Of a stretch of DNA of 44,931 nt, positions 1-44,931 are shown one piece after another. Positions within the stretch are counted from its first letter, which is position 1, and every line of letters starts with the position of its first letter. The notes under the pieces are model-generated. The model had not been told where the DNA came from, did not search any database, and was given only the letters and a program-made list of their open reading frames with translations. Origin of the DNA: Escherichia phage vB_EcoP_D; the sequence record KY295893.1; one strand, 5' to 3'. The translations under genes were made by a program, and so were the position numbers.

Positions 1-917
1 AGTCCACGAGCCATACCAGCGCGGCGGCGAGCATCCAGTCTAGCCTGATACTCAGCAGCAGCTTTCTTGTCTGTGCCGAAGCGAGAGCTAAGGGTCATCA
101 TCTCACGCAGGTACTGCTCACGCGAGAGTGGGCCGTTGTCTTCTGATGCGGCAGCAGGTGCAGATGGTTCAATCAGGCTTGGCTTGTCATCACCTTGTGC
201 AGCCTTACGGCGGCTCTCCAGTTCACGCACAGCGTATTGCTGAAGGTACTGGTTGCCAGATCCCATCACCGCATTGAATGCCATTAGTTCGTCATCAGAC
301 AGCGCTTCAAGTGCCCACGCCTCAAGACGGGACCACCCTTCTTCACCACCAATTTCCTTAGAAACATCAGAGAAGCGTTGGGTATTAGCTGCTTCCAACT
401 CTTTAGCTGCGTTGGCTTCTTTTAGGAAGAAGGCTTCATTTTGAGCCTTAAGGCCTGACAGGTAAGCATCTACCGCAAACTTGCCAAAAGCATCATACAG
501 TTTCTGCTTGGTTGCATCAGACAGCTCAAACTTGCCATCTTTGGCATAGAGTTCCTTGGCAACCTGCTTAGCATCAATACCTTTCTCTTTAAGGCTATCA
601 GTAACATCCTGTGGTATATCTACTGTTACTTCATAGTCTCCGAAGAAGTATTGCACTTCCTCAGTGTCGGTCGTGGTATCATCTGGCTTAGATTCACCAT
701 TCTCTCCGTCATTGTCTCTCGCTTCTGAAGGTTGTCCAGAAGTTTCTCCTCTGGTGTCTTCAGCAGATTGTGTACTAGCATTGTCATCTTGTACATTAGT
801 GCTAGTATCAGCATGAACATCATTAGTAGTAGCATCAGTTGATACCTCCTTGGTTTCTACCGGATTGTCTTCAGCAATAGGATGAGTGGTTGACGGTTCA
901 GTAAATGAGAAAGACAT
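1..917 (-). CDS. scaffolding protein, 3' end truncated by window start
   Basis: Open minus-strand frame from ATG 917..915 (RBS AAGGAGG, overlaps portal stop as TAATG) to the window edge; acidic ~305-aa product; sits between portal and capsid as T7 gene 9 does. Absent from the ORF track because no stop lies inside the window. Confidence 0.6.
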   Translation of the reverse strand, partial: MSFSFTEPSTTHPIAEDNPVETKEVSTDATTNDVHADTSTNVQDDNASTQSAEDTRGETSGQPSEARDNDGENGESKPDDTTTDTEEVQYFFGDYEVTVDIPQDVTDSLKEKGIDAKQVAKELYAKDGKFELSDATKQKLYDAFGKFAVDAYLSGLKAQNEAFFLKEANAAKELEAANTQRFSDVSKEIGGEEGWSRLEAWALEALSDDELMAFNAVMGSGNQYLQQYAVRELESRRKAAQGDDKPSLIEPSAPAAASEDNGPLSREQYLREMMTLSSRFGTDKKAAAEYQARLDARRRAGMARG

Positions 918-2467
918 TACGCCTCCTTAAGTTCTTGTTGAATTACACCCGGAATGGCCTTAGCCACACCCTCTTCAAGCATCTGTGCTTGCTGTGCTTG
1001 CATCTGCGCTTCCTGTTCTTGCTCCATCTCTTCAGTCGATTTAAGGAATGGCAGTTCAGCAGAGATTTGACCACGTACCCAATCCATGTAATCAGGCCAC
1101 TTCACAGCAGCTAGGACAGGCTCAGGCCATTGCAAAGGCAGTGACATGTACTGAGCGAAGTTTGCCAGCTTATCCAGTTCAGCCATGCGCCCTAATGCTT
1201 CAATGCCTGTGATAATCACAGGGTCAACTAGGTCACTAGTGAATGAATCACCTGCCTCCAGCAGACCCCACATCGCTACTGGCGATTGCATAGTAGTAGC
1301 AAAGAGGGAATATACACCGCCCATGTTCTGCTCAATCTCTAACGCATCTCGCTGGATTTCTACAGCAGTAACACGTTCGGCATCACGGCGTGTCATCGTC
1401 TCCATCATGAATACGACACCGATACGGCGAGTGTACACCTCTAGAACCGCACTAATAGGTGTGAGGTCTGCATACTTACCTAACTGTACAATATGGATGT
1501 CTTCTTCTACACCAGTAACAACCTCACCAGTGCCAGAGTTAACAAAGTGGTCAACATCAGTCTGAGCACCCGGACGAATCAAGTACTTAATATCTGCCAT
1601 CAGTGCAGCACCACGGGCAACTGCTTCAGACAGGAATTGGATAACGAATAAATCACCGGAGTAATCCTCTGCTAAAGGACGACCCCAATCCTCACCATAG
1701 CTTCGCTTCCAAGTTAGCGGGATAAATGGTAGCTTTTCTGATTTGATTTTACTTACCTTACCAACAGGGATATCATCAGCAGATTGCTTGAGTTCCCAAA
1801 AACCCTCACCAAGATACTTAGCATGTGTGTACAGCTTAATGCTGTCATCTTCCTTGCATTTCTTACCTTTCAAGCCCACCTCTACCACAGCACGGGTAGC
1901 GGGGTCAAATGTACGCAAGGACTTTTCTTGCAGTAAGATAATGTCTAACAGGTCGCCATTGGTATCACGGTTAACTACGTAGTGATGCATTGGTATTGCA
2001 CTGATTGCACCTTTGCTCGGCTTGTATAGCATACAGCTGCCAGCAACAATAAGATGCTTGAATGCTTCTACTACAGCAGGCCGGAATTGACGTTGCTCTA
2101 ACTCTTTCATTGCCCGTGTTTCCACTTGAGCAAAGATAGTAGCTAGCTCTGTCTTCTTCAGGCCACGCTGATTAAGAATCTTCTCACCTTGTGCAGTTAG
2201 GTCTACACGGAAGAAGGAGCGCTGTGCAGGGAATAGCACTTGCGCTAGCTTGTTGGCTAGGTGGTTAGTTGCCTGAGCACCTACACCTTGCCATCCGTTC
2301 TGCGAAGTCTCGTTATCACCTTTGTCATTCATCAGATAGGGCAAGGTTAATTTGGAGTAATGCTTCGCCCTATCAAGGAAAGAGCTACGTTTAGTGGAGA
2401 ACTTCTCCCATAGCTTAGGTATCTTAGACCGCTTACCTCCATACTCCAAATCTGTGCTCTGTTTCAT
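917..2467 (-). CDS. portal (head-to-tail connector) protein
   Basis: 516-aa ORF, size and position match T7 gp8-like portals; RBS AAGGTG before ATG; followed directly by the scaffold gene. Confidence 0.85.
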   Translation of the reverse strand: MKQSTDLEYGGKRSKIPKLWEKFSTKRSSFLDRAKHYSKLTLPYLMNDKGDNETSQNGWQGVGAQATNHLANKLAQVLFPAQRSFFRVDLTAQGEKILNQRGLKKTELATIFAQVETRAMKELEQRQFRPAVVEAFKHLIVAGSCMLYKPSKGAISAIPMHHYVVNRDTNGDLLDIILLQEKSLRTFDPATRAVVEVGLKGKKCKEDDSIKLYTHAKYLGEGFWELKQSADDIPVGKVSKIKSEKLPFIPLTWKRSYGEDWGRPLAEDYSGDLFVIQFLSEAVARGAALMADIKYLIRPGAQTDVDHFVNSGTGEVVTGVEEDIHIVQLGKYADLTPISAVLEVYTRRIGVVFMMETMTRRDAERVTAVEIQRDALEIEQNMGGVYSLFATTMQSPVAMWGLLEAGDSFTSDLVDPVIITGIEALGRMAELDKLANFAQYMSLPLQWPEPVLAAVKWPDYMDWVRGQISAELPFLKSTEEMEQEQEAQMQAQQAQMLEEGVAKAIPGVIQQELKEA

Positions 2468-2468
2468 A

Positions 2469-2678
2469 TTACACCTTCAAGCTAGAAGCTACCGGACGGA
2501 CAAGCCCGCGCTTACCTTTTGCAGATGCAGTCGCATCATCACCACCTGCACCAATCTGTATATCTTCAGCTTCAGTCTCAGGCTTACGCTCAAGCTGCTG
2601 AGCAGGAACCTTGGCTTCAATACGCGGTGCATCTTGAGCAAGACCGACAGCCTTAAATGCTTTCTTTACAATACCCAT
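2469..2678 (-). CDS. hypothetical small protein, possibly a virion-associated protein (position of T7 gene 6.7/7.3)
   Basis: 69-aa ORF with RBS AAGGAG; lies immediately upstream of portal. Function is a guess from position only. Confidence 0.35.
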   Translation of the reverse strand: MGIVKKAFKAVGLAQDAPRIEAKVPAQQLERKPETEAEDIQIGAGGDDATASAKGKRGLVRPVASSLKV

Positions 2679-2687
2679 GTGATCTCC

Positions 2688-3149
2688 TTAGAACTTCAGG
2701 TTATACACAGTGCCAAACTGTTCAAAGCCAAGTCGCTTATACATACGTCCGACACGTTCTTCATTAATACCAGAAGCGATAGACAGGCGAACCTCGGAAC
2801 ACCCACTATCGTTAGCCCATTGCTTCAAGGCTTTGATGAGGCGCATACCGAGCAGTGTCCCTCGCTTCTCTGGTACAATATAAAAGAGAATGTCAGATGC
2901 AACTCTTACAGGTGTCCAAGGGGCTAACTCGTGATAGCCAGCCCACAGAAAACCTACAATCTGCCCTTCATCTACAGCAACCCATAGGAATAAATCTTCT
3001 CTACTAAGAGATGCACAAAGGTTATGTGCGCTTTGTTCTGCATTCCATGAGGCTGAGTGGTGGGCTACAACCTTGACTTCCTCTTCCACATATTTATTCC
3101 CAAGGTTTATAATCTCAGGAATATCTAGGAATGAAGCTGGACGTATCAT
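2688..3149 (-). CDS. GNAT-family N-acetyltransferase
   Basis: 153-aa ORF containing an acetyl-CoA-binding-like segment (IVPEKRGTLLGMRLIKAL) typical of GNAT motif A. Confidence 0.6.
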   Translation of the reverse strand: MIRPASFLDIPEIINLGNKYVEEEVKVVAHHSASWNAEQSAHNLCASLSREDLFLWVAVDEGQIVGFLWAGYHELAPWTPVRVASDILFYIVPEKRGTLLGMRLIKALKQWANDSGCSEVRLSIASGINEERVGRMYKRLGFEQFGTVYNLKF

Positions 3150-3316
3150 TGGACCACCAGTTGTGCTCTAACACAATCCATAATGTAACGCTTCACTTCA
3201 TCTACGATTAATTCTTCGTGAGTCTTAGTCACCTTCGGAGAAGAAGGCTTGAGAATCATCTCAAGCATCTCCATACCCTCAAATGAAATCGTCGGTTTCT
3301 TCTTCGTCTGTACCAT
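3146..3316 (-). CDS. hypothetical small protein (start uncertain)
   Basis: Track ORF 3146..3328 begins at an apparent TTG; first ATG at 3316 lies inside the upstream gene. Weak RBS. Confidence 0.25.
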   Translation of the reverse strand: MVQTKKKPTISFEGMEMLEMILKPSSPKVTKTHEELIVDEVKRYIMDCVRAQLVVQ

Positions 3317-3494
3317 AGAGTTCTTCAACCTTCTCTTGGATAGCTTCTACAGAAAGACCAAGCTCTTCTGCATCAGCTAGTAAGGTATATGGCACTTCCA
3401 TGCCACAGGATAAAGTTTCAAAGATAGCTTCTGCTACCTCAACTGCACGAGTTGCCTTCATGCTATCAAAAGAAATCTGGTTCATCTTTGTCAT
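3279..3494 (-). CDS. hypothetical acidic protein
   Basis: 71-aa ORF with acidic C-terminus (EEETDDFI), packed between ligase and GNAT genes. Confidence 0.4.
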   Translation of the reverse strand: MTKMNQISFDSMKATRAVEVAEAIFETLSCGMEVPYTLLADAEELGLSVEAIQEKVEELYGTDEEETDDFI

Positions 3495-4413
3495 GTCTTA
3501 ATTCTCCAGCTTTGGGCAGACGAATGTTGCCCTTGCTTGAATCCTGAAGACCTTTTACTTCAAAGATTTTACCAATGACATTCAATCGTCCACCGTGTTT
3601 AATATCGTGGAACATCTGTTCTGCATCTGCATGAGTCCACCCTTTACCTAACATAGCTTTGATTGTCTTTCCTCCTTTCCATTTGAAAATGAGGTTAGCT
3701 ACCTTACCTTTGTACTTACCTTTGCCTTCTTCAAAGCCAATACAAGTAAGGTCATAAGTTACCTTACGGACTTCTTTAGTCTGACGATAACCTTTGTGGC
3801 CTGCTTCATAATCACAGTCCAGTTTAAACACAGCACCCTCTCGGCCTGCGTCTATTTGCTCTTGCGCAAACGCTTCAACTTCTCGCTCATTATGGCAAGG
3901 AGTAATAGGAAGGATAGCGTTGTACCCGCTAAGATGAGCGCCGATGCGACGATGTAAAGCATCGTAACGTTTGAGATAAGAAACATCAGTGAATCCATCA
4001 TGGAATGCCTTAATAGTTAACATATCGAAGAAGTCAATATACAGGTTGTCTTTAATCTGCTGGCCTATGAAATCAAGTGGCTCTGTGCGATTAGGGTTAA
4101 CTACTCCAGAAAGTGCTTCAAGGTAGACATCAACAGCCATAGATTGCAACTCACCGAGATAAATGCCAGTAGGGAAAGCTGAATAAGATTCTTCCAAGGT
4201 TTCCGTGTTAGCCAGTTTCTTTCCAGTGCGTCCAAAGACACCAACGACACCATCGTTGCGAACAACCACAGCACTAAATATCCCATCTCGTTTTACCTGT
4301 GCATAACATGGAAAAGTTAATTTCTTCTCAGGTACTTCACCGCGATGTTTCACCAGCATGAATGGGTGATTGCGGTGGTCTTCTGGAAGACCTAGGAATT
4401 GGAAGATATTCAT
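3466..4413 (-). CDS. ATP-dependent DNA ligase
   Basis: 315-aa ORF with the adenylation motif KxDG (KRDGIF); strong RBS GAAGGAGGTGAA before ATG 4413; size matches T7 gp1.3-class ligases. Confidence 0.8.
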   Translation of the reverse strand: MNIFQFLGLPEDHRNHPFMLVKHRGEVPEKKLTFPCYAQVKRDGIFSAVVVRNDGVVGVFGRTGKKLANTETLEESYSAFPTGIYLGELQSMAVDVYLEALSGVVNPNRTEPLDFIGQQIKDNLYIDFFDMLTIKAFHDGFTDVSYLKRYDALHRRIGAHLSGYNAILPITPCHNEREVEAFAQEQIDAGREGAVFKLDCDYEAGHKGYRQTKEVRKVTYDLTCIGFEEGKGKYKGKVANLIFKWKGGKTIKAMLGKGWTHADAEQMFHDIKHGGRLNVIGKIFEVKGLQDSSKGNIRLPKAGELRHDKDEPDFF

Positions 4414-4601
4414 TTCACCTCCTTCATCACACCTTTAACTATTGCCTCTTTAAAGTATGCTAAGTCAGAACCATAGGCACTTAGGAACCACATTGCACCT
4501 TCATCATTGGAGGTCAATACAAAACCAAGAGGGCTTACTCTATATAAGTTACCGAAGTACCCTCTATATAGTTTACCTTCCATATTAAATATCCTCATCA
4601 A
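4410..4601 (-). CDS. hypothetical protein
   Basis: 63-aa ORF; its TGA stop overlaps the ligase ATG. Confidence 0.4.
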   Translation of the reverse strand: MMRIFNMEGKLYRGYFGNLYRVSPLGFVLTSNDEGAMWFLSAYGSDLAYFKEAIVKGVMKEVK

Positions 4602-5055
4602 TACATTCGTGACGATGCTTCTGGAATAGCTCTTTGTAGTAGTCTGCTTTCTTCAGATCTTCTTCCGTGTTGAATTTCTTCCCTGCACGCAGACGATACT
4701 TCAAAGCATTACCCATGCAATATCCAGCAAATTGCTTCTCGGTCATACTACGAGCAATGATAGTGATTGCCTCTACCCCATCGAAGAACTCGTAGTGCTT
4801 AGGCTTAGTAACCATATTGTTGTCCAACGTGCTAGGATCTTCACCTTGCAATGAGTCAACAACCTTGAAGTAAGGTGCATACCATTCGCGCTTCTCAACA
4901 CCTTCTAACATGATAGAGTTATAATTAGGTTCTGCACGGGATACTTTGAATACCCCATCTGGTTTCTTGTCTAGGCTTTCACACAGTTTATTCCAGATGG
5001 CATCTCGGTAAGCTGCACGGCGTACGACGTATTCGCCAATATAAATCTTTGACAT
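4585..5055 (-). CDS. hypothetical conserved phage protein
   Basis: Track ORF 4585..5070; ATG at 5055 (MSKIYIGEY) has RBS GGAGGAA. No family recognised with confidence. Confidence 0.5.
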   Translation of the reverse strand: MSKIYIGEYVVRRAAYRDAIWNKLCESLDKKPDGVFKVSRAEPNYNSIMLEGVEKREWYAPYFKVVDSLQGEDPSTLDNNMVTKPKHYEFFDGVEAITIIARSMTEKQFAGYCMGNALKYRLRAGKKFNTEEDLKKADYYKELFQKHRHECIDEDI

Positions 5056-5106
5056 AATTAATTCCTCCATTCACTATACAATCAAGGGCAAGCTAATACC
5101 TACCCT

Positions 5107-5129
5107 TTGTTCTATAGTGTCAACTAAAT
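5107..5129 (-). promoter_or_regulatory. phage RNAP promoter, SP6-type subclass (ATTTAGTTGACACTATAGAACAA)
   Basis: Minus-strand 23-mer matching the SP6 consensus ATTTAGGTGACACTATAGAAGAG at 17 of 18 positions from -17 to +1; predicted +1 G at 5112; intergenic, upstream of 4585..5055. Confidence 0.6.
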
Positions 5130-6131
5130 CTTACCAATCCAGCGATTGTCATTATTGGTCTGCATCGGGACAATGTGCGGCACACCCTCCAGAATAACCA
5201 CACAACCTAATGCTGGCTTGTATTTGGACTCACGACCATAGGCAAATGCACGAGATGACTCATCAATCAAACAGCCTCCCTGCACAGCCCAATACTGTTC
5301 ATGGGTGTTACGTGCATACTCCACCGACATCTTCCCATGCAAGTGACCACACACTAAGTTCATGCGCTCATGTGCTGCATCTGCTAGGACAGCGCCAGCA
5401 GGTTGATGCTTGAACGCCACCTGCTCACCATTAGGTAGCTCAAGTACATGCGTATGCTGCCAGTCCCACTGGTCGCCACCTCCCTGCGGGAAGAAGACTT
5501 CACGGTATGTGCGCAGGTATTGCACAGGGATGCCATGAGCACTGGCCTTACGGAAATGTAAGGAGCCATGATTAGAGTGGCAGATGCGCATTACAGGGAA
5601 CATCTTATGTAATTTACGCATGAAGATACGAGCCTTCTCTAACTCCATACCAGCCGAATCCAGATTAGGATCTGACGTATGGAATGAAAGTGCGTGCTTG
5701 TCCGCCTCATCACCAAGATGAACTACAGTGTCTGGACGGTAACGTGCTGCCACCGCTGCCAGAAACTCTAATGTATCTGGATGCTCATAAGGTGCATGGG
5801 TGTCAGGTATTACCAGTACACTTCGATGAGGCGAGTCAGGCAATGGTACAATAGCCAAATCCTCGTAGCGGTCAGGAGTCCTGAGCTTACGTTCTTCTTT
5901 GATAGCACGGTTCGCAATAGCCAAGGTTTCATACGCCTCGCCATTCTTCTTCCGCTTTTCAAATTGTTTGGCCCAATACTTTGCAAGCTGCCTTGTAACT
6001 GTAGTCCCGTGTGTGTTATCTGAGAGAATAGACGCCATTAGGCGATAGTTGATAGTGCCATCATCCCGCTTTGCACTTTCAACTGCTTCTTCTACCTCCT
6101 TATTAGTAAACAAGTTTCTAATCTTACCCAT
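5124..6131 (-). CDS. calcineurin-like metallophosphoesterase
   Basis: Metallophosphatase signature pieces VIPDTHAPY, HLGDE and GHLH; ATG at 6131 (MGKIRNLF) overlaps the HNH stop by 1 nt; track start at 6143 is TTG. Confidence 0.7.
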   Translation of the reverse strand: MGKIRNLFTNKEVEEAVESAKRDDGTINYRLMASILSDNTHGTTVTRQLAKYWAKQFEKRKKNGEAYETLAIANRAIKEERKLRTPDRYEDLAIVPLPDSPHRSVLVIPDTHAPYEHPDTLEFLAAVAARYRPDTVVHLGDEADKHALSFHTSDPNLDSAGMELEKARIFMRKLHKMFPVMRICHSNHGSLHFRKASAHGIPVQYLRTYREVFFPQGGGDQWDWQHTHVLELPNGEQVAFKHQPAGAVLADAAHERMNLVCGHLHGKMSVEYARNTHEQYWAVQGGCLIDESSRAFAYGRESKYKPALGCVVILEGVPHIVPMQTNNDNRWIGKI

Positions 6132-6562
6132 TATTCTTTCCAAACCCTCCCGCTTACAATATCACTAATGGTAGCAGGTGAGACATTATATAGCTTAGCT
6201 AGTCGTAACCTCTCACCTTTCTTATTAGCAACATATGTTGCCCTGATAGCACGTACAACATCCCAAGTTAGTTTAGCACGATTATTATTTTCTCCTGCAA
6301 AGCTAGCACGTCTGCCTCGATCTATCATATCTTGTATGTTGTCCTGCTGTGTACCAGATATTAAGTGTGCAGGGTTTATACACCTTGCATTATCACAAGT
6401 GTGTCTAATCACTACATCCTTTATATCCTCTATAGAAAGGCCGTGGTGCTCTGCATAGACCACGCGATGAAGTAATTGTAACCTCTTACTAGGTTTATGC
6501 CACGACCTGTAGTAACCTAATTGATTTAAGCATTTATAATGCCCGTGGTCTATACAGTCCAT
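6131..6562 (-). CDS. HNH homing endonuclease, free-standing
   Basis: Contains the HNH core VIRHTCDNARCINPAHLISGTQQDN; ATG at 6562 (MDCIDHGHYK) with RBS AAGGAG right after the upstream gene's stop. The track's N-terminal extension overlaps the upstream gene and is not believed. Confidence 0.8.
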   Translation of the reverse strand: MDCIDHGHYKCLNQLGYYRSWHKPSKRLQLLHRVVYAEHHGLSIEDIKDVVIRHTCDNARCINPAHLISGTQQDNIQDMIDRGRRASFAGENNNRAKLTWDVVRAIRATYVANKKGERLRLAKLYNVSPATISDIVSGRVWKE

Positions 6563-6563
6563 A

Positions 6564-6965
6564 TCATACTCCTTTCTTTCTTGCATAAGCAAGGCGTGCC
6601 TTACGGTTCTTAGCCTCGCGCTTCTCTGCCTCCGTTTGATGTTTGTGATATAACTTATCTGTCTGAGGCGTACTATGTAACTTCCAGTATTCATACAGTC
6701 GTTCTAACCATTGAAGCTGGAAGTAACGGTTATTACCTGCCTTGCCATAACCAGAGATAACACCCTTAATCTTCCCTTCCGCACCATTGCAGCCTCGGCA
6801 TACAACAGCGCGGCAGAATCCTGTCTCATGGTCATGGTCAAGTACACGGTTTACAGGTGTGACAGCTTTGAGACTGCCGCCACACAGAGGGCATTTCCAG
6901 CCTTGCTTATCCAGCAATTCCTTCTTATAAGCTGCCACCTCCGATGCTTTTAATTTGCTAACCAT
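6564..6965 (-). CDS. endonuclease VII-like Holliday-junction resolvase
   Basis: 133-aa ORF with CPLCGG...LDHDHETGFCRAVVCRGCN, resembling the T4 endonuclease VII zinc/HxH region. Confidence 0.7.
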   Translation of the reverse strand: MVSKLKASEVAAYKKELLDKQGWKCPLCGGSLKAVTPVNRVLDHDHETGFCRAVVCRGCNGAEGKIKGVISGYGKAGNNRYFQLQWLERLYEYWKLHSTPQTDKLYHKHQTEAEKREAKNRKARLAYARKKGV

Positions 6966-7978
6966 TCCGCATCATCTCCCCACAAGATTGGGTTCTTATC
7001 GGCTCGCCATATATCACCTTTGAATCTAGCCATGTGAGCTAGGCGACCACATTCAAGCATCAGGTCAAAGGCTTTGCCGATACGATAACCACCTCGGTAA
7101 TTCTTAATCTTAACTTGTCCATGCCCGAACTTAGCCTTGTAAGCACCCAGCACTGCCATGTACAACTCTTTCTCTGTCTTACAATCTTTGAGAAGATCAT
7201 AGGCATATTTAGCACCACGACCTGGTATGCCAGCATAGTTATCAATATCATCACCGATAATCATCTGTGCATAGTGGAACATGAGGCCAGCACCTTTTAG
7301 ATCTTTGACTTGCCCATTAGCCTTACGGCGTAGCTCAAGCCAGCCCATAGGCTCTACCCACTTCTTCTCTTGACCCGGCTGTAGATGCCAACCGGGAACA
7401 ATCATCAAATCCTTATCCAAGGAAACGATGCAAGTATCAGAGAATGCTTTATGCTCTGGACTACCGATAGGGAACTCGTTACCTGTATCTTGCTGGAAGC
7501 GGCGGTGGCTGTCCCATTGTGCGATACTCATGAGGTCGTCTGCTTCCTCTCCATCTGCCAAGATTGCACCGTGAACCTCTAAGAGATGCTCTCGCAATTC
7601 ATAGAAGAATGGAGGCTTCTCGGTCTTACGTTGGCCTTTATAAGGCTTGGTGAATGCTAGGCGGACACGGAAGTTAGCTTCTGATTTCGTCATGAATAAC
7701 TTAGCTGCATCACATTCTGCTGCATACACCCAAGAGTTAAGCAAGGAGTTCACACGGTCACACGCTTGCTTACACTCAGGCGTATCTTTGATTGATGGGA
7801 CTTGTCCTGACTTAACACGAGTTGTGGCTCGTACATAAGTCATGTCGCTGATTGTATACGCGACGATGTAAGGCAACATATCGGCATCTATTAAAGCGAT
7901 TCGATTACCTTCAGTCGGCCACAGGATGAGATTATTGTCTTCCGATACTGTAGCTCCGAAGTCGAAGTTTGGTCGCAT
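6950..7978 (-). CDS. 5'-3' exonuclease (T7 gene 6-like, FEN family)
   Basis: N-terminal ALIDADMLPY and GEEADDLM motifs; ATG at 7978 with RBS AAGGAG; track start 7987 is GTG. Confidence 0.8.
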   Translation of the reverse strand: MRPNFDFGATVSEDNNLILWPTEGNRIALIDADMLPYIVAYTISDMTYVRATTRVKSGQVPSIKDTPECKQACDRVNSLLNSWVYAAECDAAKLFMTKSEANFRVRLAFTKPYKGQRKTEKPPFFYELREHLLEVHGAILADGEEADDLMSIAQWDSHRRFQQDTGNEFPIGSPEHKAFSDTCIVSLDKDLMIVPGWHLQPGQEKKWVEPMGWLELRRKANGQVKDLKGAGLMFHYAQMIIGDDIDNYAGIPGRGAKYAYDLLKDCKTEKELYMAVLGAYKAKFGHGQVKIKNYRGGYRIGKAFDLMLECGRLAHMARFKGDIWRADKNPILWGDDAEWLAN

Positions 7979-8163
7979 GTAGGCCACTCCTTCAAGAAGG
8001 AGGACACCGCATCATGGAGGTTCTGTCTTAACCAATAGTCATCCCATTGTCTCACCTCCACTAGCTTCTCACCAGTTTTGTAATCATAGGCAACCCCAAT
8101 ATACTGTCTGGTGATTGCATTGTAGCTAATGTCCAGTTCAATTCGAGATTCAATAGTCGGCAT
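7891..8163 (-). CDS. hypothetical protein
   Basis: 90-aa ORF with ATG 8163 and RBS GGAG; its last 88 nt overlap the exonuclease start in another frame. Confidence 0.4.
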   Translation of the reverse strand: MPTIESRIELDISYNAITRQYIGVAYDYKTGEKLVEVRQWDDYWLRQNLHDAVSSFLKEWPTCDQTSTSELQYRKTIISSCGRLKVIESL

Positions 8164-8280
8164 AATTCATTCTCCAATAACTATTACGCAAAAGACCCTG
8201 CCTACACTAAGGCAGACAGGGCATTAGATGAGGTGAGCGTGATAGTCAACTAGGACTAAAAGAGGCTACACCTGCTATTA

Positions 8281-8652
8281 TCAAAACTCTTCCTCTTCGC
8301 TAACCGGAGCTTCCGGTGCAGACACTTCTACTGCCGGAGCTTCAGCTTCTTCAGCAGCTTTAACTTCTTTCACTGGTTTACCAGCAGCAATCCAATCCAG
8401 ATATTCAGCTACGATGTTAGCCTTACCGATCTGGGCTTTGTCAGCCTGCTCAGGGAAGCAAGCACGAGCGAACTCCAGACCATCAGCGAAGTTACCCATG
8501 CTGTCAATCTTAGCCTGAGCTTCTTCACGGGTATCGTAAGCCTTAGTACCAGCTACCAGTTGATCAGCTTCATCAACGATAATGAAAGACTCAACGGATA
8601 CCAGAGCAGCACCTTTAACAACACGGTTTACGATAGTTTCAATCTTGAACAT
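8281..8652 (-). CDS. hypothetical protein with acidic C-terminal tail (ends SEEEEF)
   Basis: 123-aa ORF, RBS AAGGAG; Ala/Glu-rich C-terminus ending in Phe. Confidence 0.5.
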   Translation of the reverse strand: MFKIETIVNRVVKGAALVSVESFIIVDEADQLVAGTKAYDTREEAQAKIDSMGNFADGLEFARACFPEQADKAQIGKANIVAEYLDWIAAGKPVKEVKAAEEAEAPAVEVSAPEAPVSEEEEF

Positions 8653-8702
8653 ATTAAATTCTCCTTTTGTTGGTTATGGCATTATCGCCGATTAAAATTC
8701 TT

Positions 8703-8725
8703 CTCTTCTATAGTGTCCAGTAAAT
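8703..8725 (-). promoter_or_regulatory. phage RNAP promoter, main subclass (ATTTACTGGACACTATAGAAGAG)
   Basis: Minus-strand match to the repeated consensus; +1 G at 8708; intergenic, upstream of 8281..8652. Confidence 0.6.
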
Positions 8726-8740
8726 ACCGGACACCGATTT

Positions 8741-8756
8741 GTCTCACACGTGAGAC
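8741..8756. repeat. 16-bp palindrome GTCTCACACGTGAGAC
   Basis: Perfect-arm palindrome GTCTCAC-NN-GTGAGAC, intergenic, ~15 bp upstream (transcript sense) of promoter 8703..8725. Confidence 0.7.
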
Positions 8757-8757
8757 T

Positions 8758-8976
8758 TTATAAAACTGTGTTCACCTGAGCAATGTCATGCGCCGGAAGC
8801 GATACGCCGTGGCGTTTCCCCGTAGCTGGGTCGCTGTAGTTCACCACGTGCTGTCCGTCGCGCCAGATGTAGTGCAGGTCGGCATATGTGTCCCCTTCAG
8901 AGAAGGAGTGAAAAGTGTTGCCGCCAAGAGTTGTAATTCCTTTCTTGCAGTGCAGGGTTACGATTTGTACTTTCAT
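8758..8976 (-). CDS. hypothetical protein
   Basis: 72-aa ORF with RBS AAGGAG. Confidence 0.5.
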   Translation of the reverse strand: MKVQIVTLHCKKGITTLGGNTFHSFSEGDTYADLHYIWRDGQHVVNYSDPATGKRHGVSLPAHDIAQVNTVL

Positions 8977-8985
8977 CCTTTCTCC

Positions 8986-9792
8986 TTAATATTCCGCGTC
9001 CTCATCCATCTCCGGTGCAGGAGTATCTTCTGCTTCAGGTACTTCCTGTGGAACAGACTCACCAGTATCCAGAGATTTACGATTAGCTGGGGTAGCATCT
9101 TCCTCGTCTTTCTTCTTAGCCTTCTTCCATTCAGGGTCTTCTTCACGAGCAGCTTTGATAATAGCTTCTACGTGAGAGCCAGCAACAGACAGGTTCTTAC
9201 CACGAGGTGTCTCGTTCAGGAAGTATTGACGTACCAAGTTAGCTGGGATGTCATCAAGGATTTCTTTGGTCAGCTTGTCGAAGGTGATATGACCTGTCAT
9301 AGACAGACCTTCCTCTTCTACCTGAGCCAGTACAAGCTTCTTCAACTTATCAGGCATACCGCCAAAGCCTTTCCAGTTAACATACTTGAAAGTACCATCA
9401 TCATTCTTGTCGCCAGAGCCAACCATAGTTGCAGTCAGACATTCACCGATAAAATCATCGAAGCCACCCAGCAACTCTTTAGGGTCAACTGCATTCAGGA
9501 ACTTAGTCAGTGTTGCCTTATCACCAGACTTCAGAGGCACAGCCATCCATTGTTCCATGCGAGAATCATCTTCATTCTTATCGTCGTCACCCATCAGGAT
9601 AATCTTAACAAGAACAAAGTTTGCTGGCTTCTTAACTTCAGTGGTATTACCTTTCTTAAAGATATCTTGGAAGGAACCAACATGAATGATGCCAGAGATT
9701 ACTGCTTCATGATCACCAACTTCAGGGTTCTTAAATACTTTACCTTCAGCTTTAGTAACCTGAGCACCAAAATCAAAATCACCACGTGCCAT
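8986..9792 (-). CDS. hypothetical protein, possible ssDNA-binding protein (acidic C-terminal tail ending DEDAEY)
   Basis: 268-aa ORF, RBS AGGAG; the acidic tail ending in an aromatic residue is shared with T7 gp2.5, but no sequence similarity was recognised, so the function is a guess. Confidence 0.4.
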   Translation of the reverse strand: MARGDFDFGAQVTKAEGKVFKNPEVGDHEAVISGIIHVGSFQDIFKKGNTTEVKKPANFVLVKIILMGDDDKNEDDSRMEQWMAVPLKSGDKATLTKFLNAVDPKELLGGFDDFIGECLTATMVGSGDKNDDGTFKYVNWKGFGGMPDKLKKLVLAQVEEEGLSMTGHITFDKLTKEILDDIPANLVRQYFLNETPRGKNLSVAGSHVEAIIKAAREEDPEWKKAKKKDEEDATPANRKSLDTGESVPQEVPEAEDTPAPEMDEDAEY

Positions 9793-9848
9793 TTATTTAG
9801 TCTCCTATTGTTACACTACACAATCATAGGCCGAACTAAGCCGACCTA

Positions 9849-9871
9849 TTGTTCTATAGTGTCCAGTAATT
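9849..9871 (-). promoter_or_regulatory. phage RNAP promoter, main subclass (AATTACTGGACACTATAGAACAA)
   Basis: Core identical to the other main-class promoters, one change in the upstream AT-rich part; +1 G at 9854; overlaps the stop of 9870..10169. Confidence 0.55.
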
Positions 9872-10169
9872 ACTTATGAACTACCTTAATACGTGCAATA
9901 GTATCGAGAGGGTAGACATAACTAACACATTCACCATCTTCAACCTCTTGTACATTTACACTAGCCATAGTGTCACAAAGTGAAAGGCTCAATTGATGAC
10001 AAGTTTCACCTTGAGTAAACTCTGGACCACGATAGGCATCTGCTTGTTCCACAGTAGTGATTGCTGTATCGTCTTCTTTAGCCAGACGAGTGTGACCTGC
10101 AACTTTACGCTGCTCTAGATCACGAAAGATGATACCTACATGTTTAGCTTGAATCACTTCTTCCATCAT
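9870..10169 (-). CDS. hypothetical protein
   Basis: 99-aa ORF, RBS AAGGAG, tandem ATG ATG start. Confidence 0.5.
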   Translation of the reverse strand: MMEEVIQAKHVGIIFRDLEQRKVAGHTRLAKEDDTAITTVEQADAYRGPEFTQGETCHQLSLSLCDTMASVNVQEVEDGECVSYVYPLDTIARIKVVHK

Positions 10170-10175
10170 AACTCC

Positions 10176-10553
10176 TTATTTAGTCAAGTTGTCCAGTTCT
10201 ATTTCCAGCATAACAATCTCTTTCTTCAGGCTGTCAGATGCAGCTTGATTTACAAGAGCAATTGATGCCTTGTTCTCTTCAAATTCAGCTTTCAGGCTGT
10301 CACGCTCTTGCTGGTGACGTGCCAGCATATCTTCTACCTCTTTGACTTGACGTGCATTTAGTTCATCACGAGATGCATAGTAGCGGTTATGACAGTCAAT
10401 CATTTGAGAACTACGATGTTCTTCAACTTTAACTTGCTCTGCCTGTACTGCTTCGATGCGAGCCTCAATAGCTTTGATAGCCTTGGACTTGAACTTATTA
10501 GCAAGACCACGAAAGTATTGAGCCACGAATACCAGAGTAGTTACCATAGACAT
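10176..10553 (-). CDS. hypothetical coiled-coil protein
   Basis: 125-aa ORF, RBS AGGAG; charged heptad-like sequence. Confidence 0.5.
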   Translation of the reverse strand: MSMVTTLVFVAQYFRGLANKFKSKAIKAIEARIEAVQAEQVKVEEHRSSQMIDCHNRYYASRDELNARQVKEVEDMLARHQQERDSLKAEFEENKASIALVNQAASDSLKKEIVMLEIELDNLTK

Positions 10554-10617
10554 ATTTATATCTCCTATATTTATTTAATTACCTATACTACCTTATAAAC
10601 CTAGATTACCTAGGCTT

Positions 10618-10640
10618 TCCTTCTATAGTGTCCAGTAAAT
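10618..10640 (-). promoter_or_regulatory. phage RNAP promoter, main subclass (ATTTACTGGACACTATAGAAGGA)
   Basis: Minus-strand consensus match; +1 G at 10623; lies in the 370-bp intergenic region downstream of DNA polymerase. Confidence 0.6.
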
Positions 10641-10922
10641 CATGTTAGACTAAATAAGTAGGAATAAGTTATTCATAAAGGCCACTCGTAAGTGACCTTG
10701 AGTATAACTCAGTCGTAGTTACCATCACAATCTGGGTCAATGCCAGAGAAAGCCCAGAATACTACCATAAATAATATGACTCCAAGAATAATAAAAGATG
10801 CCTGCATCAATCGTAACCCTCCTCTTCATCAGGTATATCTAATCGCATACTTCCATAGCAAGCAAGCATAAGGAATATAAGAAAGAAAGTGGAGAATAGG
10901 CAAACAATATCAAACCTGTCCA

Positions 10923-13469
10923 TCAGTGTGTTTCCTTCCAACTTGCACCAATCTTATACTCACCTGCCATCGGACAACGCATCTTCAGGTACTGACCCGC
11001 CCAAGTCATTGCGTCGGCAATGATATGCCCTGCACGGTGATAGCGACGCTGGCAATGAAGTACACCAGCATCAGCATCAACGCTAACGAGATTTGCAGCA
11101 GACCACATACGTCCTTCAGAATCCACATGAACACGTTTCTCCTCTGCATCGAACACTGCTTTCACAGCAGCCTTCTCTGTTTCGAACCCTTCTAAGGTGA
11201 AAGGCAAGTCGTAGTTGAGATACAAGACCTCATCTTCAGGGACTTCCATCTGGATTTCATCGTGCACGTTAGCTATACCGCAAGGGTTTCCCATGCTATC
11301 TAAGGCCACACCTTCCTTGCGCATCACTGCAAACGCCCTGACCAATGCGTATTTCATACACAGAGAACCAGTCATCTGGAGTAGTACGTTAAGCATAGTG
11401 TGCTCTTTAAGTTCACCACCAGACATACGGATGCGACCCCAATGACCATCAGGTGCTTGTAGGTAGCCAAACTTGTTACCTTGTGCGATAACATTCTCAC
11501 GAAGACGTGCAAGAGATGGTAGTTCAACCTCAAATCTTGCCACAACTTCCTCCATTTCTTCCTCAGTAACACCACATACTGCTGCAAGGTTAGCTATACC
11601 AGACCCATATAGGAAGGCATATATAAATGTCTTCGCCATGTCACGCTTAGGAAGACCAGCCTTCATTTGATTATGGGTGTGAATGTCACCATGCAGTACA
11701 ATATCTTGATATTCAGGGTCATTCATGAAGTGAGACAGTACACGTAGTTCAAGACCAGCACCATCACAACCAAGGATTAGCTTACCTTTACCGGCTATGA
11801 ATAAATCACGTAAAGGATACAAACCACGGGCAGGAATATTAACCACGTTACGATGACGCATACGGAACGTAGAAGTTCCAATACTAATAGCAATAGCTGG
11901 CACACGCCATTCTCCGTCATCCTTGTCTGACGTAGGCCAGCATCCGTACCTTTCGTAGTATTGCTGCGCATTGATTCCTAACTCCTTGTTAAATGCTACA
12001 GGTACAAGGCCGCGACACTTTCGTATACCAGCTTGCGAAGGCCACACCCCCTTCTGGTCGAAGGCTTCAACGTCACCACGGTTGAGGATCTGACCACGAC
12101 GGGATACGAGTATGTACCATGCAGCGATACCCAAGCACCAATCAGGGACTGTTTTACCTTCACGTGCGGCTCTCTCTTGCCATAAAGTAAGGGACTTTTC
12201 ATTTATCTTCCCACTCCAAGGCTTGGGTAATACGCCATGCTCATCGAGATGCGCTTGCTCGGTATCGTTAAATTCAACACCTTTCCATCCATAATCATAG
12301 AGCACTTGCTTAACTGTATCCCTGTTACCCAAGGGAATCTCTTCGAAAGTAACAGGCGAGTAAGCGCCAATCCACTTGATGCTTGGCGTGTCATTACGGT
12401 TTCCTCTAAGGTGAGGAAAGTCTTTCTTGACGCTAGCCGACCAATCACCAGACTTAGTAGTGACACTCCATACTGTCTTGCGATCTCCTCGTCTCTCGGC
12501 ATGAAGAAAGTGTGAGGGGTCAAGGACAGTAGGTATATTGTTGCTAGCTCCATACTCATTTGCGCGTTGGCATACTTCATTCTTTTCTTCCGGTTTAAAA
12601 GGTTTAGACTTGATACGCATAGGCATGTGCGGACGGAACGCTGCGACTGTCTCATCAATCTTAGCGTCCAATTCCTCGCATCGTGCTAATGCTTTATCTA
12701 TATCCAGACGGAATCCACGCTCGGCCTGACGGCTCATCTCCAGCGCCACAATGGACTCCATGTGGAAGGCTGTCTCAATACCTAGGCCAGTGCGTTTATT
12801 CACGCCACGGCGTTTGTGCTCCGTCCATTCTCCGTTAAATAGCCAGAGGAATAGGTCACGGCCTATCGCCACGTCCTCGCGTACACGATGTACCATGTGG
12901 TCAGTTAGTTTAGACCAATCCTCGTTCTCCGGCTTATAACGGCCTATACGAATGCCGTGCGCCTCAATTGAGTGAGGGGCTACGTTACCCATGCCTTTGG
13001 CGTATGCTTGCGGAGGGAGGCGTCTATCGGGGTTTAACAGGCGACTCATGACCAGCGTATCCATGACGCGTACCGGACACAGGTCAGCGCGGAGTCTGCC
13101 CTTGCCGCGTCTCTCGGTATAGTTAAAGCCTTTCCAGATATCAGGGAATGCTTTCTCAAATAGAAGGCCGTCGTACCCTAGGAAGTTCTGTGAGACGATG
13201 GCTTCGCAGTGCTTAAGGAAGTTAACACCGTCAACCAATGTTCCATCTTGATGGCCTTCCCATTCTTTTAGGCGTTCTCTTGCTTCAGGGTCACGCATCT
13301 CGTATGGGTCAAAGAAGAGGAACTCCTCTGTAGTAAGCAAATCCATGCAGCAAATGATGTGCACATCTTCGCGGTGGCCATATCGGATAGCATCCAGCAG
13401 GCCTTTAGCCTCAGAATCCATCACTAAGATGCGGCCTTCTGCTTCCTTCTTCCAATCAATTGATTTCAT
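10923..13469 (-). CDS. DNA polymerase, family A (T7 gene 5-like)
   Basis: 848-aa ORF from ATG 13469 (MKSIDWKK, RBS GGAG); track start 13502 is TTG. Size and polymerase-domain composition fit a T7-type DNA polymerase with proofreading domain. Confidence 0.9.
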   Translation of the reverse strand: MKSIDWKKEAEGRILVMDSEAKGLLDAIRYGHREDVHIICCMDLLTTEEFLFFDPYEMRDPEARERLKEWEGHQDGTLVDGVNFLKHCEAIVSQNFLGYDGLLFEKAFPDIWKGFNYTERRGKGRLRADLCPVRVMDTLVMSRLLNPDRRLPPQAYAKGMGNVAPHSIEAHGIRIGRYKPENEDWSKLTDHMVHRVREDVAIGRDLFLWLFNGEWTEHKRRGVNKRTGLGIETAFHMESIVALEMSRQAERGFRLDIDKALARCEELDAKIDETVAAFRPHMPMRIKSKPFKPEEKNEVCQRANEYGASNNIPTVLDPSHFLHAERRGDRKTVWSVTTKSGDWSASVKKDFPHLRGNRNDTPSIKWIGAYSPVTFEEIPLGNRDTVKQVLYDYGWKGVEFNDTEQAHLDEHGVLPKPWSGKINEKSLTLWQERAAREGKTVPDWCLGIAAWYILVSRRGQILNRGDVEAFDQKGVWPSQAGIRKCRGLVPVAFNKELGINAQQYYERYGCWPTSDKDDGEWRVPAIAISIGTSTFRMRHRNVVNIPARGLYPLRDLFIAGKGKLILGCDGAGLELRVLSHFMNDPEYQDIVLHGDIHTHNQMKAGLPKRDMAKTFIYAFLYGSGIANLAAVCGVTEEEMEEVVARFEVELPSLARLRENVIAQGNKFGYLQAPDGHWGRIRMSGGELKEHTMLNVLLQMTGSLCMKYALVRAFAVMRKEGVALDSMGNPCGIANVHDEIQMEVPEDEVLYLNYDLPFTLEGFETEKAAVKAVFDAEEKRVHVDSEGRMWSAANLVSVDADAGVLHCQRRYHRAGHIIADAMTWAGQYLKMRCPMAGEYKIGASWKETH

Positions 13470-13674
13470 AGATTGCTCCAAAGTATTTAACCCTATAACC
13501 AAGTCCTAATAAAGAATTAGGTGTTAGATGAGGATAGTTATATGCTAATTCATTGTGGTACTTATCAAACAAAGCAGCCTCTTTCTTAGACCTGCAATGC
13601 CCACACTTACCATCAATACGACTGCGATAACCTTTACCGCAAGAGCAAACCTTACTGACTTTAATAGCTTTCAT
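13456..13674 (-). CDS. small Cys-rich (zinc-ribbon-like) protein
   Basis: 72 aa from ATG 13674; CSCGKGY...CGHC cysteine pairs; overlaps the DNA polymerase start by 14 nt. Confidence 0.45.
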   Translation of the reverse strand: MKAIKVSKVCSCGKGYRSRIDGKCGHCRSKKEAALFDKYHNELAYNYPHLTPNSLLGLGYRVKYFGAIYEIN

Positions 13675-13799
13675 ACATTGCCTCTGTTTCGTAGTAGTCA
13701 TCTGAACGTTCAGGTTTTGAGTTCATTGAATCTTGGAAATCCCAATCAGAATCATAATCACGTGGCATAATGCACCTCCAATCAATATGATGAAAGGCT

Positions 13800-13815
13800 G
13801 TCTCACGTGTGAGAC
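13800..13815. repeat. 16-bp palindrome GTCTCACGTGTGAGAC
   Basis: Same arms as the other copies; intergenic; no promoter nearby. Confidence 0.7.
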
Positions 13816-13825
13816 AACCCTTTAC

Positions 13826-14035
13826 TTATCGACTGCGTGTTACAGTTAATTTCTGGCCCATGTATTTGCCTTGGTGTGGCTCCCAAGTTGCCTCTTTGAT
13901 AACTTGCTCGCGCGTCAGGCTATTCTTCTTGGCCTCAGCCATAGTTAACTGTGCGAACAGGAAGGCTTGGTTAGTAATCTTGGCTTGCAGGTCTTCATGA
14001 CCATCGAACATTTTAAGACTATGTTTATTCTGCAT
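13826..14035 (-). CDS. hypothetical protein
   Basis: 69-aa minus-strand ORF in the block between primase/helicase and DNA polymerase. Confidence 0.45.
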   Translation of the reverse strand: MQNKHSLKMFDGHEDLQAKITNQAFLFAQLTMAEAKKNSLTREQVIKEATWEPHQGKYMGQKLTVTRSR

Positions 14036-14243
14036 GTTTCACCATAAAGCTGCCGATTACATTAAACTCCTCACGGAACTCTTTTTCAGTCAAATGACCG
14101 AAAAGTTCCATCTGAAAACTTGCACTAAGACTGGCACCTATTAATGCAAACCCCTTTGAAGTACCATAGGGCTTAACACCATCTGGTGCTACAACTGCAT
14201 AGCATTTATGAGGTCCACGCATATAAATTAATACCTTAGTCAT
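14025..14243 (-). CDS. hypothetical protein
   Basis: 72-aa minus-strand ORF, tightly packed with neighbours. Confidence 0.45.
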   Translation of the reverse strand: MTKVLIYMRGPHKCYAVVAPDGVKPYGTSKGFALIGASLSASFQMELFGHLTEKEFREEFNVIGSFMVKHAE

Positions 14244-14253
14244 GATTAACTCC

Positions 14254-14943
14254 TTAGATATTCACGTATGTTTCTTCAGTAACGATAGGTAGGTACAGTA
14301 ATTCTTCACCATTTAAGATGTGAAGACCTTTCAACCCTTGCTTACGAATAATGCCTTCTATAGTGTCGGCAAAATGCTTATTAATTACACGTCGTTGCGT
14401 ACCTTGTTCTGTGATTGCATGGTCAACATCCATGATTCGCACAGGTACATTTGGATGCATCATGGCTTCTCCAATCTTTACCATAGCTTGTCCTGTGGAT
14501 TTACCCAATGCACGAGTATTAAACTGTGTAACACCTAATGCAGTGCCACATTGCTTAATCATCTCACTTTGAGTCTTACCAGTGATTACATTGCGACGCT
14601 CTTTCTTGAGTGTGGTTTTCTTTTCTGCCATGTACTCTGCTAGTGTTTGAGGACCAGCACCATAATAAAGAGGAGCTAGGAAATTCTTAAGCATCTGGCG
14701 AGCACATTTATCGCAAACCTCATCATGTATGCACTTACATTGATTGTTTATCTCTACAATCTTTTCAAGATATTTATGTGCTGTCTTCTTGTGGTAATAT
14801 TGCTTAACACCACTGCGATATTCTACATAATACAGGTTCTCACCTACAAAGGTTACAACACCACGGCAAAGATAGCGACTTGAAACTTTCTTGATGTTGC
14901 GTACAAAGTCACCTACATTCAACACTAAGTTATACATAATCAA
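14254..14943 (-). CDS. hypothetical protein with CxxC...CxxC cluster
   Basis: 229-aa ORF (start could be 14943 or 14937); contains NNQCKCIHDEVCDKCARQ. No family recognised. Confidence 0.5.
   Translation of the reverse strand: MIMYNLVLNVGDFVRNIKKVSSRYLCRGVVTFVGENLYYVEYRSGVKQYYHKKTAHKYLEKIVEINNQCKCIHDEVCDKCARQMLKNFLAPLYYGAGPQTLAEYMAEKKTTLKKERRNVITGKTQSEMIKQCGTALGVTQFNTRALGKSTGQAMVKIGEAMMHPNVPVRIMDVDHAITEQGTQRRVINKHFADTIEGIIRKQGLKGLHILNGEELLYLPIVTEETYVNI
14353..14375 (-). promoter_or_regulatory. promoter-like sequence inside a gene (ATTTTGCCGACACTATAGAAGGC)
   Basis: Core GACACTATAGAAG conserved, upstream part divergent; lies within ORF 14254..14943, so function is uncertain. Confidence 0.35.
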
Positions 14944-14976
14944 TCTCCAGTTATTTAATGTACTTAATAAGAGCCT

Positions 14977-14992
14977 GTCTCACAGGTGAGAC
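14977..14992. repeat. 16-bp palindrome GTCTCACAGGTGAGAC
   Basis: Intergenic; flanked by CCT...AAGCC exactly as the copy at 36882. Confidence 0.7.
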
Positions 14993-15009
14993 AAGCCCTG
15001 ATAAATACA

Positions 15010-15171
15010 CTAGATAAGGCGTGTTACAATAAAGAACATTGACATAAGAAAACCAGATGCAACGATAAGTTTCACAGCTTTCTTGAATCCATATCGTGCA
15101 GCATAATCTGCGATCACAAGCATGAATAGGATCTCAATACCGATATTCAATACTGGTTTAATAATTTCCAT
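15010..15171 (-). CDS. hypothetical small membrane protein
   Basis: 53-aa hydrophobic ORF (MEIIKPVLNIGIEILFMLVIADYAARYGFKKAVKLIVASGFLMSMFFIVTRLI), RBS AGGAG; ATG overlaps the primase/helicase stop (TAATG). Below the track's 60-aa cutoff. Confidence 0.3.
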   Translation of the reverse strand: MEIIKPVLNIGIEILFMLVIADYAARYGFKKAVKLIVASGFLMSMFFIVTRLI

Positions 15172-17159
15172 TAAAACTCCTGTTCATCGTCAAAGGTTGT
15201 CTCTTCTATAGTGTCCGGTAAATCAGGTACTTCTTGTTGCCTTGCTTCACCTGTATCAAATGACTTAGTACGGGCTTGTGGTTCTAGCAGTCGGCCCGTA
15301 GCGATGTCACCCTTAAGCATAATCTTAGTACCAGAGTAAATCCCTTGATCCCTATCTTTAACACAGGAAATATAGGTAGTAGTTCGCTCATCTAGTGTCT
15401 CTGCCCTCGTGTTCCTTTCGATGCCCAAGGCATATGATGCCCAAAAGCCGATAGCGCCTGAGCCTCGGAAGTCAGAAAGGATAACCTCGCCACCTTCTTC
15501 GTGTTGGGTACGGTTTGCCGGAGGACGTGTAAGGTGAGAGACAAGGAATATAGTAACTGGGTGTCGGTCTTTGATAGTACCAATCCGCTTGACGCATTCA
15601 TCAAGTGCACCAACCTTCCCACCAAAAGCACGCTCATCTAATTTAATCCCCGTTAAGTTATCAATGATGATATTAGAAATGCCCATAGCCTCAAACTCTA
15701 GGCAAGTTTGCTCTACCTTCTCCATAGAATAGTCGCCTTCTAGGTCAGCCACAAATAGCTTTCCTGTATCAGCCACATAATCAATGGCAGCGTTAGCTTC
15801 TTCCTCGGTGTAGTCGAACACCTCACGGTATCCGTCTTCTTTCGGGTCGTTGGTTGGCGGTAACTCAATACGCTTATCAATCCACTTGCCGATAAAAGCA
15901 CGGGACACCTTGACCATTGGGTCTTCTGTAGAAATGATGCCTACAGATTCACCGTGTTCTTCAATGAGGTGCTTAACCACTTCGCGAAGGAACTCAGTCT
16001 TACCTACACCAGAGCCTGCACCTACAATGATAAGCTGGTTCTTACGAATACCTAGCGTTACCTTGTTCAGCTTAGGCCAAGGCCATGATAACCCTTGCTC
16101 TGGACGTGCAGCCTTGAGCTTATCCCTTTGAGATGCGATAGATTTAATCTGGCTACCAAAGACTTCATCAGATGACTTGGCATTAAACCAAGCATCAACA
16201 AACTCTTTAGCCTTGCCAGCCATCAATGCCTTGTTAGCATCTTTGCAACCAGAGGGATATTCGAGGATGTAGGATTTGCCAGGAAACAGGCGAGCAGCTT
16301 GTTGGTTCTGCTTCTGCCCTACCTCATCCCCATCAAAACCCCATATAATCTTCTTGAATTGGGCGATATGCTCACGGTTCTGCACTATCTCTTCAAGGCA
16401 AGACTCGCCTTTGTTGACAGACCATACATGGTATGGCTGGCCTTCCCACTTAGTACCCTTGGCAGAATCAAGGAGCATCTGCTGCGCTGCTAGTGCATCA
16501 AGTTCACCACCTACAATAAGCAAGCAATCCTTTCGTCTCCCCTTGTCTAACACGTGAGACAAAGTATTCATACCGAAAAGATCTTGCATACCAAAGAGTT
16601 TACCTAAATGACCAAACTTAAAATCTTTAGGTAATGTGCGACACTTAGCGCCTACTAGCTCACCTTTTTCGAAGCGTGGATAGTAATGCCGTGAGACTCT
16701 ACCCTCTTCATCGTGCCCAACACGTACATCATACAATGCGCAAATGTCGCCGCGAATGTGTCTGGAAACAAGGTTCTTACGCTTAAGCGTGAGGAACCAT
16801 TCAACATCAAGTTTCCACTCTGCTTCTTGCTCTGCCCTTTCTTGTTCATTCATGACCTCCCAACGGTCTTTCATACGCATACCACCAAGTGCGATGGCGC
16901 GTAGCTTAGGGTCGCTAATCTTCCCTTCCTTCTCCATCTCTTTAAACTGAGAAGGTGTATATTTGATGTTTCCAGTGATAGGTAACTCTGTTATCTCGAT
17001 GCCACCTTCCGGCTTATGGTAGTAGGGTCTGCCATTATCATGGAAGTGACCACGGTTACAGTATCCTGCCCCGTCGTCAAAGATCATTAAATGATTGCCA
17101 GTAATATCATGTCCGTTCTTTTGGCAAGCAGGACACGGTACATTCTGAATAATAGCCAT
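15171..17159 (-). CDS. DNA primase/helicase (T7 gene 4-like)
   Basis: 662 aa; N-terminal Cys4 zinc motif (CPACQ...C..GH), central primase region, C-terminal Walker A GAGSGVGKTEF; acidic C-terminus ending DDEQEF; RBS GGGAG. Confidence 0.9.
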   Translation of the reverse strand: MAIIQNVPCPACQKNGHDITGNHLMIFDDGAGYCNRGHFHDNGRPYYHKPEGGIEITELPITGNIKYTPSQFKEMEKEGKISDPKLRAIALGGMRMKDRWEVMNEQERAEQEAEWKLDVEWFLTLKRKNLVSRHIRGDICALYDVRVGHDEEGRVSRHYYPRFEKGELVGAKCRTLPKDFKFGHLGKLFGMQDLFGMNTLSHVLDKGRRKDCLLIVGGELDALAAQQMLLDSAKGTKWEGQPYHVWSVNKGESCLEEIVQNREHIAQFKKIIWGFDGDEVGQKQNQQAARLFPGKSYILEYPSGCKDANKALMAGKAKEFVDAWFNAKSSDEVFGSQIKSIASQRDKLKAARPEQGLSWPWPKLNKVTLGIRKNQLIIVGAGSGVGKTEFLREVVKHLIEEHGESVGIISTEDPMVKVSRAFIGKWIDKRIELPPTNDPKEDGYREVFDYTEEEANAAIDYVADTGKLFVADLEGDYSMEKVEQTCLEFEAMGISNIIIDNLTGIKLDERAFGGKVGALDECVKRIGTIKDRHPVTIFLVSHLTRPPANRTQHEEGGEVILSDFRGSGAIGFWASYALGIERNTRAETLDERTTTYISCVKDRDQGIYSGTKIMLKGDIATGRLLEPQARTKSFDTGEARQQEVPDLPDTIEETTFDDEQEF
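15201..15223 (-). promoter_or_regulatory. phage RNAP promoter inside the 3' end of the primase/helicase gene (ATTTACCGGACACTATAGAAGAG)
   Basis: Perfect main-class consensus; +1 G at 15206; 35 nt upstream of the primase/helicase stop. Confidence 0.5.
16545..16560. repeat. palindrome-like element GTCTAACACGTGAGAC inside the primase/helicase gene
   Basis: One mismatch from the intergenic palindrome family; encodes SHVLDKG in-frame. Confidence 0.5.
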
Positions 17160-17162
17160 AAC

Positions 17163-17291
17163 TTAGAACTCCCACGCTGCGCGTTTAGATGCACGGTCAC
17201 GGACAGGTTTATTCAGCTTCTTGCCTTTCTTCTGCCCTTCTTCCATGTCAAAACGGTTAGCTTTACGGGTCATCTTCTCAAAGTTACGCAT
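17163..17291 (-). CDS. small basic protein, T7 gene 1.1-like
   Basis: 42-aa ORF MRNFEKMTRKANRFDMEEGQKKGKKLNKPVRDRASKRAAWEF, RBS GGAG; resembles T7 gp1.1 as I recall it (MRNFEKMT...LNK...RDR). Below track cutoff. Confidence 0.55.
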   Translation of the reverse strand: MRNFEKMTRKANRFDMEEGQKKGKKLNKPVRDRASKRAAWEF

Positions 17292-17316
17292 GGTTAAATC
17301 TCCAAAGTGAGTTAAT

Positions 17317-17339
17317 CTTATCTATACTGTCCGGTAAAT
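17317..17339 (-). promoter_or_regulatory. phage RNAP promoter, variant (ATTTACCGGACAGTATAGATAAG)
   Basis: One core mismatch (G for C at -5); +1 G at 17322; directly upstream of the gene 1.1-like ORF. Confidence 0.55.
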
Positions 17340-17344
17340 ACGAA

Positions 17345-17360
17345 GTCTCACATGTGAGAC
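17345..17360. repeat. 16-bp perfect palindrome GTCTCACATGTGAGAC
   Basis: Intergenic; ends 6 bp from the -17 position of promoter 17317..17339. Confidence 0.7.
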
Positions 17361-17500
17361 AACCTAGGTCTGCCCTTCCTCTGAGTGGTAATAAGAGGAA
17401 GGAAGAAGGTAATAGGTATTCCTAGATAACCTATATAACCTTTAATACCTATTACTTCCTTTATATCCTTTATCTTCCCTTTCTTTCCCGTCTCCGACGG

Positions 17501-17523
17501 CTATCCTATAGTGTCCGGTAAAT
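17501..17523 (-). promoter_or_regulatory. phage RNAP promoter, main subclass (ATTTACCGGACACTATAGGATAG)
   Basis: First promoter downstream of the RNAP gene; +1 G at 17506. Confidence 0.6.
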
Positions 17524-17526
17524 AAA

Positions 17527-17542
17527 GTCTCACATGTGAGAC
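17527..17542. repeat. 16-bp perfect palindrome GTCTCACATGTGAGAC
   Basis: Identical to the copy at 17345; ends 4 bp from promoter 17501..17523. Confidence 0.7.
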
Positions 17543-17615
17543 ACGTTTATGTTAATGAAATGTTACAGGTAGTAGGTAAAAGAAAGGCCACTCCCGAAGG
17601 AATGGCCTATTAATA

Positions 17616-20243
17616 TTATGCGAAGCAATAGTCTGAAACTAAGATTTCGTTAAGGTCAAACTCCCCTTGCTCTGGTACTTGTATTCCGGTGTCTACTAAC
17701 CAACGCTCTTCGTGCACATCTAGCAGGTTTTGCAGGGCATTATGGTTTTGATACATCTTAACCATTTCTTCCCTTAAGCTATCCCGCAGGTCTGCGGTAC
17801 GTCCTGCATGAGTACCGAAAGAATCATGGATGACTGCAATGGATGTAATACCTTTATCCACTAGGTCACATACAGTCAGAATCAGGTGGCTAGCATCGTG
17901 ACCATGGACGAAGTTAGGAGCAGCCGCACCCATCATTGCCGTTTCATCAACTACATCTGTTTCAATCTGGAGACTCATCTTGATTTCACCCATCAAGCAA
18001 GTGGATACGCGGAGCATATCGGTAGCCATTATCTTTTGTTGCAAGATGAAGCCAGTTGGTAAGGGATATTCTAAGCCTTCGTTTCTTTTAGCTGCGAAAC
18101 GTGCAAGCTGACGAATCATTTTCATTGCCACTATAGGAGCTTTAACCACTTCCGAAATAGAAGGCCAGATTAAAGCTGTCATATAGTTATAAGCTGCGCT
18201 AGGTGTCAGGCTGTCTTTGCGGTCATTATCAAAAGGATGTACAGGATTGGCGGTACGCCCTTCCGCAATAGCCCGTTGGGCCTCTTTTTCTTCCAAATCA
18301 ACGATATAATCAATCACTGATTCACGGCAGGTTAGACGTGTGCTGCCATAAGGTAGTGTCATTACAGGCTTTTTGGTCAGGCCGCGAGTGATTCCTATCA
18401 TATCCCACGCACTAGCCATGCTACGAAGTTCTGCACCTGTTAAAGTCACGCTGCCAGAAGTGAAGGTTTCCGCATCCTCTGCATTCATGTATGCATAATT
18501 CTTCTGAATTACTACCTGCGCAACGGCACCATAAATATCTTGAGGGGAGTCAGAGGGCTTAAGGTTTACCGCTTTCGCACCTACTGCATCGCGTAGCATA
18601 GTACTGTAGTGCTGGATACCAGAACAACTACCATCTTGATGGACTGGGAGGTGCGTCATGAATTGGTCTTGCGTGCCTTCATCCAGTGCATCCAGATAAC
18701 GCGCATATTCAAAGCACCATGCAAGGAAGCCGTAAGGGGAGTCGGCATTTACCCATTGAGTGAAGGTCAGCGGATCCGCTGCAATGTCGCGGCACATGTC
18801 TTGAAATTCACTATCCAGCACGTTAGCGGTGCGCACGTCAAAAGTTTTCTTATCCCAACCCCAGTTATTAGCCCCGTTCACCAAAAACCACTTAAGCGCC
18901 TCAGCGCTATCAAGACGCTGCCCTTCGGTAAAACGGAGCAATGCCTTGCCTAAGTCGTTTGATTGCGGAGAGAGCGTGCTAGATTGCGCGTAGACGCGGC
19001 TGCGGCTGTCCAGAGCATACACGAAGTATATTGCGTCAAATTGGCTGTATTTACGGGCCTGCCCTACCATGCGGACGGTCGCCGCCGATTTGCTGCCGCG
19101 CTTAGTCTCAGCGGTATACAGCTTGGTGCATTCACCTTTCCAGTTGATGAAGGCTTGCCATTGTTCCGGTGTTAACATTTCTTTCAGTTCACGGCCTCGC
19201 AGGTGCTGGAACTCTAACGGCACCGGATTAGCTGGCTTGTTCTCACGGTCGATGAGTGGTTTAAAGGAAGGTACACCATAGCCGAGGTCTAGACGTATAA
19301 CGTCCTCCACAACCTGTAAAACCTCTTTATTAACCTGCCACTTAGTTGCCTGCAAAGCGTTAACAGCCTTATAAACGGCTGGCATTTGCTTTTTGGTCAG
19401 CTTGCGGACGTGCTCACGATTGCCTTTTACCAGACGAATACGGCTTGCTACTTTCTCAGTATGAAACCCACCGTTAAAAGGTGATACCCAAGGGCGGGGA
19501 GGTATAACGCAAGGTGCATAGGCAGGGCTGAGCTGCGCTACATGTTCCTTAAATGCAGTTATCCACTCGCCAACATGTTCACTGGTCTGTAAATAGTAAA
19601 CACCATGCTTTCCGCCGTTAGTGCGCAAGGTACGAAGGAAAACAGGTTGACCATTGAAGAATACACTATTCTCCAATATTTCGAGCAAGGTCATACCGAT
19701 TTGCAGCAAGGTGTCTTTAGGCCATGCCTCCCAACGGGAGAAATCCGCGTCACGGTCAGCAACAGATTTCTCAGCTACTACCGCTACGTTGTGCGCATGA
19801 CGATAAGATTTAGTCTTGCTAGCCTTAAGCGACTTCTTCACTTTCTCAAAGTACTTAGCTGCGTGACCTTCCAGCTTGCTAAAACGTACTTGGTCCTCGA
19901 TGCGGTCTGCTACATTCATAGCGATAGCTTGTAAGGTAACGTCTGTATTCAGCATATCCATAACGATTTTCATGGTGATATATGCTGCCACTTCGTTTCC
20001 TACGCAGTTAATGAAAGCTAATGCACGTGGTGCACGACCTCTCTTGCCTTCGTATTCTTCCTTGTAAGCCTGAATACCTTCCGCCATAGGTGCGATTAGT
20101 TCGGACAATAAGCGTCGATTCCATGCCGTGTCTGATTCATTACCGGATGCAATCTGGCGTTGTTGGTCCGCTTCAAAGCGACGGATACCGCCGTTAAACA
20201 TTTCTTCTTCAAGTTGAAGTTGAATAGCGTGTAGGTCTTGCAT
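17616..20243 (-). CDS. single-subunit DNA-directed RNA polymerase (SP6-type)
   Basis: 875-aa ORF; N-terminus [32 protein letters not shown] and C-terminus ...[14 protein letters not shown] match my recollection of SP6 RNA polymerase closely; ATG at 20243. Confidence 0.95.
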
Positions 20244-20306
20244 CTTGTTTACTCCTAGTGAAAGAAACCTTAATAGGTGACACCTAAGAAGATGCCACCG
20301 ATAAGG

Positions 20307-21191
20307 TTACTTAGTCAACTCTTCTACTGCCTCAGAGATTAAGGGCCATGCTTCATGGCCTTCACCGTAGCCTAGCTTAACCAGTTCGCGGCGTGCCTTG
20401 TTAACTGCTGTTTTCTTCGTTGCCTCCTCAGCGCTTAAACCTAAGCGAGCATAGAAGCAGGAAGATTTGAATTGCGGCAGCATAGGCGCGGCTGCCTTCT
20501 TGCTTTCGCGTGCGCTACTTAAGGAGGCGATGCGGTCATTGGCTGCCTGTAATTGCTCAGTCAGTGCTTTAATTTGTGCCAGCAGACCAGCAATAGCGGC
20601 ATTCTCAGTATTAGCCGTGTTATCCAGCGGCGCGGCCTTCGGTGCCTCCGGCTTGCTTTCCTCTTCCCATGGTGCTGATTCGTCGGCCTCCTGCTCGCTC
20701 GCGGGTGGCACTACCTGCGGCGCTTGCATTTCCTGTGATTCTGCGGCCTCAGTCGCGTTCTCCTGCGGTTTTACCGCCTCAGCCTTAGATTGTACCGTTT
20801 CAGTCTTTATCTCTTTCTTAGGTTCAATCAGGGCGTTTACGGCATTAGTGTCCAGCTTGCCAGCTGCGGCGAGTTCTGCGGCCTTCTCCATGATTATATT
20901 TTCATCAGCGAAAGGAACAAGCGCCAGCATTACACGCATAGCCACACCTTTAAAGCGTTCGTCTCCTTCAAAGACACGGGCTACACTCATCAGCTTGTAG
21001 CATTGTGCCTTCTTGATGCCGAACTCTGATTCTACATAAGCTAAAAAGTCTTTTTGACCTTCGAAATCACCGCGTAATTCATTCAGACAAGCGCCAACTT
21101 TGATGTAAGAAGTGCCGATATTGTCTAAGTGCTGCTTGATTTCAGCGGTTGCAGCTTCACGAACAGACAGAAGGGTGTTTTCAGTAGTCAT
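20307..21191 (-). CDS. hypothetical early protein with acidic low-complexity middle and coiled coil
   Basis: 294 aa from ATG 21191 (RBS AAGGTG); track start 21200 is GTG. No family recognised. Confidence 0.55.
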   Translation of the reverse strand: MTTENTLLSVREAATAEIKQHLDNIGTSYIKVGACLNELRGDFEGQKDFLAYVESEFGIKKAQCYKLMSVARVFEGDERFKGVAMRVMLALVPFADENIIMEKAAELAAAGKLDTNAVNALIEPKKEIKTETVQSKAEAVKPQENATEAAESQEMQAPQVVPPASEQEADESAPWEEESKPEAPKAAPLDNTANTENAAIAGLLAQIKALTEQLQAANDRIASLSSARESKKAAAPMLPQFKSSCFYARLGLSAEEATKKTAVNKARRELVKLGYGEGHEAWPLISEAVEELTK

Positions 21192-21254
21192 AATAGTCAC
21201 CTTATATAGTGTAAGTAAATATCACATAGCCCACACAGGCAGGCTATAGGCTAG

Positions 21255-21482
21255 TTACTTGATGTAATGCCACGTTTCTATAAATGCATCTTTGTTAATG
21301 GCGCATTCCGTGCCGTTAGGTGCAATGTATTCGACTAAACCACCTCTTACACAGAGGTAGTTACCGCCTTCCTTTCTTAGTTTGCGTTTAGCTTTATCGA
21401 ATAAAAACTCACGGTAAAGGTGATAGGAGCACCAGCTTAAGCCAATAAGAGCAAATGCCATAATGATGCTATCTAAATCCAT
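21255..21482 (-). CDS. hypothetical protein with N-terminal hydrophobic segment
   Basis: 75-aa ORF, RBS AGGAG; AFALIGLSWCSYHLY looks membrane-embedded. Confidence 0.5.
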   Translation of the reverse strand: MDLDSIIMAFALIGLSWCSYHLYREFLFDKAKRKLRKEGGNYLCVRGGLVEYIAPNGTECAINKDAFIETWHYIK

Positions 21483-21545
21483 AGTCTTAACTCCTAGTAA
21501 GTGAAAGTTTAATCAGGCGCTACCGTAGCAACGCCTTGTTAAGCC

Positions 21546-21568
21546 TTCTCTTATAGTGTCAGCTAAAT
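21546..21568 (-). promoter_or_regulatory. phage RNAP promoter-like, SP6-type subclass with A at +1 (ATTTAGCTGACACTATAAGAGAA)
   Basis: -17 to -1 differs from the SP6 consensus only at -11, but +1 is A; located in the early region upstream of the RNAP gene. Confidence 0.45.
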
Positions 21569-21676
21569 AGTTTGTATGTAGTACCTAGCACTTCCTCACG
21601 AATCTGCGCAAATCGTAAGGAACATTTCAGGGTTACACCGTCTGAGAAGATGAAGTTATATTGCCTTTCCATCTTA

Positions 21677-22006
21677 TTATTCCTCTTCTCCGCCTTCATA
21701 CCAAACTACATCGCTGTCATTTGGTACATCATTATAAAGAGCTTCATAGATGCGAGCTTGTAGAATCTTGGTTACATCCTTCGTATCAGGAATCAAACCA
21801 GCATCTTCAAAATCAACATCAATGCCATCAGCAGCCATCACAGTAAAGATTTCGCTGTAATAAACTGGCACCATGCTATCTACAACCTCATGCAGTGCAT
21901 CAGAGTAATCATCATCTTCACGAATCTCATCGTACTTGATGCGCTCGTTGAATGCTTCAACAGTTGCAGCCAGAAGGTTGTAGTAAGCGTTAGCGTTGCG
22001 TTCCAT
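21677..22006 (-). CDS. ocr: Ocr-like DNA-mimic anti-restriction protein (T7 gene 0.3 homolog)
   Basis: 109-aa highly acidic ORF; IKYDEIREDDDYSDALHEVVDSMVPVYYSEIFTVMAADGIDVDFEDAGLIPDTKDVTKILQARIYE aligns with T7 Ocr as I recall it; RBS GAGGA. Confidence 0.8.
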   Translation of the reverse strand: MERNANAYYNLLAATVEAFNERIKYDEIREDDDYSDALHEVVDSMVPVYYSEIFTVMAADGIDVDFEDAGLIPDTKDVTKILQARIYEALYNDVPNDSDVVWYEGGEEE

Positions 22007-22080
22007 GATTTAATCCTCATTAGTTAGTTAGGTTACATTATAGGGCACTCAAAAGAATACCCTAGGTTTAACCTATCCAG

Positions 22081-22114
22081 ACTAAGAAGCGACTACCCAT
22101 ATTGTTAAAGAGCG
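22081..22114. repeat. 34-bp inverted repeat, left copy
   Basis: ACTAAGAAGCGACTACCCATATTGTTAAAGAGCG is the exact reverse complement of 22362..22395. Confidence 0.8.
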
Positions 22115-22181
22115 TGGCTTGTGCCTTGATAGGCTGGCTAGTGCCAGCAACTATCTTATAAGATACTATTCACAAGTTTAT

Positions 22182-22319
22182 CTATTTAGCATTAATTGCA
22201 ACCACTTTACTATAAAGTTTATCGTGTTTGCTCTTATCTGTGTTAGCTTGCCAAGCGGCATAAGCAACAGCAAGTTTCTCTTGCAATGCATCATAGCGTT
22301 TACGTTGTGCGTTAGTCAT
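22182..22319 (-). CDS. hypothetical small protein (45 aa)
   Basis: MTNAQRKRYDALQEKLAVAYAAWQANTDKSKHDKLYSKVVAINAK with RBS AAGGTG; its RBS, ATG and first codons lie inside the 66-bp direct repeat. Confidence 0.3.
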   Translation of the reverse strand: MTNAQRKRYDALQEKLAVAYAAWQANTDKSKHDKLYSKVVAINAK

Positions 22320-22361
22320 GATAGTTCACCTTTGTTAGTAAGCCTATCAAGACACAAACCA
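22296..22361. repeat. 66-bp direct repeat, copy 1
   Basis: Identical to 22396..22461, exactly 100 bp apart. Confidence 0.85.
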
Positions 22362-22395
22362 CGCTCTTTAACAATATGGGTAGTCGCTTCTTAGT
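22362..22395. repeat. 34-bp inverted repeat, right copy
   Basis: Reverse complement of 22081..22114; sits between the two 66-bp direct repeats. Confidence 0.8.
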
Positions 22396-22461
22396 GCGTT
22401 TACGTTGTGCGTTAGTCATGATAGTTCACCTTTGTTAGTAAGCCTATCAAGACACAAACCA
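22396..22461. repeat. 66-bp direct repeat, copy 2
   Basis: Identical to 22296..22361; carries a second copy of the RBS and ATG, giving an alternative 35-aa ORF. Confidence 0.85.
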
Positions 22462-22518
22462 GATTGTTAAAGAGCTAGGTTAGTGCCTTGATAGGCCAGC
22501 TATTAAGCTGGCTTATTG

Positions 22519-22731
22519 CTACAATTCTCCATCATTCAGTGCTTTAAGCCATCTGTAACCAGTGGCCTTACTCACATTAAGATACATGTTACAGAAGTCC
22601 ACGAACTCATCATGTGTTGGCTGTTTGTCTGCCTTATAGTGTGCAAGCAGTACAGCCATCTTCTTGATAATCCGCTTCTCTTGTTTCTCACGTTCCATGC
22701 GTAATTCGTGAGCGATGTCGCAGTAGTTCAT
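22519..22731 (-). CDS. hypothetical early protein with helix-turn-helix-like segment
   Basis: 70-aa ORF, RBS AAGGTG; C-terminal VSKATGYRWLKALNDGE resembles a DNA-binding HTH. Confidence 0.5.
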   Translation of the reverse strand: MNYCDIAHELRMEREKQEKRIIKKMAVLLAHYKADKQPTHDEFVDFCNMYLNVSKATGYRWLKALNDGEL

Positions 22732-22857
22732 AGTTCACCTTAGTAAGTAGTTAGCCTACCAAGGCACTAGCCAGATTGTTAAAGAGCGGGATGTTTAAAG
22801 ACGTCGCCGTCTTGATGCTTAATGTAGCCTTGTATGCCGTGGTTGTCAATAGTTAAT

Positions 22858-23082
22858 TTAGAGATTTGTCGTGATTACTTCATCGTAATCATAATCTTCA
22901 CTACCTAGATACTCAGTAATGACTTGGTTGTCATACTCAGATACTAAGGTAACTCGGTGATATTCAGTGTCGTAATCTATCAAATAGTGATACACATCAA
23001 CACCTACGCCAGCTTGCATCATATCATCGTGGAAGCGAATAGCTTCGCTAGCTGATTCAAAGAATACCTCATGTTGATACAT
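22858..23082 (-). CDS. hypothetical early protein
   Basis: 74-aa acidic ORF, strong RBS GAGGGAGGG; ATG overlaps the upstream stop (TAATG). Confidence 0.5.
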   Translation of the reverse strand: MYQHEVFFESASEAIRFHDDMMQAGVGVDVYHYLIDYDTEYHRVTLVSEYDNQVITEYLGSEDYDYDEVITTNL

Positions 23083-23261
23083 TATTTACCCTCCCTCAAC
23101 TCATCTATCATGTTACGGTATTGATTAACCGTATCGGTCCAACCTTCGTTAAGAAAGCGGTGATACAAGGCTAACTCATCATCTGTAAGTAATTCGTTGT
23201 TACGAATCATGTAACATAACAGGGTGAAGAGAACGGACAGTTCACGGTTATTTAATGTCAT
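23082..23261 (-). CDS. hypothetical early protein
   Basis: 59 aa from ATG 23261 (MTLNNRE, RBS AAAGAGGG); track start 23270 is GTG. Confidence 0.45.
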   Translation of the reverse strand: MTLNNRELSVLFTLLCYMIRNNELLTDDELALYHRFLNEGWTDTVNQYRNMIDELREGK

Positions 23262-23475
23262 GATTAGCACCCTCTTTAAGAGTTTTGATAATGCGGTTAT
23301 ATGCTGTACCAGTTATAACTAATTTATTACCCATCTTAAGATCAATATAGTGCAGATACTTAGGCGAATAATCATAGTTATCTGGTGTGCGCATCTTACA
23401 TAAGTCATAACCTTTATCGAGGACGTGCTGAATCTCATCAACTGGCATGTTGTACGCTTTTACTTGTACTTTCAT
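23248..23475 (-). CDS. hypothetical early protein, first gene after the early promoter
   Basis: 75 aa from ATG 23475 (MKVQVKAY, RBS GAGGGA); track start 23517 is GTG. Confidence 0.45.
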   Translation of the reverse strand: MKVQVKAYNMPVDEIQHVLDKGYDLCKMRTPDNYDYSPKYLHYIDLKMGNKLVITGTAYNRIIKTLKEGANHDIK

Positions 23476-23698
23476 AGTTAATCCCTCATTCAATAAGTAA
23501 TTAACCACGGCATACACAGGTTACACTAAGCAAATTGTTAAAGAGCATTGCGCTAACCTTGGTTTATCGTGGTAGGTTATGCTTGCGCCATCTTCCACTA
23601 TCTAACATTGTTTAACGGCTTCAGTAGCTAGGCCGGATAGTTAAGGACGCTCTCTATCATTCACCCTGAGTGTTTAATGTCGCTCCCGACTGATTGCT

Positions 23699-23727
23699 AA
23701 TGTATACCTGTTAACTGCCTATGTCAA
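23699..23727 (-). promoter_or_regulatory. candidate host sigma70 early promoter (-35 TTGACA, 17-bp spacer, -10 TACATT)
   Basis: Minus strand reads TTGACA-taggcagttaacaggta-TACATT, with an AT-rich stretch upstream; lies between the short-repeat array and the first early gene. Confidence 0.5.
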
Positions 23728-23794
23728 CACTAAATCGCACTAAGATAGATTATTTATGTGATACCTGTCACAACTGCTAAGGTAAACCTAGGTT

Positions 23795-23810
23795 GTCTAA
23801 CGTGTGAGAC
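23795..23810. repeat. palindrome-like element GTCTAACGTGTGAGAC
   Basis: One arm mismatch relative to the GTCTCAC-NN-GTGAGAC family; upstream of the early promoter. Confidence 0.5.
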
Positions 23811-23949
23811 TAAGGAAAGCAATAGATACAGAGCTAGGATAGGCTAGGACGGCTAGGTTTCTGGTGTTCCTCCTACTGCATCTTATCACTATTACCTACT
23901 CTCAGCGGTCTACCGACCGCGACCTAATTGCATCTTATAGCTTTAGCTA

Positions 23950-24300
23950 TGCAATCACTAAGGTCTGGCACTAAGACTAACTAAGGTACACTACTAAGTT
24001 GATACTAAGCTAAGCACTAAGGCTTTAACTAAGGCAGCCCACTAAGGCTAACCTAAGCCATCCATCAAGGAACAACCTAAGGTACACGTGAGCGAGTGAA
24101 CGGAGCGCAAGCGGAGTGAACGAAACGAACAGATAGCCCACACCCTCACACCTTGTCAAACACTCAGGAATTGCCCTAAAACGGCCTGTGTAAGCCCTAA
24201 GCGGTTGCACTAAGGCAATCACCTTGTCCAACACTAAGGCGTGCCCTAGCGCTTCCTAGGCGTTCTACTTGTGCAGCCACTAAGAGCAGACCTCGGCAAA
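23950..24300. repeat. array of short CTAAG(G) repeats (CCTTAGT on the coding strand)
   Basis: At least 14 copies of (C)ACTAAG(G) in ~350 bp, plus longer near-repeats CACCTTGTC(A/C)AACACT(C/A)AGG at ~24145 and ~24214; non-coding. Resembles in layout the 7-bp CCTAAAG arrays next to the T7 terminal repeat. Confidence 0.6.
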
Positions 24301-24384
24301 CCTCAGCCAACCCGTCGAGCTTCCTGCTGCCGCAGGTTGAAGACGGCCCAGCCTAGCCCAATTCCCAAGCCAACCGCAGCGCGG

Positions 24385-24426
24385 CCCCATATGGGGGAAA
24401 TCCGGCGAGGGCGAGGGCGAGAGAGC
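24385..24426. other. candidate genome-terminus region: CCCCATATGGGGG palindrome plus GGCGAGGGCGAGGGCGAGAGAGC
   Basis: Coding-strand reading TCTCTCGCCCTCGCCCTCGCCGGATTTCCCCCATATGGGGCC parallels the T7 left end as I recall it (TCTCACAG...TTCCCCCATAGGGGG); non-coding and GC-rich. Confidence 0.4.
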
Positions 24427-24483
24427 TGACACACGCCTACATCAAAATTTTTTTGACTTTGGTTACTTTGTGACCACCTTTGG

Positions 24484-24639
24484 TTACACTAAGTCGAAAC
24501 CTTGTGGCTTCTTCATGTAGCACTGGATAGTTCCACCAAGTACCTTCTGGCTGGCTAAGGCCGACTCCTCGGACTCATGAATCTTCCTGAGTACATTCTT
24601 CTGGAATGGACCTACACCATACGTATGAATCCAAATCAT
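24484..24639 (-). CDS. hypothetical small protein downstream of the tailspike
   Basis: 51 aa from ATG 24639 with strong RBS AGGAGG; track ORF 24484..24693 extends upstream without RBS. Confidence 0.4.
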   Translation of the reverse strand: MIWIHTYGVGPFQKNVLRKIHESEESALASQKVLGGTIQCYMKKPQGFDLV

Positions 24640-24836
24640 GTTACCTCCTTTGGAATACACTAAGAGCAGACCTAAGCCTGCCCTTGTGTACACTAAGATA
24701 TTAACCTGCTTACGCAGAAGATGCAGAAGGTTTCTTCATGGTACGACGTTGAACATCCTTGGCAATGGCATAAGCCTGCTTAGGGTCACGTCCTGATTGA
24801 ATAAGTTCTTCTGTGTTCTGGAGTACAGCAGCTTGC

Positions 24837-27272
24837 TTAACTGATTTTATTAGTGGCATACATATCCTCTAACTTGTCTAAACGATAACGAGTATAAGCA
24901 GCCTCCAAGATTAAGATTTCACTATATCTAACACCAAACTGACCTTCTTCGAAGGAGACAATGCCGAAGTCGATTGCATCTAACCCTTCGGATGCAAAAG
25001 CAGCTACAATGTCTTGTGCCAATACACCAAAGTGAGTGTGGTGCACACCACGAGACATCTCACCAATCAACTTGTACTGCTTGAAGCTAACCTTACCCCA
25101 TGCCTTTAGTACACTCTCATCAATACCTTGTGATCCATACTTATGAGTGGCATCAGACGTAATAATAGGGTCACTTGTAAGATGGATAGTAGTGAATCTA
25201 TTACGAGGGCCTCCAGCAGGATACACGTTATCATTGTATGGCATGATAGCCCCACTTTTGAACAAGTGCTCATTGGCATTATATACTGCGCGTCTAGAAG
25301 TACTAGAACCTGCTCCATGTAAGGTAATTTGCGCACCGGTATCTGCTGCTGTACCCTCTCCCCCAGAGATGATAACACGTTGTGCGGTTGGGTTATCCGT
25401 TGGTATAGTCTTACCAATGAACCCATATTCACCTTCCATCAGCATCTCTGAGCGAATATTAGCACTTGTACTTGCCTTCAGGGTAAGGTGTTCGACAGTC
25501 ATATCTGCGGCAACTACCTCTCCTGATAAGTGAAGTGGAGCAGGAATAGTACGAATACCATCAGTACCCATGAAGGTAGGTATAGCCTGACCCGGAGTTG
25601 CACCATATGTAAACTTACGAGATACACGATTGTCATTTGCAATCTGCATCTTATAGCAGTATATATCAGTGGGGTGTCCATGACCTTTAAATGGGTCTTT
25701 ATCTTTGTTGTCACCATAAGTCATTGGGTTGAAATGGTTTTCTCCACCAAAGATATAGTAAATGTAGCTGTCTTTAACTACTACCGAACCTACACCTACA
25801 CTAGAGTTCACAATGTCACCCTGATAGATTTGGTCTGTGATGTTAACCCATTCAATGTCATCTGCATTCCACTTGTTTACATTCAATCGTGCATAGAAGG
25901 TACGAGGATAAGATGCCTTGTAACGATCATCTGGTGCACCTGCTTCCCATTCATTTTCTGCACGTTCTGAACCAAACATAATAAGGTCATCTCCTACTTT
26001 AGCAAAAGGTAAGGTAGTATGATGAACATTATGTGGAAATCTTAGTGACTCCCAAGTTTGACCTATATCTCTACTACGATGCAGAGAGCTTCCTAGTCGA
26101 TCGCCACGAGTACCACGAGTGATAAGGTACAATACACCGTCATAGTACTTGATGCATGGCTCTGCCGCATCTGGTTCATACTCAGATGGTATCTGACGAC
26201 GAACATAATTAGATGGGCTATTGAAAGCATCAGGGAAGTAGAAAAGCCCAACTTCTCGTGGAGCTACATCACCTTGATGATAGCCCATAACAAAGCCATT
26301 GTTATCAATAGTAGCAAAGCTATGCACCTCTGTGACACGAGGGATTAGACCAAGATCTGTCTTACGCCAAGGAGATTTATGGAAAGAAGTACCCATGTGC
26401 CAACTCTTTCCAGCGTTATTCAAATCTGAAGTCTGCTGGTTAGGTGTAAGAACCGTGAAGTTGTCCTTATCTATTACTGTTGCAACCTTCATATCACCAG
26501 ATACACCTGTTACCGCAGAGTTAGAGAAGTTAACAAAATCACCAACGAAGAGTCCGTGATCAGGTACATGGATTGTTGCATATCTCTGATTTGCAGCCTT
26601 AGTGATACCACCAGTAAGATGCAGACTACGAGACATAGGGCGATCCCACAATGCACAATTGGTTAGTGCGTTCTTGGCTAAAGTACGTGTTTCAATCATG
26701 GCAAACAGACGGTTGCGACATACACCCATACTCATACAATGATAGTTCACTGTAGGGTAATCTGGATGCAGATCAGTTAACCACTCTGGAGTAGACCATG
26801 TTTGACCATCGTCACCAGACTTAACCCATGATACATGCAGACGACTAACACCATGACGGTCGCTACCCATGTAAGGTGCATATATCACGTTCTCATATAC
26901 AAACGCTTTGTCTTGAGGCCAAGCATTGTAATAAGGGTTATCCGTGATTTTATAGAGTTCACCATTGATAAAACCTTTACTCACATAGTAAAGAGGTTGA
27001 CCTGCTAAACGTTCCCATACGAAGCGGGTGTTATAGAATCGCTCCATATCAGGTAAAGATGATACTTTGTAAGTAGCACCAGCACCGTCAATTCTCTTAC
27101 CTGAAGCCATCGCTGCATTTACTGCATCTTGGTCGTTTGTCTTACCATCACCTTTGGCTCCAAAATCTTTAAGCGATACAACCTCGGTGAGCTTGTCATC
27201 CAAGTTACGCCAGATTGCACCTGCTATTTTACTCTTGAATTTAACTAATGAAGAACCTAGTCTTTGAATCAT
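24837..27272 (-). CDS. tailspike endosialidase (endo-N-acetylneuraminidase) with C-terminal intramolecular chaperone domain
   Basis: 811-aa ORF with two Asp-box sialidase motifs (SGDDGQTW, SRDIGQTW) and a large beta-propeller-sized body; length matches the 811-aa endosialidases I recall for K1E/K1-5; RBS AAGGAGG. Confidence 0.85.
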   Translation of the reverse strand: MIQRLGSSLVKFKSKIAGAIWRNLDDKLTEVVSLKDFGAKGDGKTNDQDAVNAAMASGKRIDGAGATYKVSSLPDMERFYNTRFVWERLAGQPLYYVSKGFINGELYKITDNPYYNAWPQDKAFVYENVIYAPYMGSDRHGVSRLHVSWVKSGDDGQTWSTPEWLTDLHPDYPTVNYHCMSMGVCRNRLFAMIETRTLAKNALTNCALWDRPMSRSLHLTGGITKAANQRYATIHVPDHGLFVGDFVNFSNSAVTGVSGDMKVATVIDKDNFTVLTPNQQTSDLNNAGKSWHMGTSFHKSPWRKTDLGLIPRVTEVHSFATIDNNGFVMGYHQGDVAPREVGLFYFPDAFNSPSNYVRRQIPSEYEPDAAEPCIKYYDGVLYLITRGTRGDRLGSSLHRSRDIGQTWESLRFPHNVHHTTLPFAKVGDDLIMFGSERAENEWEAGAPDDRYKASYPRTFYARLNVNKWNADDIEWVNITDQIYQGDIVNSSVGVGSVVVKDSYIYYIFGGENHFNPMTYGDNKDKDPFKGHGHPTDIYCYKMQIANDNRVSRKFTYGATPGQAIPTFMGTDGIRTIPAPLHLSGEVVAADMTVEHLTLKASTSANIRSEMLMEGEYGFIGKTIPTDNPTAQRVIISGGEGTAADTGAQITLHGAGSSTSRRAVYNANEHLFKSGAIMPYNDNVYPAGGPRNRFTTIHLTSDPIITSDATHKYGSQGIDESVLKAWGKVSFKQYKLIGEMSRGVHHTHFGVLAQDIVAAFASEGLDAIDFGIVSFEEGQFGVRYSEILILEAAYTRYRLDKLEDMYATNKIS

Positions 27273-27339
27273 GTAACCTCCTTTTCTGAAAGGCTACCAT
27301 CATGATAACCTTTAAGAAAAGTTGCGCGAAAAGCAGTGC

Positions 27340-27675
27340 TTACGCACTGACAATGTGTTTACCTAGAATGTAAACATCTACATCTATGTCTATTTCAACT
27401 TGTGCTGTATGGAATACATGTACTTCTAATCTAGTATCTGACACTTTAGTAATCCAAGCTGTACAAAGTGTAGGTGTACTTAATGATACAAGTGATGCCC
27501 ACGAAGAATCTAAATCTCCTGTTGCAGGTACTTCTATCTCAATTTTAGTATCTTCACTTGGGACTACACCTTCAAATGTAACACGCCTTTTAGATAGTAA
27601 ATTATCCAATAATGTAGCTAGTACAGTATCTCTATGTAGTAAGCCAGTTGTCTTGGGTTTAGTTAACTTAGCCAT
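27340..27675 (-). CDS. 111-aa ORF upstream of the endosialidase (possible remnant of a second tail protein)
   Basis: ATG 27675 (MAKLTKPK) with RBS AGGAGAG, directly downstream of promoter 27755..27777. A 111-aa ORF in this position is what I recall for K1E. Confidence 0.55.
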   Translation of the reverse strand: MAKLTKPKTTGLLHRDTVLATLLDNLLSKRRVTFEGVVPSEDTKIEIEVPATGDLDSSWASLVSLSTPTLCTAWITKVSDTRLEVHVFHTAQVEIDIDVDVYILGKHIVSA

Positions 27676-27754
27676 ATACTCTCCTATTACTTCCCAACCC
27701 TCCCTATGAAGATTGGCTAGTAATAGGCCGCTCAAAAGAACGGCACTATCTTAT

Positions 27755-27777
27755 CTCTTCTATAGTGTCAGTAAATC
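27755..27777 (-). promoter_or_regulatory. phage RNAP promoter upstream of the tailspike module (GATTTACTGACACTATAGAAGAG)
   Basis: -10 to +6 (TGACACTATAGAAGAG) identical to the SP6 consensus; upstream part shifted relative to the main class; +1 G at 27760. Confidence 0.6.
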
Positions 27778-27805
27778 GTAAGACACTGATACATAAAACT
27801 ATGTA

Positions 27806-28003
27806 TTAATTATACCCGTGTTCTAGCGAGAGAATGTACATACCTAATTTTGTAGCGTCAGGTTTACTGAAGCAGACTTTATCGTCCACCTCGTAGACTG
27901 CCGTAAGCGTCGGCTTCAGAGGCTTCACCTTTGGATTCTCTGGTAACGCCGTCTGACACCCTGAAGTGATCAGCGAACCAATCAGCAGGATTGTCGCTAG
28001 CAT
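27806..28003 (-). CDS. candidate outer-membrane spanin (Rz1-like lipoprotein)
   Basis: 65 aa from ATG 28003 (RBS GAGG): MLATILLIGSLITSGC followed by Pro-rich QTALPENPKVKPLKP; lipobox is imperfect; embedded in another frame of the ORF below. Confidence 0.4.
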   Translation of the reverse strand: MLATILLIGSLITSGCQTALPENPKVKPLKPTLTAVYEVDDKVCFSKPDATKLGMYILSLEHGYN

Positions 28004-28100
28004 GATTCGCCTCACTTTGTGCCTCCTTCTCTTCCTTCTTCTTCTTAGCGGCAAGCAGCAGGCCAATAAGACCTGCTACCACCTCTAGCACCTTATTCAC
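27879..28100 (-). CDS. candidate inner-membrane spanin-like protein (GTG start, no RBS)
   Basis: 73-aa ORF with N-terminal TM-like VLEVVAGLIGLLLAA then charged region; starts at GTG overlapping the upstream stop; short for an Rz. Confidence 0.3.
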   Translation of the reverse strand: MNKVLEVVAGLIGLLLAAKKKKEEKEAQSEANHASDNPADWFADHFRVSDGVTRESKGEASEADAYGSLRGGR

Positions 28101-28242
28101 AGGTGATTACTTGGCATACCACGTCAGTGACGGAACCTTCAGTACCTTCACCTAGGTCTACGCCAAGACCTACAGAAACAAGAGCAATCACCAGTGCAAC
28201 CAGTGCACCTACCACTTTCTTAGACTTAAACAGCTTTTTCAT
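28093..28242 (-). CDS. hypothetical small membrane protein (49 aa)
   Basis: MKKLFKSKKVVGALVALVIALVSVGLGVDLGEGTEGSVTDVVCQVITCE, RBS GGGAG; single TM; below track cutoff. Could be a holin or antiholin. Confidence 0.35.
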   Translation of the reverse strand: MKKLFKSKKVVGALVALVIALVSVGLGVDLGEGTEGSVTDVVCQVITCE

Positions 28243-28350
28243 TACATCTCCCTTTCCATTGAGCTAATAAGTCCGAGTAGTTCTTCCAGTCATCATAGTT
28301 GCCATCCTCGGCAGCTTGAGCAACCATGCGCTCGCACCATTCAATACATC

Positions 28351-28695
28351 TTACCATCGTGCACATCCCTCTCTTACATCAATGTGGGTGAAATTAGGAT
28401 AAGACCCAATGCCATATTTATTGGGGTAGCGTGCTGTTAGATAGGACCATACACGGTAAGGTGTAATACCTTGTACCTTAATGTCAGCAGCCTTACCAGT
28501 AAGATGCATGGAGTTCTTAGCACCTCCCACATTAGCATTGTGCTTAGCACAGCGGTGTCCAGAAGTAATAACTACAGGAGCACCAAAGTGCTCACGTACA
28601 TCTGTGACTACCTGTAGTAACTCAGCATCTACTGTGGATGTACCGCACCCACAACGGCAAGCGAACTCACGGCGCTTGAAGTGTTTGTTAAGCAT
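28351..28695 (-). CDS. endolysin, peptidase M15 family (L-alanyl-D-glutamate peptidase-like)
   Basis: 114 aa from ATG 28695 (MLNKHF, RBS GAGG); SGHRC...D...H zinc-peptidase signature (VVITSGHRCAKHN, HLTGKAADI, FTHIDV); track start 28764 is GTG. Confidence 0.75.
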   Translation of the reverse strand: MLNKHFKRREFACRCGCGTSTVDAELLQVVTDVREHFGAPVVITSGHRCAKHNANVGGAKNSMHLTGKAADIKVQGITPYRVWSYLTARYPNKYGIGSYPNFTHIDVREGCARW

Positions 28696-28715
28696 TATTG
28701 ACCTCGTCTTTACAA

Positions 28716-29003
28716 TTAAGCCGCAGGTGTTACAGGGTCCGACTCCATAGTAGTTGCATCCCACTTGTCGGTGGGTTCACTCCCACGTGCAATAGCGATG
28801 TACAAGGATTGGTTTGTTTTCTCTACAGCAACCATGGCGCCTTTCTGTTTACCAGAGAGGTGTTTAATGTTGATAGGATGATCTTTCTTCTTAAGGTCTG
28901 CTTCAGCAACAATAGGCAAAGGGATTGCCGTTGCAGTGGTTTGTCCAGTTTTTACTCGAAAAGCCTGACCAGTAACAGTACCTGCGGTTCCATATTTAGA
29001 CAT
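28716..29003 (-). CDS. hypothetical protein, paralog of 29016..29294
   Basis: 95-aa ORF, RBS AGGAGAG; shares SGKQKGAMV...IAIA block with the adjacent gene. Confidence 0.5.
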   Translation of the reverse strand: MSKYGTAGTVTGQAFRVKTGQTTATAIPLPIVAEADLKKKDHPINIKHLSGKQKGAMVAVEKTNQSLYIAIARGSEPTDKWDATTMESDPVTPAA

Positions 29004-29015
29004 GTAACTCTCCTC

Positions 29016-29294
29016 TTAAGCTGGGTAAATAGTAGTGACCGCTTTATTAGCTGTCAACCAATTGGAATCTTCTTTGCCATCAACTGCGATAGCAATAACC
29101 AGGTTATCATGTGTATCAAGACACACCATGGCCCCTTTCTGCTTACCTGATTTGGTGGCATCATTAATAACATCACCTTTCTTCTCAACAGTGTCCTCGT
29201 AAACTACAGGAAGCATCAGGGCTTCACTCACAGGTTGTATCTGCTTACGAGCAGACTTACCTGTAAGGGGTTGTGTACTATAACTATTAGACAT
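29016..29294 (-). CDS. hypothetical protein, paralog of 28716..29003
   Basis: 92 aa from ATG 29294 (MSNSYSTQ, RBS AGGAGAGAGA); track start 29354 is GTG. Confidence 0.5.
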   Translation of the reverse strand: MSNSYSTQPLTGKSARKQIQPVSEALMLPVVYEDTVEKKGDVINDATKSGKQKGAMVCLDTHDNLVIAIAVDGKEDSNWLTANKAVTTIYPA

Positions 29295-29427
29295 TCTCTC
29301 TCCTATTATGTAAGTATAGTAAGGAAGTAAGGAATAGGGTGTACAGGAGTACACCCATACTAAGGAATACCTATATAACCTAGGTTAACCTATATTATCC
29401 TTGTTATTTCTCTTATTATCTGGGCCT

Positions 29428-29450
29428 TCCTTCTATAGTGTCCGGTAATT
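29428..29450 (-). promoter_or_regulatory. phage RNAP promoter, main subclass (AATTACCGGACACTATAGAAGGA)
   Basis: +1 G at 29433; overlaps the terminase stop codon; upstream of the paralog pair and lysis genes. Confidence 0.55.
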
Positions 29451-30180
29451 AATAAGTCCTTGAAATCCTTGCAGAAAGTGTATTTCTGCTTGCCGATTTA
29501 CTCCTGTAATTCTGACCGTATACTCTTTGCTGCATAGCCACGGAAGTGTTGGTTACTCTTCGCTCAGTGCCATAATCTCCATAGAGCATTGCCCTACGGA
29601 GGTGAGGTGTGTTCATAGCTTGGATATAATCGCGCATCTCCTGCGCTCTGAGGCGATTAATCCGTGTAACCTCGTCATAGTCTATCTGAGAAGTTAATTG
29701 CCGTATAGCGCCATACAGCGCGTCTAAGCGGTCATCGTGCCGGAGGCTGTTCTTCTCAATCGTGATGTTCGACATTTGATTGAAAAGGCTGTATGACATG
29801 CGTAGTTCAAGCGGATAGTGCTGTACCGACTCAAAATCAGACTTGACCATCTCTGCGTTGAAGATGAGCCTGTGGGCCGCCATTAGTGGCTCTAGTGTTT
29901 CAATGATACGCAACTCTTTCTGTCCGGTGGCGTAATCTTCCTCCAGAGTCACAGGCCACTCTCGTTCAAAGTATGGCTTTATAACGGCCTCAAACGCGCC
30001 ATGACCAAAGTTCTTTTCAATGAATACCTCTTTAACACCTGCCTGCTTTGCGGCCTGCACAATGCGATTCAGGGACGATTCGCGGTATCCTCCCGGCACA
30101 CCAAAGCACTGATACACATAAATGAATGTGCCGTGCAGGAAGACGATAGCCACACCCGTTTCATCCCCATTCTTACCTCC
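29449..30180 (-). CDS. terminase large subunit, exon 2 (nuclease domain)
   Basis: Encodes GGKNGDETGVAIVFLHG... and a downstream HDDRLDAL acidic motif; in frame with exon 1 after removal of 30181..30926; spliced product ~633 aa. Confidence 0.75.
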   Translation of the reverse strand, partial: GGKNGDETGVAIVFLHGTFIYVYQCFGVPGGYRESSLNRIVQAAKQAGVKEVFIEKNFGHGAFEAVIKPYFEREWPVTLEEDYATGQKELRIIETLEPLMAAHRLIFNAEMVKSDFESVQHYPLELRMSYSLFNQMSNITIEKNSLRHDDRLDALYGAIRQLTSQIDYDEVTRINRLRAQEMRDYIQAMNTPHLRRAMLYGDYGTERRVTNTSVAMQQRVYGQNYRSKSASRNTLSARISRTY

Positions 30181-30706
30181 CGGTTTGAACGTGACGTGCG
30201 AGCCAACCCTTGTGGTGTTTACGTAAACCATGTGCCACCTTACGCATATTCTGAGGTGTTAGGTTGTGCTCTTTACAGAAGTCAGTAATGCAAGTTACAA
30301 GAAACTCTTCACCATCTGGAGAAGTGAATATGTAATCTTTGCCAGTACCTTTGTTGTAAGGTGTCATGCCTTTCTTGAACTCAGTGGCAACAGACAAGTG
30401 CTGTCCTTTCTTGATTTCAGTGGCAATACTTATGCGTTCACCTTTCTCGATGTTACCTGCTTTGCGATAACCACCTTTACCCTTATTCCAACCCATGTTG
30501 TCATGTGGGCGTAGCTTCTCTTCTAGTGCATAACACTCTTCTTTGCTACCAGTGAATAAGATAACGTACTCGCGGCCATCACAAAGACGGCCTGCACACT
30601 TGTGCTCTCTCATACGCTTCTTAATATCGGAGGTTACACCAATATAACCTTGCATTACATCAGTTTCACCAACAACACGAATATGATAAACTTTATGCTC
30701 TGTCAT
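30173..30706 (-). CDS. GIY-YIG homing endonuclease, intron-encoded
   Basis: 177 aa, RBS AAGGGAG; N-terminal KVYHIRVVGETDVMQGYIGVTSDIKKRMREH fits the GIY...YIG...R...E pattern, followed by repeated basic GxxxxxxxIATExKKG segments; stop codon lies 6-8 nt past the predicted 3' splice site. Confidence 0.85.
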   Translation of the reverse strand: MTEHKVYHIRVVGETDVMQGYIGVTSDIKKRMREHKCAGRLCDGREYVILFTGSKEECYALEEKLRPHDNMGWNKGKGGYRKAGNIEKGERISIATEIKKGQHLSVATEFKKGMTPYNKGTGKDYIFTSPDGEEFLVTCITDFCKEHNLTPQNMRKVAHGLRKHHKGWLARHVQTGR

Positions 30707-30926
30707 ATTTAACTCCCTTCAATTGTTACGTTAATTCGCTACTTTAACTTCTACTAGTCACCTAGTAGGTCGGACTATATCTTAGGCTTGCGCCTCCCTC
30801 TGTTTCAGACCGCTTGGCCTTACAGTTAGTCTCTACACGTTCCTGTTATTGCAACAGGCTTCGCTCGGTATTGTCTCAGTGAGAGTTCCACCGAATTAAG
30901 AGGGTTTTACGCTGGCAGAGGTGTTT
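30181..30926 (-). mobile_element. group I intron in the terminase large-subunit gene
   Basis: Intron RNA contains matches to the group I core elements: P-like AAUUCGGUGGAA (30886..30897), Q-like AAUACCGAGC (30863..30872), R-like GUGUAGAGACUAAC (30825..30838), S AAGAUAUAGUCCG (30771..30783). Predicted P1 pairs exon GCUGGU with GCCAGC (30911..30916) with a U.G at the splice site; predicted P10 pairs exon 2 GGAGGU with ACCUCU; last intron base is G. Confidence 0.75.
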
Positions 30927-32096
30927 ACCAGCGGGGTCAATGTACATAATTTTACGGGTGACAGCGCCCCATTCATACGGTCGGGCCACAGGGCGATACA
31001 TAAAGTCTGTAGGCTTATTGCCATACTTCGGTGCATCGCCAATGATGTTAATAGAGTCGTTGCTCCATGTAGGCATCACAGGGACTTCCTCTGTACCGAA
31101 TGAAGTGAAGATGAGGTTGTTCAGGCGTAGCGGATAGCGGTCAGCATCCATCATGCGAGTGTTAAGCATAAACTGAAGCTGGAACTTAGCCGCACCCTGC
31201 GAGATTTCCTTCTCAATCAGCACATCATCATCATACATTTCAGGTGCACAAGGGGCACCACTATTGCCATCCAAGCCATACCCTGAGCGAAGTGCTGGGT
31301 TGTCCTTCATATCCTGCACAATCATAGGTGCAAGGAAGTCGCCATAGCATTGCTCCTGCTCCACTGAGGGATAACGTGCAGTCCAGATACGAACAGAGTA
31401 ACCACGAGCAGGTAGGTTATTGTAGATAGAGTTTACGTTCTGAGGAGTACCAAGGTAGATAATATCACCAAACTGGTTAATAGATTCAAACTCCTTGGTC
31501 AGTTCCTCAAGCAAGGCACGTCCTGCCGCTGTACGAGCATTCTGCATTGACTCAACGTCATCTGCTAGGATGATATCTGCACGCGCACCCTGCATACCTG
31601 CTTCGATTGAGTAACAAGACACAGAAGGCGACTTGTCACTGCCACGTAGGGTGTAATGAATCTCAAATGCCTTAACTGAGGCACGGTCCCCTGCGTAGAT
31701 GTCCGGTAGCATAAACTCAAGAAAGTCTAGGCCACGGAAGATTTTAACTACCCAACCTGCGATTTCCTCTGCTCGCTTGGCGTTTTGGGATACAACCATG
31801 ATACGCTTATGCGGTTCATGAATGATACGGAATACTGTATAGATTGCTGATAGTGTTGTCTTAGCGATACCACGAGGCGCTTCGATGAGGCGATACTTGT
31901 GTCCGTAGAATAGGAACTTCAAGATATCAGCCTGCATACGAATCAGATGAGGGTTGCCTGCAATTAAGTTATGAATAACTGTGTCTGCAAAGAGAAGCAA
32001 ACCTTCCGCTGTGTAAGGAAAGGTCTGCTGTAACTCCTGTAGCATCTCCCATCTGGCAAGAGCCTCCGCTTGTGATTCTCTTGCCTTAGCCATCAA
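30927..32096 (-). CDS. terminase large subunit, exon 1 (ATPase domain)
   Basis: Encodes 390 aa up to ...KIMYIDPAG; track ORF continues 16 codons into the intron to a stop (...KHLCQRKTLLIRWNSH). ATG at 32093 follows an in-frame TTG at 32096. Confidence 0.8.
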
Positions 32097-32392
32097 TCCT
32101 CCTTAGTGAATTGAATAATCTTGCCACTTGATGCCTCTCGGATAGCCTTGAGGCGCTTAGATAGCTTGGACTCCTCCTGCTGTGCAGCGGGTGTAGCGGT
32201 AATACCATTATCAAGAACCCACTTACACATAGCTCCAATGTCTTTACCAGAGACTAAATGCAGTGCTGCATCTGGGTCTTCTTCTATAGTGTCCAGTATT
32301 GCCTGTGCTTTCTTATTAAAGATTTTGGTAATAGCACCATGTAGAATGCCAACCTCGTCTTCCGTAGCTGCATGTTTATTGTGTACGCTCAT
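32093..32392 (-). CDS. candidate terminase small subunit
   Basis: 99 aa from ATG 32392 (MSVHNKHA, strong RBS GGAGGAGGAG); assigned by position immediately upstream of the large subunit (T7 gene 18 position); no sequence motif recognised. Confidence 0.5.
   Translation of the reverse strand: MSVHNKHAATEDEVGILHGAITKIFNKKAQAILDTIEEDPDAALHLVSGKDIGAMCKWVLDNGITATPAAQQEESKLSKRLKAIREASSGKIIQFTKED
32279..32301 (-). promoter_or_regulatory. promoter-like sequence inside the small-terminase gene (CAATACTGGACACTATAGAAGAA)
   Basis: Core identical to main-class promoters, upstream AT-rich part weaker; +1 G at 32284. Confidence 0.4.
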
Positions 32393-32570
32393 GGCTCCTC
32401 CTCCATAGTTTAATCTTGGTATAAAACCAGTCTCCAATTTGCAACACGGTATAAATGAATGTTGCTATTAACACCCAATTATCCCAACTGATACCGAGGA
32501 AGTACCCACCTGATACTAATGCAGGTGGCGCCAGCTTCACACCACTATCTACCAGTTCGGAGTTAATCAT
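32376..32570 (-). CDS. candidate holin (T7 gene 17.5 position)
   Basis: 64-aa ORF with hydrophobic core WVLIATFIYTVLQIGDWFY and basic C-terminus KLWRRSHERTQ; sits between tail-fibre adaptor and terminase. Confidence 0.5.
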   Translation of the reverse strand: MINSELVDSGVKLAPPALVSGGYFLGISWDNWVLIATFIYTVLQIGDWFYTKIKLWRRSHERTQ

Positions 32571-32579
32571 CTCACCTCC

Positions 32580-33542
32580 TTACACTAGTTGTAGCTTCAC
32601 ACTTACGACACACTCAGGTAATGGCTCACTGAAAGTGATAGTAGACCCTACGATTTCATAAGCATTATTAGGTTGATACAGGCCATCCAAGTATACATCA
32701 AGACGTTGGAAAGCCGTTACAATGTCGATAGATTGTGTACCTTCACTCACTGCTTGTGTAAAGAGGATAGTATCCGCACTTGTAGGTGGGGTTAAGCGAC
32801 TACCGATAAGCACATAAACTTCATCCCCAGCCTGTAATGGCTCGGACAGGGTTATAACATCATACCCCACTGATACTGCACCTGCTAGTTCATGCTGGAA
32901 TACACCGTTTATAAACACCATAGCATCATCAAATGAGTAAGGTGGTCGAATGATTTGCTCTCCACCGGAGGCGACCATATACCAAGGAATCGTGCGATGA
33001 GATACACCAGACACCATTCCTCTCTTAATACCAGCAATCTCTATATCTTGTGCAGAGTTCCAATCAGTATGCTTCTTGTCGATAGCATCTAGCTGTGATT
33101 TATTTACTGCATCTTTTGGATTCTCACCATCAGCTAGGTCAGTAATCTTATTGCCGCCCCAGCTTACATTCTGCTTAATGAAGTATCCTTCTGGATAAAA
33201 CCCATCAAGTAACTCCTGTGTAATCTCCAGTATATGAATGAAAGAGCCATTTAAAGACTTCATATCCAAGGTAACACCACGGTCAAACTCAGCGTATGGA
33301 TATTCCTTTTGTACTTCCCTTCGAATACGGAACTTCAAACCTGCAACAGGTGCTACATCAAAAGTGATTTGATGCGTACCAGTTAATTGCCAGCCAGATG
33401 TAACCTCAATCCAAGTGTTACCTTGAAGAGATTCCACTATCACATCTGAGGCACGAAGATAGCCTTTATCCCTGCCAGCAAAGCTAAAGGGATAGGTTAC
33501 TTGCGTACCGTTGGCTATATGTTCTGTGAAAGTATAACTCAT
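32580..33542 (-). CDS. tail-fibre/tailspike adaptor protein (T7 gp17 N-terminal-domain-like)
   Basis: 320 aa from ATG 33542 (overlaps upstream stop as ATGA); N-terminus MSYTFTEHIANGTQVTYPFSFAGRDKGYLRASDVIV follows the pattern of T7 tail-fibre N-termini; too short to be a full fibre. Confidence 0.65.
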   Translation of the reverse strand: MSYTFTEHIANGTQVTYPFSFAGRDKGYLRASDVIVESLQGNTWIEVTSGWQLTGTHQITFDVAPVAGLKFRIRREVQKEYPYAEFDRGVTLDMKSLNGSFIHILEITQELLDGFYPEGYFIKQNVSWGGNKITDLADGENPKDAVNKSQLDAIDKKHTDWNSAQDIEIAGIKRGMVSGVSHRTIPWYMVASGGEQIIRPPYSFDDAMVFINGVFQHELAGAVSVGYDVITLSEPLQAGDEVYVLIGSRLTPPTSADTILFTQAVSEGTQSIDIVTAFQRLDVYLDGLYQPNNAYEIVGSTITFSEPLPECVVSVKLQLV

Positions 33543-36500
33543 CAATCCTCCAGTTCATCTAAGCCATAACGCAATGCGTTCTGGATTCCTATTACATTAG
33601 TTAGAGGCACTAAGCGTAAAGCCCTACGTGCCACATCTACACCTTCTGTATCACCCTCTGCATATTTAGTTATAGAATCTGCTAAACGATATGCATCTTG
33701 ACCAACACCTACTAGTGGTATTTGGTCTATCAAACCTTTAGTCTGAAAGCCAGCCTCATAACGGGATTGTACTAACTCAGAAGGTAGAACACCTAGGCCA
33801 CCTAAGAAATCTCCACCTAGACTAAATACAGCAGTTGTACTCATCATACCCATTGCACCAAAGGCCAACCCTTTAGGCGATAACTTCTCTTCCAAATATT
33901 CATCTTGGTCTTCTCGCCCAATAGAGTTCACATAGGCTTTTGCCGCATACACTATTGAACCCAAAGCAAACCCGTAAGCTGTCTTCTTAGCAAGACCAAT
34001 TTTATCGTGGCGAATCCCTCGACCAAATTGCTTCTCACCAGATACAAGAGAGAATGACTTAAGCTGTGCAAATGTCTTACCTAGTGCTTTGTTCATCCAG
34101 ATACCTTCATCACCAATGAAGTTACGTTGGATAATTAGACCTGACTTACGACGAATAGCATTAGCTAAAGTTTCACCCATGGCATAAGGCATTGTATCAA
34201 AGCCAAGCAAGCCAGAACCTTTAGAGTTAGCATCATAGTGCTTCTGTAGGTTAGTCATGAACTCCTGAGTAAGACCAAGTTCCTCCAGTTTCTTCTGAGG
34301 AATAATCTTCTTGCCTTCAAGGTGGTCAATGAAAGACAAAGCTATTTGCCTATTGGTCATTCGCTCCAGAGAACCCTGTGCCATGCGGAAGAGTGATAGG
34401 TTGGTTTGAGCACGACGTATTGAGTTCATGGATTGGTCAAAGTGAGCCATCATTCCTTTTACTGTGGTTACATCACCAAACTCATCTGGACGTGCACCCT
34501 TGGTTGTTAGCCAGTTATCCTCACCAATGTAACCTACCATCCTCTCTACTTCTGCCAAGTTCTTATCTCGGAAGAAGCCATCACCGCTCCGCAAAGCCTT
34601 AGATGTAAAGCGGAATTGCTTACCTAAAGCTATAGTGGTTGCAGCAATACCAAACTCACCCATGAAGTTAGCAAGTTCACCCAGCTGTGCGAAGCCCATC
34701 TGACCTAAGCGAAGTACACCTGTAATGTCACGACCACGACGCAGCATTTTAGTAGACAAAGCCTGTGGGTCTGCATCGATAGATTTACCCATAATCAAGC
34801 GAAGCCCTTCTCGCATCTGACGGATTTCTTCATCAATAGCCAGACCTGCTGCTTCATCTTTCTCTTTCAATTTAAGTCGCTTCTTTAGCTCTTCAATCTT
34901 CTCTTGTGCCTTCTTGTAATCAGGCTCTGATTGACGAATCTTAGCAGACTCCGCTTCAAATTGTGCGTGTGCTTTTGTATCTTTAGCTGCATTTCGTGCA
35001 TTTCGCTCTACAAGGTCAATTGCATTAAGTGCAGCCTGATAGGTAGAGAAACCTTGACGAGCCAAGGCAGCACCACCTGCCGCTTCCTTCATGTAGTTAT
35101 CTGTTAACTCTTCCACGTTAGTATTCATAAAGTCACGCATACGAATGCCATTGTACTCTTGAGTAACATCTAAGCCTAAACTCATCTTAGCTCGGTTAGA
35201 GATATTATCTTTGGTTTCTTTATTATCCAGAGCTTCTACCATCTTTTCAATTTCTTCATCACTGAAGCCTGCCTTGCGCATTATTGCTTCATACTCTGCT
35301 TTAGTCTGACCAGACATAGCCTTTTCGAAACTCATACGTCCTGTCAGAGTGGCATCCACAACACGGTTTACTTGTGCTCGTGCAATTTCATCCGCTACTT
35401 CTTTTGGAATTTTACGAGCGCCGTTCTGATAAGCACGAGAGAATAACTCAATGATATCTTCTTTATCGTGCATACCGAATTGACGACGAGCCTTCATACT
35501 GTCAAAAATATCAGGCATGTACTTATCATCTGCTTTAACCTTTTCAAACCCAGCTTCACCAGAGCGTTGACGTAATGCTAATGCTTCACGATACATAGCT
35601 TGCTGCCCCTCTGCTGCCATACGGATAGACTTAGGCGTAGCCTCATCCATACCGATGCGTACAGCTTCCCATACCTTCTCATTATATTGCTGCACATAGT
35701 GAGAGTTAGTATGGCCTGCAACTGGATTGATATTATTTTCTTTGAGCCATAAGTCAAACCCGTCATTGAAACGGTTCATATCAGCAGACTTCAGTCGATT
35801 CAAGTTGGTATTCTGCATAAGACTGGCAGATGCCTTTTGCATACCTAAACCTTGCGGAGACTCAAACAGGCGAGCACCGAGGCCACGAACACTAGCATCC
35901 TGAGAGGAGTGCACGACAGTCCCAAGGGCAGACATAGTTCCGGCCCAGCGGCGAGGTGTCATATCAATTGCATTACCTTCCCGCTGTAGGGTTTTCAGCA
36001 AATCTTCACCTTTGCTAGAGATATCAAATGCACCCTCAGTGAGTACCTCTTCGCCCTTAACACGCATCGCACCGATACTGTCATCAGCAACAGCACGCAC
36101 ATAGCGGTCCCCTGCGTCTGCACTGCGCACAATGCTCGCAGCCCTGTCATCCCCTTGCTCACTGAGCTTAGTGGCCCTACCACGCGCTACAGCTCCAATA
36201 ACGCCACCCATAGCCATACCGGAACCTAGTGCTACCATAATGTCATCTAAATCACGAGTCATGTCACCTTGGACCAATACGGATTCAATAGCGGCATTAC
36301 TCACGCCAGCGGCGATAGCGCCACGCACAGCACGGCCTACGAGTCCAACTTTAGCTGCACCACCGGTTGGAATAGAGGCAACCCAACCCACTGGGTCAAG
36401 CACAGCAGCGCCAATCGTTGCCACAGAGCCGGCCCATCCAGCCTGAGCAATGCGCTTATTGCGCTCAAGGTCTTCATCAGCATTCTGAATACGGAAGTTC

Positions 36501-36850
36501 AATTCATCCTCAGAACGAACACCCTCAGTGATTGTCTGCATCATATCCGTACCATATTTGAAACGTAGTGCTTCACGTTGCTCTGGTTGGATTTCAAAGT
36601 CAGGTTGGGGTGTGAAATCAGCAGTGGCACGGTCATACCATCGCTTACCTCCGAATGCCAACCATTCATTCTGGAAGGCAGCACCTACAGCACCTAAGAT
36701 GTCCGCATCAGCTTTGGCTTCAAGAACTTGCTCTTGTAACTCATTACGCTGGCGTATCGTAGGAGCCGATACCGGAGCCGCCTCAATAGAAAACGGCTCA
36801 GGAGTAGACTGGACATATCCAGCCCAATTAGTCTTAATATCTTGTTCCAT
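33542..36850 (-). CDS. internal virion protein, large (T7 gp16 position)
   Basis: 1102-aa ORF, RBS GGAGGAA; last of three large genes after tail tube B. Confidence 0.7.
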   Translation of the reverse strand: MEQDIKTNWAGYVQSTPEPFSIEAAPVSAPTIRQRNELQEQVLEAKADADILGAVGAAFQNEWLAFGGKRWYDRATADFTPQPDFEIQPEQREALRFKYGTDMMQTITEGVRSEDELNFRIQNADEDLERNKRIAQAGWAGSVATIGAAVLDPVGWVASIPTGGAAKVGLVGRAVRGAIAAGVSNAAIESVLVQGDMTRDLDDIMVALGSGMAMGGVIGAVARGRATKLSEQGDDRAASIVRSADAGDRYVRAVADDSIGAMRVKGEEVLTEGAFDISSKGEDLLKTLQREGNAIDMTPRRWAGTMSALGTVVHSSQDASVRGLGARLFESPQGLGMQKASASLMQNTNLNRLKSADMNRFNDGFDLWLKENNINPVAGHTNSHYVQQYNEKVWEAVRIGMDEATPKSIRMAAEGQQAMYREALALRQRSGEAGFEKVKADDKYMPDIFDSMKARRQFGMHDKEDIIELFSRAYQNGARKIPKEVADEIARAQVNRVVDATLTGRMSFEKAMSGQTKAEYEAIMRKAGFSDEEIEKMVEALDNKETKDNISNRAKMSLGLDVTQEYNGIRMRDFMNTNVEELTDNYMKEAAGGAALARQGFSTYQAALNAIDLVERNARNAAKDTKAHAQFEAESAKIRQSEPDYKKAQEKIEELKKRLKLKEKDEAAGLAIDEEIRQMREGLRLIMGKSIDADPQALSTKMLRRGRDITGVLRLGQMGFAQLGELANFMGEFGIAATTIALGKQFRFTSKALRSGDGFFRDKNLAEVERMVGYIGEDNWLTTKGARPDEFGDVTTVKGMMAHFDQSMNSIRRAQTNLSLFRMAQGSLERMTNRQIALSFIDHLEGKKIIPQKKLEELGLTQEFMTNLQKHYDANSKGSGLLGFDTMPYAMGETLANAIRRKSGLIIQRNFIGDEGIWMNKALGKTFAQLKSFSLVSGEKQFGRGIRHDKIGLAKKTAYGFALGSIVYAAKAYVNSIGREDQDEYLEEKLSPKGLAFGAMGMMSTTAVFSLGGDFLGGLGVLPSELVQSRYEAGFQTKGLIDQIPLVGVGQDAYRLADSITKYAEGDTEGVDVARRALRLVPLTNVIGIQNALRYGLDELED

Positions 36851-36881
36851 AGTTCCTCCATAGTGCCTATCATAAAGACCT

Positions 36882-36897
36882 GTCTCACATGTGAGAC
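36882..36897. repeat. 16-bp perfect palindrome GTCTCACATGTGAGAC
   Basis: Intergenic between the two largest internal virion protein genes; flanked by CCT...AAGCC as at 14977. Confidence 0.7.
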
Positions 36898-36914
36898 AAG
36901 CCTTGAGTTAGGTA

Positions 36915-39863
36915 CTACAATTTAACTTTACCTACCTTAGAGTCTTTAGCTAACTTGGTAGGTGCAGCCTCATAAACCTGATACCAGCCATCGGCTCCAA
37001 TACGTTTATGCGTCCACGCAGAAACAGAGCCTGCTGGCATAGGTCCACCAAACTTAACCCACATAGAGCCATCTTCCCTCGTCTCCACTTCTGTGATCTT
37101 AGGTACACCACCAGCAGCTGCCATATTGTATGCCTCAGCGCGTCGCTTCAGTAGGCCCGGAATACGTTTACCTTCACTTGATGCAGTACCCAGCATTTCG
37201 ATAAAGCCTTCCGTAAGCTTACCAGCTTTGAATGCAGCAAGAGCACGCGGTGAGTTCTGGATTCCACCTTTACCTAAATTGTAGGTTAAATCCATCAAGC
37301 CACGTTGCTGTGCAGGATGCATCTGGTCAAACGGAATCTTCCAGTCACGAGTAGGAGGCACATGCTTCTTAGCATCTTGCTCCATAAGAGCGCGAGCCTT
37401 ACTCTCTGTAAGCTGAGACATAGACCCTCGATAGGGAACTAGTTCATCGCCAATCTTAATATACCCGTTTCGCTTCTCTTCTTCCGTTAAGAAATGACCG
37501 TAACCGATAGACTCACCGTGAGCGTCTTTATATGGAGTAAAGGTTCCAGTTGCCTTATTAAAGCCAACTTTATCTTTATTCTCATCCATAGCTAGCTTGT
37601 CATAGAATTGTTGCATATTACCTCGATAGTTAATCTCGAAGTTAGAAGGCAGATTCTCACCAGAAGCAAAAGCAGAAGACATGAGGAAGTTAGCTAGTCC
37701 AAATTTACCAATATCTTTGGCAGTTGGTTTAGCTGGCATAGGCTCTTGTGCACCAATATCTGTACGATACGGGTGAACATACTCGCCTTTATCTCGTTCC
37801 TCTACTTTCTTCTGATAGGCAGAATCTAGTAGTGAAGTGGTATCTAAAGAGGTTACAGGGATTACTCCAGAAAGAGGGCGACCTGCTGCACCAGCACGAA
37901 TCACAAAAGTTCCTTTCTGCTCATTGTAGTCAATGTACACATCATCCTTAGTTTCCCACTCTTGAAGCTCCTTTTTCAATTCTGGCATCTGTGTTTCTAC
38001 ATACCTACCAAGCGCCAGAGGGACATCGGTAGGGTTTACACCTTTCCCAACTGACATAAGCATATCAGATGCAGAAGTGTAATCACCTTTAATGAAATAG
38101 CCACCGGAAGTCTTTGCATCCTCTGATTGAGTGTAGCGTTTATTGCCCCAAGTAATTAAAGCCTTCTTGATAGAATCCATGTTACGCATACCGCTAGACC
38201 ACAACATATTGGCCTTAGCTCGTAACTCTTCTTCCGCAATAGCTTTACCTAAGTCTGACACTTCGGTTTTACCATCAAACCAGCCAGCACCAGATACCTC
38301 ATCCAGTGCATCTCCAATAGCTGAGTTGAACTTCTTGTTTTCCTTCTCAGTACGAGAGAATTTCTGCTGTGCTTCACGCGCAAACCTTGCAGCCTGCAAA
38401 GGTGTCTCTCCCATTTGTAGTGCAGTGTTGTAGTTATCCATGTAGCCATTCACCGTGTCACCAAAGACACCTCGGCTCTCTTCTGGCAACTGTTCCCACA
38501 ACTGACGAATAGTCATCAACTCCTGTGGTTCGCCCTTGGCAAAGTGCTCAGGCGATAGCATAGATTCCATGGCTTTGATACGAGACTCAAAGGTATCATC
38601 CACTAAGCCTTTGGAGTTCATGAATTGCAGGCGCTGCACTTCCACTGCACCACGAATAGCTTCAGCCTCTTGACTGTAAGGGTCCAAGCCACGTTGCTTG
38701 ATTTGCTGGTCTGCATAAAGTTGGCTATCCTGTTTGATAACATCAATGTAAGCCTTCTTCTCTTTATCAGTCTTACCTTGGAAGCCAGTCAGGCGGTCGG
38801 AGTAAAGCTCACGTCGCATATCCTGCATTGCACCTAGCTCTGCATTCTGCTTAGCCCGTTGGCGCATCAGTGCCTCTAGCTCTGGATTAGAGAAGACATA
38901 GTTACCTGTCAGATTATTAATGTGCTGTGCTCGTTCCAACAATTCTTCATCAGTTAAATCACCTGCAAGGTATGATTCTTTAACTTCGAAAGACATACGA
39001 GTTACATCAGCTACATTATTCCTAGCCCAAACTGCATTACCACTAGTGATGGCTGTGATAAGCTGTGGATTCTTAGCATAAACAGAAACACCCTTATCGT
39101 CCTTCACATACTTCAGGGCTTCAGCCATGCTAACATCACCGCCTTGTGCAAGTGAAATTGCTCGCTGGACTAACTTCTTGTGCATCTGTTCAGGTAGTAA
39201 TCCTTGAGTAAGACCTTCGCGGATTCGTTCCTGTAAAGCATAGCCAGAAGCTTCAGGGTCAATATTAGAATCCCAAGTAGAAGCCACTCGCCCGTCAAAG
39301 GTATCCTCACGGTCTGCTTGTTCACGGTCAAGTTTATGCTGGGTCCGTGTAGCCCAAATCTGAGGCTGCTGTTCTTGGAAGACATTAGTGACCATACGCA
39401 TAGTATCTTTGTCACCTTGCAACTCAGGGTATTGCTGGAACAGCTTATTCTGCATCTCATTACGAGAGTCAACCATAAGTTGTGTCCACTCGTCATCCGT
39501 CCCTTGGAAACGAGTAGCCATGTCTTTCATTCGTGCTGCTTCATCATTAGCTAGCAGTTGAGCTTTGACAAGCATGTTAGCACGAGCGCCACCACGAGTT
39601 GCATCCTCAGAAGGCATTAATCCGTTATATGCCCGTTCCATTTGAACAACCTTATCTTCCTCAATCTTCTGATTAAGGATACCAGTGGTAACATCAGCCA
39701 CGCTGCTTGCTGCACGAATAAGGTCTTCGATAAATCTACTACCGGAGGTAGAAGCCACGCCAGCCTCCACACCTCCCACTTGTTGAGGTGCAAAGGTCAT
39801 GACATTAGGAGAAGTGGCCTGCACTTGTGGCAGACCTTGTACTGCTTGTCGCTCAATTGCCAT
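36915..39863 (-). CDS. internal virion protein with C-terminal lysozyme-like (muramidase) domain
   Basis: 982 aa; residues near the C-terminus (YKDAHGESIGYGH...LTYNLGKGG...GLLKRRAEAYNM) resemble T4/P22-type lysozymes as I recall them; ATG overlaps upstream stop (TAATG). Confidence 0.7.
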   Translation of the reverse strand: MAIERQAVQGLPQVQATSPNVMTFAPQQVGGVEAGVASTSGSRFIEDLIRAASSVADVTTGILNQKIEEDKVVQMERAYNGLMPSEDATRGGARANMLVKAQLLANDEAARMKDMATRFQGTDDEWTQLMVDSRNEMQNKLFQQYPELQGDKDTMRMVTNVFQEQQPQIWATRTQHKLDREQADREDTFDGRVASTWDSNIDPEASGYALQERIREGLTQGLLPEQMHKKLVQRAISLAQGGDVSMAEALKYVKDDKGVSVYAKNPQLITAITSGNAVWARNNVADVTRMSFEVKESYLAGDLTDEELLERAQHINNLTGNYVFSNPELEALMRQRAKQNAELGAMQDMRRELYSDRLTGFQGKTDKEKKAYIDVIKQDSQLYADQQIKQRGLDPYSQEAEAIRGAVEVQRLQFMNSKGLVDDTFESRIKAMESMLSPEHFAKGEPQELMTIRQLWEQLPEESRGVFGDTVNGYMDNYNTALQMGETPLQAARFAREAQQKFSRTEKENKKFNSAIGDALDEVSGAGWFDGKTEVSDLGKAIAEEELRAKANMLWSSGMRNMDSIKKALITWGNKRYTQSEDAKTSGGYFIKGDYTSASDMLMSVGKGVNPTDVPLALGRYVETQMPELKKELQEWETKDDVYIDYNEQKGTFVIRAGAAGRPLSGVIPVTSLDTTSLLDSAYQKKVEERDKGEYVHPYRTDIGAQEPMPAKPTAKDIGKFGLANFLMSSAFASGENLPSNFEINYRGNMQQFYDKLAMDENKDKVGFNKATGTFTPYKDAHGESIGYGHFLTEEEKRNGYIKIGDELVPYRGSMSQLTESKARALMEQDAKKHVPPTRDWKIPFDQMHPAQQRGLMDLTYNLGKGGIQNSPRALAAFKAGKLTEGFIEMLGTASSEGKRIPGLLKRRAEAYNMAAAGGVPKITEVETREDGSMWVKFGGPMPAGSVSAWTHKRIGADGWYQVYEAAPTKLAKDSKVGKVKL

Positions 39864-40585
39864 TAAATACCTCTTGTTCCAGATGAATATGTGCGAGAAT
39901 CAGTTAAGGCTTTACCCAATGCCTTGCCAGACTTACTACCAGTTACATAGGCAGATGCCAGACTTGGAATACCTTTAACCAAGGTATTCATAGCAGAAGG
40001 CTTCTTAAACTCACGCATCTGCATCTGACCACCACGTTGGATAGACTTAAGCTGGTTGGTGAAATTAATCTTCTGATTCTCATAGTTATCAATGATAGTA
40101 CTCTGGTTTCTGCCGCCATCTGCTGCTAAGTCATTAAGCATAGAGGACACAGAATTACCACCAGTACCAGTAGCCCCAGCAAGTAATGCAACCTGTGCTC
40201 GCTGCTGTAGCAGTGAAGCCTGATTACTGATTGCATCTGCATGATATTGTTTAGCAGCAGAACGTTCTGCGTCTGCCACTGTCTTGTACGCCTCTTGTGT
40301 AGCAATAAGCTGCTGCCGCCATTGCTCTTCTTGTGCTTTCTTCATCGCCTTGGCTTCATCACTTCCACCAAAGAGATCACCAATCAAGCCTAACCCTTGA
40401 AGGCCAGCACCAAGAAGGCCAGCATTAGAGAAACCAGCAGTGGAGCCACTTAGGAATCCACCTAGTGAACCTAGCAAACCTCCGCCACCTGCGGCAGCAC
40501 CTCCAGCAGCGGCTGCTGCACCGCTGCCTGCAAACATACTACCAATAGAAGACATACCAGACATAACGGCTGAACCTATAGCCAT
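39863..40585 (-). CDS. internal virion protein, Gly/Ala-rich
   Basis: 240 aa from ATG 40585 (MAIGSAV, RBS AGGAGGG); long Gly/Ala-rich N-terminal region then coiled coil; overlaps tail tube B stop. Confidence 0.6.
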   Translation of the reverse strand: MAIGSAVMSGMSSIGSMFAGSGAAAAAGGAAAGGGGLLGSLGGFLSGSTAGFSNAGLLGAGLQGLGLIGDLFGGSDEAKAMKKAQEEQWRQQLIATQEAYKTVADAERSAAKQYHADAISNQASLLQQRAQVALLAGATGTGGNSVSSMLNDLAADGGRNQSTIIDNYENQKINFTNQLKSIQRGGQMQMREFKKPSAMNTLVKGIPSLASAYVTGSKSGKALGKALTDSRTYSSGTRGI

Positions 40586-42987
40586 TAGACCCTCCTTTTG
40601 GTTGGATTGTAGCTCCCTTCCCACTCAATATCGCGGAGCTGGAATGTGTGAGGTGATTCTACAATAATACGATAAACAGCATCCGTACTCTTAGCTCTCA
40701 GTGGGAATCTGAAGACACCTTCTCTTGGTTCAACATAACCTACTGTATTGTTGAGAGCACCACCTATACGGTTTGACGCTAGCACCCTGCGTACTTTACC
40801 ACTCTTCACATTCTTAACCTCCACGGAGAAATCAGGATACATATCAAGATTAAGGTGAACCAACCCCACAACAGGTACATCAATATAGGATACACGGTCT
40901 TGCCTATCTCTGATAACTACAGGTGTTGGTTCAAACTCTTGAGGGTAAATCTGACCAACAATAACCTTCGCTTTTACGTGGCTATCATCATGCATATCAA
41001 AGGTTGTAGACAAGGTGTTATCACCGGGATTATATTTGAATAGGAAAGAACCACCAATATATGAATCCCACCCGTCTATTAAGATGCAATCCAAAAGCTC
41101 TGGGTTAGTAGGAGTCCAAGGAAGCGGTTCAGACACCCATTCATCTTCTGCTTTAAAATGCTTGAAGACTAACTCTGCTTGCCTATCCATCCTAATGCGG
41201 TCATTCAAACCATAGGTTAATGCATCACCCATGTCCATCTTCTCCAGATATACGCCATCCCCTCGCTCAAGGAGTAGGTAAAGTAATTCACCAGAATAAA
41301 ATAGACCTCGCACCTTTGTACCTACAGGCCACTTCCATACATGCCATGCTGATTGTACACGGTCTGTTCCTTGCCATAACCAATCATAGCAGTAGATTAT
41401 GTTACGGTACTTATCGGTAGTGACAAGTAACCTGTTGACATTGGTGCTTGCTGCCATGTTGGTAATGTTACCTTCGATGAGTTTATTCACATGACTTGTG
41501 ATTGCTTGTGCCTTCTTAGTGTCACTATAAGAGTCTGTATAGAACTCTCGTACACCAGAGTAATAACCATCATTAGTGGCAAACATTACCGATTCACCAG
41601 TTACTACTGGCTTCACTTTATTGTTCACTTCAAATGTTGTAACAGGCTTAAGCAATGCATTTGACTTCTCTAAAGGCTTATCGCCTGGCAGTATGAATTG
41701 TGACTTATCAGAGAACAATACGGTAGCTCCATCTAAGGTCACTGCATGTTTTAGCTGGTAAACTTCACTCGCATCTGAGAAAATATCAAATGGGTCAGTT
41801 GCCAATGCAGAGATAACCGTATAACGAAAGAAATCGAAGAAATATGATGTACGAGAAGCAATAACCGCTTCACCTGCTGTAAAGCATAGGCGGTTCTGCA
41901 CCATGAACATTCCACCTATTGTCTGGGGTACTTCCTCATCAATAAAAGAGGGCATAGGGTTAGTCAAGTCATCCCCTACTTTACGGTCTTCCCAATCACC
42001 TTGTCTTATCTTGAATTGAGCTATGCCGTCAATGATACCTGTACGTTCAATAATGTAAGGCATTGTGCCTTTATCAAACCCAAGTAATACATCAGCAGCT
42101 ATTGTTTCTTTCCAAGACACAAGGTTTCCCTCTTTAGGCTCAGCTTGCAGCCAGTAACGAGACTCAGGTTTGCTGCCAGTAGGCCACACTTGTACTTTAT
42201 AACCAGCAGGCGCACGAGAAGGGAGTAGGTCAGTAGAGCTAACTTTATTCTTGATAGCCACTAAGTCCTTACCTTTTGCACCATCGGTAGTTGTTACTGT
42301 GAAACTTTTACCATCGCGTCTCTCTATAAATATGCTCGTACCATCTCTTTGTATTTCATAGTCATTCACACCACTCCATTGCTGCAACTTGGAGTACAAT
42401 TCAGAAGTGATACGTTCCGTTCGTATTTGTTCAACATGTTCTGCACTTCCCCCATCTGGTGTTTTAAAACTAGCAGCTGTAGTTCCATTAATTATGATAG
42501 AATAAGATGTACCGTATTGACCATATGCACAAAACACAATGGCTTTATCTCCAACTTTAGGTGACTTCCTATTACTAACTTTAACCACTTTCCTACGGTT
42601 AAGCATAAAAGTAACATCAGCTATAGTCATGAATTGCACATCTTCCCTAGGGTTAACAACTTCAGAAAGGTAGGTCATAGGTGCATCTTGAGAGGTGACA
42701 TTGCACTTGCGTCCATGCTTATCAAATATCTCTGGCACTTGCCCCTTCTTTAAGGTGAAGAAATACTCTTCATCCCCCTCACCCCTGCGATAATGGTGCG
42801 TTGCCATATTATCTGTACCTTCATCCAAGAGCTTAGCAATGTGAGTTGTACCCATGCGGGATTGAGTCCCATTCACTACATCAGGGACCATGTTCACCAT
42901 AGTCGTACATTGGCCATCAAGACGTACCGCTGGTGGTTGCTGGCTAATCCCTTGGATTTGCCTCCCTAATGAACCTTGTACTTCCAT
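40585..42987 (-). CDS. tail tubular protein B (T7 gp12-like)
   Basis: ~800 aa from ATG 42987 (MEVQGSLGRQIQGISQQP, RBS GGGAGGA); N-terminus resembles T7 gp12 (…GGISQQP…). Confidence 0.85.
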   Translation of the reverse strand: MEVQGSLGRQIQGISQQPPAVRLDGQCTTMVNMVPDVVNGTQSRMGTTHIAKLLDEGTDNMATHHYRRGEGDEEYFFTLKKGQVPEIFDKHGRKCNVTSQDAPMTYLSEVVNPREDVQFMTIADVTFMLNRRKVVKVSNRKSPKVGDKAIVFCAYGQYGTSYSIIINGTTAASFKTPDGGSAEHVEQIRTERITSELYSKLQQWSGVNDYEIQRDGTSIFIERRDGKSFTVTTTDGAKGKDLVAIKNKVSSTDLLPSRAPAGYKVQVWPTGSKPESRYWLQAEPKEGNLVSWKETIAADVLLGFDKGTMPYIIERTGIIDGIAQFKIRQGDWEDRKVGDDLTNPMPSFIDEEVPQTIGGMFMVQNRLCFTAGEAVIASRTSYFFDFFRYTVISALATDPFDIFSDASEVYQLKHAVTLDGATVLFSDKSQFILPGDKPLEKSNALLKPVTTFEVNNKVKPVVTGESVMFATNDGYYSGVREFYTDSYSDTKKAQAITSHVNKLIEGNITNMAASTNVNRLLVTTDKYRNIIYCYDWLWQGTDRVQSAWHVWKWPVGTKVRGLFYSGELLYLLLERGDGVYLEKMDMGDALTYGLNDRIRMDRQAELVFKHFKAEDEWVSEPLPWTPTNPELLDCILIDGWDSYIGGSFLFKYNPGDNTLSTTFDMHDDSHVKAKVIVGQIYPQEFEPTPVVIRDRQDRVSYIDVPVVGLVHLNLDMYPDFSVEVKNVKSGKVRRVLASNRIGGALNNTVGYVEPREGVFRFPLRAKSTDAVYRIIVESPHTFQLRDIEWEGSYNPTKRRV

Positions 42988-43724
42988 TAACGATCCTCCC
43001 ACGGACGAAGTGCCCAACTGTCATATGGTGAATGAGAGTAAGCAGGTACATTCTGAGAACCACCTGCCATAATACCGAACTGACGCTGCGTAGGATTATG
43101 CACAAGCATATTCAATCGCTTTTGTGACATTTGTTCTGATTGCACATCCATTAGAAGCTGAGTGGCAATCTGCTGTGCAGTGGCTAGCTTAGTCTGATCT
43201 GCATCCTTAGACACAATAAACTCTACAGCAGCTTGATAGGCAATAGCCTGCATTACACTAGTAGGTAGATGCTCATATGGAAGTAAGGTAAGTAAGGTAA
43301 GACGAATCATACCATTAGCATTCACATGCTTACGCATATCAAAGGTATGACTCCATGTAGAGTAGAGCTTACCTGCTCGCATAGTCATGGGTACTTTCTT
43401 CTCACCCAAAGCATAACACTGCAATACTGCTAGGCAGTTGTTAGGTAGATTGACTTCACCATTGGTATCAGGTGCAATCTGCCAGTTTGGTTCACGATTG
43501 AACCACCAGCCACCTCCTTTGTTGTACTGGAATCGCTGGGATACGATGTCGATCATCTTGCTTGCATCTTCTGCGTCCAAGTCACCTGAGTCGAGAGAAT
43601 CCACACCCTCACGACCAATAGCTCGCATACACAAGTTTACCGCTTCCAGCTTACTATCAATAATCTGGAAGGCCACATCTTCCATCATATGACCTACTTT
43701 ACTGGTTTGTCTAATTACAGGCAT
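42987..43724 (-). CDS. tail tubular protein A (T7 gp11-like)
   Basis: 245 aa from ATG 43724 (MPVIRQ, RBS AGGAGGG). The track's N-terminal extension (to 43781) is a translation of the terminator hairpin and U-tract and is not believed. Confidence 0.8.
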   Translation of the reverse strand: MPVIRQTSKVGHMMEDVAFQIIDSKLEAVNLCMRAIGREGVDSLDSGDLDAEDASKMIDIVSQRFQYNKGGGWWFNREPNWQIAPDTNGEVNLPNNCLAVLQCYALGEKKVPMTMRAGKLYSTWSHTFDMRKHVNANGMIRLTLLTLLPYEHLPTSVMQAIAYQAAVEFIVSKDADQTKLATAQQIATQLLMDVQSEQMSQKRLNMLVHNPTQRQFGIMAGGSQNVPAYSHSPYDSWALRPWEDR

Positions 43725-43737
43725 GAACCCTCCTAAC

Positions 43738-43778
43738 AAAAAAAAAAAAAGAACCCTACCTACGCAAGGTAGATAGGG
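43738..43778 (-). terminator. transcription terminator after the capsid gene (T7 T-phi position)
   Basis: On the transcript: 10-bp stem CCCUAUCUAC/GUAGGUAGGG (one G.U), 5-nt loop CUUGC, then UUC plus 13 U; located 9 nt after the capsid stop. Confidence 0.7.
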
Positions 43779-43786
43779 CATAGGTA

Positions 43787-44872
43787 TTACTCAGTAGGTT
43801 TCATTGCAGTCGGCTTAATGTCATTAGCCATCACTGCACGAACAGCAGCAACCAAATCTTCAGCAGACAAGCTAGCAGCGGCAGCAGCACCTGCCGGGGC
43901 AGCATTCTTGACGTATACAGCTTTACGCTGTGCACGGTTCAGAACCTGAGTGTGCTGTGCTCCACCAGTACCCTCAGCCTCCCCAGTAGATGTGCTACGC
44001 TTAGTTGTCACAACAGACACTGCTTCCCATCGATCAGGGATTGCACCTTCAGACATGAAAGTATCAATGTAGTAGGTCTTCTCTTTCTTCTCATAGAAGA
44101 TATCACCGGTTACATCAATAGAACGACCCACAAGCAGAGCGTCAGATGTGAACAGTACAGCGATAGCACCATTCATCTCTGCGGTCGGGTCATAACGATA
44201 ACCGTTGTCTTCATTGGACAGCAGGTGATGTTTCTGACCCTGAGAGAATTTAGGGAAGCGGTTAGACGGGATAACAGGACAGTTGTAAGAAGACAGAACA
44301 AAACCATGAATGGTTGCACCGGACTGGCTGATGGTGTAGCTCTTGTCAACGATACGGTCTGCATCACGCAGTACGTTGAAGTAGCGCCACGGCATCAGGA
44401 TAGCTACATCAGAGATGTCTACTTCCTGCTCAAGCTGCTGCTCCAGAGCAAACTCTACAGCCGCCATTACATACTGCGGGTTAACCAGTGCTTCGCTTTC
44501 ATTGACCTCCACGTTGACAGAGAAGCCATGACCTTTCACACGAGGGTTAGTACGCTTAGCCTGAGTGTTAGCAATACCACCCAGCAGCATCTGCTGAATC
44601 AGCATTTCATCTTCCATCTTCTTAAGCTGCTTAGCTTGGTTGGTAGCCAGCTTAGGTTTCAGGCTGTCAATATCACCCTGTACATCATGCAGGTGTGCAA
44701 CGGTGTTACGAGCAATAACAGTGGCATCAATTACCAGCTGGTTTTTATCGGCCTGAGTAGAGGTTGCAGCCGGAGACTGACCCGGTGCCAGAACCTGCAA
44801 CTCTGTTTCACCCAAGTATTTGTTGCTTACCGTGTTAGTACCAGTAACAGTCTGAACATCGAAGTAGGACAT
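43787..44872 (-). CDS. major capsid protein
   Basis: 361-aa ORF from ATG 44872 (MSYFDV, RBS AGGTGAG); contains a GQKH...F..N segment resembling the T7 gp10 region TTGQKHVFPAN; followed by the terminator, as T7 gene 10 is. Confidence 0.75.
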   Translation of the reverse strand: MSYFDVQTVTGTNTVSNKYLGETELQVLAPGQSPAATSTQADKNQLVIDATVIARNTVAHLHDVQGDIDSLKPKLATNQAKQLKKMEDEMLIQQMLLGGIANTQAKRTNPRVKGHGFSVNVEVNESEALVNPQYVMAAVEFALEQQLEQEVDISDVAILMPWRYFNVLRDADRIVDKSYTISQSGATIHGFVLSSYNCPVIPSNRFPKFSQGQKHHLLSNEDNGYRYDPTAEMNGAIAVLFTSDALLVGRSIDVTGDIFYEKKEKTYYIDTFMSEGAIPDRWEAVSVVTTKRSTSTGEAEGTGGAQHTQVLNRAQRKAVYVKNAAPAGAAAAASLSAEDLVAAVRAVMANDIKPTAMKPTE

Positions 44873-44931
44873 GATGTTCTCACCTTTCAGGTACTGCTCA
44901 TTTACCTTACCATTGAATTTCTCAATGAGCA

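Follow-up and report, generated by a model that had tools for sequence, protein, structure and literature searches.

The window analysed here, 44,931 nucleotides in length, is the deposited record KY295893 of Escherichia phage vB_EcoP_D (phage D), with its sequence in the opposite orientation to the conventional map. Phage D is a K1E-like Vectrevirus of the Autographiviridae and has the marks of a K1E/SP6-like phage in its RNA polymerase, gene layout and promoters. Its head genes lie at the two extremes of the record, with the scaffolding gene running off one end and the major capsid gene off the other, and a single copy of the terminal repeat is found near the middle (Table 1).

Gene layout of the record

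Table 1. Features of the window, with coordinates on the deposited record
Feature	Position	Strand	Basis or remark
Head scaffolding gene, K1E gp30 homologue	1..917	minus	3' end truncated by window edge
Portal / head-tail connector gene	917..2467	minus	phrog_449, E 1.4e-185; immediately upstream of scaffold
SP6/K1E-type promoter matches (n=8)	5109, 8705, 9851, 10620, 15203, 17503, 29430, 32281 (last to 32298)	minus	pattern matches
Single-subunit phage RNA polymerase, 875 aa	17616..20243	minus	sequence identity
Direct terminal repeat (DTR), one collapsed copy, 289 nt	24134..24422	minus	homology to K1E/K1-5
Terminase large subunit gene	29449..32093	minus	interrupted by 746-nt group I intron
Group I intron, 746 nt	30181..30926	minus	carries HNH endonuclease ORF; RF00028 match, 61 bits
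Major capsid gene, K1E gp31 homologue	43787..44931	minus	5' end truncated by window edge
Internal Met41 codon	44870..44872	minus	C and K1E capsids read ...LIEKFNGKVNEQYLKGENIM(41)SYFDV
Spurious TGA	44922..44924	minus	out-of-frame triplet within capsid codons 23-24

A first-pass annotation of the sequence had described a whole-genome record with every gene on the minus strand, a gene order that wraps around the ends and a scaffold ORF cut at position 1, and these parts of its description stand, while the joining of the two ends and the capsid start that it deduced do not. Every CDS of K1E and of the sister phages vB_EcoP_C and vB_EcoP_R (C and R) is annotated on the strand equivalent to the minus strand of the window, and there were no PHROG matches for the seven longest plus-strand ORFs of the window, nor any Pfam matches for the five longest. 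The order does wrap in comparison to K1E: window 1..24422 corresponds to K1E 24421..1, and window 24134..44929 aligns to K1E 45251..24565. The genes are arranged on one strand and are colinear with those of K1E and K1-5, and the point at which the record starts is arbitrary with respect to the virion chromosome. GC-skew was rejected as a locator of the ends, because the one-strand gene layout makes it uninformative.

Promoters of the Vectrevirus kind are present. All eight matches to the SP6-type pattern, which ends in …GGACACTATAGAAG, fall on the minus strand, against 0.07 matches expected by chance, and a ninth promoter, containing ATTTACTGGACACTATAGAGGGAGA in the relatives, is placed upstream of the capsid gene in a segment that the record lacks. 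The early/middle region holds a single-subunit RNA polymerase, as is typical for Vectrevirus; it is identical to AQN31727.1 of phage D and AQN32030.1 of R, and aligns to K1E gp7.

The scaffold and capsid genes at the window ends

The scaffold gene maps to C_30 (C 23798..24718) and matches the head scaffolding profile phrog_1018 with an E value of 4.7e-70, the last residue in the window being profile position 279 of 280. It is without the third base of its last codon (CTT, Leu306) and without its TAA stop. The capsid frame in turn stays open as far as position 44931, where the window ends, and has lost 61 nt, i.e. the ATG, 20 codons and the first base of codon 21; the corresponding CDS in C (22517..23722) encodes 401 aa, and the match of the truncated capsid to the major head protein profile phrog_267 begins at position 42 of 410. 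Pfam gave no match for either protein, but PHROG profiles matched both.

What lies between the two ends can be read from the relatives. Position 1 of the window aligns to C 23802 and position 44931 to C 23661; in R the same two ends correspond to 1716 and 1575, and the intervening 140 nt are identical between C and R. The segment contains the last base of the final scaffold codon and the TAA, an SP6-type promoter, a hairpin, the ribosome binding site (RBS) TAAGGAGG and then the capsid ATG with 20 codons. When the two window ends were abutted, the resulting 899-nt artificial junction aligned in two pieces in all of the 60 listed relatives, each with 140-144 extra bases between the pieces. The natural junction is present in IMG/VR, and the abutted one had no match in IMG/VR, metagenome contigs or GTDB genome contigs. 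The ends of the window share no overlap of at least 8 nt, and an assembler k-mer overlap was thus not found; this is not a closed circular assembly in which the ends meet.

The first-pass annotation had nevertheless joined 44931 to 1, completing the scaffold with three codons and a TGA and starting the capsid at 44872 behind an RBS. The arithmetic is right as far as it goes, as the artificial join does read L-A-H-TGA (TGA at 44922..44924) followed by 49 nt to the ATG at 44872, with AAAGGTGAG 7 nt before that ATG. Circularity was moreover confirmed by read mapping according to Baig et al. (PMC5582158), and the GenBank annotation also has a capsid of 361 aa. If the circle had been closed correctly, with a scaffold ending in ...GLAH* and a capsid from 44872, a real 140-bp deletion must sit at the break, and we find this highly improbable. 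Such a deletion would cost an essential capsid gene its promoter, its strong RBS, its start codon and 20 conserved N-terminal codons, all of which are kept in 60 of the 60 listed relatives, and it would have to coincide exactly with an arbitrary contig break. Closure scars can be demonstrated at the breaks of the sister-phage records, which came from the same pipeline. The scaffold profile ends one residue past the window end, not three, and what the gene needs is one base and a TAA, which gives the real C-terminus ...MARGL* of a 306-aa protein instead of ...LAH*. The TGA resembles a scaffold stop only if the window ends are abutted. Stops within four codons are common, with 21% of all sense-strand positions and 32% of the off-frame positions inside the capsid gene having one, and a Shine-Dalgarno-like (SD-like) motif followed by an ATG occurs about 5.8 times per kb, so the apparent completion of the scaffold is well within chance. 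The ATG at 44872 is the internal Met41 of the 401-aa protein, and the supposed RBS before it is internal capsid coding sequence.

A related possibility is that phage D is a viable natural deletion mutant without the 140 nt, i.e. without a capsid promoter, a strong RBS or the first 40 capsid residues, in which the break coincides with the deletion by chance. Read-through transcription and a weak internal RBS would then have to suffice for a 361-aa capsid starting at Met41, and we regard this as improbable in the extreme.

Since a window may in principle cover only part of a record, the bases could also have been lost in cutting it out of a longer source, and thus not be missing in the deposit. 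This is very unlikely. GenBank AQN31757.1, the ‘capsid protein’ of vB_EcoP_D, is exactly the 361-aa product from 44872 and is recorded on a contig of 44931 nt, which is the extent of the window. The 361-aa annotation is sensible only if the deposited record itself is without the true capsid start.

That the 140 nt are present in phage D is suggested by relatives that are 99.9-100% identical in the flanks. A probe of the D-specific SNP (window position 6) together with the natural continuation had no match among metagenome contigs. With the exact portal protein as an anchor for fetching independent contigs, four were returned, namely C, K and two unrelated Logan runs. The 306-aa scaffold follows the portal in all four. 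In three of them about 75 nt then separate it from a capsid of 401-410 aa; in the remaining contig, KY295897 (vB_EcoP_K), no capsid is called after the scaffold. None of the four contigs with the exact portal protein had been assembled independently from the D reads (ERS1810215). No protein probe is unique to D, as its differences from C and R are synonymous, intergenic or in a protein common to R. The apparent gap is an ordinary assembly artefact and not biology.

Terminal repeat, terminase and virion ends

K1E has an exact DTR of 288 bp and K1-5 an exact DTR of 234 bp, and the boundary motifs TC(TC)GCCCTCGCCCTCGCCGG ... GTGGGCTA are common to both. The two ends of K1E map to one and the same segment of the window, the 289-nt repeat of Table 1, which is 95.8% identical to the K1E repeat and whose flanks match the right and left unique ends of K1E; its boundary motifs are shared with K1-5 as well. 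A second copy was not found in the window. In the records of K1E, mutPK1A2 (‘redundant repeat’), Mt1B1_P10 (‘direct terminal repeat’) and KAW1A4500 the segment is present at both ends, and in those of C, R and B it is single and internal. The published sizes (PMC5582158) fit the identification of the window as the D record, 45219 for D being 44931 + 288, and those of R, C and B being the record length + 289. For D the agreement is within 1 nt only, with 288 against the 289 nt measured in the window.

The physical ends had been presumed to lie near 24,300-24,480, and a location near 24.1-24.4 kb holds, refined by homology to 24422 and 24134. In the sense direction the left end of the virion would be 24422, or 24420 by the K1-5 boundary, and the right end probably 24134, after a second repeat copy that the record does not hold.

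The terminase is the enzyme that produces the virion ends. Residues 1-389 of K1-5 gp40 map to 32093..30927 and residues 390-632 to 30180..29452, at 99% identity, on either side of the intron, and the terminase/intron region has PHROG matches to phrog_17672, phrog_15524 and phrog_2081. ‘Circularly permuted’, as the window had been called, is a true description of the assembly but not of the virus, as virions of the K1E/K1-5/SP6 type have unique ends and short exact DTRs. A biologically permuted and terminally redundant genome, packaged by a headful, pac-type mechanism without fixed ends and with every linear start valid, could account for the circular assembly and for the many different positions at which the records of the group start. 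Such a genome is however most improbable here. The terminase is nearly that of K1-5, a phage with unique ends in its record; the exact DTR of K1E has the K1-5 boundary motifs and falls on one window segment; and several independent records begin or end exactly at that segment and annotate a terminal repeat. Fixed DTR ends have been demonstrated in the SP6-like phage UAB_Phi78 by Bal31 digestion and run-off sequencing (PMC4837284), and the terminase phylogeny of Baig et al. places the terminase of this group among the short-DTR packagers (PMC5582158). Judged from its relatives, phage D should have fixed termini and a terminase that is not of the pac type, and its virion genome would be linear and not permuted.

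Assembly of the record and comparison with related phages

The most rational explanation, to which we give a probability of roughly 0.93, is that phage D has a linear virion genome with DTRs, that the collapsed repeat turned it into a pseudo-circle which was broken at the scaffold/capsid boundary, and that record KY295893 was left without 140 nt. The terminase would cut concatemers at fixed sites into linear, non-permuted virion DNA with an exact DTR of about 289 bp, as has been established in K1-5, SP6 and their relatives and is expected for D by homology. Short-read assembly would merge the two repeat copies, so that the genome is assembled as a pseudo-circle, and SPAdes would break this at an arbitrary point, which here fell at the scaffold/capsid boundary. 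Phage-promoter repeats were considered as the cause of the break and rejected, as they are only about 20-25 nt and presumably shorter than a typical SPAdes k. Baig et al. (2017, PMC5582158) obtained single SPAdes contigs, joined the ends with Ns and filled these from remapped reads. If this manual circularisation did not recover the bases lost at the break, 140 nt would be lacking between the end and the start of the record, which would also hold a single repeat copy, as the window does. Abutting the ends would then yield a stop and an internal ATG by chance, and that ATG would have misled both the first-pass annotation and GenBank. We estimate the unique length of D to be 44931 + 140 = 45071 nt, and that of the virion genome to be about 45,360 bp including the second repeat copy.

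The biology is ordinary: a K1E-like phage with a linear, terminally repeated genome in a pseudo-circle assembly. The practical value lies in the correction of public record KY295893, which appears 140 nt short and has an N-terminally truncated, mis-annotated capsid (AQN31757.1, 361 aa instead of 401) and a scaffold gene without a stop. Coordinates are best read on the minus strand from 24422, and if the record ends were joined, the scaffold would acquire a false C-terminus (…LAH*) and the capsid promoter would be lost.

Pseudo-circular short-read assemblies of DTR phages are a general and well-known artefact, in which a collapsed repeat gives a circular graph and an arbitrary linear start. Many other Vectrevirus records show the repeat once, at internal positions, in the same way. 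A clean circular contig has ends that abut or overlap by a k-mer; the window has neither, and a 140-nt loss instead. The closest relatives are vB_EcoP_C (KY295892) and vB_EcoP_R (KY295899) of the species Vectrevirus cee, with 99.9-100% identity over the whole window (Baig et al. 2017, PMC5582158). They share its orientation, its gene set, its single internal repeat copy, its assembly pipeline and its arbitrary record start inside a gene. C is broken in gp6 and R in tail tubular protein A, and in both the 140 nt at the scaffold-capsid junction are intact. As to their closure scars, TTNNNN stands for 16 real bases at the start of the C record, and the R record is without 2 bases at its own ends. 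The window differs from C and R by an extra 100 nt at 22296..22494, and from C by a 9-nt deletion at 43751 and 3 SNPs in 1..21169.

K1E (AM084415) and K1-5 (AY370674) have SP6-type promoters and conserved DTR boundaries, as in the window, which is colinear with them through early genes, RNA polymerase, replication, portal, scaffold, capsid, tail, internal virion proteins, terminase and endosialidase. K1E has an intron-split terminase like that of the window, whereas in K1-5 the terminase gene is uninterrupted and there is a second tailspike (K5 lyase). Their records start at the left end of the virion and hold both DTR copies (288 and 234 bp), and compared to them the window is given as the reverse complement, with a rotation of about 24.4 kb, one repeat copy and 140 nt missing.

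Identity and rotated layout of the record

When its two halves were searched by megablast in the phage collection, the window proved nearly identical to the sister phages vB_EcoP_C (KY295892; C) and vB_EcoP_R (KY295899; R) and ~95-97% identical to K1E (AM084415); all three belong to the genus Vectrevirus, Autographiviridae. C and R match on the plus strand and K1E on the minus strand; relative to the K1E map as conventionally drawn, the window is thus reverse-complemented. The 361-aa product from the ATG at 44872 equals AQN31757.1 ("capsid protein", Escherichia phage vB_EcoP_D; D) at every residue, the accession listed for D is KY295893 (Baig et al. 2017, Supplementary Table S1, PMC5582158), and the published sizes (R 45230, C 45259, B 44307, D 45219; Baig et al. 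2017, Table 1, PMC5582158) equal the GenBank record length + 289 for R, C and B, and 44931 + 288 for D; the window is therefore the deposited D record. Its RNA polymerase sequence is that of D and R.

The first-pass annotation had taken the window for a rotated whole genome with a wrapping gene order and all genes on the minus strand. The alignments with C and K1E bear out the rotation and the wrapping, and all of C is present in rotated order apart from the gap, closure-scar and indel exceptions. Every CDS of K1E, C and R is annotated on the strand equivalent to window minus, where the SP6/K1E promoter core TACTGGACACTATAGAAG also has all eight of its window matches (0.07 expected by chance). 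The seven longest plus-strand ORFs gave no PHROG match and the five longest no Pfam family match; the longest of them, unannotated in all relatives, is most likely a shadow ORF. No tRNAs were found in the window. The small ORF nested in the scaffold gene, annotated as gp30.5 in K1E, is a predicted ORF only. Three palindromic elements (…CCTGTCTCAC-NN-GTGAGACAAG…), of which at least the last is intergenic (gp35/gp36), may act on the minus strand as transcription terminators or as hairpins for RNase III-type processing.

Features of the window and its alignments with related records
Feature	Window	Strand	Length, counterpart or content
C alignment (pairwise BLAST)	1..21169		C 23802..44970
C alignment (pairwise BLAST)	21186..22361		C 7..1182
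C alignment (pairwise BLAST)	22396..44931		C 1117..23661
K1E alignment (pairwise BLAST)	1..24422		K1E 24421..1
K1E alignment (pairwise BLAST)	24134..44929		K1E 45251..24565
DTR element, single copy	24134..24422	-	289 nt
Missing 140 nt, part 1			third base of scaffold final Leu codon, TAA stop
Missing 140 nt, part 2			SP6-type promoter
Missing 140 nt, part 3			GGGAGA/TCTCCC hairpin
Missing 140 nt, part 4			strong RBS
Missing 140 nt, part 5			capsid ATG, 20 codons, first base of codon 21
AQN31757.1	43787..44872	-	D capsid, 361 aa
ORF antisense to gp16 homologue	8788..9879	+	363 aa
ORF within scaffold gene, other frame	626..835	-	69 aa; K1E gp30.5
Palindromic elements	13790..13824, 14967..15001, 36872..36906		~35 nt each
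Terminase large subunit gene	29449..32093	-	
Group I intron insert	30181..30926		746 nt
Rfam RF00028 match	30751..30999		61 bits
HNH homing-endonuclease ORF	30173..30706		in intron
Extra sequence vs C, R, K1E	22296..22494 (with 22079..22140)		100 nt
Part of extra sequence	22362..22395		34 nt, with ~33-nt inverted copy of 22082..22114

The scaffold-capsid boundary

The scaffold frame (K1E gp30 homologue) is indeed cut at position 1, and abutting the two window ends does give L-A-H-TGA, 49 nt and the ATG at 44872; the sequence facts reported in the first pass are accurate. The join itself is however false, since 140 nt intervene in C and R. In sense orientation (window minus) the scaffold end of C and R reads ...GGT ATG GCT CGC GGA CTT TAA TCAGT ATTTACTGGACACTATAGAGGGAGA AATG TCTCCC TAAATTATCAATTTGATTTA TAAGGAGG TTTATTA, followed by the capsid start (K1E gp31 homologue) ATG TCT ACA CCG ... 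GAC AGC CTG CTC ATT GAG AAA TTC ..., and the window breaks off at ...CGT GGA CT and picks up again at TG CTC ATT GAG. Exactly 140 nt are missing, identical in C (23662..23801) and R (1576..1715). The real scaffold is not completed by three codons and a TGA, being 306 aa long and ending ...AGMARGL* in C and R, and the real capsid does not start at 44872: it has 401 aa and begins MSTPNTLTNVAVSASGEVDSLLIEKFNGKVNEQYLKGENIM(41)SYFDV, the window frame being open to its last base. Against PHROG profiles, the match of the scaffold fragment to phrog_1018 extends as far as position 279/280, and that of the capsid fragment to phrog_267 does not begin until position 42/410.

An 899-nt artificial junction aligned in two pieces to all 60 relatives listed, spanning 1039-1043 nt in their records (140-144 extra bases), and the joined form was found in none of them. 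All four contigs returned with an identical portal protein have an adjoining 306-aa scaffold; in three of them a 401-410-aa capsid follows beyond a ~75-nt spacer, and the fourth (vB_EcoP_K) is without a capsid call there. IMG/VR contains the natural junction but not the joined 36-mer, which was also not found in JGI metagenome contigs or GTDB genome contigs. The two ends of the window do not overlap by 8 nt or more. A stop appears within four codons for 21% of positions on the sense strand and, inside the capsid gene, for 32% of those off frame, and an SD-like motif followed by ATG turns up ~5.8 times per kb; such features are frequent by chance and the apparent completion is therefore unremarkable. 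The closure, scaffold tail and capsid start as first read are wrong. A true 140-bp deletion in D would also leave the record short of these bases, but it would have to lie exactly at the contig break, and we regard it as highly improbable.

AQN31757.1 is an N-terminally truncated annotation (full-length homologues have 401-410 aa), because the 140 nt are missing.

Physical ends and the terminal repeat

K1E and K1-5 (AY370674) carry exact direct terminal repeats (DTRs) of 288 and 234 bp, both starting TC(TC)GCCCTCGCCCTCGCCGG and ending GTGGGCTA. The window has one copy of this element and no second, flanked on one side by K1E right-end unique sequence (...GTGTGTCAGCTC) and on the other by left-end unique sequence (TCTGTTCGTTTCG...), which by homology corresponds to the concatemer-junction arrangement expected if two terminal copies had collapsed. 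The element stands at both record termini in K1E, K1-5, KAW1A4500, mutPK1A2 ("redundant repeat") and Mt1B1_P10 ("direct terminal repeat"), and as a single internal copy in C, R, B and, within the phage collection, many Vectrevirus assemblies that lack annotation. In the SP6-like phage UAB_Phi78, Bal31 digestion and run-off sequencing demonstrated fixed DTR ends, with reference to SP6 (PMC4837284), and the terminases of the phages of Baig et al. grouped with short-DTR packagers, with DTRs of 250-289 bp (PMC5582158). The window terminase large subunit is 99% identical to K1-5 gp40. Taken together, DTR homology, literature and terminase identity lead us to conclude that the virion genome is linear and not circularly permuted. 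The earlier placement of the ends near 24,300-24,480 was approximately right, but K1E/K1-5 homology moves them to the DTR element. The unique length is estimated at 45071 nt and the virion length at ~45,360 bp.

The terminase gene is split by a group I intron; aa 1-389 and aa 390-632 of the uninterrupted K1-5 gp40 map either side of it, and K1E has the same split layout (40A/40.5/40B).

Proposed origin of the closure artefact

SPAdes gave a single contig per genome, whose ends were then joined through a run of Ns, and remapped reads served to replace the Ns (Baig et al., PMC5582158). C begins TTNNNN where 16 real bases belong (GAAGGGTGTTTTCAGT, window 21170..21185; the window, R and K1E all have them), a scar that interrupts gp6. 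In R the closure falls inside the tail tubular protein A gene, and the dinucleotide CC that the window (43353..43354), C and K1E have there is missing between the last base of the record and its first. The C, R and D records thus all begin within a gene, at a contig break that is arbitrary, and their closures are imperfect. Such closures would be of the kind left by the N-join and remapping method, and in D 140 nt would have been lost; we infer this origin with the backing of the sister records. The promoter repeats were probably too short to break the SPAdes graph.

R also has one N, at 38670, and its gp6 lacks 26 nt that the window has (20756..20781); two ORFs (R_31, R_32) and not one are annotated there in R. 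Compared with C, the window has a 9-nt deletion at 43751, in the capsid/tail tubular protein A spacer. Its 100 extra nt, within a cluster of quasi-palindromic early-region repeats, include a 66-nt tandem duplication that takes in the RBS of a small early gene and the start of that gene (ATGACTAACGCACAACGT...); they may reflect either a genuine rearrangement by template switching in D or a mis-assembly.

The first-pass observation is thus partly confirmed and its interpretation partly supported. The sole non-trivial result concerns data quality: KY295893 appears to lack 140 nt, and the capsid CDS in it is N-terminally truncated. The window is otherwise of a known kind throughout, being the genome of a Vectrevirus, and pseudo-circles are a familiar assembly artefact for DTR phages.

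Follow-up and report, generated by a model that had tools for sequence, protein, structure and literature searches.

The twelve minus-strand sites described here are promoters for the one T7-like RNA polymerase (RNAP) that the phage encodes; together they are the usual promoters of such a K1E-like phage, a known kind of feature, and all twelve presumably fire in vivo. The original prediction had divided them into two subclasses with different bases at -12 to -10. We think instead that they probably make up a single class of promoter, in which certain slots deviate under constraint and the deviation is tolerated, and not two regulatory subclasses, and that one of the supposed minority sites is a recent one-base deletion.

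The promoter set of the window

The window, the whole stretch of 44,931 nucleotides that was analysed, is a nearly complete, reverse-complemented genome of a K1E-like Vectrevirus, with 99.9-100% identity to vB_EcoP_R and vB_EcoP_C. Every gene of the genome lies on the minus strand, and so do the promoters. Twelve minus-strand sites fit ATTTACYGGACACTATAGAAG, far above chance expectation: there are ten exact matches to GACACTATAG where 0.10 would be expected, none of them on the plus strand, and two more sites carry one mismatch each, 17322 (GACAGTATAG) and 21551 (GACACTATAA). Sites are named here by +1, and the original prediction placed each of them at +1 minus 5.

A position weight matrix covering -17 to +6, built from the twelve sites and used to rescan both strands as had been proposed with the prediction, returned exactly the same twelve at 27-37.5 bits. 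The next best match reached 8.1 bits, a gap of more than 19 bits between the sites and the background of that matrix, and the shuffle maximum was 18.9 bits; in leave-one-out scoring the sites reached 20.6-36.7 bits. The -7 to +1 core CACTATAG, common to T7, T3 and SP6, is exact in ten of the twelve, the exceptions being 17322, where -5 is G, and 21551, where +1 is A. The predicted set of about twelve minus-strand promoters of a T7-family phage RNAP is borne out in number, and is supported by conservation at the K1E and K1-5 gene junctions and by the presence of a cognate RNAP gene. The sites are as follows, with a slash before +1.

32279-32301, minus strand: intragenic promoter in gp39 (small terminase), CAATACTGGACACTATA / GAAGAA, +1 at 32284
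29428-29450, minus strand: P-gp41, AATTACCGGACACTATA / GAAGGA, +1 at 29433
27755-27777, minus strand: P-gp46 (tailspike operon), GATTTACT-GACACTATA / GAAGAG, +1 at 27760; canonical minus one G
21546-21568, minus strand: P-gp5, ATTTAGCTGACACTATA / AGAGAA, also given as ATTTAGCT, +1 at 21551 (A); G-C-T variant
17501-17523, minus strand: P-gp8a, ATTTACCGGACACTATA / GGATAG, +1 at 17506; first of a tandem pair past the RNAP gene
17317-17339, minus strand: P-gp8b, ATTTACCGGACAGTATA / GATAAG, +1 at 17322; G at -5
15201-15223, minus strand: intragenic promoter at the 3' end of helicase gene gp9, ATTTACCGGACACTATA / GAAGAG, +1 at 15206
14353-14375, minus strand: intragenic promoter in gp10, ATTTTGCCGACACTATA / GAAGGC, also given as ATTTTGCC, +1 at 14358; G-C-C variant
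10618-10640, minus strand: P-gp15, ATTTACTGGACACTATA / GAAGGA, +1 at 10623
9849-9871, minus strand: P-gp16, AATTACTGGACACTATA / GAACAA, +1 at 9854
8703-8725, minus strand: P-gp18, ATTTACTGGACACTATA / GAAGAG, +1 at 8708
5107-5129, minus strand: P-gp23, ATTTAGTTGACACTATA / GAACAA, also given as ATTTAGTT, +1 at 5112; G-T-T variant

P-gp5 comes first among the phage promoters, ahead of gp5, gp6 and the RNAP gene. P-gp8a is preceded, at about 20 nt, by a 16-nt palindrome, and the G at -5 of P-gp8b is also kept in K1E, K1-5 and IMG/VR relatives. Three sites are intragenic, as predicted: 14358, inside the 241-codon frame of gp10; 15206, within the last 35 nt of gp9 (a 663-codon frame whose stop lies 34 nt downstream); and 32284, 108 nt into gp39 and some 190 nt ahead of the large-terminase gene. 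Translated in the gp9 frame, promoter 15206 reads L-P-D-T-I-E-E and its SP6 orthologue AATTAGGTGACAC reads L-G-D-T-I-E-E; the promoter is predicted to drive gp9.5 and gp10. K1E and K1-5 share the gp39 promoter; SP6 lacks it, and the same codons there read A-A-V and not D-T-I. The thirteenth promoter of the set, that of the capsid gene, is just outside the window: this promoter, found in K1E, K1-5 and vB_EcoP_R, falls in the approximately 140 nt absent between the two ends. As for a lysozyme-type RNAP inhibitor such as T7 gp3.5, the annotation of vB_EcoP_R, a near-identical record, has no closer entries than those for an M15 peptidase and for an internal virion protein that is lysozyme-like.

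Variation among the promoters is concentrated at -12 to -10, as had been noted, and eight of the twelve read C-Y-G there; the lineage consensus is ATTTAC(C/T)GGACACTATAGAAG. The statement that most sites read ATTTAC(T/C)GG holds roughly, for eight sites, although 9854 and 29433 start AATTAC, 32284 starts CAATAC and 17322 has its G at -5. Three sites had been called SP6-like, of which only 5112 and 21551 are G-Y-T at -12 to -10, and 14358, with GCC, is a fourth form. An SP6-type identity was considered for 5112, 21551 and 27760 and rejected, as they have GTT, GCT and ACT against G-G-T.

In alignment, 27760 reads GATTTACT-GACAC, which is the canonical ATTTACTGGACAC minus one G, and the deletion leaves it with ACT at -12 to -10. 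The single-base gap appears against K1E (two records), K5, K1-5, vB_EcoP_K and SP6, and is shared only with vB_EcoP_C and vB_EcoP_R; the upstream half of the site falls to -4.5 bits in leave-one-out scoring. Judged by these alignments, 27760 is a recent one-base deletion of the vB_EcoP_C/R lineage in a promoter that is already annotated in X78310 (K1E) and Y10025 (K5).

The polymerase and its reading of -12 to -10

The cognate enzyme and the element that follows its gene are:

17616-20243, minus strand: single-subunit phage RNAP gene, 875 aa; matches T7 RNAP structures (E=1e-110), 85% identity to SP6 RNAP
17585-17608, minus strand: terminator-like hairpin immediately past the RNAP stop; 10-bp stem with 6 G-C pairs, then TTCTTTT

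From its sequence and place, the hairpin is probably the early terminator, dividing the early unit from the promoters P-gp8a and P-gp8b. The specificity loop of the RNAP has 23 residues, and its Ser747 aligns with SP6 Arg746 and T7 N748. An SP6 specificity loop was considered and rejected on this residue, which is Arg in SP6 and the SP6-like enzymes. The Ser-type loop occurs in 14 of 14 K1E-like RNAPs (the phage's own and those of 13 loci), each paired with an ACYG consensus, and the Arg-type loop in five of five SP6-like RNAPs, each paired with AGGT. Proteus PM93, an outgroup, has Arg at the T7 N748 equivalent, so that Ser is the derived state. The consensus shift from AGGT (SP6) to ACYG (K1E) goes with the change from Arg to Ser, a correlation that amounts to a single evolutionary event. 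Ser-type genomes have a pyrimidine at -11 in 117 of their 120 sites, and Arg-type genomes have G there in 48 of 49. Both true deviants, 5112 and 21551, keep the K1E-type pyrimidine, which argues against two discrete subclasses.

Evidence on tolerance comes from a close homologue, RNAP No. 2049, which is 97% identical to the phage RNAP and has Gly where the latter has Ser757 (the T7 Q758 equivalent). In vitro it yielded 3.5% of the T7 reference on an SP6-type (AGGT) promoter, TATTTAGGTGACACTATAGAAGAG, about 2% on its own ACTG consensus, TATTTACTGGACACTATAGAAGAA, and 0.18% on TAATTAGAGACCACTATAGAAGAA, altered at -11 to -8, in a comparison whose promoters also differ at +6 and in which changes to the initial transcribed sequence moved the value from 2% to 10.6% (PMC13029058). 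SP6-type and K1E-type promoters are thus about equal for this enzyme, so a single RNAP tolerates both forms, one of the two possibilities that the original prediction had offered; the other, subclasses that differ in strength or timing, gains no support from the analysis. Tolerance is supported as well by L010, a natural K1E-type genome in which a Ser-type RNAP coexists with a tailspike promoter of SP6 consensus. The Ser-type enzyme probably reads -12 to -10 loosely and still discriminates at -9/-8.

Coding overlaps and competing explanations

Two genes end inside promoters of the set:

5124-6131, minus strand: gp22, a 345-codon frame ending with TAG at 5126-5124, matching K1E gp22; stop inside P-gp23
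21559-21672, minus strand: gp4, a 37-aa ORF with coordinates per K1E gp4; TGA stop (21559-21561) inside P-gp5

Every conserved deviant (5112, 21551 and 14358) overlaps coding sequence, and the coincidence of deviant bases with stop codons is the other point against discrete subclasses. The gp22 stop TAG occupies -14 to -12 of P-gp23 and requires a purine at -12; a gp22 stop stands at these positions in all Molineuxvirinae lineages checked, even where the promoter consensus is another one. The gp4 stop TGA forms -10 to -8 of P-gp5 and requires the T at -10, and the gp4 peptide, MERQYNFIFSDGVTLKCSLRFAQIREEVLGTTYKLFS, is kept in all K1E-like and SP6-like loci, always ending at this TGA. At 14358, -12 to -10 are the Ala codon GCC of gp10; relatives have GCA or GTC, and the SP6 orthologous site is TATTACGTGACACTATAGG. 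Further upstream, the A at -16 of P-gp16 is explained by the gp15.5 stop TAA, which sits at -18 to -16; the gp40B stop TAA occupies the same positions in P-gp41, so that both AATTAC sites (9854 and 29433) have TAA there.

Across K1E, K1-5 and other K1E-like loci, slots without coding overlap at -12 to -10 have C-Y-G as their usual state in eight of eight cases, bar sporadic single-genome variants, and three of the five overlapped slots deviate. By hand calculation, the hypergeometric chance of all three deviants falling in overlapped slots is 10/286 (about 0.035). These patterns suggest that the coding overlaps cause the deviations, and stop-codon constraint on P-gp23 and P-gp5 is plausible but unproven. 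Some observations run against this account. The T at -10 of P-gp23 and the G at -12 of P-gp5 are conserved though not forced by the stop codons, so that epistasis between -12 and -10, or selection for a given promoter strength, may play a part. SP6-like phages end gp22 with TAA although TAG would fit their consensus, so the stop requirement alone does not explain their A at -12. A consensus promoter would extend gp22 by only 4 residues at P-gp23, and gp4 by about 13 at P-gp5.

A different explanation, which we hold to be unlikely but of some weight, is that P-gp5 and P-gp23 were selected to be non-consensus for weaker or differently timed expression, P-gp5 being a weak A-initiating promoter with limited positive feedback on the RNAP gene, much as class II stands to class III in T7. 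Both slots are indeed non-consensus at -12 in both genera (G in K1E-like phages, T or A in SP6-like ones). The P-gp23 23-mer is identical in 15 of 15 K1E-like loci and its flanks vary; P-gp5 is identical in K1E and K1-5, with T at -10 and A at +1 in 20 of 20 relatives checked in both genera. The TAA that SP6-likes retain at P-gp23 and the freedom of its -10 T from coding constraint point the same way, as does the C-Y-G at -12 to -10 of the late-region intergenic P-gp31 (capsid), P-gp41 and P-gp46 in K1E and K1-5. Yet the 97%-identical RNAP is no less active in vitro on a GGT promoter than on a CTG one, which means that a promoter can have G at -12 and T at -10 without being weakened; the P-gp23 slot is not fixed, reading ATTTAGGT in the genome of the No. 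2049 phage; and it is general knowledge from T7 that timing in T7-like phages is largely set by the order of genome entry.

It seems improbable to us that the deviants reflect two epistatic recognition modes, whereby a Ser-type RNAP would recognise either pair, C(-12)/G(-10) or G(-12)/T(-10), but no mixed state, and a stop codon locking one position would oblige its partner to stay SP6-like. The counts in Ser-type genomes look favourable at first sight, with 79 (C,G), 17 (G,T), no (G,G) and only three (C,T), and both stop-locked slots do hold the partner position SP6-like. Those three (C,T) speak against it, as do ten (G,C) at the gp10 slot and eight (C,A); the counts come from the same few slots in close relatives and are not phylogenetically independent, and every combination is seen in SP6-like genomes. 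We give very little credence to the minority sites being non-functional look-alikes or sequencing artefacts. Such doubts fit 27760 best, its deletion lying in a GG run and occurring only in two isolates of one study, and its upstream half scoring poorly (-4.5 bits), but the deletion is found in two deposited genomes, and 5112, 21551 and 14358 are conserved across genera in nucleotides, wobble positions included, with leave-one-out scores of 21-30 bits against a shuffle maximum of 18.9 for the full matrix.

Comparison with known phages

K1E and K1-5 (Vectrevirus) have an orthologue for all twelve sites, with the same 23-bp sequences at the same gene junctions, and the comparison of sites also covered 16 IMG/VR loci across the RNAP gene and 28 across gp22; in K1E, ten of the twelve are identical over -17 to +6, the exceptions being the gp10 site and P-gp46. 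The window differs from both in the 1-nt P-gp46 deletion and in the capsid promoter, which is outside it. Promoter tables are reportedly given by Scholl et al. 2004 (J Mol Biol) and Stummeyer et al. 2006 (Mol Microbiol). Pairs of RNAP and promoter have been described as a "K1E cluster" (PMC11880802), a near-identical promoter list has been published for RNAP No. 2049 (PMC13029058), and the K1E RNAP with its capsid promoter has been used in an expression system (PMC6412113).

SP6 (Zindervirus) promoters, ATTTAGGTGACACTATAGAAG, have the same bases at -17 to -13 and -9 to +4, and the lineage consensus differs from that of SP6, ATTTAGGTGACACTATAG, only at -12 to -10, with CYG against GGT; 5112 and 21551 agree with SP6 at -12 and -10 and not at -11. 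The SP6 enzyme, 85% identical, has Arg where the phage RNAP has Ser. SP6 uses the same slots, among them the intragenic ones in gp9 and gp10 and those overlapping the gp22 and gp4 stops. A counterpart can be identified there for ten of the twelve, all but the gp39 slot and that of P-gp5, where the match is weak.

T7 is more distant, with an RNAP identity of about 32%. Its class II promoters are weaker and deviate, and its class III promoters are consensus, whereas the deviating sites of this phage do not appear to fall neatly into temporal classes: 21551 lies in the early region and 14358 and 5112 in the middle region, yet the middle-region sites 15206, 10623 and 8708 have the full consensus. 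A phage promoter precedes the RNAP gene here; T7 is not known to have one upstream of that gene. The likenesses to T7 are a single RNAP serving a consensus set with deviating members, some promoters within genes, a tandem pair right after the RNAP gene (17506 and 17322, like phi1.1A/phi1.1B) and an A-initiating promoter (21551, like phi2.5, which also starts with A).

Promoter set and genome context

The repeated minus-strand motif of the original prediction is a real promoter motif, far above chance: GACACTATAG occurs in exactly 10 copies in the window, on the minus strand only, against 0.10 expected, and two more sites come in when mismatches are allowed: 17322, which has G at -5, and 21551, whose +1 base is A. 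Sites are named here by +1, which is 5 nt above the position first given for each of them. A position weight matrix over -17 to +6 was made from the 12 sites and used to rescan both strands, as had been proposed; it recovered exactly these 12 at 27-37.5 bits (20.6-36.7 bits when each was left out in turn), the next best score being 8.1 bits and the best in shuffled sequence 18.9 bits, and the rescan of the window found no promoters on its plus strand. The sites are promoters of the K1E/K1-5 type. Positions -12 to -10 read C-(C/T)-G at eight of them. The proposed division into two subclasses with three SP6-like members stands in part: 5112 and 21551 are true G-(C/T)-T variants, 27760 is the product of a 1-nt deletion, and 14358 forms a separate G-C-C variant. 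The three sites said to lie inside coding sequence do so.

Promoters that deviate at -12 to -10 or lie within genes
5112, minus strand: promoter P-gp23, G-(C/T)-T variant, ATTTAGTT
21551, minus strand: promoter P-gp5, G-(C/T)-T variant, ATTTAGCT
14358, minus strand: G-C-C variant, ATTTTGCC; intragenic, in gp10, 103 nt before the stop
15206, minus strand: intragenic, in the final 35 nt of the helicase gene gp9
32284, minus strand: intragenic, in gp39, 108 nt after the start and ~190 nt before the large-terminase gene

Over a 20-kb piece, the window matches vB_EcoP_C at 100%, vB_EcoP_R at 99.9% (species Vectrevirus cee) and K1E at ~97%, and the minus strand is the coding strand of every gene. 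The window represents an almost complete genome in permuted form. Its minus strand starts within the capsid gene and runs to 4 nt short of the scaffold-gene stop; the ~140 nt absent between the 3' end of the scaffold gene and the 5' end of the capsid gene are where the capsid promoter ATTTACTGGACACTATAGA(A/G)GG of K1E, K1-5 and vB_EcoP_R falls. The large-terminase gene is split into 40A (30876..32096) and 40B (29449..30231) by a group I intron at 30751..30999 on the minus strand (Rfam RF00028, 61 bits, E=3.5e-13) carrying a homing-endonuclease ORF (30173..30706, minus strand), unlike gp40 of K1-5 and SP6, which is uninterrupted.

Other elements lie near the promoters. A perfect 16-nt palindrome, GTCTCACATGTGAGAC, occurs at 17527..17542 and 17345..17360, one copy ahead of each tandem promoter (17506 and 17322) at a distance of ~20 nt, so that palindrome and promoter form a duplicated unit with ~184 nt spacing directly after the RNA polymerase (RNAP) gene. 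T7 has its phi1.1A/phi1.1B origin region at the same position, so by analogy the unit may serve as an origin of replication or bind a regulator. A strong terminator-like hairpin (17585..17608, minus strand; 10-bp stem, then TTCTTTT), 8 nt past the RNAP stop codon, is probably an early terminator for the host RNA polymerase. Many transcripts would open with a short inverted repeat just past +6 (+7 to +40 of 27760, 17506, 10623, 9854 and 5112; for example CCGTCGGAGACGG at 17506, CCTAGGTAATCTAGG at 10623 and GCCGTTCTTTTGAGCGGC at 27760), and these repeats may act as 5' stabilising hairpins or RNase III sites. Upstream of P-gp5, in the early region, two sigma-70-like sites (23699..23727 and 22821..22849, minus strand; TTGACA, 17-nt spacer, TACATT; 10/12 matches) are candidate early promoters for the host polymerase; the count of such sites in the early region is not above shuffle expectation.

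P-gp5 itself is distinctive: it starts with A, and gp5, gp6 and the RNAP gene lie downstream of it, an order that could give positive feedback on polymerase synthesis; a weak hairpin (21248..21225) stands between it and the RNAP gene. A thirteenth promoter in the window, 21204 (TATTTACTTACACTATAT), was rejected, as it scores <8 bits here against 18 bits in K1-5, the gp6 start codon being 4 nt away. The degenerate promoter-like sequence there, TATTTACTTACACTATATAAGG (21185..21221, minus strand), which precedes the gp6 start by 4 nt, has one base fewer than its K1-5 counterpart ATTTACTTAACACTATATAAGG (18 bits) and is probably a decayed promoter.

Polymerase specificity and the reading of -12 to -10

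All 12 promoter positions have orthologues in K1E and K1-5. Over -17 to +6 the K1E orthologues are identical except at the gp10 site and the tailspike-operon promoter P-gp46 (27760), which leaves 10 of 12 unchanged. The scan was extended to IMG/VR loci, 16 that span the RNAP gene and 28 that span gp22. P-gp23 is ATTTAGTT in 15/15 K1E-like loci, and most SP6-like loci have ATTTAAGT there; at P-gp5, -10 is T and +1 is A in every locus scanned. SP6's own promoters carry G, A, C or T at -12 and T or G at -10, which makes -12 to -10 a soft promoter segment in both genera. The sharp discriminator between K1E-type and SP6-type sites is -11, where genomes with a K1E-type RNAP carry a pyrimidine at 117/120 sites and SP6-like genomes carry G at 48/49. 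Both 5112 and 21551 have the K1E-type pyrimidine at -11 and are thus hybrids, not SP6 promoters.

The window encodes an 875-aa single-subunit RNAP (17616..20243, minus strand) that matches T7 RNAP structures at E=1e-110 and SP6 RNAP at 85% identity. In T7 RNAP, N748 reads -10 and -11. Mapping of the specificity loop onto the alignment places Ser747 of the window enzyme and Arg746 of SP6 at this position, with Lys and Ser in both enzymes at the equivalents of R756 and Q758. The loop is of the Ser type in 14/14 K1E-like RNAPs (the window and 13 loci) and of the Arg type in 5/5 SP6-like ones, a perfect match to the ACYG and AGGT consensus sequences that amounts to essentially one evolutionary event. 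Since Proteus phage PM93, with the consensus AATTA[GA]AGACCACTATAG, also has Arg in the loop, Ser is the derived state. A 2025 study places K1E and SP6 in separate RNAP-promoter clusters, outside T7-derived recognition rules (PMC11880802).

The original prediction had offered, as one option, that a single RNAP tolerates both promoter forms, and published activities support it. RNAP No. 2049 (PMC13029058) shares 97% identity with the enzyme of the window, including the Ser at the key position but not Ser757, where it carries Gly; its source genome lists the same promoter slots, TATTTAGCTGACACTATAAGAGAA among them, and has the full SP6-type triplet at the P-gp23 slot, GATTTAGGTGACACTATAGAACAA. 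In vitro, relative to T7 RNAP, this enzyme gave 3.5% activity on the SP6-type TATTTAGGTGACACTATAGAAGAG, ~2% on its own consensus TATTTACTGGACACTATAGAAGAA and 0.18% on the PM93-type TAATTAGAGACCACTATAGAAGAA (PMC13029058). Thus GGT against CTG at -12 to -10 matters at most about twofold, on templates (TATTTAGGTGACACTATAGAAGAG and TATTTACTGGACACTATAGAAGAA) that also differ at +6 and in a system where changes at +2 and +5 alone raise activity from 2% to 10.6% (PMC13029058), and changes reaching -9/-8 abolish activity. It is therefore unlikely that K1E-type and SP6-type promoters are orthogonal for a K1E-type enzyme.

The tailspike promoter and its cassette

The third site originally counted as SP6-like, 27760, reads GATTTACT-GACAC, and alignment with two K1E records, K5, K1-5, vB_EcoP_K and SP6 identifies it as the canonical ATTTACTGGACAC minus one G. 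The ~130-nt block around it (27700..27830) is almost invariant, even against SP6 and K5, apart from -12 to -10. Among 96 matching phage records, only vB_EcoP_C and vB_EcoP_R match the region at 100%, and the vB_EcoP_R sequence shows the deletion directly. The missing G may be genuine, a lesion specific to this lineage, or an error in the GG homopolymer. Its loss puts the AT-rich upstream element one position out of register and leaves the upstream half with a leave-one-out score of -4.5 bits. No convincing candidate for a terminator isolating the tailspike operon lies between 29433, the promoter P-gp41, and 27272, so read-through from 29433 could compensate for a damaged 27760.

Locus L010 (L010:2726) has a Ser-type RNAP, yet an SP6-consensus promoter with SP6-like flanks stands ahead of its tailspike cassette; as judged from its sequence, it is a natural case in support of one enzyme using both forms. 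Locus L017 (L017:2214) has a K1E-type promoter followed by an SP6-like downstream flank. These mixtures make the tailspike promoter block look like a recombination junction for tailspike cassettes.

Coding overlaps and comparison with known systems

Every site that deviates at -12 to -10 or at -16 (5112, 21551, 14358, 9854 and 29433) overlaps coding sequence. At 5112 the 345-codon gp22 frame stops with TAG at -14 to -12, which requires a purine at -12 and bars the consensus C; at 21551 the gp4 frame stops with TGA at -10 to -8, which requires T at -10 instead of G. At 14358 an Ala codon, GCC, occupies -12 to -10 (GCA or GTC in relatives), and the TAA stops of gp15.5 and gp40B at -18 to -16 account for A in place of T at -16 of 9854 and 29433. 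The gp4 peptide (MERQYNFIFSDGVTLKCSLRFAQIREEVLGTTYKLFS in K1E-like phages, MNGKQYTFQFSDGITLKCSLRFAMMREETLGTSYKLVM in SP6) is real and conserved, and stops at the promoter TGA in 20/20 genomes examined. In each Molineuxvirinae lineage examined, those with another consensus included, gp22 stops at -14 to -12 of the downstream promoter; K1E-like phages use TAG there, and SP6-like phages, Proteus PM93 and loci L033, L043/44/47 and L046 use TAA. Across K1E, K1-5 and other K1E-like loci, 8/8 positions without coding overlap at -12 to -10 are usually C-Y-G, sporadic single-genome variants aside, against 3/5 with overlap that deviate (hypergeometric probability ~0.035, calculated by hand, not tool output).

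The three intragenic sites share one frame relative to the promoter (x-x-D-T-I-E-E/G), and at 15201..15223 and 32279..32301 the protein sequence follows promoter requirements: the helicase C-terminus is L-P-D-T-I-E-E in K1E-like phages (CCG) and L-G-D-T-I-E-E in SP6 (GGT), and gp39 reads A-I-L-D-T-I-E-E-D at the K1E-lineage promoter and A-I-L-A-A-V-E-E-D in SP6, where the promoter is absent.

The best-supported reading is one promoter class served by one polymerase that reads -12 to -10 loosely, with deviants that overlap a stop codon or codon and one site with a recent single-base deletion. Strict covariation of -12 and -10 was rejected, as unproven, as evidence for two classes: there are mixed states, and the counts lack phylogenetic independence. 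Two points still leave room for selection for tuned, perhaps weaker, promoters at P-gp23 and P-gp5, or for epistasis between -12 and -10: the unconstrained partner bases (-10 of P-gp23, a T, and -12 of P-gp5, a G) also stay SP6-like, and SP6-like phages keep the gp22 stop as TAA, not the consensus-compatible TAG. As to how the deviants came about, we speculate that an Arg-to-Ser change of the specificity residue in the K1E lineage was followed by a move of free promoters from AGGT to ACYG. Promoters doubling as upstream-gene stop codons (gp22 TAG at -14 to -12, gp4 TGA at -10 to -8) would have been unable to follow and would remain as partly ancestral 'fossils', tolerated because the Ser-type enzyme reads -12 to -10 loosely; the same looseness would let tailspike cassettes with SP6-type promoters pass between genera, as L010 suggests. 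We hold this history tentatively, the balance tipping slightly against it.

The finding is real and already known in kind. The GenBank records of K1E, K1-5 and SP6 are without promoter features, and PMC4837284 and PMC4640515 add nothing on phage-specific promoters; the tailspike-operon promoter was previously annotated in X78310 and Y10025, a near-identical promoter list has been published for the RNAP No. 2049 genome (PMC13029058), and an expression system has been built on K1E RNAP and the K1E capsid promoter (PMC6412113). Modestly novel is that, after polymerase specificity shifted, the deviant bases are tied to stop codons that overlap the promoters; this suggests that apparent promoter 'subclasses' in a compact phage genome can reflect gene overlap, not regulation. 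Practical gains are small: a K1E-like coliphage of therapeutic type has a clean promoter map, a naturally damaged tailspike promoter is flagged in vB_EcoP_C and vB_EcoP_R, and the link from Ser or Arg to -12 to -10, with the tolerance data, is useful when choosing orthogonal SP6-family polymerase/promoter pairs. By analogy, the arrangement as a whole appears to parallel that of T7, where established knowledge has the same elements: deviating sites beside a consensus set, promoters within genes, two promoters in tandem immediately downstream of the RNAP gene and one that initiates with A.

Follow-up and report, generated by a model that had tools for sequence, protein, structure and literature searches.

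A probable free-standing HNH homing endonuclease gene linked to a foreign phosphoesterase segment in Escherichia phage vB_EcoP_D

Analysis of Escherichia phage vB_EcoP_D (KY295893.1; 44,931 nt, here referred to as the window) identified a small HNH gene on the minus strand (6131..6562) which is probably a free-standing homing endonuclease gene that spreads by "intronless homing" and is likely to cut the phosphoesterase alleles of phages without the gene. Our confidence in this reading is good, with cleavage and homing deduced from sequence comparisons. Free-standing homing endonucleases are textbook phage biology, and the present element, carried by a K1-specific E. coli podophage (Vectrevirus), is of an ordinary and familiar type. 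The finding mainly confirms an ordinary feature, as the ORF is already annotated as "HNH endonuclease" or "endonuclease" (KY295892 and NC_047807). The paper describing these phages names a "homing endonuclease" only among the genes that differ between phages R and K, and does not discuss the present HNH gene.

The HNH ORF reads from 6562 to 6131 on the minus strand (ATG 6562-6560, TAA 6133-6131), encodes 143 amino acids plus a stop, and is a real gene that is seen in the sequence, in the Pfam and PHROG matches and in the existing annotation. All genes around 5124-6965 lie on the minus strand: the upstream neighbor encodes endonuclease VII (6564..6965; PF02945 Endonuclease_7) and the downstream neighbor, the presumed target gene, a metallophosphoesterase (5124..6131; PF00149 Metallophos and annotation). 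The PF02945, HNH_3 and PF00149 matches in this order confirm the gene arrangement proposed in the first-pass annotation, and both of the junctions that it described can be read directly in the sequence. The upstream junction (6563..6572, minus strand) consists of a GGAG Shine-Dalgarno sequence (6572-6569), the last endonuclease VII codons with the TGA (6566-6564), and one spacer base (6563) before the HNH ATG. At the downstream junction, TAATG (6129..6133, minus strand), the HNH TAA and the phosphoesterase ATG (6131-6129) have base 6131 in common. The ATG at 6562, which follows the GGAG, is also the start in the GenBank/RefSeq records; in the mechanical ORF list, the HNH frame reaches upstream to 6694.

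This tight packing had been read as a mark of an inserted homing endonuclease, a view that we do not share. In phage K1-5, which lacks the HNH gene, the endonuclease VII and phosphoesterase genes overlap each other by 8 nt and are thus packed equally tightly. Genes are generally packed tightly in this genome, and their close spacing is not diagnostic of insertion. The AAGGAGG of the upstream junction serves a TTG start of the phosphoesterase gene in K1-5, and TTG is the phosphoesterase start in HNH-less Vectreviruses, in contrast to the ATG in the HNH-positive window.

Domain searches and structure modeling suggest that the product is a small two-domain site-specific nuclease, with an N-terminal His-Me-finger (HNH_3) catalytic domain (approximately residues 1-82; 6317..6562, minus strand) and a predicted C-terminal three-helix helix-turn-helix DNA-binding domain (approximately residues 98-143; 6134..6271, minus strand). 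As had been suggested as a check, the gene was searched against HNH profiles, and residues 30-75 matched Pfam HNH_3 (PF13392) above its curated cut-off (33.1 versus 24.8 bits, E 4.2e-8). PHROG 6254, "HNH endonuclease", matched over the full length (E 9e-27), and zf-His_Me_endon under its cut-off (22.9 versus 27); NCBIfam gave no family for the HNH protein, and a PDB sequence search with it no match even at E 1. Eight residues (H54, C56, D57, C61, N63, P64, H66, and N75) are invariant in 15 homologs. In the structure model, strands 51-54 and 67-70 are followed by helix 72-81, a beta-beta-alpha-metal motif, and the predicted fold is similar to the solved His-Me nucleases I-HmuI and I-PpoI, with an added helix-turn-helix. 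Comparison of the HNH gene with the Klebsiella phage ortholog gave a dN/dS of 0.066 and with phage G9 one of 0.075; a value of ∼0.07 indicates purifying selection. Compared to the flanks, the HNH gene has only a moderately lower dS, and in the comparison with the Klebsiella phage its dS approaches saturation. In phage B, a 2-nt deletion cuts the protein short at residue 124, which we count as a sign of dispensability.

Comparison of the junction in related phages, also proposed in the first-pass annotation, revealed a clear presence/absence polymorphism. The HNH gene is found between endonuclease VII and phosphoesterase in 11 of 102 related records, representing eight phages (C, R, K, B, G9, PDP21P6, Klebsiella K44PH129C1, and Koku), whereas endonuclease VII directly abuts the phosphoesterase gene in K1-5, K1E, LL11, T145P2, SP6, and others. 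The gene is thus sporadic at a single locus, with ∼90% of the close relatives lacking it. Presence in all relatives with conserved flanks, which would weaken a mobile interpretation, is not what the relatives show, and the sequence comparisons support the interpretation of the HNH gene as a mobile element.

The difference between phages with and without the gene extends beyond the HNH ORF. Homology to HNH-less phages ends at the common Shine-Dalgarno sequence (6569) and starts again at 5904, so that the HNH gene is accompanied, in a block of ∼660 nt, by 227 nt of foreign sequence forming the 5′ end of the phosphoesterase gene. Within the phosphoesterase gene, this "type A" tract covers codons 1-76 (5905..6130, minus strand, from homology break-points and blastn); it cannot be aligned at the DNA level with HNH-less Vectreviruses, shows ∼50% amino acid identity to them, and was found by blastn only in HNH-positive phages. 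Its nearest relatives in phages without the HNH gene, at 61% amino acid identity, are from Aeromonas and Vibrio phages. On these comparisons, the type A tract is foreign to the Molineuxvirinae backbone. Two simple histories were rejected: a clean insertion, as 664 nt of the window stand in place of 234 nt in K1-5, and a deletion in the HNH-less phages, as their type B 5′ phosphoesterase allele tracks the backbone phylogeny (91% amino acid identity in SP6). The proposed insertion between the flanking genes therefore stands as regards mobility, but it was not clean, since the phosphoesterase gene also had its initial 227 nt replaced.

Further downstream, a 100-nt identity scan showed that the HNH-linked haplotype continues within the phosphoesterase gene (5501..5904, minus strand), with 98-100% identity to the HNH-positive phages G9 and PDP21P6 and 75-97% to HNH-less phages. 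The endonuclease VII gene is 94-98% identical to HNH-less phages, and there is therefore no HNH-specific haplotype on this side. The GC content of the HNH gene is 0.403 compared to 0.468-0.498 in the flanks. Moreover, the HNH tree and the backbone are incongruent: the protein of the Klebsiella phage shows 89.5% amino acid identity on a backbone of 78% nucleotide identity, and that of the Vectrevirus PDP21P6 only 71.5% on a ∼95% backbone. Both composition and phylogeny point to lateral transfer.

The same HNH-phosphoesterase layout is also present in Klebsiella Molineuxvirinae and in Drulisvirus. K44PH129C1 and pKP-M186-2.1 are 97.7% identical through exo, whereupon homology is lost over the HNH gene and the initial ∼180 nt of the phosphoesterase gene. 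Drulisvirus KpV71 carries a 55% HNH homolog directly upstream of the phosphoesterase gene, and in comparison to the HNH-less SU552A and Pone, homology starts again 123 nt into the latter; among Drulisvirus-related records, 17 of 254 have the homolog. Metagenomic phiKMV-like contigs show the gene order exo-endoVII-HNH-phosphoesterase, with 60% identity of the HNH protein. Because the break-points differ among lineages (227, ∼180, and 123 nt), they define no single target position. When HNH-less phages of different lineages were searched for a common DNA target motif in the 5′ region of their phosphoesterase genes, none was found; what these have in common is a (T/S)RQLxxYW motif at the protein level only, and the homology break-points lie on different sides of this motif depending on the lineage.

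These observations suggest the following course of events. During mixed infection with an HNH-less relative, the HNH enzyme would nick or cut the HNH-less allele, probably at a site downstream of the insertion point, no more than a few hundred bases away, in the 5′ portion of the phosphoesterase gene. The break would be resected and repaired from the HNH-positive genome, and repair would bring in the HNH gene together with adjacent donor sequence (co-conversion). The HNH-positive genome would escape cutting, as the allele of the 5′ phosphoesterase tract that it carries has diverged. We infer nuclease activity, the location of the target, immunity by divergence, and super-Mendelian inheritance from the sequence patterns described above. 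In line with this model, free-standing endonucleases of phages cleave at a distance from the gene that encodes them, with co-conversion of the flanking DNA (PMC2988022; PMC2790892; PMC2330249). The present gene combines features expected of a homing endonuclease: a separate ORF, a sporadic locus, signs of lateral transfer, and a linked donor tract whose pattern recurs in two further lineages.

Among known systems, the closest in organization are the T4 Mob endonucleases MobA-MobE and especially MobE (PMC2790892; PMC2988022), which are likewise free-standing HNH proteins, encoded in a lytic phage between conserved genes for DNA metabolism. They also combine an HNH domain with a presumed DNA-binding C-terminal region, are sporadically distributed, co-convert flanking donor DNA, and have their expected cut site in the neighboring gene rather than at the insertion point, as is presumably the case here. 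The likeness is one of organization: the present phage belongs to the SP6-like Autographiviridae, and its protein is much smaller (143 amino acids) and of the HNH_3 subtype. I-HmuI, the intron-encoded HNH nicking endonuclease of Bacillus phage SPO1 (PDB 1u3e), has the same order of parts, an N-terminal His-Me nuclease followed by a C-terminal helix-turn-helix. However, identity to I-HmuI is only 16-19%, the present protein is ∼30 residues shorter, the profile matches obtained for it do not include the central NUMOD repeats of I-HmuI, and its gene lies outside any intron between intact, separate genes.

The mechanism proposed here is that of the T4 GIY-YIG endonucleases SegB, SegF, and SegG, for which "intronless homing" and localized marker exclusion have been described (PMC2330249; PMC2988022). 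The likeness lies in the population signature, i.e., presence/absence polymorphism and a linked donor tract towards a distant cleavage site. The enzyme families differ (GIY-YIG versus HNH), and homing of the Seg enzymes was demonstrated experimentally, whereas that of the present gene is deduced. By description, the HNH genes of lactococcal Skunavirus (PMC12724721) and of Hafnia phage Ca (PMC8861465) are similar as well, being small, variable among close lytic relatives, and read as homing elements; they belong to other phage groups and insertion sites, and the Ca gene adjoins the terminase.

In contrast to I-HmuI, an intron setting can be excluded for the present gene, as an Rfam search of 4500-8800 gave no intron match even at E 0.1 and the flanking genes are complete. 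The sole group I intron found (RF00028, 30751-30999, minus strand; 61 bits versus a gathering threshold of 50) lies inside the large terminase gene and is followed by an ORF (30173-30706) with weak, sub-threshold GIY-YIG and NUMOD-like matches. The earlier claim of a second mobile nuclease, an intron-borne GIY-YIG enzyme, is thereby borne out.

The window contains six matches to SP6-type phage promoters versus none expected. The nearest one upstream of the HNH gene lies at 8705..8725 (minus strand) and the next at 5109-5129, past the phosphoesterase gene, so that this search assigns no separate phage promoter to the HNH gene. A scan of 4900-8300 for sigma-70 promoters and terminators gave sites no more numerous than in shuffled sequence; it is uninformative on independent HNH expression, and the SP6-type promoter search is more informative. 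In our reading, the HNH gene is co-transcribed with the middle (DNA-metabolism) genes, is translated from the ribosome-binding site that HNH-less phages use for the phosphoesterase, and is translationally coupled to the phosphoesterase gene by the TAATG.

Alternatively, the HNH gene could be a passenger, i.e., an old nuclease gene in a recombination-prone spot that is moved by ordinary homologous recombination without its own activity driving the transfer, and that may be inactive in homing or without a specific target. Recombination of diverged phages could by itself create the observed mosaic, and the exo-endoVII-phosphoesterase-kinase region is mosaic in general, including an unrelated swapped segment at ∼4800-5100, a swapped endoVII+HNH block in PDP21P6, and another HNH gene at the exo/endoVII junction in pKP-M186-2.1. 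Nevertheless, we regard this as unlikely: at least four lineages with differing upstream neighbors have an orthologous HNH gene immediately before the phosphoesterase gene, the linked foreign tract is always downstream and begins exactly at the insertion point, and the catalytic residues and the helix-turn-helix are conserved at the low dN/dS given above.

Somewhat less probable still is a useful, non-selfish phage function, in which the HNH protein would work with the DNA-metabolism module, e.g., by nicking for recombination or replication, in host DNA degradation, or on the substrate of the phosphoesterase, whose N-terminal domain would co-vary with it. Strong purifying selection over a long divergence is also expected of a gene useful to the phage, the HNH-phosphoesterase adjacency with translational coupling or overlap is kept across subfamilies, and the phosphoesterase N-terminal module does vary together with HNH presence; in Acinetobacter phage Abp1, this N-terminus has helix-turn-helix-type Pfam matches. 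However, the well-studied K1-5, K1E, and SP6 are among the great majority of close relatives that do without the gene, phage B carries a truncated copy, composition and phylogeny indicate lateral transfer, and paralogs are found at other junctions, with several copies in some genomes.

A role as a terminase-associated packaging factor of the HK97 gp74 type was rejected on position and distribution and is effectively refuted, as the HNH gene lies in the DNA-metabolism cluster more than 22 kb from the terminase genes (29449-32437), most relatives lack it and package DNA normally, and T7/SP6-type phages have direct terminal repeats and not cos ends. HNH proteins adjoining terminase genes are nonetheless common in phages (PMC8861465).

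Going beyond a free-standing homing endonuclease at this one junction, it is conceivable, although we consider it doubtful, that the HNH clade is a long-lived lineage specific to the phosphoesterase gene. Such a lineage would track the 5′ end of this gene through no fewer than two subfamilies of the Autographiviridae (Molineuxvirinae and Slopekvirinae) and uncultured phiKMV-like phages, each time bringing its own phosphoesterase N-terminal module, possibly a helix-turn-helix, and at the exo/endoVII junction, a sister clade would act likewise on endonuclease VII. Instead of being neutral hitch-hiking DNA, the swapped module could then both determine immunity and represent a functional variant. 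If this is true, a domain of a conserved phage enzyme is exchanged time and again through homing.

Therapeutic K1 coliphages with the HNH gene (R, C, K, and G9) and without it (K1E and K1-5) provide a natural test system. They are >95% identical in the flanks and have common hosts, and homing and marker exclusion are therefore directly testable. In phage cocktails, combining HNH-positive and HNH-negative relatives could bias recombination outcomes. The recurrence of an HNH gene with a replaced 5′ part of the downstream gene in several Autographiviridae lineages helps to explain the local mosaicism of their DNA-metabolism genes.

Every gene of the HNH region is carried on the minus strand, in the order 5′-3′ exonuclease (exo; 6950-7987), endonuclease VII (6564-6965), the 143-aa HNH ORF (6131-6562), metallophosphoesterase (5124-6131) and a DUF3310/"nucleotide kinase" gene (4585-5070). 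The tight packing of the HNH gene described in the first-pass annotation matches the sequence: the endonuclease VII stop codon (TGA, 6566-6564) is followed by a single spacer base (6563) and the HNH start codon (ATG, 6562-6560), and the HNH stop codon (TAA, 6133-6131) overlaps the phosphoesterase start codon (ATG, 6131-6129) in the motif TAATG. This packing alone, which had been read as typical of an inserted gene, is no sign of insertion, because the endonuclease VII and phosphoesterase genes of phage K1-5, which lacks the HNH gene, themselves overlap by 8 nt. Over 5000-8000 the window matches Escherichia phages vB_EcoP_C and vB_EcoP_R at 100% identity; both are placed in Vectrevirus (Molineuxvirinae, Autographiviridae; the K1E/K1-5/SP6 group). 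The phage C record is a circular permutation of the whole window; ∼140 nt of it (23662-23801) are absent from the window ends, and short gaps or overlaps relative to phage C, at window positions 21169-21186 and 22361-22396, fall at the ends of the C record.

The HNH ORF is a real gene, as indicated by a Pfam HNH_3 match of 33.1 bits (cut-off 24.8), which bears out its assignment to the HNH family, a match to PHROG 6254 (E 9e-27), and dN/dS values close to those of neighboring genes (0.066 in comparison with the Klebsiella phage orthologue, 0.075 with phage G9). An alignment of 15 homologues revealed invariant residues H54, C56, D57, C61, N63, P64, H66 and N75, whose pattern is that of the HNH_3 signature HxCDNxxCxNPxHL...N. 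In the AlphaFold model (mean pLDDT 84), two strands followed by a helix surround these residues, and a separate three-helix bundle forms the C-terminus; PHROG 517, "HTH DNA binding protein", covers residues 86-138. A sequence search for solved structures detected no relatives, and the best Foldseek match of the model, a weak one, was I-HmuI. The predicted protein pairs a nuclease head with a small tail for DNA recognition, as phage homing endonucleases usually do.

Conservation analysis covered 102 phage records that resemble 5000-8000 at the DNA level; only 11 of them, corresponding to eight phages (C, R, K, B, G9, Vectrevirus PDP21P6, and the Klebsiella phages K44PH129C1 and Koku), span at least 80% of this region. 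The remaining records, including K1-5, K1E, LL11, T145P2, ACG-C91 and SP6, align in two pieces and are ∼430 nt shorter. As their annotations place the phosphoesterase gene directly after endonuclease VII, and tblastn found close copies of the HNH protein (at least 70% identity) only in the same HNH-carrying phages, the presence/absence polymorphism expected of a mobile gene at this junction is real.

Pairwise blastn against HNH-less Vectreviruses showed that homology of 95-98% extends as far as 6569, the last base of the GGAG ahead of the HNH ATG, and returns at 5904. The same AAGGAGG stands before the phosphoesterase TTG start in K1-5, where 234 nt occupy the place of 664 nt in the window (6568-5905), so that the replaced block takes in the HNH gene along with 227 nt at the start of the phosphoesterase gene. 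Within this part of the phosphoesterase, the variant that goes with the HNH gene (type A; 5905-6130) and the allele of HNH-less phages (type B) share only ∼50% protein identity. The type B N-terminus tracks the backbone phylogeny (Vectrevirus 92-98%, SP6 91%, Klebsiella/Proteus phages 83-84%, Lelliottia phage 74%), whereas the nearest HNH-less relatives of type A, in Aeromonas, Vibrio and Marinomonas phages, reach only 61% identity. In blastn, the 226-nt tract matched only HNH-carrying phages, apart from two weak partial matches in Aeromonas phages. The type A tract is therefore not native to the Vectrevirus backbone and came in together with the HNH gene. In a 100-nt identity scan, the HNH-carrying phages G9 and PDP21P6 keep 98-100% identity to the window between 6130 and ∼5500, identity to HNH-less phages falls to 75-88% over 5800-5501, and no HNH-specific haplotype was seen upstream of the HNH gene. 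Thus, the linked region is one-sided, downstream of the HNH gene only. GC content is 0.39-0.41 over the HNH gene and 0.47-0.54 in its flanks. Another mosaic segment, independent of HNH presence, lies at ∼4800-5100 (minus strand) in the 5′ part of the DUF3310 gene, where K1-5 and G9 show only 49-61% identity and K1E, T145P2, LL11 and PDP21P6 95-99%.

The HNH gene of K44PH129C1 is 89.5% identical to that of the window in protein and 82.5% in nucleotide sequence, compared with 78% for the backbone. PDP21P6 carries a second HNH allele with a recombination history unlike that of the window: at a backbone identity of ∼95%, its HNH gene reaches only 71.5% in protein. The divergent block (window equivalent 6131-6965) comprises endonuclease VII (71% nucleotide identity) and the HNH gene (69%), and the type A tract beside it is 94.7% identical, so HNH alleles too have been reshuffled by recombination. 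In phage B, which shares 99.8% identity with the window in the HNH region, a 2-nt deletion (loss of TA from a TATATA run, window 6191-6192) ends the HNH protein at residue 124 and takes away the last HTH helix. This could reflect either an element in decay or an error in sequencing and, if real, would mean that growth without an intact HNH protein is possible.

Similar arrangements recur in other lineages. K44PH129C1 and Klebsiella phage pKP-M186-2.1 (M186), both Molineuxvirinae, are 97.7% identical through the exo gene, but at the DNA level M186 has nothing that matches the HNH gene of K44PH129C1 or the first ∼180 nt of the phosphoesterase gene that follows it. Between its own exo and endonuclease VII genes, M186 has a paralogous HNH gene (1668-2105; 43% identity to that of the window), and the endonuclease VII gene downstream of this paralogue is mostly diverged from that of K44PH129C1; this junction is a second HNH site, again with the appearance of an HNH gene joined to a gene whose 5′ part has been replaced. 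In KpV71 (Drulisvirus, Slopekvirinae), a 55% identical homologue, of a type found in only 17 of 254 related records, lies directly upstream of the phosphoesterase gene with an 8-nt overlap. Homology to the HNH-less phages SU552A and Pone ends 9 nt before the KpV71 HNH start and returns 123 nt into the phosphoesterase gene. The upstream neighbor differs from that in the window, so the phosphoesterase gene is the constant partner of the HNH gene. Two ∼44-kb uncultured phiKMV-like contigs have the order exo, endonuclease VII, HNH (60% identity), phosphoesterase; one such contig harbors an additional 101-aa HNH_3 ORF (4545-4850) just downstream of the phosphoesterase gene, which seemingly retains only profile positions 15-45, the C-terminal part of the domain, and may be a remnant. 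More distant homologues are found at other junctions: in Acinetobacter phage Abp1 one lies between exo and endonuclease VII, and in Shigella phage Buco one precedes the DNA polymerase gene. Several genomes carry multiple HNH copies. The Abp1 phosphoesterase homologue (3367-4302) shows Sigma70_r4_2 (E 2.5e-5) and HTH_23 matches N-terminal to its Metallophos domain; these helix-turn-helix matches suggest that the N-terminal phosphoesterase module exchanged together with the HNH gene may bind DNA.

SP6-type promoters, with six matches in the window and none expected by chance, flank the region on the minus strand at 8705-8725 and 5109-5129, so the HNH gene lacks a phage promoter of its own and is read within an exo-endonuclease VII-HNH-phosphoesterase transcript. 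It uses the ribosome-binding site that elsewhere serves the phosphoesterase gene, which is re-coupled via TAATG. The phosphoesterase starts with ATG in all HNH-carrying phages examined and with TTG in HNH-less Vectreviruses and Drulisvirus SU552A. A scan of 4900-8300 for sigma-70 promoters and terminators detected no excess of sites over shuffled sequence.

The first-pass annotation had also proposed a second, intron-borne GIY-YIG nuclease. The large terminase gene (29449-32096, minus strand) is indeed split by a group I intron (Rfam RF00028, 61 bits, gathering threshold 50; core at 30751-30999, minus strand). The 177-aa ORF that follows the core (30173-30706, minus strand) has only weak, sub-threshold matches to GIY-YIG (E 4e-4) and to an I-HmuI NUMOD-like domain (E 3e-4); RefSeq lists two "terminase large subunit" pieces and a "homing endonuclease" at this locus. 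For the HNH gene an intron setting is ruled out, with no Rfam match in 4500-8800, and its position rules out a role as terminase cofactor.

Together with the confirmed gene arrangement, these data support the interpretation of the HNH gene as a mobile, homing element. The HNH gene may instead have been carried along passively by ordinary recombination, or may have a useful role coupled to the phosphoesterase, but both readings are less likely, because the downstream partner is constant, the tract is one-sided and begins at the insertion point, the catalytic and DNA-binding parts are conserved, and the gene is missing in ∼90% of relatives. Homing without an intron, by contrast with these two, is the best reading, and the gene, already annotated as "HNH endonuclease" in public records, belongs to a well-known kind. 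In the scheme known from free-standing T4 endonucleases, the enzyme cuts an endonuclease-less genome some distance from its own gene, the broken ends are resected, the endonuclease-carrying genome serves as repair template, and the gene is co-inherited with flanking donor DNA, leading to localized marker exclusion (PMC2988022; MobE, PMC2790892; SegB, PMC2330249). No target sequence for the HNH enzyme was identifiable. Since the downstream tract is one-sided, our comparisons suggest that the HNH enzyme would cut HNH-less phosphoesterase genes within their 5′ part and that the carrier genome would be protected by its diverged type A tract.

Follow-up and report, generated by a model that had tools for sequence, protein, structure and literature searches.

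[quoted passage not shown] We analyzed the 44,931-nucleotide sequence of this K1E/SP6-like coliphage (Vectrevirus; record KY295893.1, here called the window), which matches Escherichia phage vB_EcoP_C/R at 100% identity. In the record of the latter, the three proteins of interest are annotated as a DNA primase/helicase (gp9), a hypothetical protein "16" (gp16), and a hypothetical protein corresponding to K1E gene 18 (gp18). The initial annotation had noted acidic tails with a terminal aromatic residue on all three and had proposed either the 268-aa or the 123-aa protein (gp18) as the SSB. The predicted OB barrel of gp16, its nearest structures, the position of its gene, and the SSB-type tails of its relatives together support this either/or proposal for gp16. 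In the full reading that we favor as likely, gp16 is the SSB, the tails of gp9 and gp16 dock to one common partner, for which the DNA polymerase gp13 is the likeliest candidate, and gp18 is not an SSB. The features are listed in Table 1.

Table 1. Replication-region features of the window, with positions on the 44,931-nucleotide sequence.
Feature	Coordinates	Strand	Remarks
gp18, 123 aa, small, very acidic alpha/beta protein	8281..8652	-	ends ..SEEEEF
gp18 residues 99-123, disordered Ala/Pro/Glu-rich tail	8284..8358	-	
gp18 residues 1-98, alpha/beta part	8359..8652	-	
SP6-type promoter-like site TACTGGACACTATAGAAG	8705..8722	-	53 nt upstream of gp18 start
gp16, 268 aa, candidate SSB	8986..9792	-	phrog_862 (unknown function), 2.2e-60; AlphaFold2
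gp16 residues 231-268, disordered linker plus acidic tail ..PEAEDTPAPEMDEDAEY	8989..9102	-	pLDDT 38-57; 40/42 loci
gp16 residues ~147-230, family-specific helical domain	9103..9354	-	helices 148-161, 176-190, 207-218; pLDDT ~85-92
gp16 residues ~19-146, predicted OB-fold barrel	9355..9738	-	
gp16 residues 1-18, conserved peptide MARxFDFGAxV	9739..9792	-	pLDDT <50, flexible segment
SP6-type promoter-like site TACTGGACACTATAGAAC	9851..9868	-	59 nt upstream of gp16 start; then strong AGGAGA ribosome-binding site
gp13, DNA polymerase, family A, T7 gp5-like	10923..13469	-	Pfam DNA_pol_A, 5e-23; phrog_17
gp9, primase/helicase, 662 aa	15171..17159	-	Zn-finger, Toprim, DnaB-like helicase domains
gp9 acidic tail ..EVPDLPDTIEETTFDDEQEF, last ~20 residues	15174..15233	-	kept in 30/33 homologues

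AlphaFold2 modelled gp16 with good confidence (mean pLDDT = 78, pTM = 0.71), and the OB fold that the initial annotation had suggested looking for was predicted, with strands at residues 26 to 47, 57 to 66, 80 to 86, 118 to 129, and 135 to 144 and a helix at residues 94 to 102. The five-stranded barrel, the helix between strands 3 and 4, and the flexible acidic C-terminal tail, by which we assessed membership in the OB-fold SSB superfamily, are all present in the model, and the closest solved structures are ssDNA-binding OB proteins. We infer that gp16 binds ssDNA. Residues F6, G9, and A10 of the N-terminal peptide are invariant in 29 sequences, as are T175, P183, G205, and S206 in the helical domain, which also aligns to phiKMV ORF21. 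The last 20 residues carry a net charge of -9, the minimum of the proteome and tied with the helicase. The promoter-like site upstream of the gene is one of 12 SP6-type sites on the minus strand, where 0.44 were expected.

A search of gp16 against Pfam found no family, and its match to phrog_862 is full length (residues 10 to 258). All 68 full-length representatives of the family (50% clustering) match this group too. The protein was found in 215 phage records, and each of the 60 that we sampled calls it a "hypothetical protein." Its gene lies between those for the DNA polymerase and the 5'-3' exonuclease, an arrangement shared by family members of only ~20% identity (P0214 and P0194) and by phiKMV ORF21. 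Among the 68 representatives, 44 end in an acidic stretch followed by an aromatic residue, and 11 carry a C-terminal motif of the bacterial SSB type (DDDIPF, DDEIPF, DDEVPF, or DDDLPF), one of which aligns to the C terminus of the NCBIfam bacterial SSB model.

A different function is implied by NCBIfam model NF046043 ("phage replication initiation protein, NGO0469 family"; rep_init_NGO0469), by whose name gp16 would be an origin-binding or primase-like initiation protein. The model is matched by 65 of the 68 representatives (best E value = 1.3e-63) and weakly by gp16 itself (18.1 bits, E value = 1.5e-3) and phiKMV ORF21 (E value = 6.5e-4). However, gp16 falls far below the cut-off of 75 bits and matches over residues 20 to 106 only, the first half of an OB domain whose predicted barrel is nearest to ssDNA binders. 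Members above the cut-off span the entire 171-position model, and they include distant relatives with SSB-type acidic tails, namely, P0214 (127.8 bits, ..DDEVPF) and P0238 (116 bits, ..DDEDGDEW). The family name is at odds with both fold and tails, and, to our knowledge, replication in T7-type phages starts from RNA-polymerase transcripts and needs no initiator protein. We therefore consider an initiator role very improbable. The name stems from a 2007 annotation made without experiment, on the basis of 26% identity over 109 aa to the Rep of banana bunchy top virus and 32% over 87 aa to the primase of phage A2 (PMC1931599), and we found no experimental basis for it.

An OB-fold protein could also have another main role, either in single-strand annealing or recombination mediation with the exonuclease or in host shutoff. 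The gene lies directly upstream of a cluster of exonuclease, endonuclease VII, and "DNA repair protein" genes, and the RefSeq product name of T7 gp2.5 includes both SSB and annealing protein. For host shutoff, the pertinent protein is LUZ19 Gp21, which we equate with phiKMV ORF21 by gene order only. It is one of the pair of early/middle phage proteins with the highest abundance, and its expression alone halts the growth of Pseudomonas aeruginosa, with transcription and translation down 20 to 25% and DNA synthesis unaffected (PMC3604761). These expression effects do not point specifically to an SSB, and the high abundance would be what a stoichiometric ssDNA coat requires. Annealing and shutoff are nonetheless compatible with SSB function, and expression of phage SSBs is also reported to be toxic in particular genetic backgrounds. 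Moreover, the genome has no other SSB candidate (the phage's RefSeq record, with 59 CDSs, annotates none), and the tail that gp16 has in common with the replicative helicase, and that changes together with it, points to the replisome. A main role other than that of SSB thus appears unlikely.

The three minus-strand reading frames were found with the C termini ascribed to them (..TFDDEQEF in gp9, ..EMDEDAEY in gp16, and the gp18 end given in Table 1). We scored a tail as acidic-aromatic if its last residue was F, Y, or W and at least three of the preceding six residues were D or E. This composition occurs at a frequency of 0.0040 in 7-mers taken from the interior of the 59 annotated proteins, corresponding to 0.24 expected ends, and four were observed (P value for at least three = 1.8e-3). 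None of the 156 non-coding-strand ORFs of at least 40 aa has an acidic-aromatic end. The three ends exceed chance. DNA ligase is the fourth protein with such an end. When the same rule was applied to the T7 proteome, it returned gp2.5, plus gp4 if two acidic residues were accepted, and nothing else.

Across related viral contigs, the terminal aromatic was retained in 40 of 42 gp16 homologues, 30 of 33 helicases, and 33 of 35 gp18 homologues, down to about 29 to 45% identity. All exceptions have an aromatic residue within 1 to 2 positions of the C-terminal end, the three exceptional helicases having Phe at position -2 or -3. The gp16 tail reads ..xxE[YF] in all 29 aligned homologues, and F123 of gp18 is invariant (n = 43 sequences). 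Furthermore, the tails change jointly within genomes. Tyr is the last residue of helicase, gp16, and gp18 alike in a Klebsiella clade (L027 to L029), and Phe is followed by 1 to 2 further residues in all three proteins of two P. syringae phages (L041 and L042); helicase and gp16 share an identical EQEF end in L040 and L043 and end in TQEF and EQEF in L036. In phiKMV, the acidic-aromatic tail is absent from both the helicase and the gp16 homologue. SP6 is an exception, as its helicase ends in ..QEFNG and its gp16 and gp18 homologues keep the terminal aromatic. These joint changes amount to only 2 to 4 independent evolutionary events. The retention of the aromatic over >60% divergence and its concerted change in three unrelated proteins argue for one coevolving, phage-encoded receptor.

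We presume this receptor to be gp13. The gp9 helicase, like T7 gp4, combines a Toprim primase and a DnaB-like helicase domain in a single chain (Pfam Toprim_2, residues 218 to 312; DnaB_C, residues 357 to 604, 1.5e-14; phrog_239 "DNA primase/helicase," 2.7e-186). The polymerase shares 34% identity with T7 gp5 across fingers and palm, and its thumb, in the stretch that separates the aligned blocks, exceeds that of T7 by ~80 aa. Comparison with the thioredoxin-binding loop and front basic patch of T7 revealed no similarly strong basic patch in the gp13 sequence, whose most basic 30-aa windows reach +5/+6 at most versus +11 and +7 for the T7 docking sites. The joint tail changes, as read from the sequences, are indirect support for contact with the polymerase. 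In the mechanism that we propose, gp9 and the SSB gp16 would, as in T7, present C-terminal peptides that are nearly identical, with a terminal aromatic carboxylate at the end of an acidic run, and both proteins would dock through these peptides to one common partner, for which gp13 is the most likely candidate. Such docking would hold polymerase, helicase, and the SSB-coated lagging strand together, and the SSB tail would probably fold back on its own DNA-binding cleft while DNA-free.

Instead of docking to the polymerase, the tails could mimic the C terminus of the host SSB and so recruit host proteins that bind SSB, attach to one another's core domains (helicase to SSB), or act as general acidic DNA-mimic or solubility tails. 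The end of gp16 (..PEMDEDAEY) resembles that of E. coli SSB (..PPMDFDDDIPF), and a true DDDIPF end occurs in distant gp16 relatives. In addition, no clear basic patch that could serve as receptor was seen in gp13, the whole of gp18 is strongly acidic and its location matches that of the small anti-host proteins of T7 (gp5.5 to gp5.9), and the gp2.5 tail with its terminal Phe is reported to mediate binding to the T7 helicase as well as to the polymerase. However, host SSB-binding pockets are known to need a Pro-Phe end, which gp9, gp16, and gp18 all lack, and the strict terminal aromatic and the concerted tail changes disfavor both a conserved host pocket and a nonspecific charge effect. We judge these explanations of the tails to be improbable and retain docking to the polymerase as the preferred one.

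The other protein proposed as the SSB, gp18, has an acidic tail with a terminal Phe, a location in the replication region, its own promoter-like site, and a strong ribosome-binding site. No OB fold was predicted for it, and we rejected it as an SSB; that it serves as one, in place of gp16 or alongside it, is very improbable. The protein was also compared with UPF0339/DUF1508 (YegP-like) and matched neither the family profile nor the fold. Because it carries the same tail, gp18 probably uses the docking site as well, which would make it the third such protein, and it might act there as an accessory factor or a competitor. A bolder version of this idea, which seems to us possible but doubtful, is that the tail is a phage-encoded address label for one replisome hub on at least three unrelated proteins, with gp18 as an abundant small protein that does not bind DNA and competes with the tails of helicase and SSB, and phrog_862/NF046043 as a large, misnamed family of phage SSBs. 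If so, gp18 would be a decoy or a dedicated regulator of docking or exchange at the polymerase; we know of no equivalent of such a competing tail carrier in T7. The interchangeable C-terminal peptide of these SSBs would then set which interactome the SSB joins, the EQEF type leading to the phage replisome, the DDDIPF type to the host SSB interactome, and further types (PPGFxYDPATNSF, or the Ala/Pro-rich tail found in phiKMV) to something else.

Several known systems resemble gp16 in part. The SSB of phage N4 (gp45, phrog_743) is likewise a phage SSB unlike other SSB families and is of similar length (265 aa), but its tail is basic (..SLFGKK), and homology is unsupported (hhalign probability of 0.5% when one sequence was used and 1.9% profile-profile). 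By eye, the two proteins have a similar N-terminal pattern (GGG, strand, GK, strand). PrgE of plasmid pCF10 (PDB 8S4S/8S4T) is an OB-fold protein with 12 to 14% identity to gp16 and no sequence-level match. It differs in its length of 144 aa and in lacking the helical domain, and a conserved acidic-aromatic tail has not been reported for it; it is also atypical in binding dsDNA as well as ssDNA and in being dispensable for conjugation. PrgE's N-terminal tail contacts the adjacent subunit on ssDNA (PMC11137577), and the N-terminal peptide of gp16 may be likened to it by analogy only. Bacterial SSBs of the E. coli type share the order of OB core, disordered linker, and acidic, aromatic-ended docking tip. 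However, their Foldseek matches to gp16 are weak (E values of 0.08 to 0.4), gp16 has no Pfam match to PF00436, and its tip is ..DEDAEY, the DDDIPF type being confined to the 11 distant members.

phiKMV ORF21 ("PHA02030") is a true homologue of gp16 (hhalign probability of 99.25%, E value = 5.5e-20, 194 columns) and belongs to phrog_862 (E value = 9.2e-95). It differs in its ~19% identity and in a long Ala/Pro/Val-rich tail in place of the acidic-aromatic end, which the separate phiKMV helicase lacks as well. Its branch comprises 954 phage records, almost every one of which carries a hypothetical label, and one of them, that of Klebsiella phage AttikonH2, already bears the label "single strand DNA binding protein." As the initial annotation had supposed, the sequence of gp16 does not resemble that of T7 gp2.5 (Studiervirinae; phrog_112, "Gp2.5-like ssDNA binding protein"; Pfam gp2.5-Enc34 type), against which its 68-sequence profile gave an hhalign probability of 0.2%. 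The T7 tails were verified, with Phe at the end of both gp2.5 (..EEADEDGDF) and gp4 (..DWSNDTDF). The two phages belong to the same supergroup and have homologous helicases and polymerases. In both, an OB core (predicted for gp16) is followed by a disordered acidic tail with an aromatic end, the helicase carries a tail of the same kind, and gene 2.5 has a phage promoter of its own (phi2.5) before it, as gp16 has a promoter-like site.

Bases 8000-17300 were 100% identical to Escherichia phages vB_EcoP_C and vB_EcoP_R (Autographiviridae, Molineuxvirinae, genus Vectrevirus, of the K1E/K1-5/SP6 group). All genes lie on the minus strand, and in K1E numbering the region encodes RNA polymerase (7), primase/helicase (9), DNA polymerase (13), products 15, 15.5, 16, 17, 18, and 19, an exonuclease (20), and endonuclease VII (21). 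Both gp16 and gp18 are labelled "hypothetical protein" in RefSeq, and none of the 59 CDSs in this phage's RefSeq record is annotated as an SSB. (That record also presents the terminase large subunit as two pieces with a homing endonuclease gene between them.) We found SP6-type promoter-like sites directly upstream of gp16 and directly upstream of gp18, and each of the two genes has a strong ribosome-binding site. A palindrome directly 3′ of the gp17 stop codon, ahead of the gp18 promoter, could form a hairpin acting as a terminator or RNA-processing site.

The initial annotation had described acidic C-terminal ends with a final aromatic residue in three proteins, namely, the 662-aa primase/helicase gp9 (..DDEQEF), the 268-aa candidate SSB gp16 (..DEDAEY), and the 123-aa gp18 (..EEEEF), and the three ORFs and their ends matched that description exactly. 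We defined such a tail as F, Y, or W at the last position with at least 3 D/E in the six residues before it. From its frequency in internal 7-mers of the proteome (0.0040), 0.24 such ends were expected in 59 proteins and 4 were observed [P(≥3) = 1.8 × 10−3]; none of 156 ORFs on the noncoding strand had one. Applied to T7, the criterion recovered gp2.5 alone and, when 2 acidic residues were allowed to suffice, gp4 as the only addition; since gp2.5 and gp4 are the pair with tails known to bind T7 polymerase, we regard it as specific. The most negative final 20 residues of the proteome belong to gp16 and the helicase (−9 each). The fourth end was that of the ATP-dependent DNA ligase, which we rejected as a carrier: ligase motif VI (RHDK) immediately precedes it, and in relatives V, A, E, or Q stands in place of the last aromatic residue. 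It is probably not a docking tail. Nor was the 71-aa protein just downstream of the ligase counted, since relatives conserve its acidic end without conserving the aromatic residue (..DYQY, ..ETDY, ..DEQDY, ..TDD, and ..DSE).

Positions and properties of the features discussed in the text
Feature	Sequence	Position	Strand	Remarks
gp16 ORF	window	8986-9792	-	
ATP-dependent DNA ligase	window	3466-4413	-	end ..RHDKDEPDFF
71-aa protein	window	3279-3494	-	end ..EELYGTDEEETDDFI
SP6-type promoter-like sites	window	9851-9868, 8705-8722, 10620-10637, 15203-15220, and others	-	..GGACACTATAGAAG; 12 on coding strand vs 0.44 expected
Perfect 16-nt palindrome	window	8741-8756		GTCTCACGTGTGAGAC
gp16 N-terminal peptide	gp16	residues 1-18		flexible but conserved; F6, G9, A10 invariant
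gp16 beta-barrel	gp16	residues ~19-146		pLDDT 82-94
gp16 helical domain	gp16	residues ~147-230		AlphaFold2 model
gp16 disordered linker and tail	gp16	residues 231-268		AlphaFold2 model
SP6 primase/helicase	L012	3257-5242		end ..ENTQEFNG
Terminase large subunit, two pieces	L046 (NC_047807)	8170-10814		
phiKMV ORF21	L048 (NC_005045)	11043-12092		349 aa, hypothetical
Small tailed proteins	L033	4527-4787		84-91 aa in all four loci; N terminus MSNxVQxVFGKFAVE recalls gp18 relatives
	L034	1658-1912		
	L037	3561-3836		
	L038	6364-6639		

The similarity searches gave gp16 no named function: Pfam held no family for it or for 68 relatives, a profile search of all PDB sequences returned nothing relevant at E values up to 10, and its profile match was phrog_862, of "unknown function." We rejected homology to T7 gp2.5 (hhalign probability, 0.2%), in keeping with the earlier remark that the two show no likeness in sequence. 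Homology to the N4 SSB, prompted by similar length and N terminus, was unsupported by hhalign, both with a single sequence (0.5%) and profile to profile with a 10-sequence N4SSB alignment (1.9%), and DUF669, mentioned for phiKMV-like Aeromonas phages, matched no gp16-family member in Pfam. An OB fold had been named as the feature to look for in gp16, and the AlphaFold2 model (29 homologues; mean pLDDT, 78; pTM, 0.71) places a barrel with a helix between strands 3 and 4 after the N-terminal peptide.

A profile search of 1.8 billion representatives yielded 79 relatives of gp16, 68 of them full length. Where context was available, the family genes lie directly after the DNA polymerase and before the 5′-3′ exonuclease, as in the window. 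An acidic stretch with an aromatic end is present in 44 of the 68, the bacterial SSB type of C-terminal motif occurs in 11 (DDDIPF, DDEIPF, DDEVPF, DDDLPF, or DDDCPF), and in one member the tail could be aligned with the C terminus of the NCBIfam bacterial SSB model. Seven full-length relatives (P0199, P0201, P0206, P0209, P0212, P0218, and P0236) carry a different conserved end, PPGFxYDPATNSF (..PPGF/YxYDPATNSF..), instead of the acidic tail; this motif may serve for docking to a different partner. For gp16, an OB fold is predicted, and its gene keeps a conserved place between polymerase and exonuclease.

The family also bears on another reading, in which gp16 would be a replication initiator, as the name of NCBIfam NF046043 ("phage replication initiation protein, NGO0469 family") says. 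This model is matched by 65 of the 68 family representatives (best E value, 1.3 × 10−63), with gp16 itself reaching only 18 bits against a cutoff of 75. However, the members above the cutoff have SSB-type tails, and the name can be traced to a gonococcal prophage gene annotated in 2007 (PMC1931599) from two matches, one to a plant nanovirus Rep (26% identical across 109 residues) and the other to a primase (32% across 87 residues); it was taken up again in 2025, untested. The name appears to derive from these weak BLAST hits; we regard it as unsupported and likely a misnomer, and we give the initiator reading a low probability and retain gp16 as a candidate SSB.

The phiKMV branch extends the family further. 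ORF21 of phiKMV, in the same position between DNA polymerase and 5′-3′ exonuclease, is a clear but remote homologue of gp16 (hhalign probability, 99.25%; E value, 5.5 × 10−20; phrog_862, 9 × 10−95), and its branch occurs in 954 phage records (Klebsiella KP34-like and Acinetobacter Fri1-like phages among them), nearly every one of which bears the label hypothetical. From gene order only, we equate ORF21 with LUZ19 Gp21, which is reported to belong to the top two early/middle proteins in abundance and to arrest host growth, its function having been declared unpredictable (PMC3604761). Such abundance fits a stoichiometric ssDNA-coating protein.

Next, we tabulated the C-terminal ends of the three proteins across 42 related viral loci. 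Down to 29-45% identity, the helicases retained the terminal aromatic residue in 30 of 33 cases, the gp16 homologues in 40 of 42, and the gp18 homologues in 33 of 35, and in the exceptions an aromatic residue was still present 1 or 2 positions from the end. The tails also changed together. Tyr is the last residue of the three proteins in a Klebsiella clade (L027-29), and each of the three carries one or two residues beyond a Phe in the Pseudomonas syringae phages uligo (L041) and Njord (L042), whose ends are ..ETFD/..EEVFE/..EAFEG and ..KTFE/..EQTFD/..EESFS. The identical tetrapeptide EQEF terminates the helicase and gp16 in two loci (L040 and L043), and a third (L036) has TQEF and EQEF. In phiKMV both proteins lack the acidic-aromatic end, the tail of ORF21 being rich in Ala, Pro, and Val where that of gp16 is acidic. 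A very distant T7-like contig pairs a gp16-family member ending in ..EEFDDEVPF with a primase-helicase ending in ..EPEDPGF. SP6 is the one clear exception: its primase/helicase runs two residues beyond the Phe, while Y and F remain the last residues of its homologues of gp16 and gp18. With few independent evolutionary events and this one exception, the joint changes form the pattern predicted by a shared, coevolving receptor.

Pfam returned nothing for gp18 or 43 of its relatives. Its terminal Phe is invariant and shifts along with the helicase and gp16 in the clade-specific changes; moreover, four loci in which BLAST finds no gp18 encode small tailed proteins (..ADEDF and ..EAETF) just downstream of the distant gp16 homologue, which, judging by their N termini, are probably divergent gp18 homologues missed by BLAST. 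On these three grounds, gp18 is predicted to use the docking site of the other two tails, as its third client.

In the replication module, a conserved, jointly changing acidic-aromatic C-terminal peptide is shared by three unrelated proteins, among them the replicative helicase, a homologue of T7 gp4. In T7, the polymerase is bound by both the gp2.5 tail and the gp4 tail, and removal of the terminal Phe abolishes the gp2.5-polymerase interaction. By analogy, gp16 would coat lagging-strand ssDNA, its own free tail probably occupying its DNA-binding cleft, and the gp9 and gp16 tails would dock on the family A DNA polymerase gp13, holding the replisome together. A charge scan of polymerases recovered both known T7 docking sites (+11 and +7); the gp13 windows reached only +5/+6. 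The evidence for all these proposed functions consists of structure prediction, gene neighborhood, and sequence comparison.

Records of SP6/K1E/K1-5-like phages, among which therapy candidates against E. coli K1 occur, have so far had no recognized SSB, and the gp16 gene is "hypothetical" in almost all of ~215 records plus the 954 of the phiKMV/KP34/Fri1-like phages, their close relatives. In the literature searched we found no SP6/K1E/K1-5-like phage and no member of the Molineuxvirinae with an assigned SSB; the one precedent, an automated label reading "single strand DNA binding protein," stands on a single Klebsiella phage record of the phiKMV-type branch. As an SSB, gp16 would complete a minimal T7-type replisome (RNA polymerase, primase/helicase, polymerase, and SSB) and account for the abundance of LUZ19 Gp21. 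The assignment would serve above all as a concrete annotation fix and as a clean hypothesis open to testing. Phage SSBs trigger several bacterial defense systems, and the identity of the SSB gene therefore matters for reading escape mutants. The joint tail changes make a common docking site a directly testable prediction; gp18 would be a new client of such a site, as yet unstudied.

The arrangement proposed for this phage is functionally that of T7, and as T7 gene 2.5 has its own promoter, so gp16 and gp18 each have a promoter-like site. In contrast, gp16 has no detectable sequence relationship to T7 gp2.5, bacterial SSB, or N4 SSB and, according to its model, would represent a different OB-fold family with an added helical domain; the third tail carrier present here is absent from T7.

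Follow-up and report, generated by a model that had tools for sequence, protein, structure and literature searches.

What is the use of a 16-bp palindrome that recurs eight times along the genome of a lytic phage, always with nearly the same arms and with a centre that differs from copy to copy? The question arises for GTCTCACNNGTGAGAC, which an earlier note had picked out in Escherichia phage vB_EcoP_D (KY295893.1) and had taken for either a short RNA hairpin, serving as a processing or termination signal, or the binding site of a dimeric protein. The window, meaning the whole stretch of 44,931 nucleotides that was analysed, is a K1E-like Vectrevirus (SP6 group) whose genes lie on the minus strand. 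We argue that the palindrome is most likely a docking site for the product of gene 6 (gp6), because the residue of gp6 that is predicted to read DNA varies together with the palindrome among SP6-like phages.

Distribution of the palindrome in the window and in related phages

Exact matches to GTCTCACNNGTGAGAC are found at 8741, 13800, 14977, 17345, 17527 and 36882, with none in 100 dinucleotide-preserving shuffles. Allowing up to two mismatches adds only the copies at 16545 and 23795, each with one mismatch, against a shuffle mean of 0.08; in both, GTCTAAC on the plus strand corresponds to GTTAGAC on the sense strand. The repeat of six perfect and two one-mismatch copies is therefore genuine, chance accounting for about none, and eight copies are, as had been claimed, far beyond expectation. 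An Rfam scan of the window gave a group I intron as its sole match.

The placement described in the earlier note, with seven copies intergenic, one in the primase/helicase gene and three just upstream of phage promoters, was likewise borne out. Copy 1 (23795..23810; arms GTCTCAC and GTTAGAC around ac on the sense strand) lies ~610 nt from the physical left end, between the terminal repeat and the first sigma-70-like early promoters, in a slot that is also filled in K1E, K1-5, SP6, Pm5460, phD2B, Kp7, PP1, Era103 and Achelous. Copies 2 (17527..17542, downstream of the RNA polymerase gene) and 3 (17345..17360) stand alone and end 3 and 5 nt upstream, on the sense strand, of the phage promoters at 17506-17523 and 17322-17339. 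Copy 4 (16545..16560) lies inside the primase/helicase gene, where it codes for S-H-V-L-D, where a right arm without mismatch would put a TGA stop in frame, and where the palindrome arose in place, with neither insertion nor deletion. Copy 5 (14977..14992) falls between gp9.5 and gp10, copy 6 (13800..13815) between gp11 and gp11.5, and copy 8 (36882..36897) between gp35 and gp36. Copy 7 (8741..8756) directly follows the stop codon of gp17, with 15 nt between its end and the downstream promoter at 8708-8725; its slot is kept in K1-5, SP6, Pm5460, phD2B, PP1, Era103, AS51 and Achelous, and in Kp7 no palindrome was detected there.

A count in relatives at syntenic positions, proposed earlier as a check, was clearly positive, since every SP6-like genome examined (Molineuxvirinae, Colwellvirinae and relatives) carries 7-10 copies at the same gene boundaries. 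T7, the sole genome examined outside the group, has no such palindrome. The arms exist in lineage-specific versions (GTCTCAC, GTCCAAC/GTCTAAC, GTCTAGT, GTCTACA, GTCTCYT and GTTCGAG), and some Vectrevirus genomes hold both palindrome types together, K1-5 in its gp11/12 slot and ACG-C91 in its gp35/36 slot. The distance from palindrome to promoter ranges from ~0 to 18 nt, which makes a simple promoter-operator geometry unlikely. Matches listed from IMG/VR scans with short anchors were mostly due to chance. Full-text literature on RNase III and palindromes in SP6-like phages yielded nothing relevant; the SP6, K1-5 and K1E genome papers fell outside that scope and may hold a prior description.

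Hairpins of the RNase III type

Three copies form the apex of hairpins on the minus strand that are built like the RNase III sites of T7. The hairpin with copy 5 (14956..15012) consists of a lower stem, an internal loop and an upper stem of 13-14 bp, is conserved in 8 genomes, and has a core that folds with -19.7 kcal/mol on the sense strand as against -12.4 kcal/mol on the antisense strand. In the hairpin with copy 6 (13779..13835), 95.8% of cells are paired and 11 pairs have changed on both sides, and in that with copy 8 (36860..36918) 95% of cells are paired, compared to 33-44% in slid controls. The flanks of the latter, ACUCAAGG...UCUUUAU|GAU, match the T7 sites R18.5 and R1.1. Compared with T7-type flanks (ACUCAAGG and CCUUUAU|GA), copy 36882 matches in full (ACUCAAGG...UCUUUAUGAU), and copies 13800 (AAAGGG...CCUUUCAUCA) and 14977 (UCAGGG...CUCUUAUUAA) match in part. 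The bracket pattern of all three hairpins is identical to that of R0.3, R1.1, R4.7 and R18.5, and hairpin covariation is strong support for a predicted RNase III-type structure, at which RNase III would presumably cleave. With the T7 sites (R0.3 to R18.5; Dunn and Studier 1983) the three share an asymmetric internal loop between lower and upper stem, the flanks (two of them partially) and an intergenic position about as close to promoters. They differ in an upper stem of 13-14 bp rather than the ~10 bp of T7, in an apex that is an invariant palindrome, and in belonging to a repeat of which five copies wholly lack the hairpin frame, cleavage here being putative.

The full architecture of a lower stem, an asymmetric internal loop and an upper stem of at least 11 bp is confined to 36882, 14977 and 13800, and folding did not recover it at 8741, 17345, 17527, 16545 or 23795. 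These five copies are isolated stems of 6-7 bp, and the two mismatched copies barely fold. Because E. coli RNase III requires at least 11 bp from the cleavage site to the loop (PMC1540722), the five stand-alone copies are too short to be substrates. A canonical RNase III site that is free of the palindrome is present in the window at ~10665-10711. A search of the accessible literature turned up no mapped transcript ends for Vectrevirus or SP6.

The proposal of an RNA hairpin therefore survives in part: processing-type hairpins, backed by covariation, are present at three of the eight copies, and termination is unsupported because no consistent U-tract follows the copies. The copies do not show the G+C-rich hairpin with a direct U-run of an intrinsic or phage-RNA-polymerase class I terminator. 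The only U-rich stretch (UUUAUUU) comes after 17527, where it is the start of the promoter, and the other copies are followed by A or mixed sequence; a terminator role for the palindrome was rejected on these grounds. A T-phi-like terminator occurs elsewhere, within the fold window 43716-43779.

Constraints on the palindrome and covariation with gp6

The centre had been described as free, and it is variable as stated but not free, being purine-pyrimidine in 57 of 58 two-base centres from 10 genomes and R-Y or R-N-Y in 81 of 82 copies. Constraint also extends to the flanking bases, with T or A at position -1 in 73 of 74 copies and A or T at position +1 in 70 of 74. Whether the centre has 2 or 3 bp depends largely on the lineage, and Pm5460 has centres of both lengths, which would require a flexible gp6 dimer.

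The mismatches in 150 unique elements cluster at arm positions 4-5 and rarely touch positions 6-7, and the mismatched elements are combinations of the allowed half-sites GTCTCAC, GTCTAAC and GTCCAAC. Hairpin stability alone would tolerate the reverse pattern. Free covariation marks the flanking stems of the three extended slots, and their apex TGTC(Y)(M)AC...GACA never changes or has two states only, so that conservation, as judged from these positions, is of sequence rather than of structure. In coding copies, such as the one in the primase gene across genera, the synonymous sites are frozen and an Asn/His change follows the palindrome type carried by each genome. For these copies, as for the one upstream of the first early promoters, a hairpin in the mRNA is hard to make sense of. 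Asymmetric copies on the sense strand show T.G more often than C.A (15 versus 6 unique elements, which are not phylogenetically independent), and in Aeromonas Tola five of six asymmetric copies are T.G; the excess hints at additional selection at the RNA level and is only suggestive.

Of the earlier note's two alternatives, it is the site for a dimeric protein that best explains the conservation of sequence, with the early protein gp6 as the candidate reader. Gene 6 (20307..21191, minus strand) encodes 294 aa, with a predicted N-terminal helix-turn-helix domain of the ParB/KorB fold (residues 10-122). Beyond it, the model shows a disordered acidic linker, a long helix at 192-234 that could serve as a dimerisation element, and a J-domain-like C-terminal domain lacking the HPD motif. 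Neither the ParB/Srx CTP-binding domain (GxxRxxA motif) nor any ParB-type Pfam match was found in the N-terminal part, where the model has a single long helix ahead of the helix-turn-helix; without a CTPase domain, gp6 is ParB-like in its DNA-binding domain only and not a full member of the family. The gene is present in every palindrome-bearing genome, and a tblastn search with gp6 gave no match in the palindrome-free genome of T7. In all, 213 phage records carry gp6, which among the matches listed is annotated as a hypothetical protein, left unannotated, or misnamed, for example as "endolysin".

The covariation of gp6 with the palindrome centres on one position. Out of ~290 columns, only residue 66, within helix 61-74, perfectly separates GTCTCAC-type from GTCCAAC-type genomes; in the window it is Lys66 (codon 20994..20996, minus strand), in the predicted recognition helix KKAQCY-K-LM. 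Residue 66 is K together with GTCTC in Vectrevirus, Era103, AS51, Achelous, Shewanella phiY2 and Aeromonas Tola, N together with GTCCA in Pm5460, phD2B, Kp7, PP1 and BP12B-like contigs, and H together with GTCTAAC/GTCCAAC in SP6. It is R where the arms are GTCTAGT or GTCTACA, with W or Y, respectively, at a second position in the helix, and Marinomonas CPP1m combines GTTCGAG arms with a strongly diverged gp6 helix. Taken together, residue 66 and the second helix position covary with half-site positions 4-7 in at least nine lineages. Lys tends to be found with G:C and Asn with A:T, and the pairing of Lys with GTCTC and of Asn with GTCCA fits these general preferences. Furthermore, trees of the primase and the RNA polymerase place Vectrevirus (K) inside the N/H clade, and gp6 and its sites must therefore have switched together at least twice.

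Other candidates fared less well. When whole-protein identities were used as the test for a specificity switch, no protein stood out, and only the per-column analysis of gp6 did. gp10 was set aside because, despite a Cys-rich motif, it is absent from AS51 and Era103, and gp16 and gp18, which have no Pfam, PHROG or PDB sequence matches, look like acidic-tailed proteins of the single-stranded-DNA-binding type. Coevolution of the palindrome with promoters was rejected, as genera with different promoters share one palindrome type.

We therefore favour, with a probability of roughly two in three, a reading in which the palindromes are double-stranded DNA operators for dimeric gp6, forming a dispersed network comparable to KorB-OB. 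DNA binding and dimerisation by gp6 are what we infer from the model and from the covariation. gp6 is an early protein, produced by the host RNA polymerase just ahead of the phage RNA polymerase, and its dimer would bind through the N-terminal ParB/KorB-type domain to a target such as TGTCTCAC-AT-GTGAGACA, with Lys66 reading position 5 of each (T)GTC-T-C-AC half-site. The eight sites would then comprise one upstream of the left-end early promoters, three immediately upstream of phage promoters, one in the primase/helicase gene and three at gene boundaries. The boundary palindromes would be accommodated at the tips of the hairpins resembling T7-type processing signals, where they are harmless because they only lengthen the stem. 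As candidate outputs, the network may regulate or roadblock transcription at the early-to-middle switch, organise the genome, or recruit host Hsp70 through the J-like domain.

Competing explanations, related systems and implications

It is possible, if unlikely, that the palindrome acts purely as RNA, as a sense-strand hairpin forming the distal part of RNase III signals in some copies and a small hairpin protecting 3' or 5' ends in others, with gene conversion keeping the copies of one genome uniform. The covarying T7-like hairpins with their flanking consensus, sense folds that are 5-8 kcal/mol more stable than antisense folds, and the T.G excess all speak for such a role, as do copies that abut ribosome-binding sites in AS51, Era103 and Achelous and, for conversion, the swap of a 16-mer block in ACG-C91. 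However, five short stems and the left-end copy, upstream of all early promoters, fit it poorly, two mismatched copies are conserved though they barely fold, and nothing in it accounts for arms that are invariant across hosts from Pseudomonas to E. coli, for the R-Y centre, or for the perfect correlation with gp6 residue 66.

Far less probable is a signal read by a conserved phage enzyme, whether a pause or termination site for the RNA polymerase (compare T7 class II) or a signal for the primase/helicase or a replication origin. Both polymerase and primase are conserved in all carrier phages, and copies adjoin the promoter pair downstream of the RNA polymerase gene and lie near the left end, places that in T7 hold the primary and secondary replication origins. 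The arms also start with GTC, the core of the T7 primase site. The SP6 primase, though, reportedly recognises 5'-GCA-3' rather than GTC, and for this reason and because the flanks are inconsistent the primase-site reading was set aside. Moreover, palindrome type is independent of promoter specificity (four genera with different promoters all have GTCCAAC), most copies lack a following U-tract, and two-fold symmetry and gp6 covariation go unexplained. We give equally little credence to a selfish or recombinational module, spread or homogenised by template switching and serving chiefly as micro-homology through which phages exchange gene modules, in the manner of T4-type promoter/stem-loop cassettes. 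A mosaic junction does fall at the K1-5 gp11/12 copy, which is followed by an SP6-like gene, gp9.5 may be found or missing beside the 14977 slot, some relatives carry cores in flipped orientation to the flanks, and three copies are stem-loop-plus-promoter units. Yet the slots keep their syntenic places all the way from phages of Vibrio and Pseudomonas to those of E. coli, each genome has a constant 7-10 copies, the primase copy formed without insertion or deletion, and once more the covariation with gp6 is left over. T4-type PeSL cassettes (promoter-early plus stem-loop; Arbiol et al. 2010) and bacterial REP elements are likewise repeated intergenic stem-loops at module boundaries, sometimes paired with promoters and associated with mosaic junctions, but there structure and repeat context are conserved, with no identified coevolving reader, whereas the phage palindrome has frozen arms whose sequence follows a single residue in one particular protein.

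The gp6 operator reading finds its nearest parallels among ParB-type proteins. ParB-parS, Noc-NBS and SopB-sopC all bring dimeric helix-turn-helix proteins to 16-bp palindromes, as proposed for gp6, and the sopC core has the same 7-2-7 geometry as the phage palindrome. The specificity of ParB and Noc is switched by a few residues, and gp6 residue 66 appears to act likewise. The chromosomal parS half-site TGTTTCAC, taken from ParB papers, is one base off the phage half-site TGTCTCAC, but the phage site has a centre of 2-3 bp that parS does not. Unlike ParB systems, the phage has neither a ParA partner nor a spreading domain, its sites lie dispersed through the early and middle regions instead of forming a cluster, and partition is not a function expected of a lytic phage. 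For a dispersed operator network, the closest system is KorB and its OB operators (IncP plasmid RK2, ParB family; structures 1r71 and 8qa8). gp6 differs from KorB in having no ParB/Srx CTPase domain and no detectable sequence similarity, and in its acidic linker, long helix and J-domain-like C-terminus; its binding and repression are putative.

To our knowledge, phages of the T7 supergroup are thought to be run by promoters, terminators, RNase III sites and RNA polymerase inhibitors, with no sequence-specific DNA-binding regulators of their own. Tentatively, gp6 and its 7-10 operators might form an unrecognised regulatory layer common to the SP6-like phages (Molineuxvirinae, Colwellvirinae and relatives), in which docking at the left end, the first phage promoters and gene boundaries would steer the early-to-middle switch or bring order to the incoming genome, perhaps with host Hsp70 recruited by way of the J-like domain. 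Flips in specificity among close relatives (K/N/H/R at residue 66) might then work like immunity or incompatibility determinants, so that co-infecting relatives avoid cross-regulation. If gp6 does bind the palindromes, an early gene that is among the best conserved of the SP6 group's "hypothetical" ones would gain a function class, and a KorB-like operator network would be added to a lytic podovirus, with an apparent code of one residue to one base that is easily tested by mutagenesis. Relatives of K1E, K1-5 and SP6 are used in phage therapy and phage engineering, and deleting the "junk" intergenic palindromes, recoding the primase gene or swapping gene 6 could break the network.

Distribution of the palindrome in the window and in related phages

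The genome, circularly permuted and 44,931 bp long, belongs to a K1E-like Vectrevirus (SP6 group, Autographiviridae). Over a 10-kb stretch it has 100% identity with Escherichia phages vB_EcoP_R and vB_EcoP_C, and 97% with K1E, whose left and right ends map to 24422 and 24134. All of its genes are coded on the minus strand, including a split terminase large-subunit gene that holds an Rfam group I intron (30751-30999; 61 bits, E 3.5e-13) with an adjoining homing-endonuclease ORF (30173-30706), an arrangement that the K1E annotation also shows (genes 40A, 40.5, and 40B).

An exact search for GTCTCACNNGTGAGAC found six copies (8741, 13800, 14977, 17345, 17527, and 36882), as compared to none in 100 shuffles of the window, and permitting up to two mismatches added only 16545 and 23795, with one mismatch each. 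These searches bear out the six perfect and two single-mismatch copies reported in an earlier note, and its view that they exceed chance. Their placement was also correctly described there as intergenic for seven copies, three of these near promoters, with one copy in the primase/helicase gene. Read on the sense (minus) strand, 23795 is ~610 nt away from the left end, and 16545 is the copy within primase/helicase. Downstream of the RNA polymerase gene, 17527 and 17345 each precede a phage promoter, with gaps of 3 and 5 nt, respectively. The copies at 14977, 13800, and 36882 mark the gp9.5/gp10, gp11/gp11.5, and gp35/gp36 boundaries, and 8741 begins immediately past the stop codon of gp17 and precedes a promoter by 15 nt.

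When relatives are counted at syntenic positions, the same copies, or variant arms, occupy the same slots (recurring positions along the genome) across genera. K1E, K1-5, and KAW1A4500 share the copies of the window, and a GTC(C/T)AAC-N2-3-GTTGGAC variant is found in the slots of SP6, Proteus Pm5460, Lelliottia phD2B, Klebsiella Kp7, and Pectobacterium PP1. The GTCTCAC form recurs in distant lineages, namely Erwinia Era103 and the Colwellvirinae Vibrio AS51 and Pseudomonas Achelous. Other forms are GTCTAGT-RY-ACTAGAC (Klebsiella Kp_Z1 and a PP99-like contig), GTCTACA-NN-TGTAGAC (three IMG/VR contigs, L399-L401), GTCTC(T/C)T (Aeromonas Tola), GTCTCA(T/C) (Shewanella phiY2), and GTTCGAG-AT-CTCGAAC (Marinomonas CPP1m). 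Ten genomes together hold 82 copies, with 6-10 per genome, and the T7 genome, when examined, has no repeated palindrome of this kind.

Single GTCCAAC-type copies stand amid GTCTCAC-type copies at 10225 in ACG-C91, where flanks identical to those of K1E point to a block swap of the 16-mer, and at 9570 in K1-5, at a mosaic junction with an SP6-like downstream gene; such residual sites could be relics or imports. In AS51, a perfect copy (4686-4702) falls in the overlap of two annotated RNA polymerase gene fragments, coinciding with the apparent split of that gene.

gp6 as the candidate reader

Among the proteins that every carrier phage has, but that are not detected in T7, are gp6, gp16, gp17, and gp18, and none of these four has a sequence match in Pfam, PHROG, or PDB. 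Fold comparison of gp6 (20307-21191, minus strand) gave moderate scores for ParB (6.1), Spo0J (5.6), P1 ParB (5.0), SopB-DNA (4.8), and VirB-DNA (4.7); unlike ParB, gp6 has no CTPase domain. The parS half-site TGTTTCAC differs by one base from the phage half-site TGTCTCAC.

Residue 66, position X of the predicted recognition helix KKAQCY-X-LM, tracks the palindrome type. K occupies X in all genomes of the GTCTC type (Vectrevirus, Era103, AS51, Achelous, phiY2, and Tola), and N does so in all of the GTCCAAC type (Pm5460, phD2B, Kp7, PP1, and seven BP12B-like contigs). X is H in SP6 (GTCTAAC/GTTGGAC) and R with the GTCTA-types, in which W at a second helix position goes with GTCTAGT, and Y with GTCTACA. 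The helix of CPP1m is strongly diverged, and its site is different. Among all gp6 alignment columns, residue 66 is the only one that separates K-type from N-type genomes, and pairing Lys with G:C and Asn with A:T is chemically sensible. Neighbor-joining trees of the primase and RNA polymerase place Vectrevirus (K) within the N/H clade, and Era103 and AS51 (K) outside it, implying a joint switch of the gp6 residue and all sites on at least two occasions.

Conservation within gp6 is highest at its C-terminus (20307-20450, minus strand), a J-domain-like module (LGL...KA.RELVKLGYGEGHEAW) with HEA in place of the HPD motif, the partner of which could be host DnaK or another protein. Both gp16 (8986-9792, minus strand) and gp18 (8281-8652, minus strand) are acidic proteins with an acidic C-terminal tail whose last residue is aromatic (...EDAEY and ...EEEEF), as in T7 gp2.5, and gp16 is a candidate for the single-stranded-DNA-binding protein missing from SP6-like phages. 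Records of gp6 in the phage collection are mainly labeled hypothetical protein, unannotated, or misnamed. Outside the original genome papers of SP6, K1-5, and K1E, which may mention the repeat, the searchable literature yielded no account of the palindrome or of what gp6 does.

Hairpins at palindrome copies and promoters

RNase III sites of T7 (coordinates of Dunn and Studier 1983) consist of ACUCAAGG, a ~10-bp stem-loop, and then CCUUUAU|GA, set on a lower stem, a pattern seen at every such position. The same frame surrounds three of the eight copies (36882, 14977, and 13800), as in uaguaccua-ACUCAAGGcuu-GUCUCACauGUGAGAC-aggUCUUUAUGAU-aggcacua at 36882, with a predicted bracket pattern that matches T7 R0.3, R1.1, R4.7, and R18.5 exactly. 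Sense folds of the three are more stable than antisense folds by 5-8 kcal/mol because of G.U pairs in the flanks. Across genera, 95% of cells are paired at the gp35/36 slot (33-44% in slid controls), and four lower-stem pairs there carry changes on both sides; at gp11/11.5 the figures are 95.8% and 11 pairs, and gp9.5/10 behaves similarly. This covariation strongly supports the hairpins at the three slots, and we infer their cleavage by RNase III.

Hairpins are also found elsewhere. A canonical T7-type RNase III-like hairpin without a palindrome (ACUCAAGGUCACUUACGAGUGGCCUUUAU|GAA; ~10665-10711, minus strand) directly precedes a phage promoter (10623-10640), with a lone half-site, GTCTAAC, at 10650 just ahead of the promoter. 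At 8708-8740 (minus strand), the spacer from palindrome 8741 to its promoter pairs with positions -12 to -5 of that promoter (GGUGUCCGGU/ACUGGACACU), and in Pm5460, phD2B, PP1, SP6, and AS51 the spacer is altered yet keeps its complementarity to the specificity region of the respective phage's promoter; this hairpin would be confined to read-through transcripts. In two long hairpins, each following a phage promoter (9808-9871 and 5068-5131, minus strand), the CACUAUAG promoter core is base-paired with sequence downstream of it, an arrangement resembling T7 R3.8, R6.5, and R13, RNase III sites that overlap promoters. Downstream of the RNA polymerase gene, transcripts of the first promoter start with a conserved 5' hairpin, CCGUCGGAGACGG (~17480-17505, minus strand), which covaries to CCATC/GATGG in phD2B and PP1 and to CCTTC/GAAGG in Kp7.

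RNA structure, protein binding, and a proposed operator network

The earlier note offered either a short RNA hairpin or the binding site of a dimeric protein. The RNA alternative stands for the three copies lying in covarying RNase III-type hairpins, and an excess of T.G over C.A among asymmetric copies on the sense strand suggests that RNA pairing also matters. A purely structural RNA role is, however, not enough. Escherichia coli RNase III requires at least 11 bp from scissile bond to loop (PMC1540722), whereas five of the eight copies stand alone as stems of 6-7 bp, and those with a mismatch (16545 and 23795) barely fold. In the extended hairpins the apex is limited to two states while all other parts covary. 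Among 150 unique elements, mismatches concentrate at arm positions 4-5 as combinations of allowed half-sites, and positions 6-7 seldom vary. The center is purine-pyrimidine (R-Y or R-N-Y) in 81 of 82 copies and of mostly lineage-specific length; flank position -1 is T/A in 73 of 74 copies and +1 is A/T in 70 of 74. The left-end copy (23795) lies upstream of the first sigma-70-like promoters. The primase copy, in which a perfect right arm would create an in-frame TGA, encodes S-(N/H)-V-L-D with synonymous positions frozen while adjacent codons drift, and its Asn-to-His change tracks the genome's palindrome type; another coding slot, within RNA polymerase in Era103, phD2B, and PP1, behaves likewise. 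Together, these constraints argue for a sequence-specific, two-fold symmetric reader. The frozen symmetric sequence and the covariation of gp6 residue 66 favor the dimeric-protein alternative.

On these sequence patterns and the predicted fold, the palindromes are best read as double-stranded DNA operators for dimeric gp6, which would be dispersed as a network across the genome, much like the KorB-OB sites of RK2. Three operators would form the apex of RNase III-type RNA hairpins, the stem of which a palindrome merely lengthens. Reading the sites as gp6 operators would account for the frozen sequence and symmetric constraints, for tolerated "mismatches" as two acceptable half-sites, for copies in coding and untranscribed DNA, and for the residual GTCCAAC sites of K1-5 and ACG-C91. 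Spacing from palindrome to promoter is variable (about 0 to 18 nt), and candidate outputs are transcriptional regulation or roadblocking at the early-to-middle switch, genome organization, and Hsp70 recruitment. As proposed, this would be a ParB/KorB-type operator network in a lytic phage of the T7 supergroup.

Follow-up and report, generated by a model that had tools for sequence, protein, structure and literature searches.

The window is the whole analysed stretch of DNA, 44,931 nucleotides of Escherichia phage vB_EcoP_D (KY295893.1). It is a K1E-like Vectrevirus genome whose minus-strand early genes are read leftward by the RNA polymerase of E. coli. The features of the early region are collected in Table 1. 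The first gene block consists of three ORFs, which are the positional homologues of K1E genes 1, 1.5 and 2, and PHROG searches of the small early proteins returned only matches of 'unknown function'. The TTGACA and TACATT hexamers of the internal promoter-like site recur 5′ of the second boxA in most of the relatives for which this flank is shown, and the loop of the GNRA hairpin reads GCGA, GGGA or GAGA among them. An Rfam scan of positions 21500-24900 (E<=1) gave no relevant match. The sequence-only reading of this region overlooked the minus-strand orientation of the genes, the identity of the boxA motif and the long-range pairing of the GTGCCTTGATAGGC arms around the cassettes.

Table 1. 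Features of the early region, listed in the direction of early transcription (positions of the window)
Feature	Positions	Strand	Basis or remark
Sigma-70 promoter-like site	23727-23699	-	sigma-70 scan
boxA-5, first in early transcript	23534..23546	-	13/13 vs rrnB leader boxA and T7 813-825
Z stem 5′ arm	23503..23531	-	2 nt after boxA-5; partner 22817-22844 across first gene block
Sigma-70 promoter-like site TTGACA-17-TACATT	22821..22849	-	10/12 matches; 33 nt upstream of boxA-4
Z stem 3′ arm	22817..22844	-	overlaps spacer and -10 of internal host promoter
GNRA-loop hairpin AGACG-GCGA-CGUCU	22799..22812	-	fold; between promoter and boxA-4; position like rrn boxB
boxA-4	22775..22787	-	motif match and consensus scan
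First B stem 5′ arm, after boxA-4	22753..22772	-	pairs with 22478-22497 around 70-aa gene
70-aa early gene (K1E gene 2.5 position), cargo of first B-type cassette	22519..22731	-	PHROG 26099, unknown function
First B stem 3′ arm, before boxA-3	22478..22497	-	inverted-repeat, duplex and covariation scans
boxA-3	22463..22475	-	motif match and consensus scan
66-bp direct repeat copy 2 (B arm, RBS, ATG, 8 codons)	22396..22461	.	repeat scan
Second B stem 5′ arm, after boxA-3	22441..22460	-	inside copy 2 of 66-bp repeat
35-aa chimeric ORF created by insertion	22312..22419	-	stop just 3′ of 45-aa gene ATG, out of frame
100-bp insertion (66-bp repeat copy 1 + 34-bp inverse copy)	22296-22395	.	alignment vs relatives
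Inverted boxA copy	22363..22375	+	boxA only on non-transcribed strand; antisense boxA in early mRNA
45-aa early gene (K1E gene 2.8 position), cargo of second B-type cassette	22182..22319	-	PHROG 16783, unknown function
Second B stem 3′ arm, before boxA-1	22116..22135	-	partner of 22441-22460
boxA-1, last boxA, upstream of ocr	22101..22113	-	motif match and consensus scan
Arm A, after last boxA	22070..22100	-	sequence copied inversely into insertion
Most upstream SP6-type phage RNA polymerase promoter match	21548..21568	-	end of segment transcribed only by host RNA polymerase

The 13-base motif that had been described as recurring five times in the early region was found at exactly the positions given for it. 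Its plus-strand reading, ATTGTTAAAGAGC, starts at 22101, 22463, 22775 and 23534, and the fifth copy is inverted. Allowing up to two mismatches adds no further copy in the 44.9-kb window, and the observed number is far beyond chance, as shuffled sequences contained 1.64 matches on average and none of 100 shuffles contained five. Read on the minus, transcribed strand, the motif is GCTCTTTAACAAT, or GCUCUUUAACAAU in the early mRNA, and it is identical at 13 of 13 positions both to the leader boxA of E. coli rrnB and to the T7 boxA at 813-825. The published gamma-proteobacterial boxA consensus, GYTCTTTAANA (PMC5725501), is fitted by all five phage copies, each of which equals GCTCTTTAACAAT, and its five matches in the window all fall within 22101-23546. 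Four of the copies are in the sense orientation on the minus (coding) strand of the host-transcribed early operon, one before each early gene block, 3′ of the sigma-70-like sites and 5′ of the first SP6-type promoter match, in each case between promoters and ribosome-binding sites. The fifth copy is antisense, whereas an rrn-type boxA is read from the sense strand. Such a boxA is the loading site for NusB-NusE(S10), and it renders the host RNA polymerase resistant to termination. By this identity, the recurring 13-mer is the rrn-type boxA antitermination signal, which is reused before each early gene block. Nus factor loading and antitermination by the phage copies are candidate functions, and the homologue that has genetic support is the T7 one only: mutations in the boxA anti-termination element of T7 make Gp2 dispensable, according to the part of PMC3709561 that cites Savalia 2010.

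The motif had earlier been proposed to represent a set of early promoters or operators. In that case the 13-mer and its flanks would act as DNA, bound by a phage or host protein. Such a role would fit the intergenic position of the motif and its recurrence before genes, and the TTAACA within it loosely resembles a -35 hexamer, but the sigma-70 scan found in the motif no -35/-10 hexamers at 16-18 nt spacing. The minus-strand promoter-like sites exclude the motif, with the TTGACA-17-TACATT promoters sitting separately upstream, and on the transcribed strand it reads as the rrn and T7 boxA. The identity to a well-characterised RNA signal, the sense-only orientation in 30 counted genomes and ten contigs, and the covariation of the flanks as RNA, with G·U pairs, are also against the DNA-level role, which is very improbable.

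Repeated boxA copies are present in the relatives as well. Each surveyed SP6-like phage carries two to four boxA copies, all in the sense orientation. The count over 30 early regions gave 71 of 71 boxA sites oriented in this way, and opposite-strand boxA is absent from the ten further contigs. The sole opposite-strand match in the SP6-like loci (L138) lies about 1.3 kb 5′ of the first sense boxA, and an inverted boxA at the position of 22363-22375 was found in no relative. Among the papers that could be searched, none combines boxA with SP6, K1E or Autographivir*, so that the multiple boxA copies may already have been described elsewhere.

The GTGCCTTGATAGGC-like sequence that had been noticed beside the motif is present, and the GCCTATCAAGGCAC / GTGCCTTGATAGGC flanks turn out to be the arms of long-range RNA stems of 20-29 bp. 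The 5′ arm starts 2 nt after one boxA, and its partner is located directly upstream of the next. As the arm after boxA(n) pairs with the arm before boxA(n+1), each cassette is bracketed by a stem. The Z stem of the window has a predicted energy of -43.8 kcal/mol (z -7.2), and the second B stem, which surrounds the 45-aa gene in the ancestral layout, reaches -48.6 kcal/mol (z -8.6). With 20 bp in the B stem and 29 bp in the Z stem, both have the roughly 20 bp or more of double-stranded RNA expected of an RNase III stem. Bracketing was observed in 37 of 38 distinct boxA-to-boxA intervals (-37 to -53 kcal/mol, z -5 to -12), and the ten further contigs gave z <= -4.9 in 17 of their 20 intervals. 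Non-cognate arms occur in three intervals (L143, L178 and L181). For arm A, the inverted-repeat scan and the sliding duplex scan of the ancestral layout found no convincing partner downstream of ocr.

A local alternative, in which each boxA would be placed in its own T7-like RNase III hairpin, was rejected as a rule. In the window only site 3 folds well in this manner, through pairing of 22478-22497 with 22441-22460 (z -6.2), and such a local hairpin around a single boxA was found in 3 of 63 distinct contexts (z < -4). The hairpin at site 3 is a by-product of two adjacent B-type cassettes.

The pairing of the arms is maintained across relatives. In the B stem 98.8% of the aligned cells are paired, with double changes in 4 pairs, and in the Z stem 97.6% are paired, with double changes in 12 of 29 pairs, a level reached in 0 of 500 shuffles; slid controls gave 24-47% pairing. 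Compensatory changes thus affect 16 pairs in total, in a sample of related sequences to which two divergent genomes (Pm5460 and L140) contribute many of the double changes. The cells that deviate from Watson-Crick pairing comprise 52 G·U against 7 A·C, and the duplex is more stable on the sense than on the antisense strand in 33 of 38 cases, which both indicate RNA of the sense strand. Inverted repeats that are kept alike by DNA recombination would look complementary as well, and it is only the G·U/A·C asymmetry that counters this. The flanks form long-range stems which enclose each early cassette, and by analogy with known processing stems they may have a function in the processing of the early mRNA.

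Gain or loss of a cassette bracketed in this way was observed in one case. In a Klebsiella Przondovirus, the order boxA, arm, gene, second arm, boxA is present where the relative KpV767 has a single boxA. The cassette of the 45-aa gene is also present in a Klebsiella Przondovirus, and the combinations of arms and cassettes are mosaic among phages. In this one comparison boxA is the crossover point, as the gain or loss of the whole cassette extends exactly from one boxA copy to the next. Both the exact exchange at boxA and the mosaicism are also what could be expected if the arms were DNA inverted repeats, serving recombination, cassette mobility or gene conversion and playing no role as RNA, with boxA merely as the shared crossover; the private insertion described below, which indicates that the arms provoke DNA rearrangement, points in the same direction. 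The excess of G·U over A·C and the greater stability of the sense strand are, however, unexpected from DNA-level homogenisation, and the fixed distance of 2 nt between arm and boxA is kept on the RNA. A purely DNA-level role of the arms is improbable, and the RNA stems are the preferred reading.

The second B-type cassette of the window carries a duplicated and partly inverted structure. The two 66-bp segments that had been reported 100 bp apart are indeed identical (22296-22361 and 22396-22461), and the 34-bp element between them (22362-22395) is the exact reverse complement of 22081-22114, as had also been claimed. With the neighbouring arms, these 34 bp create a 71-nt inverted repeat of 87% complementarity (22070-22140 against 22336-22406). 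The 45-aa ORF (22182-22319) and the 35-aa ORF (22312-22419) of the minus strand, to which a common start had been ascribed, both exist and have their first eight residues, MTNAQRKR, in common.

The alignment with vB_EcoP_C, vB_EcoP_R and K1E shows that copy 1 of the repeat and the inverse copy constitute a single 100-bp insertion, which is absent from all three genomes. Apart from the insertion and short gaps at the record ends, vB_EcoP_R and vB_EcoP_C are each separated from the window by 3 SNPs and 1-2 small indels; compared with both, the window lacks 140 bp at its own ends. The insertion is absent from 37 of 37 matching GenBank phage records, and both of its junctions are missing in 10 of 10 further, independently assembled contigs from NCBI, Logan and ENA which encode the 70-aa early protein. 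A 25-mer across one junction had no match in IMG/VR or the JGI metagenomes, and neither of the two ORFs across the insertion, of 35 and 91 aa, was found on record. The suggestion of a recombination scar is broadly right for the structure of 66 and 34 bp, a private 100-bp insertion in comparison with all relatives.

The junctions of the insertion read …CACAAACCA/CGCTCTTT… and …CTTCTTAGT/GCGTTTACG…. One of them falls at CCA/TGG inside the homology of the B arms, between which there are 2 differences, and has 3 nt of exact homology; the other is without microhomology. The absence of the insertion from every other public sequence is also what an assembly or library artefact would produce, for example through fold-back chimeric fragments at the inverted arms, in which case the true layout would be that of vB_EcoP_C and vB_EcoP_R. 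The exactness of both copies fits a very recent event and an artefact alike. The 140 bp missing at the window ends in comparison with these two genomes suggest that the assembly is not fully finished, and the near-identical published genomes are SPAdes assemblies of MiSeq reads (PMC5582158). However, some 22 kb separate the segment from the contig ends, and the artefact is made less likely by the need for two separate, independent novel junctions, one with 3 nt of homology and one with none, for which a de Bruijn assembler needs reads. A simple fold-back chimera would have a single junction, without returning to the template. Should the window be part of the SPAdes/MiSeq series, as is supposed here, minority chimeras would be outvoted at the depth of about 200x (PMC5582158). 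The artefact is unlikely on balance, while retaining enough weight to be the strongest rival of a genuine insertion.

The inverted repeats of the insertion-bearing genome flank a 195-bp segment with a small gene, an arrangement which might recall a programmed invertible switch (hin/gin type or driven by recombination) that flips the 45-aa gene. The inverted repeat is, however, confined to the window genome, the segment has the other orientation in none of about 40 related early regions, the annotations of the near-identical genomes contain no invertase or serine recombinase, and inversion would barely alter the sequence. Such a switch is hardly credible.

The insertion has the marks of a template switch, namely new sequence that exactly repeats, in inverse orientation, the flank of the partner arm, together with a junction inside the arm homology and a derived state. 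A nascent DNA strand would copy through the B arm adjoining boxA-3 and re-anneal to the nearly identical inverted B arm adjoining boxA-1. It would then copy inversely 34 nt of the flank of the boxA-1 arm, that is boxA and arm A, before returning to the original template 66 nt back, so that the arm, the RBS, the ATG and 8 codons would be copied again. A template switch of this kind, made in two steps during replication of a quasi-palindrome, would leave a longer palindrome and an antisense boxA.

The 35-aa ORF created by this event has no PHROG match. As it is a by-product, the private insertion is mainly a caution for annotation. In the MFE fold of the insertion-bearing mRNA, boxA-1 is paired within an uninterrupted duplex of about 53 bp, and in the fold of the ancestral layout it is not paired in this way. 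The insertion duplex is therefore predicted by folding to bury the last boxA, and a genome carrying it would be a natural mutant in which the predicted masking of the last boxA can be tested.

The identity of boxA, the long-range stems, the private insertion and the crossover at boxA are probably explained together in the manner set out above. A broader proposal is that the host-transcribed early operon of the SP6-like phages mimics an rRNA operon, with one boxA and one covarying stem per cassette. As the 5′ strand of the stem begins 2 nt after a perfect boxA, a Nus-modified polymerase would resist termination and at the same time hold the 5′ arm. The tethered arm would stay at the polymerase until its partner emerges, RNase III would excise each cassette mRNA at the stems, a fresh boxA would re-arm the polymerase after each cut, and crossover at boxA would move cassettes between phage subfamilies. 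Taken as a whole, this proposal is tentative, with somewhat less than an even chance of being right. If true, boxA arrays and cassette stems would extend the logic of the rrn operon (Nus loading, RNA chaperoning and RNase III excision) to phage mRNAs, and the arrangement would help to explain the shuffling of small early (host-takeover) genes among Autographiviridae. The idea is open to simple experiments in the well-studied phages SP6, K1E and K1-5.

Antitermination dependent on boxA is regarded as a device of rRNA operons and lambdoid phages, with one copy known in T7. In the rRNA operons, 16S and 23S rRNA are bracketed by RNase III processing stems which follow the leader and spacer boxA. 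The boxA of the E. coli rrn leader and spacer has the identical sequence and, as in the window phage, is repeated before each successive cargo; in both systems a long-range helix encloses that cargo, and one of its strands comes after each boxA. The rrn order is boxB and then boxA (PMC8632103), and at phage site 4 a small hairpin likewise precedes boxA; no boxC was recognised with confidence in the phage early region. The cargo differs, since the phage encloses translated mRNA of small genes rather than rRNA, and for the phage Nus loading and RNase III cleavage are predictions from the sequence.

In T7, promoter A3 precedes the boxA (nt 813-825) and gene 0.3 follows it; as in the window phage, boxA comes after the host promoters of the early operon, and beyond the identical 13-mer the following CTGG matches sites 3 and 4 of the window. 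A local RNase III hairpin, R0.3, comes after the T7 boxA. Over its first 7 kb, T7 has one boxA copy, whereas the window phage has four sense copies, each joined to one arm of a long-range stem. The T7 RNase III sites R0.3, R0.5, R1, R1.1 and R1.3 are intercistronic double-stranded elements in the host-transcribed early polycistronic RNA. The analysis covered the T7 sequences at these positions. The T7 sites are local hairpins, in contrast to the conserved pairing in the window phage and its relatives, which spans 150-850 nt.

The insertion resembles the quasipalindrome template switch of E. coli and yeast, in which an imperfect inverted repeat templates copying of the partner-arm flank and yields a longer, more perfect palindrome (PMC7202029). 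The points of likeness are the inverse copy of 34 bp and the location of the junction within the arm; classical events alter a few bases in a short hairpin, whereas here the arms are about 260 bp apart, 34 nt are added and 66 bp are duplicated in tandem. The exchange of cassettes has a counterpart in the PeSL cassettes of T4-type phages, where small early ORFs are bordered by short conserved regulatory motifs that act as crossover points for cassette gain and loss (PMC2839356), much like the cassette bounded by two boxA copies in Klebsiella Przondovirus. The PeSL units consist of a promoter and a stem-loop (terminator), whereas the SP6-like phages have boxA as the shared core and stems that surround the gene.

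The window belongs to a K1E-like Vectrevirus, and vB_EcoP_C and vB_EcoP_R share 99.9-100% identity with it. The minus strand carries the early genes, an ocr homologue among them; this orientation and the promoter positions (see table) imply that the early-operon segment 23546-22101 is read from right to left solely by the host RNA polymerase. The sequence-only reading had reported five exact copies of the motif ATTGTTAAAGAGC in this region, and all five were recovered, four on the plus strand and one inverted. Five copies arose in 0 of 100 shuffles, and no extra copies with up to two mismatches were found across the 44.9-kb window. Its transcribed-strand form is GCTCTTTAACAAT. T7 has the same exact 13-mer past promoter A3 and ahead of gene 0.3 (813-825), and the boxA of the E. 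coli rrnB leader is identical to it. The E. coli spacer boxA differs by one base and is followed by ATCTGG, which is also what follows boxA at sites 3 and 4 of the phage. The motif fits the boxA consensus in the literature, GYTCTTTAANA (PMC5725501), and a scan of the window with this consensus returns just the five motif sites. In T7, boxA is described as an anti-termination element whose mutation makes Gp2, the inhibitor of host polymerase, dispensable, an effect also produced by a down-mutation of promoter A3 (according to a passage of PMC3709561 citing Savalia et al. 2010). Based on the 13-mer match, the consensus fit and the T7 description, the motif is a predicted RNA signal for NusB-NusE loading. 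A promoter or operator, as proposed earlier, is very unlikely given this evidence.

Early regions of relatives were gathered from SP6, K1-5 and K1E, from 15 IMG/VR contigs retrieved via the RNA polymerase gene, from 10 diverse GenBank phages and from 10 NCBI/Logan/ENA contigs. The SP6-like genomes contain two to four boxA copies from the left end to ocr, and the more distant PhiM1 and Edwardsiella loci contain one each; in total, 71 sense-strand sites were counted in 30 early regions. The ten further NCBI/Logan/ENA contigs hold no opposite-strand boxA. Among the SP6-like loci there is a single such match, in collected sequence L138, where it precedes the first sense boxA by about 1.3 kb, and no relative examined has an inverted boxA at the position seen in the window. 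In the 2006 record of K1E (L003/L010), the last boxA, equivalent to window 22101-22113, has an extra base (GCTCTTTTAACAAT), which reflects either an off-consensus boxA or a homopolymer sequencing error. Three boxA-consensus sites, each preceded by an identical 45-nt repeat, occur about 560-590 bp apart on the reverse strand of an IMG/VR contig from an unrelated virus (L085; 9434, 9997 and 10588), which may represent another phage group with boxA arrays.

The 'GTGCCTTGATAGGC-like' flanks noted beside the motif are arms: the arm starting 2 nt past one boxA can pair along its length with the arm directly upstream of the next. Such complementarity between consecutive boxA copies places a stem around each early gene block.

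Promoters and boxA-bounded gene blocks of the early operon
Feature	Strand	Leading boxA	Position or 5′ arm	Enclosed genes	3′ arm	Source
Sigma-70-like promoter	minus		23727-23699			promoter scan
Sigma-70-like promoter	minus		22849-22821			promoter scan
Most upstream SP6-type phage promoter match	minus		21568-21548			promoter match
Block 1		boxA-5	23531-23503	three ORFs (positions of K1E genes 1, 1.5, 2)	22844-22817	
Block 2		boxA-4	22772-22753	70-aa gene	22497-22478	
Block 3		boxA-3	22460-22441	45-aa gene	22135-22116, then boxA-1	

The arm duplex forms in 37 of 38 distinct boxA-to-boxA intervals (-37 to -53 kcal/mol; z -5 to -12 against shuffles), and 17 of 20 further intervals from independent assemblies reach z <= -4.9. 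In alignments of the 20-bp B-type stems (12 distinct sequences), 98.8% of cells are paired and 4 of 20 pairs have changed on both sides; the 29-bp Z-type stems (n=15) are paired in 97.6% of cells, with double changes in 12 of 29 pairs. Z-type pairing was matched by 0 of 500 shuffles, and slid controls paired at just 26-37%. Non-Watson-Crick cells comprise 52 G·U and 7 A·C, and the sense-strand duplex exceeds its opposite-strand counterpart in stability in 33 of 38 cases. Both asymmetries are predicted by selection on the sense RNA and are not predicted by homogenisation of inverted repeats at the DNA level. Three intervals (L143:3284-3888, L178:1287-2028 and L181:1445-1915) have non-cognate arms and no duplex, with z about 0. 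This appears to stem from module replacement or cassette loss, and such natural exceptions could reveal whether the stems are required.

A rule of one hairpin per boxA was rejected, as such a hairpin is the exception (3 of 63 contexts); the strong one at window site 3 exists because two B-type cassettes adjoin there. A separate hairpin of 5 bp with a GNRA tetraloop (22799-22812, minus) stands between the internal promoter and boxA-4, a position ahead of boxA resembling that of rrn boxB. In relatives its loop is GCGA, GGGA or GAGA, with GNRA kept throughout, and a different promoter module has GCC-GAGA-GGC at this place. The 12-mer GGTTACACTAAG, which forms the central part of the 5′ arm of the Z stem (23519-23530), recurs at 24203-24214 and 24482-24493, near the genome end/terminal-repeat region, where further short repeats are found (24149-24168 with 24220-24239; 23976-23991 with 24072-24087).

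The inverted boxA copy lies in a 100-bp insertion, 22296-22395, revealed by alignment with K1E, vB_EcoP_C and vB_EcoP_R in otherwise colinear surroundings. The repeat structure described from the sequence alone holds: direct reading and a repeat scan confirm that the 66-bp segment 22296-22361 is exactly repeated at 22396-22461, and that the 34-bp spacer between them (22362-22395) matches 22081-22114 exactly in reverse complement. Once neighbouring sequence is included, the inverted repeat extends over 71 nt (22070-22140 versus 22336-22406; 87% complementarity). The 100 bp are missing from all 37 GenBank phage records matching a 231-bp query across the site, both junctions are missing from ten further independent contigs, and one junction sequence was not found in IMG/VR or JGI metagenome contigs. 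Besides the insertion and short gaps at the record ends, 3 SNPs and two indels (26 bp and 2 bp) separate the window from vB_EcoP_R; the differences from vB_EcoP_C are 3 SNPs and one indel of 9 bp. Absence from such near-identical relatives means that the insertion either arose very recently in this genome alone or is an artefact.

The left junction falls inside the B arm, where the boxA-3 arm and the inverted boxA-1 arm differ at only 2 of 19-21 positions and the switch point is an exact CCA/TGG. Past it, 34 nt reproduce boxA-1 and arm A (22070-22100, minus) exactly in inverse orientation; synthesis would then resume 66 nt back on the original template, and this slipped return would make the tandem duplication. 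Such anatomy is expected when the template is switched at a quasi-palindrome, an event that makes the palindrome longer (PMC7202029). The genome was probably assembled with SPAdes from about 200x MiSeq data (phage D of Baig et al. 2017). An assembler or library artefact is the less likely source of the insertion: it would require reads for two unrelated junctions, and a simple fold-back chimera yields only one. The insertion is an ordinary rearrangement or an artefact, and we consider it probably real.

The inserted boxA is antisense in the early mRNA and is therefore not a Nus site. In the predicted ancestral RNA fold boxA-1 is unpaired; in the predicted derived fold boxA-1 and arm A pair with the inserted segment, forming an unbroken duplex of about 53 bp. 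A real insertion would make the window genome a natural mutant whose last boxA is masked. The 45-aa and 35-aa ORFs sharing their first eight residues are indeed present on the minus strand. The 35-aa ORF is chimeric, opened by the duplicated RBS and ATG, and stops just downstream of the ATG of the intact 45-aa gene, out of frame with it; a PHROG search returned no protein family, and the ORF is a by-product rather than a gene.

Relative to vB_EcoP_R and vB_EcoP_C, 140 bp are missing between the last and first base of the window (1/44931), comprising the capsid gene start and the capsid-scaffold intergenic region in the R annotation. The sequence resembles a linear contig left unclosed, from a genome with terminal redundancy. 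The segment 20756-20781 (26 bp) is present in the window and vB_EcoP_C, not in vB_EcoP_R, and an intact 297-aa ORF (20307-21200, minus) corresponds to two genes annotated separately in R (R_31, R_32). At about 29449-32093 (minus; R_50 to R_52), the large terminase gene of the near-identical genomes is annotated in two parts with a homing endonuclease ORF between them, which suggests an intron- or intein-like interruption.

The boxA-bounded cassettes recall the PeSL regulatory cassettes of T4-type phages (PMC2839356). In the SP6-like phages, arm and cassette combinations are mosaic. A boxA-arm-gene-arm′-boxA unit with the 45-aa gene as cargo is found in the T7-like Przondovirus Klebsiella phage vB_Ko_K74PH129C2 (L168:3002-3277), and its relative KpV767 (L172) has a single boxA at the same place, so the gain or loss of this cassette took place precisely from one boxA copy to the next. 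BoxA appears to be a crossover site for cassette exchange between subfamilies. Pectobacterium PhiM1 (L167:730-793) and an Edwardsiella phage (L170:3004) share about 64 nt with window 22411-22475 at 84-89% identity, covering boxA, B arm, RBS and start codon, in genomes with no other DNA-level kinship to the window around them.

BoxA in T7 is already known. No mention of boxA in SP6-like phages was found in the searchable literature, outside which lie the original SP6, K1-5 and K1E genome papers; multiple copies may have been noticed earlier. An array of perfect boxA sites, each fused to a covarying stem that brackets a cassette, would be a new variation on this known device, exposed through a private insertion and readily testable.

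The comparisons show sense-strand copies of a perfect rrn boxA, each joined to one side of a long-range helix that is conserved, covaries and is predicted to enclose a gene cassette. In rrn operons boxA stands in the leader and is repeated in the spacer; Nus factors form a complex on it that suppresses termination, fixes the 5′ nut-like RNA beside the RNA exit channel and acts as an RNA chaperone, and RNase III excises 16S and 23S rRNA from long-range stems (PMC8632103). By analogy, every phage boxA would load or re-load the Nus complex onto host polymerase, the 3′ partner arm would on emerging meet the tethered 5′ arm, RNase III would cut the 20-29 bp helix, and the next boxA would re-arm the polymerase. 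In T7 early RNA, RNase III cuts at local hairpins, and the phage helices are proposed to be cut likewise.
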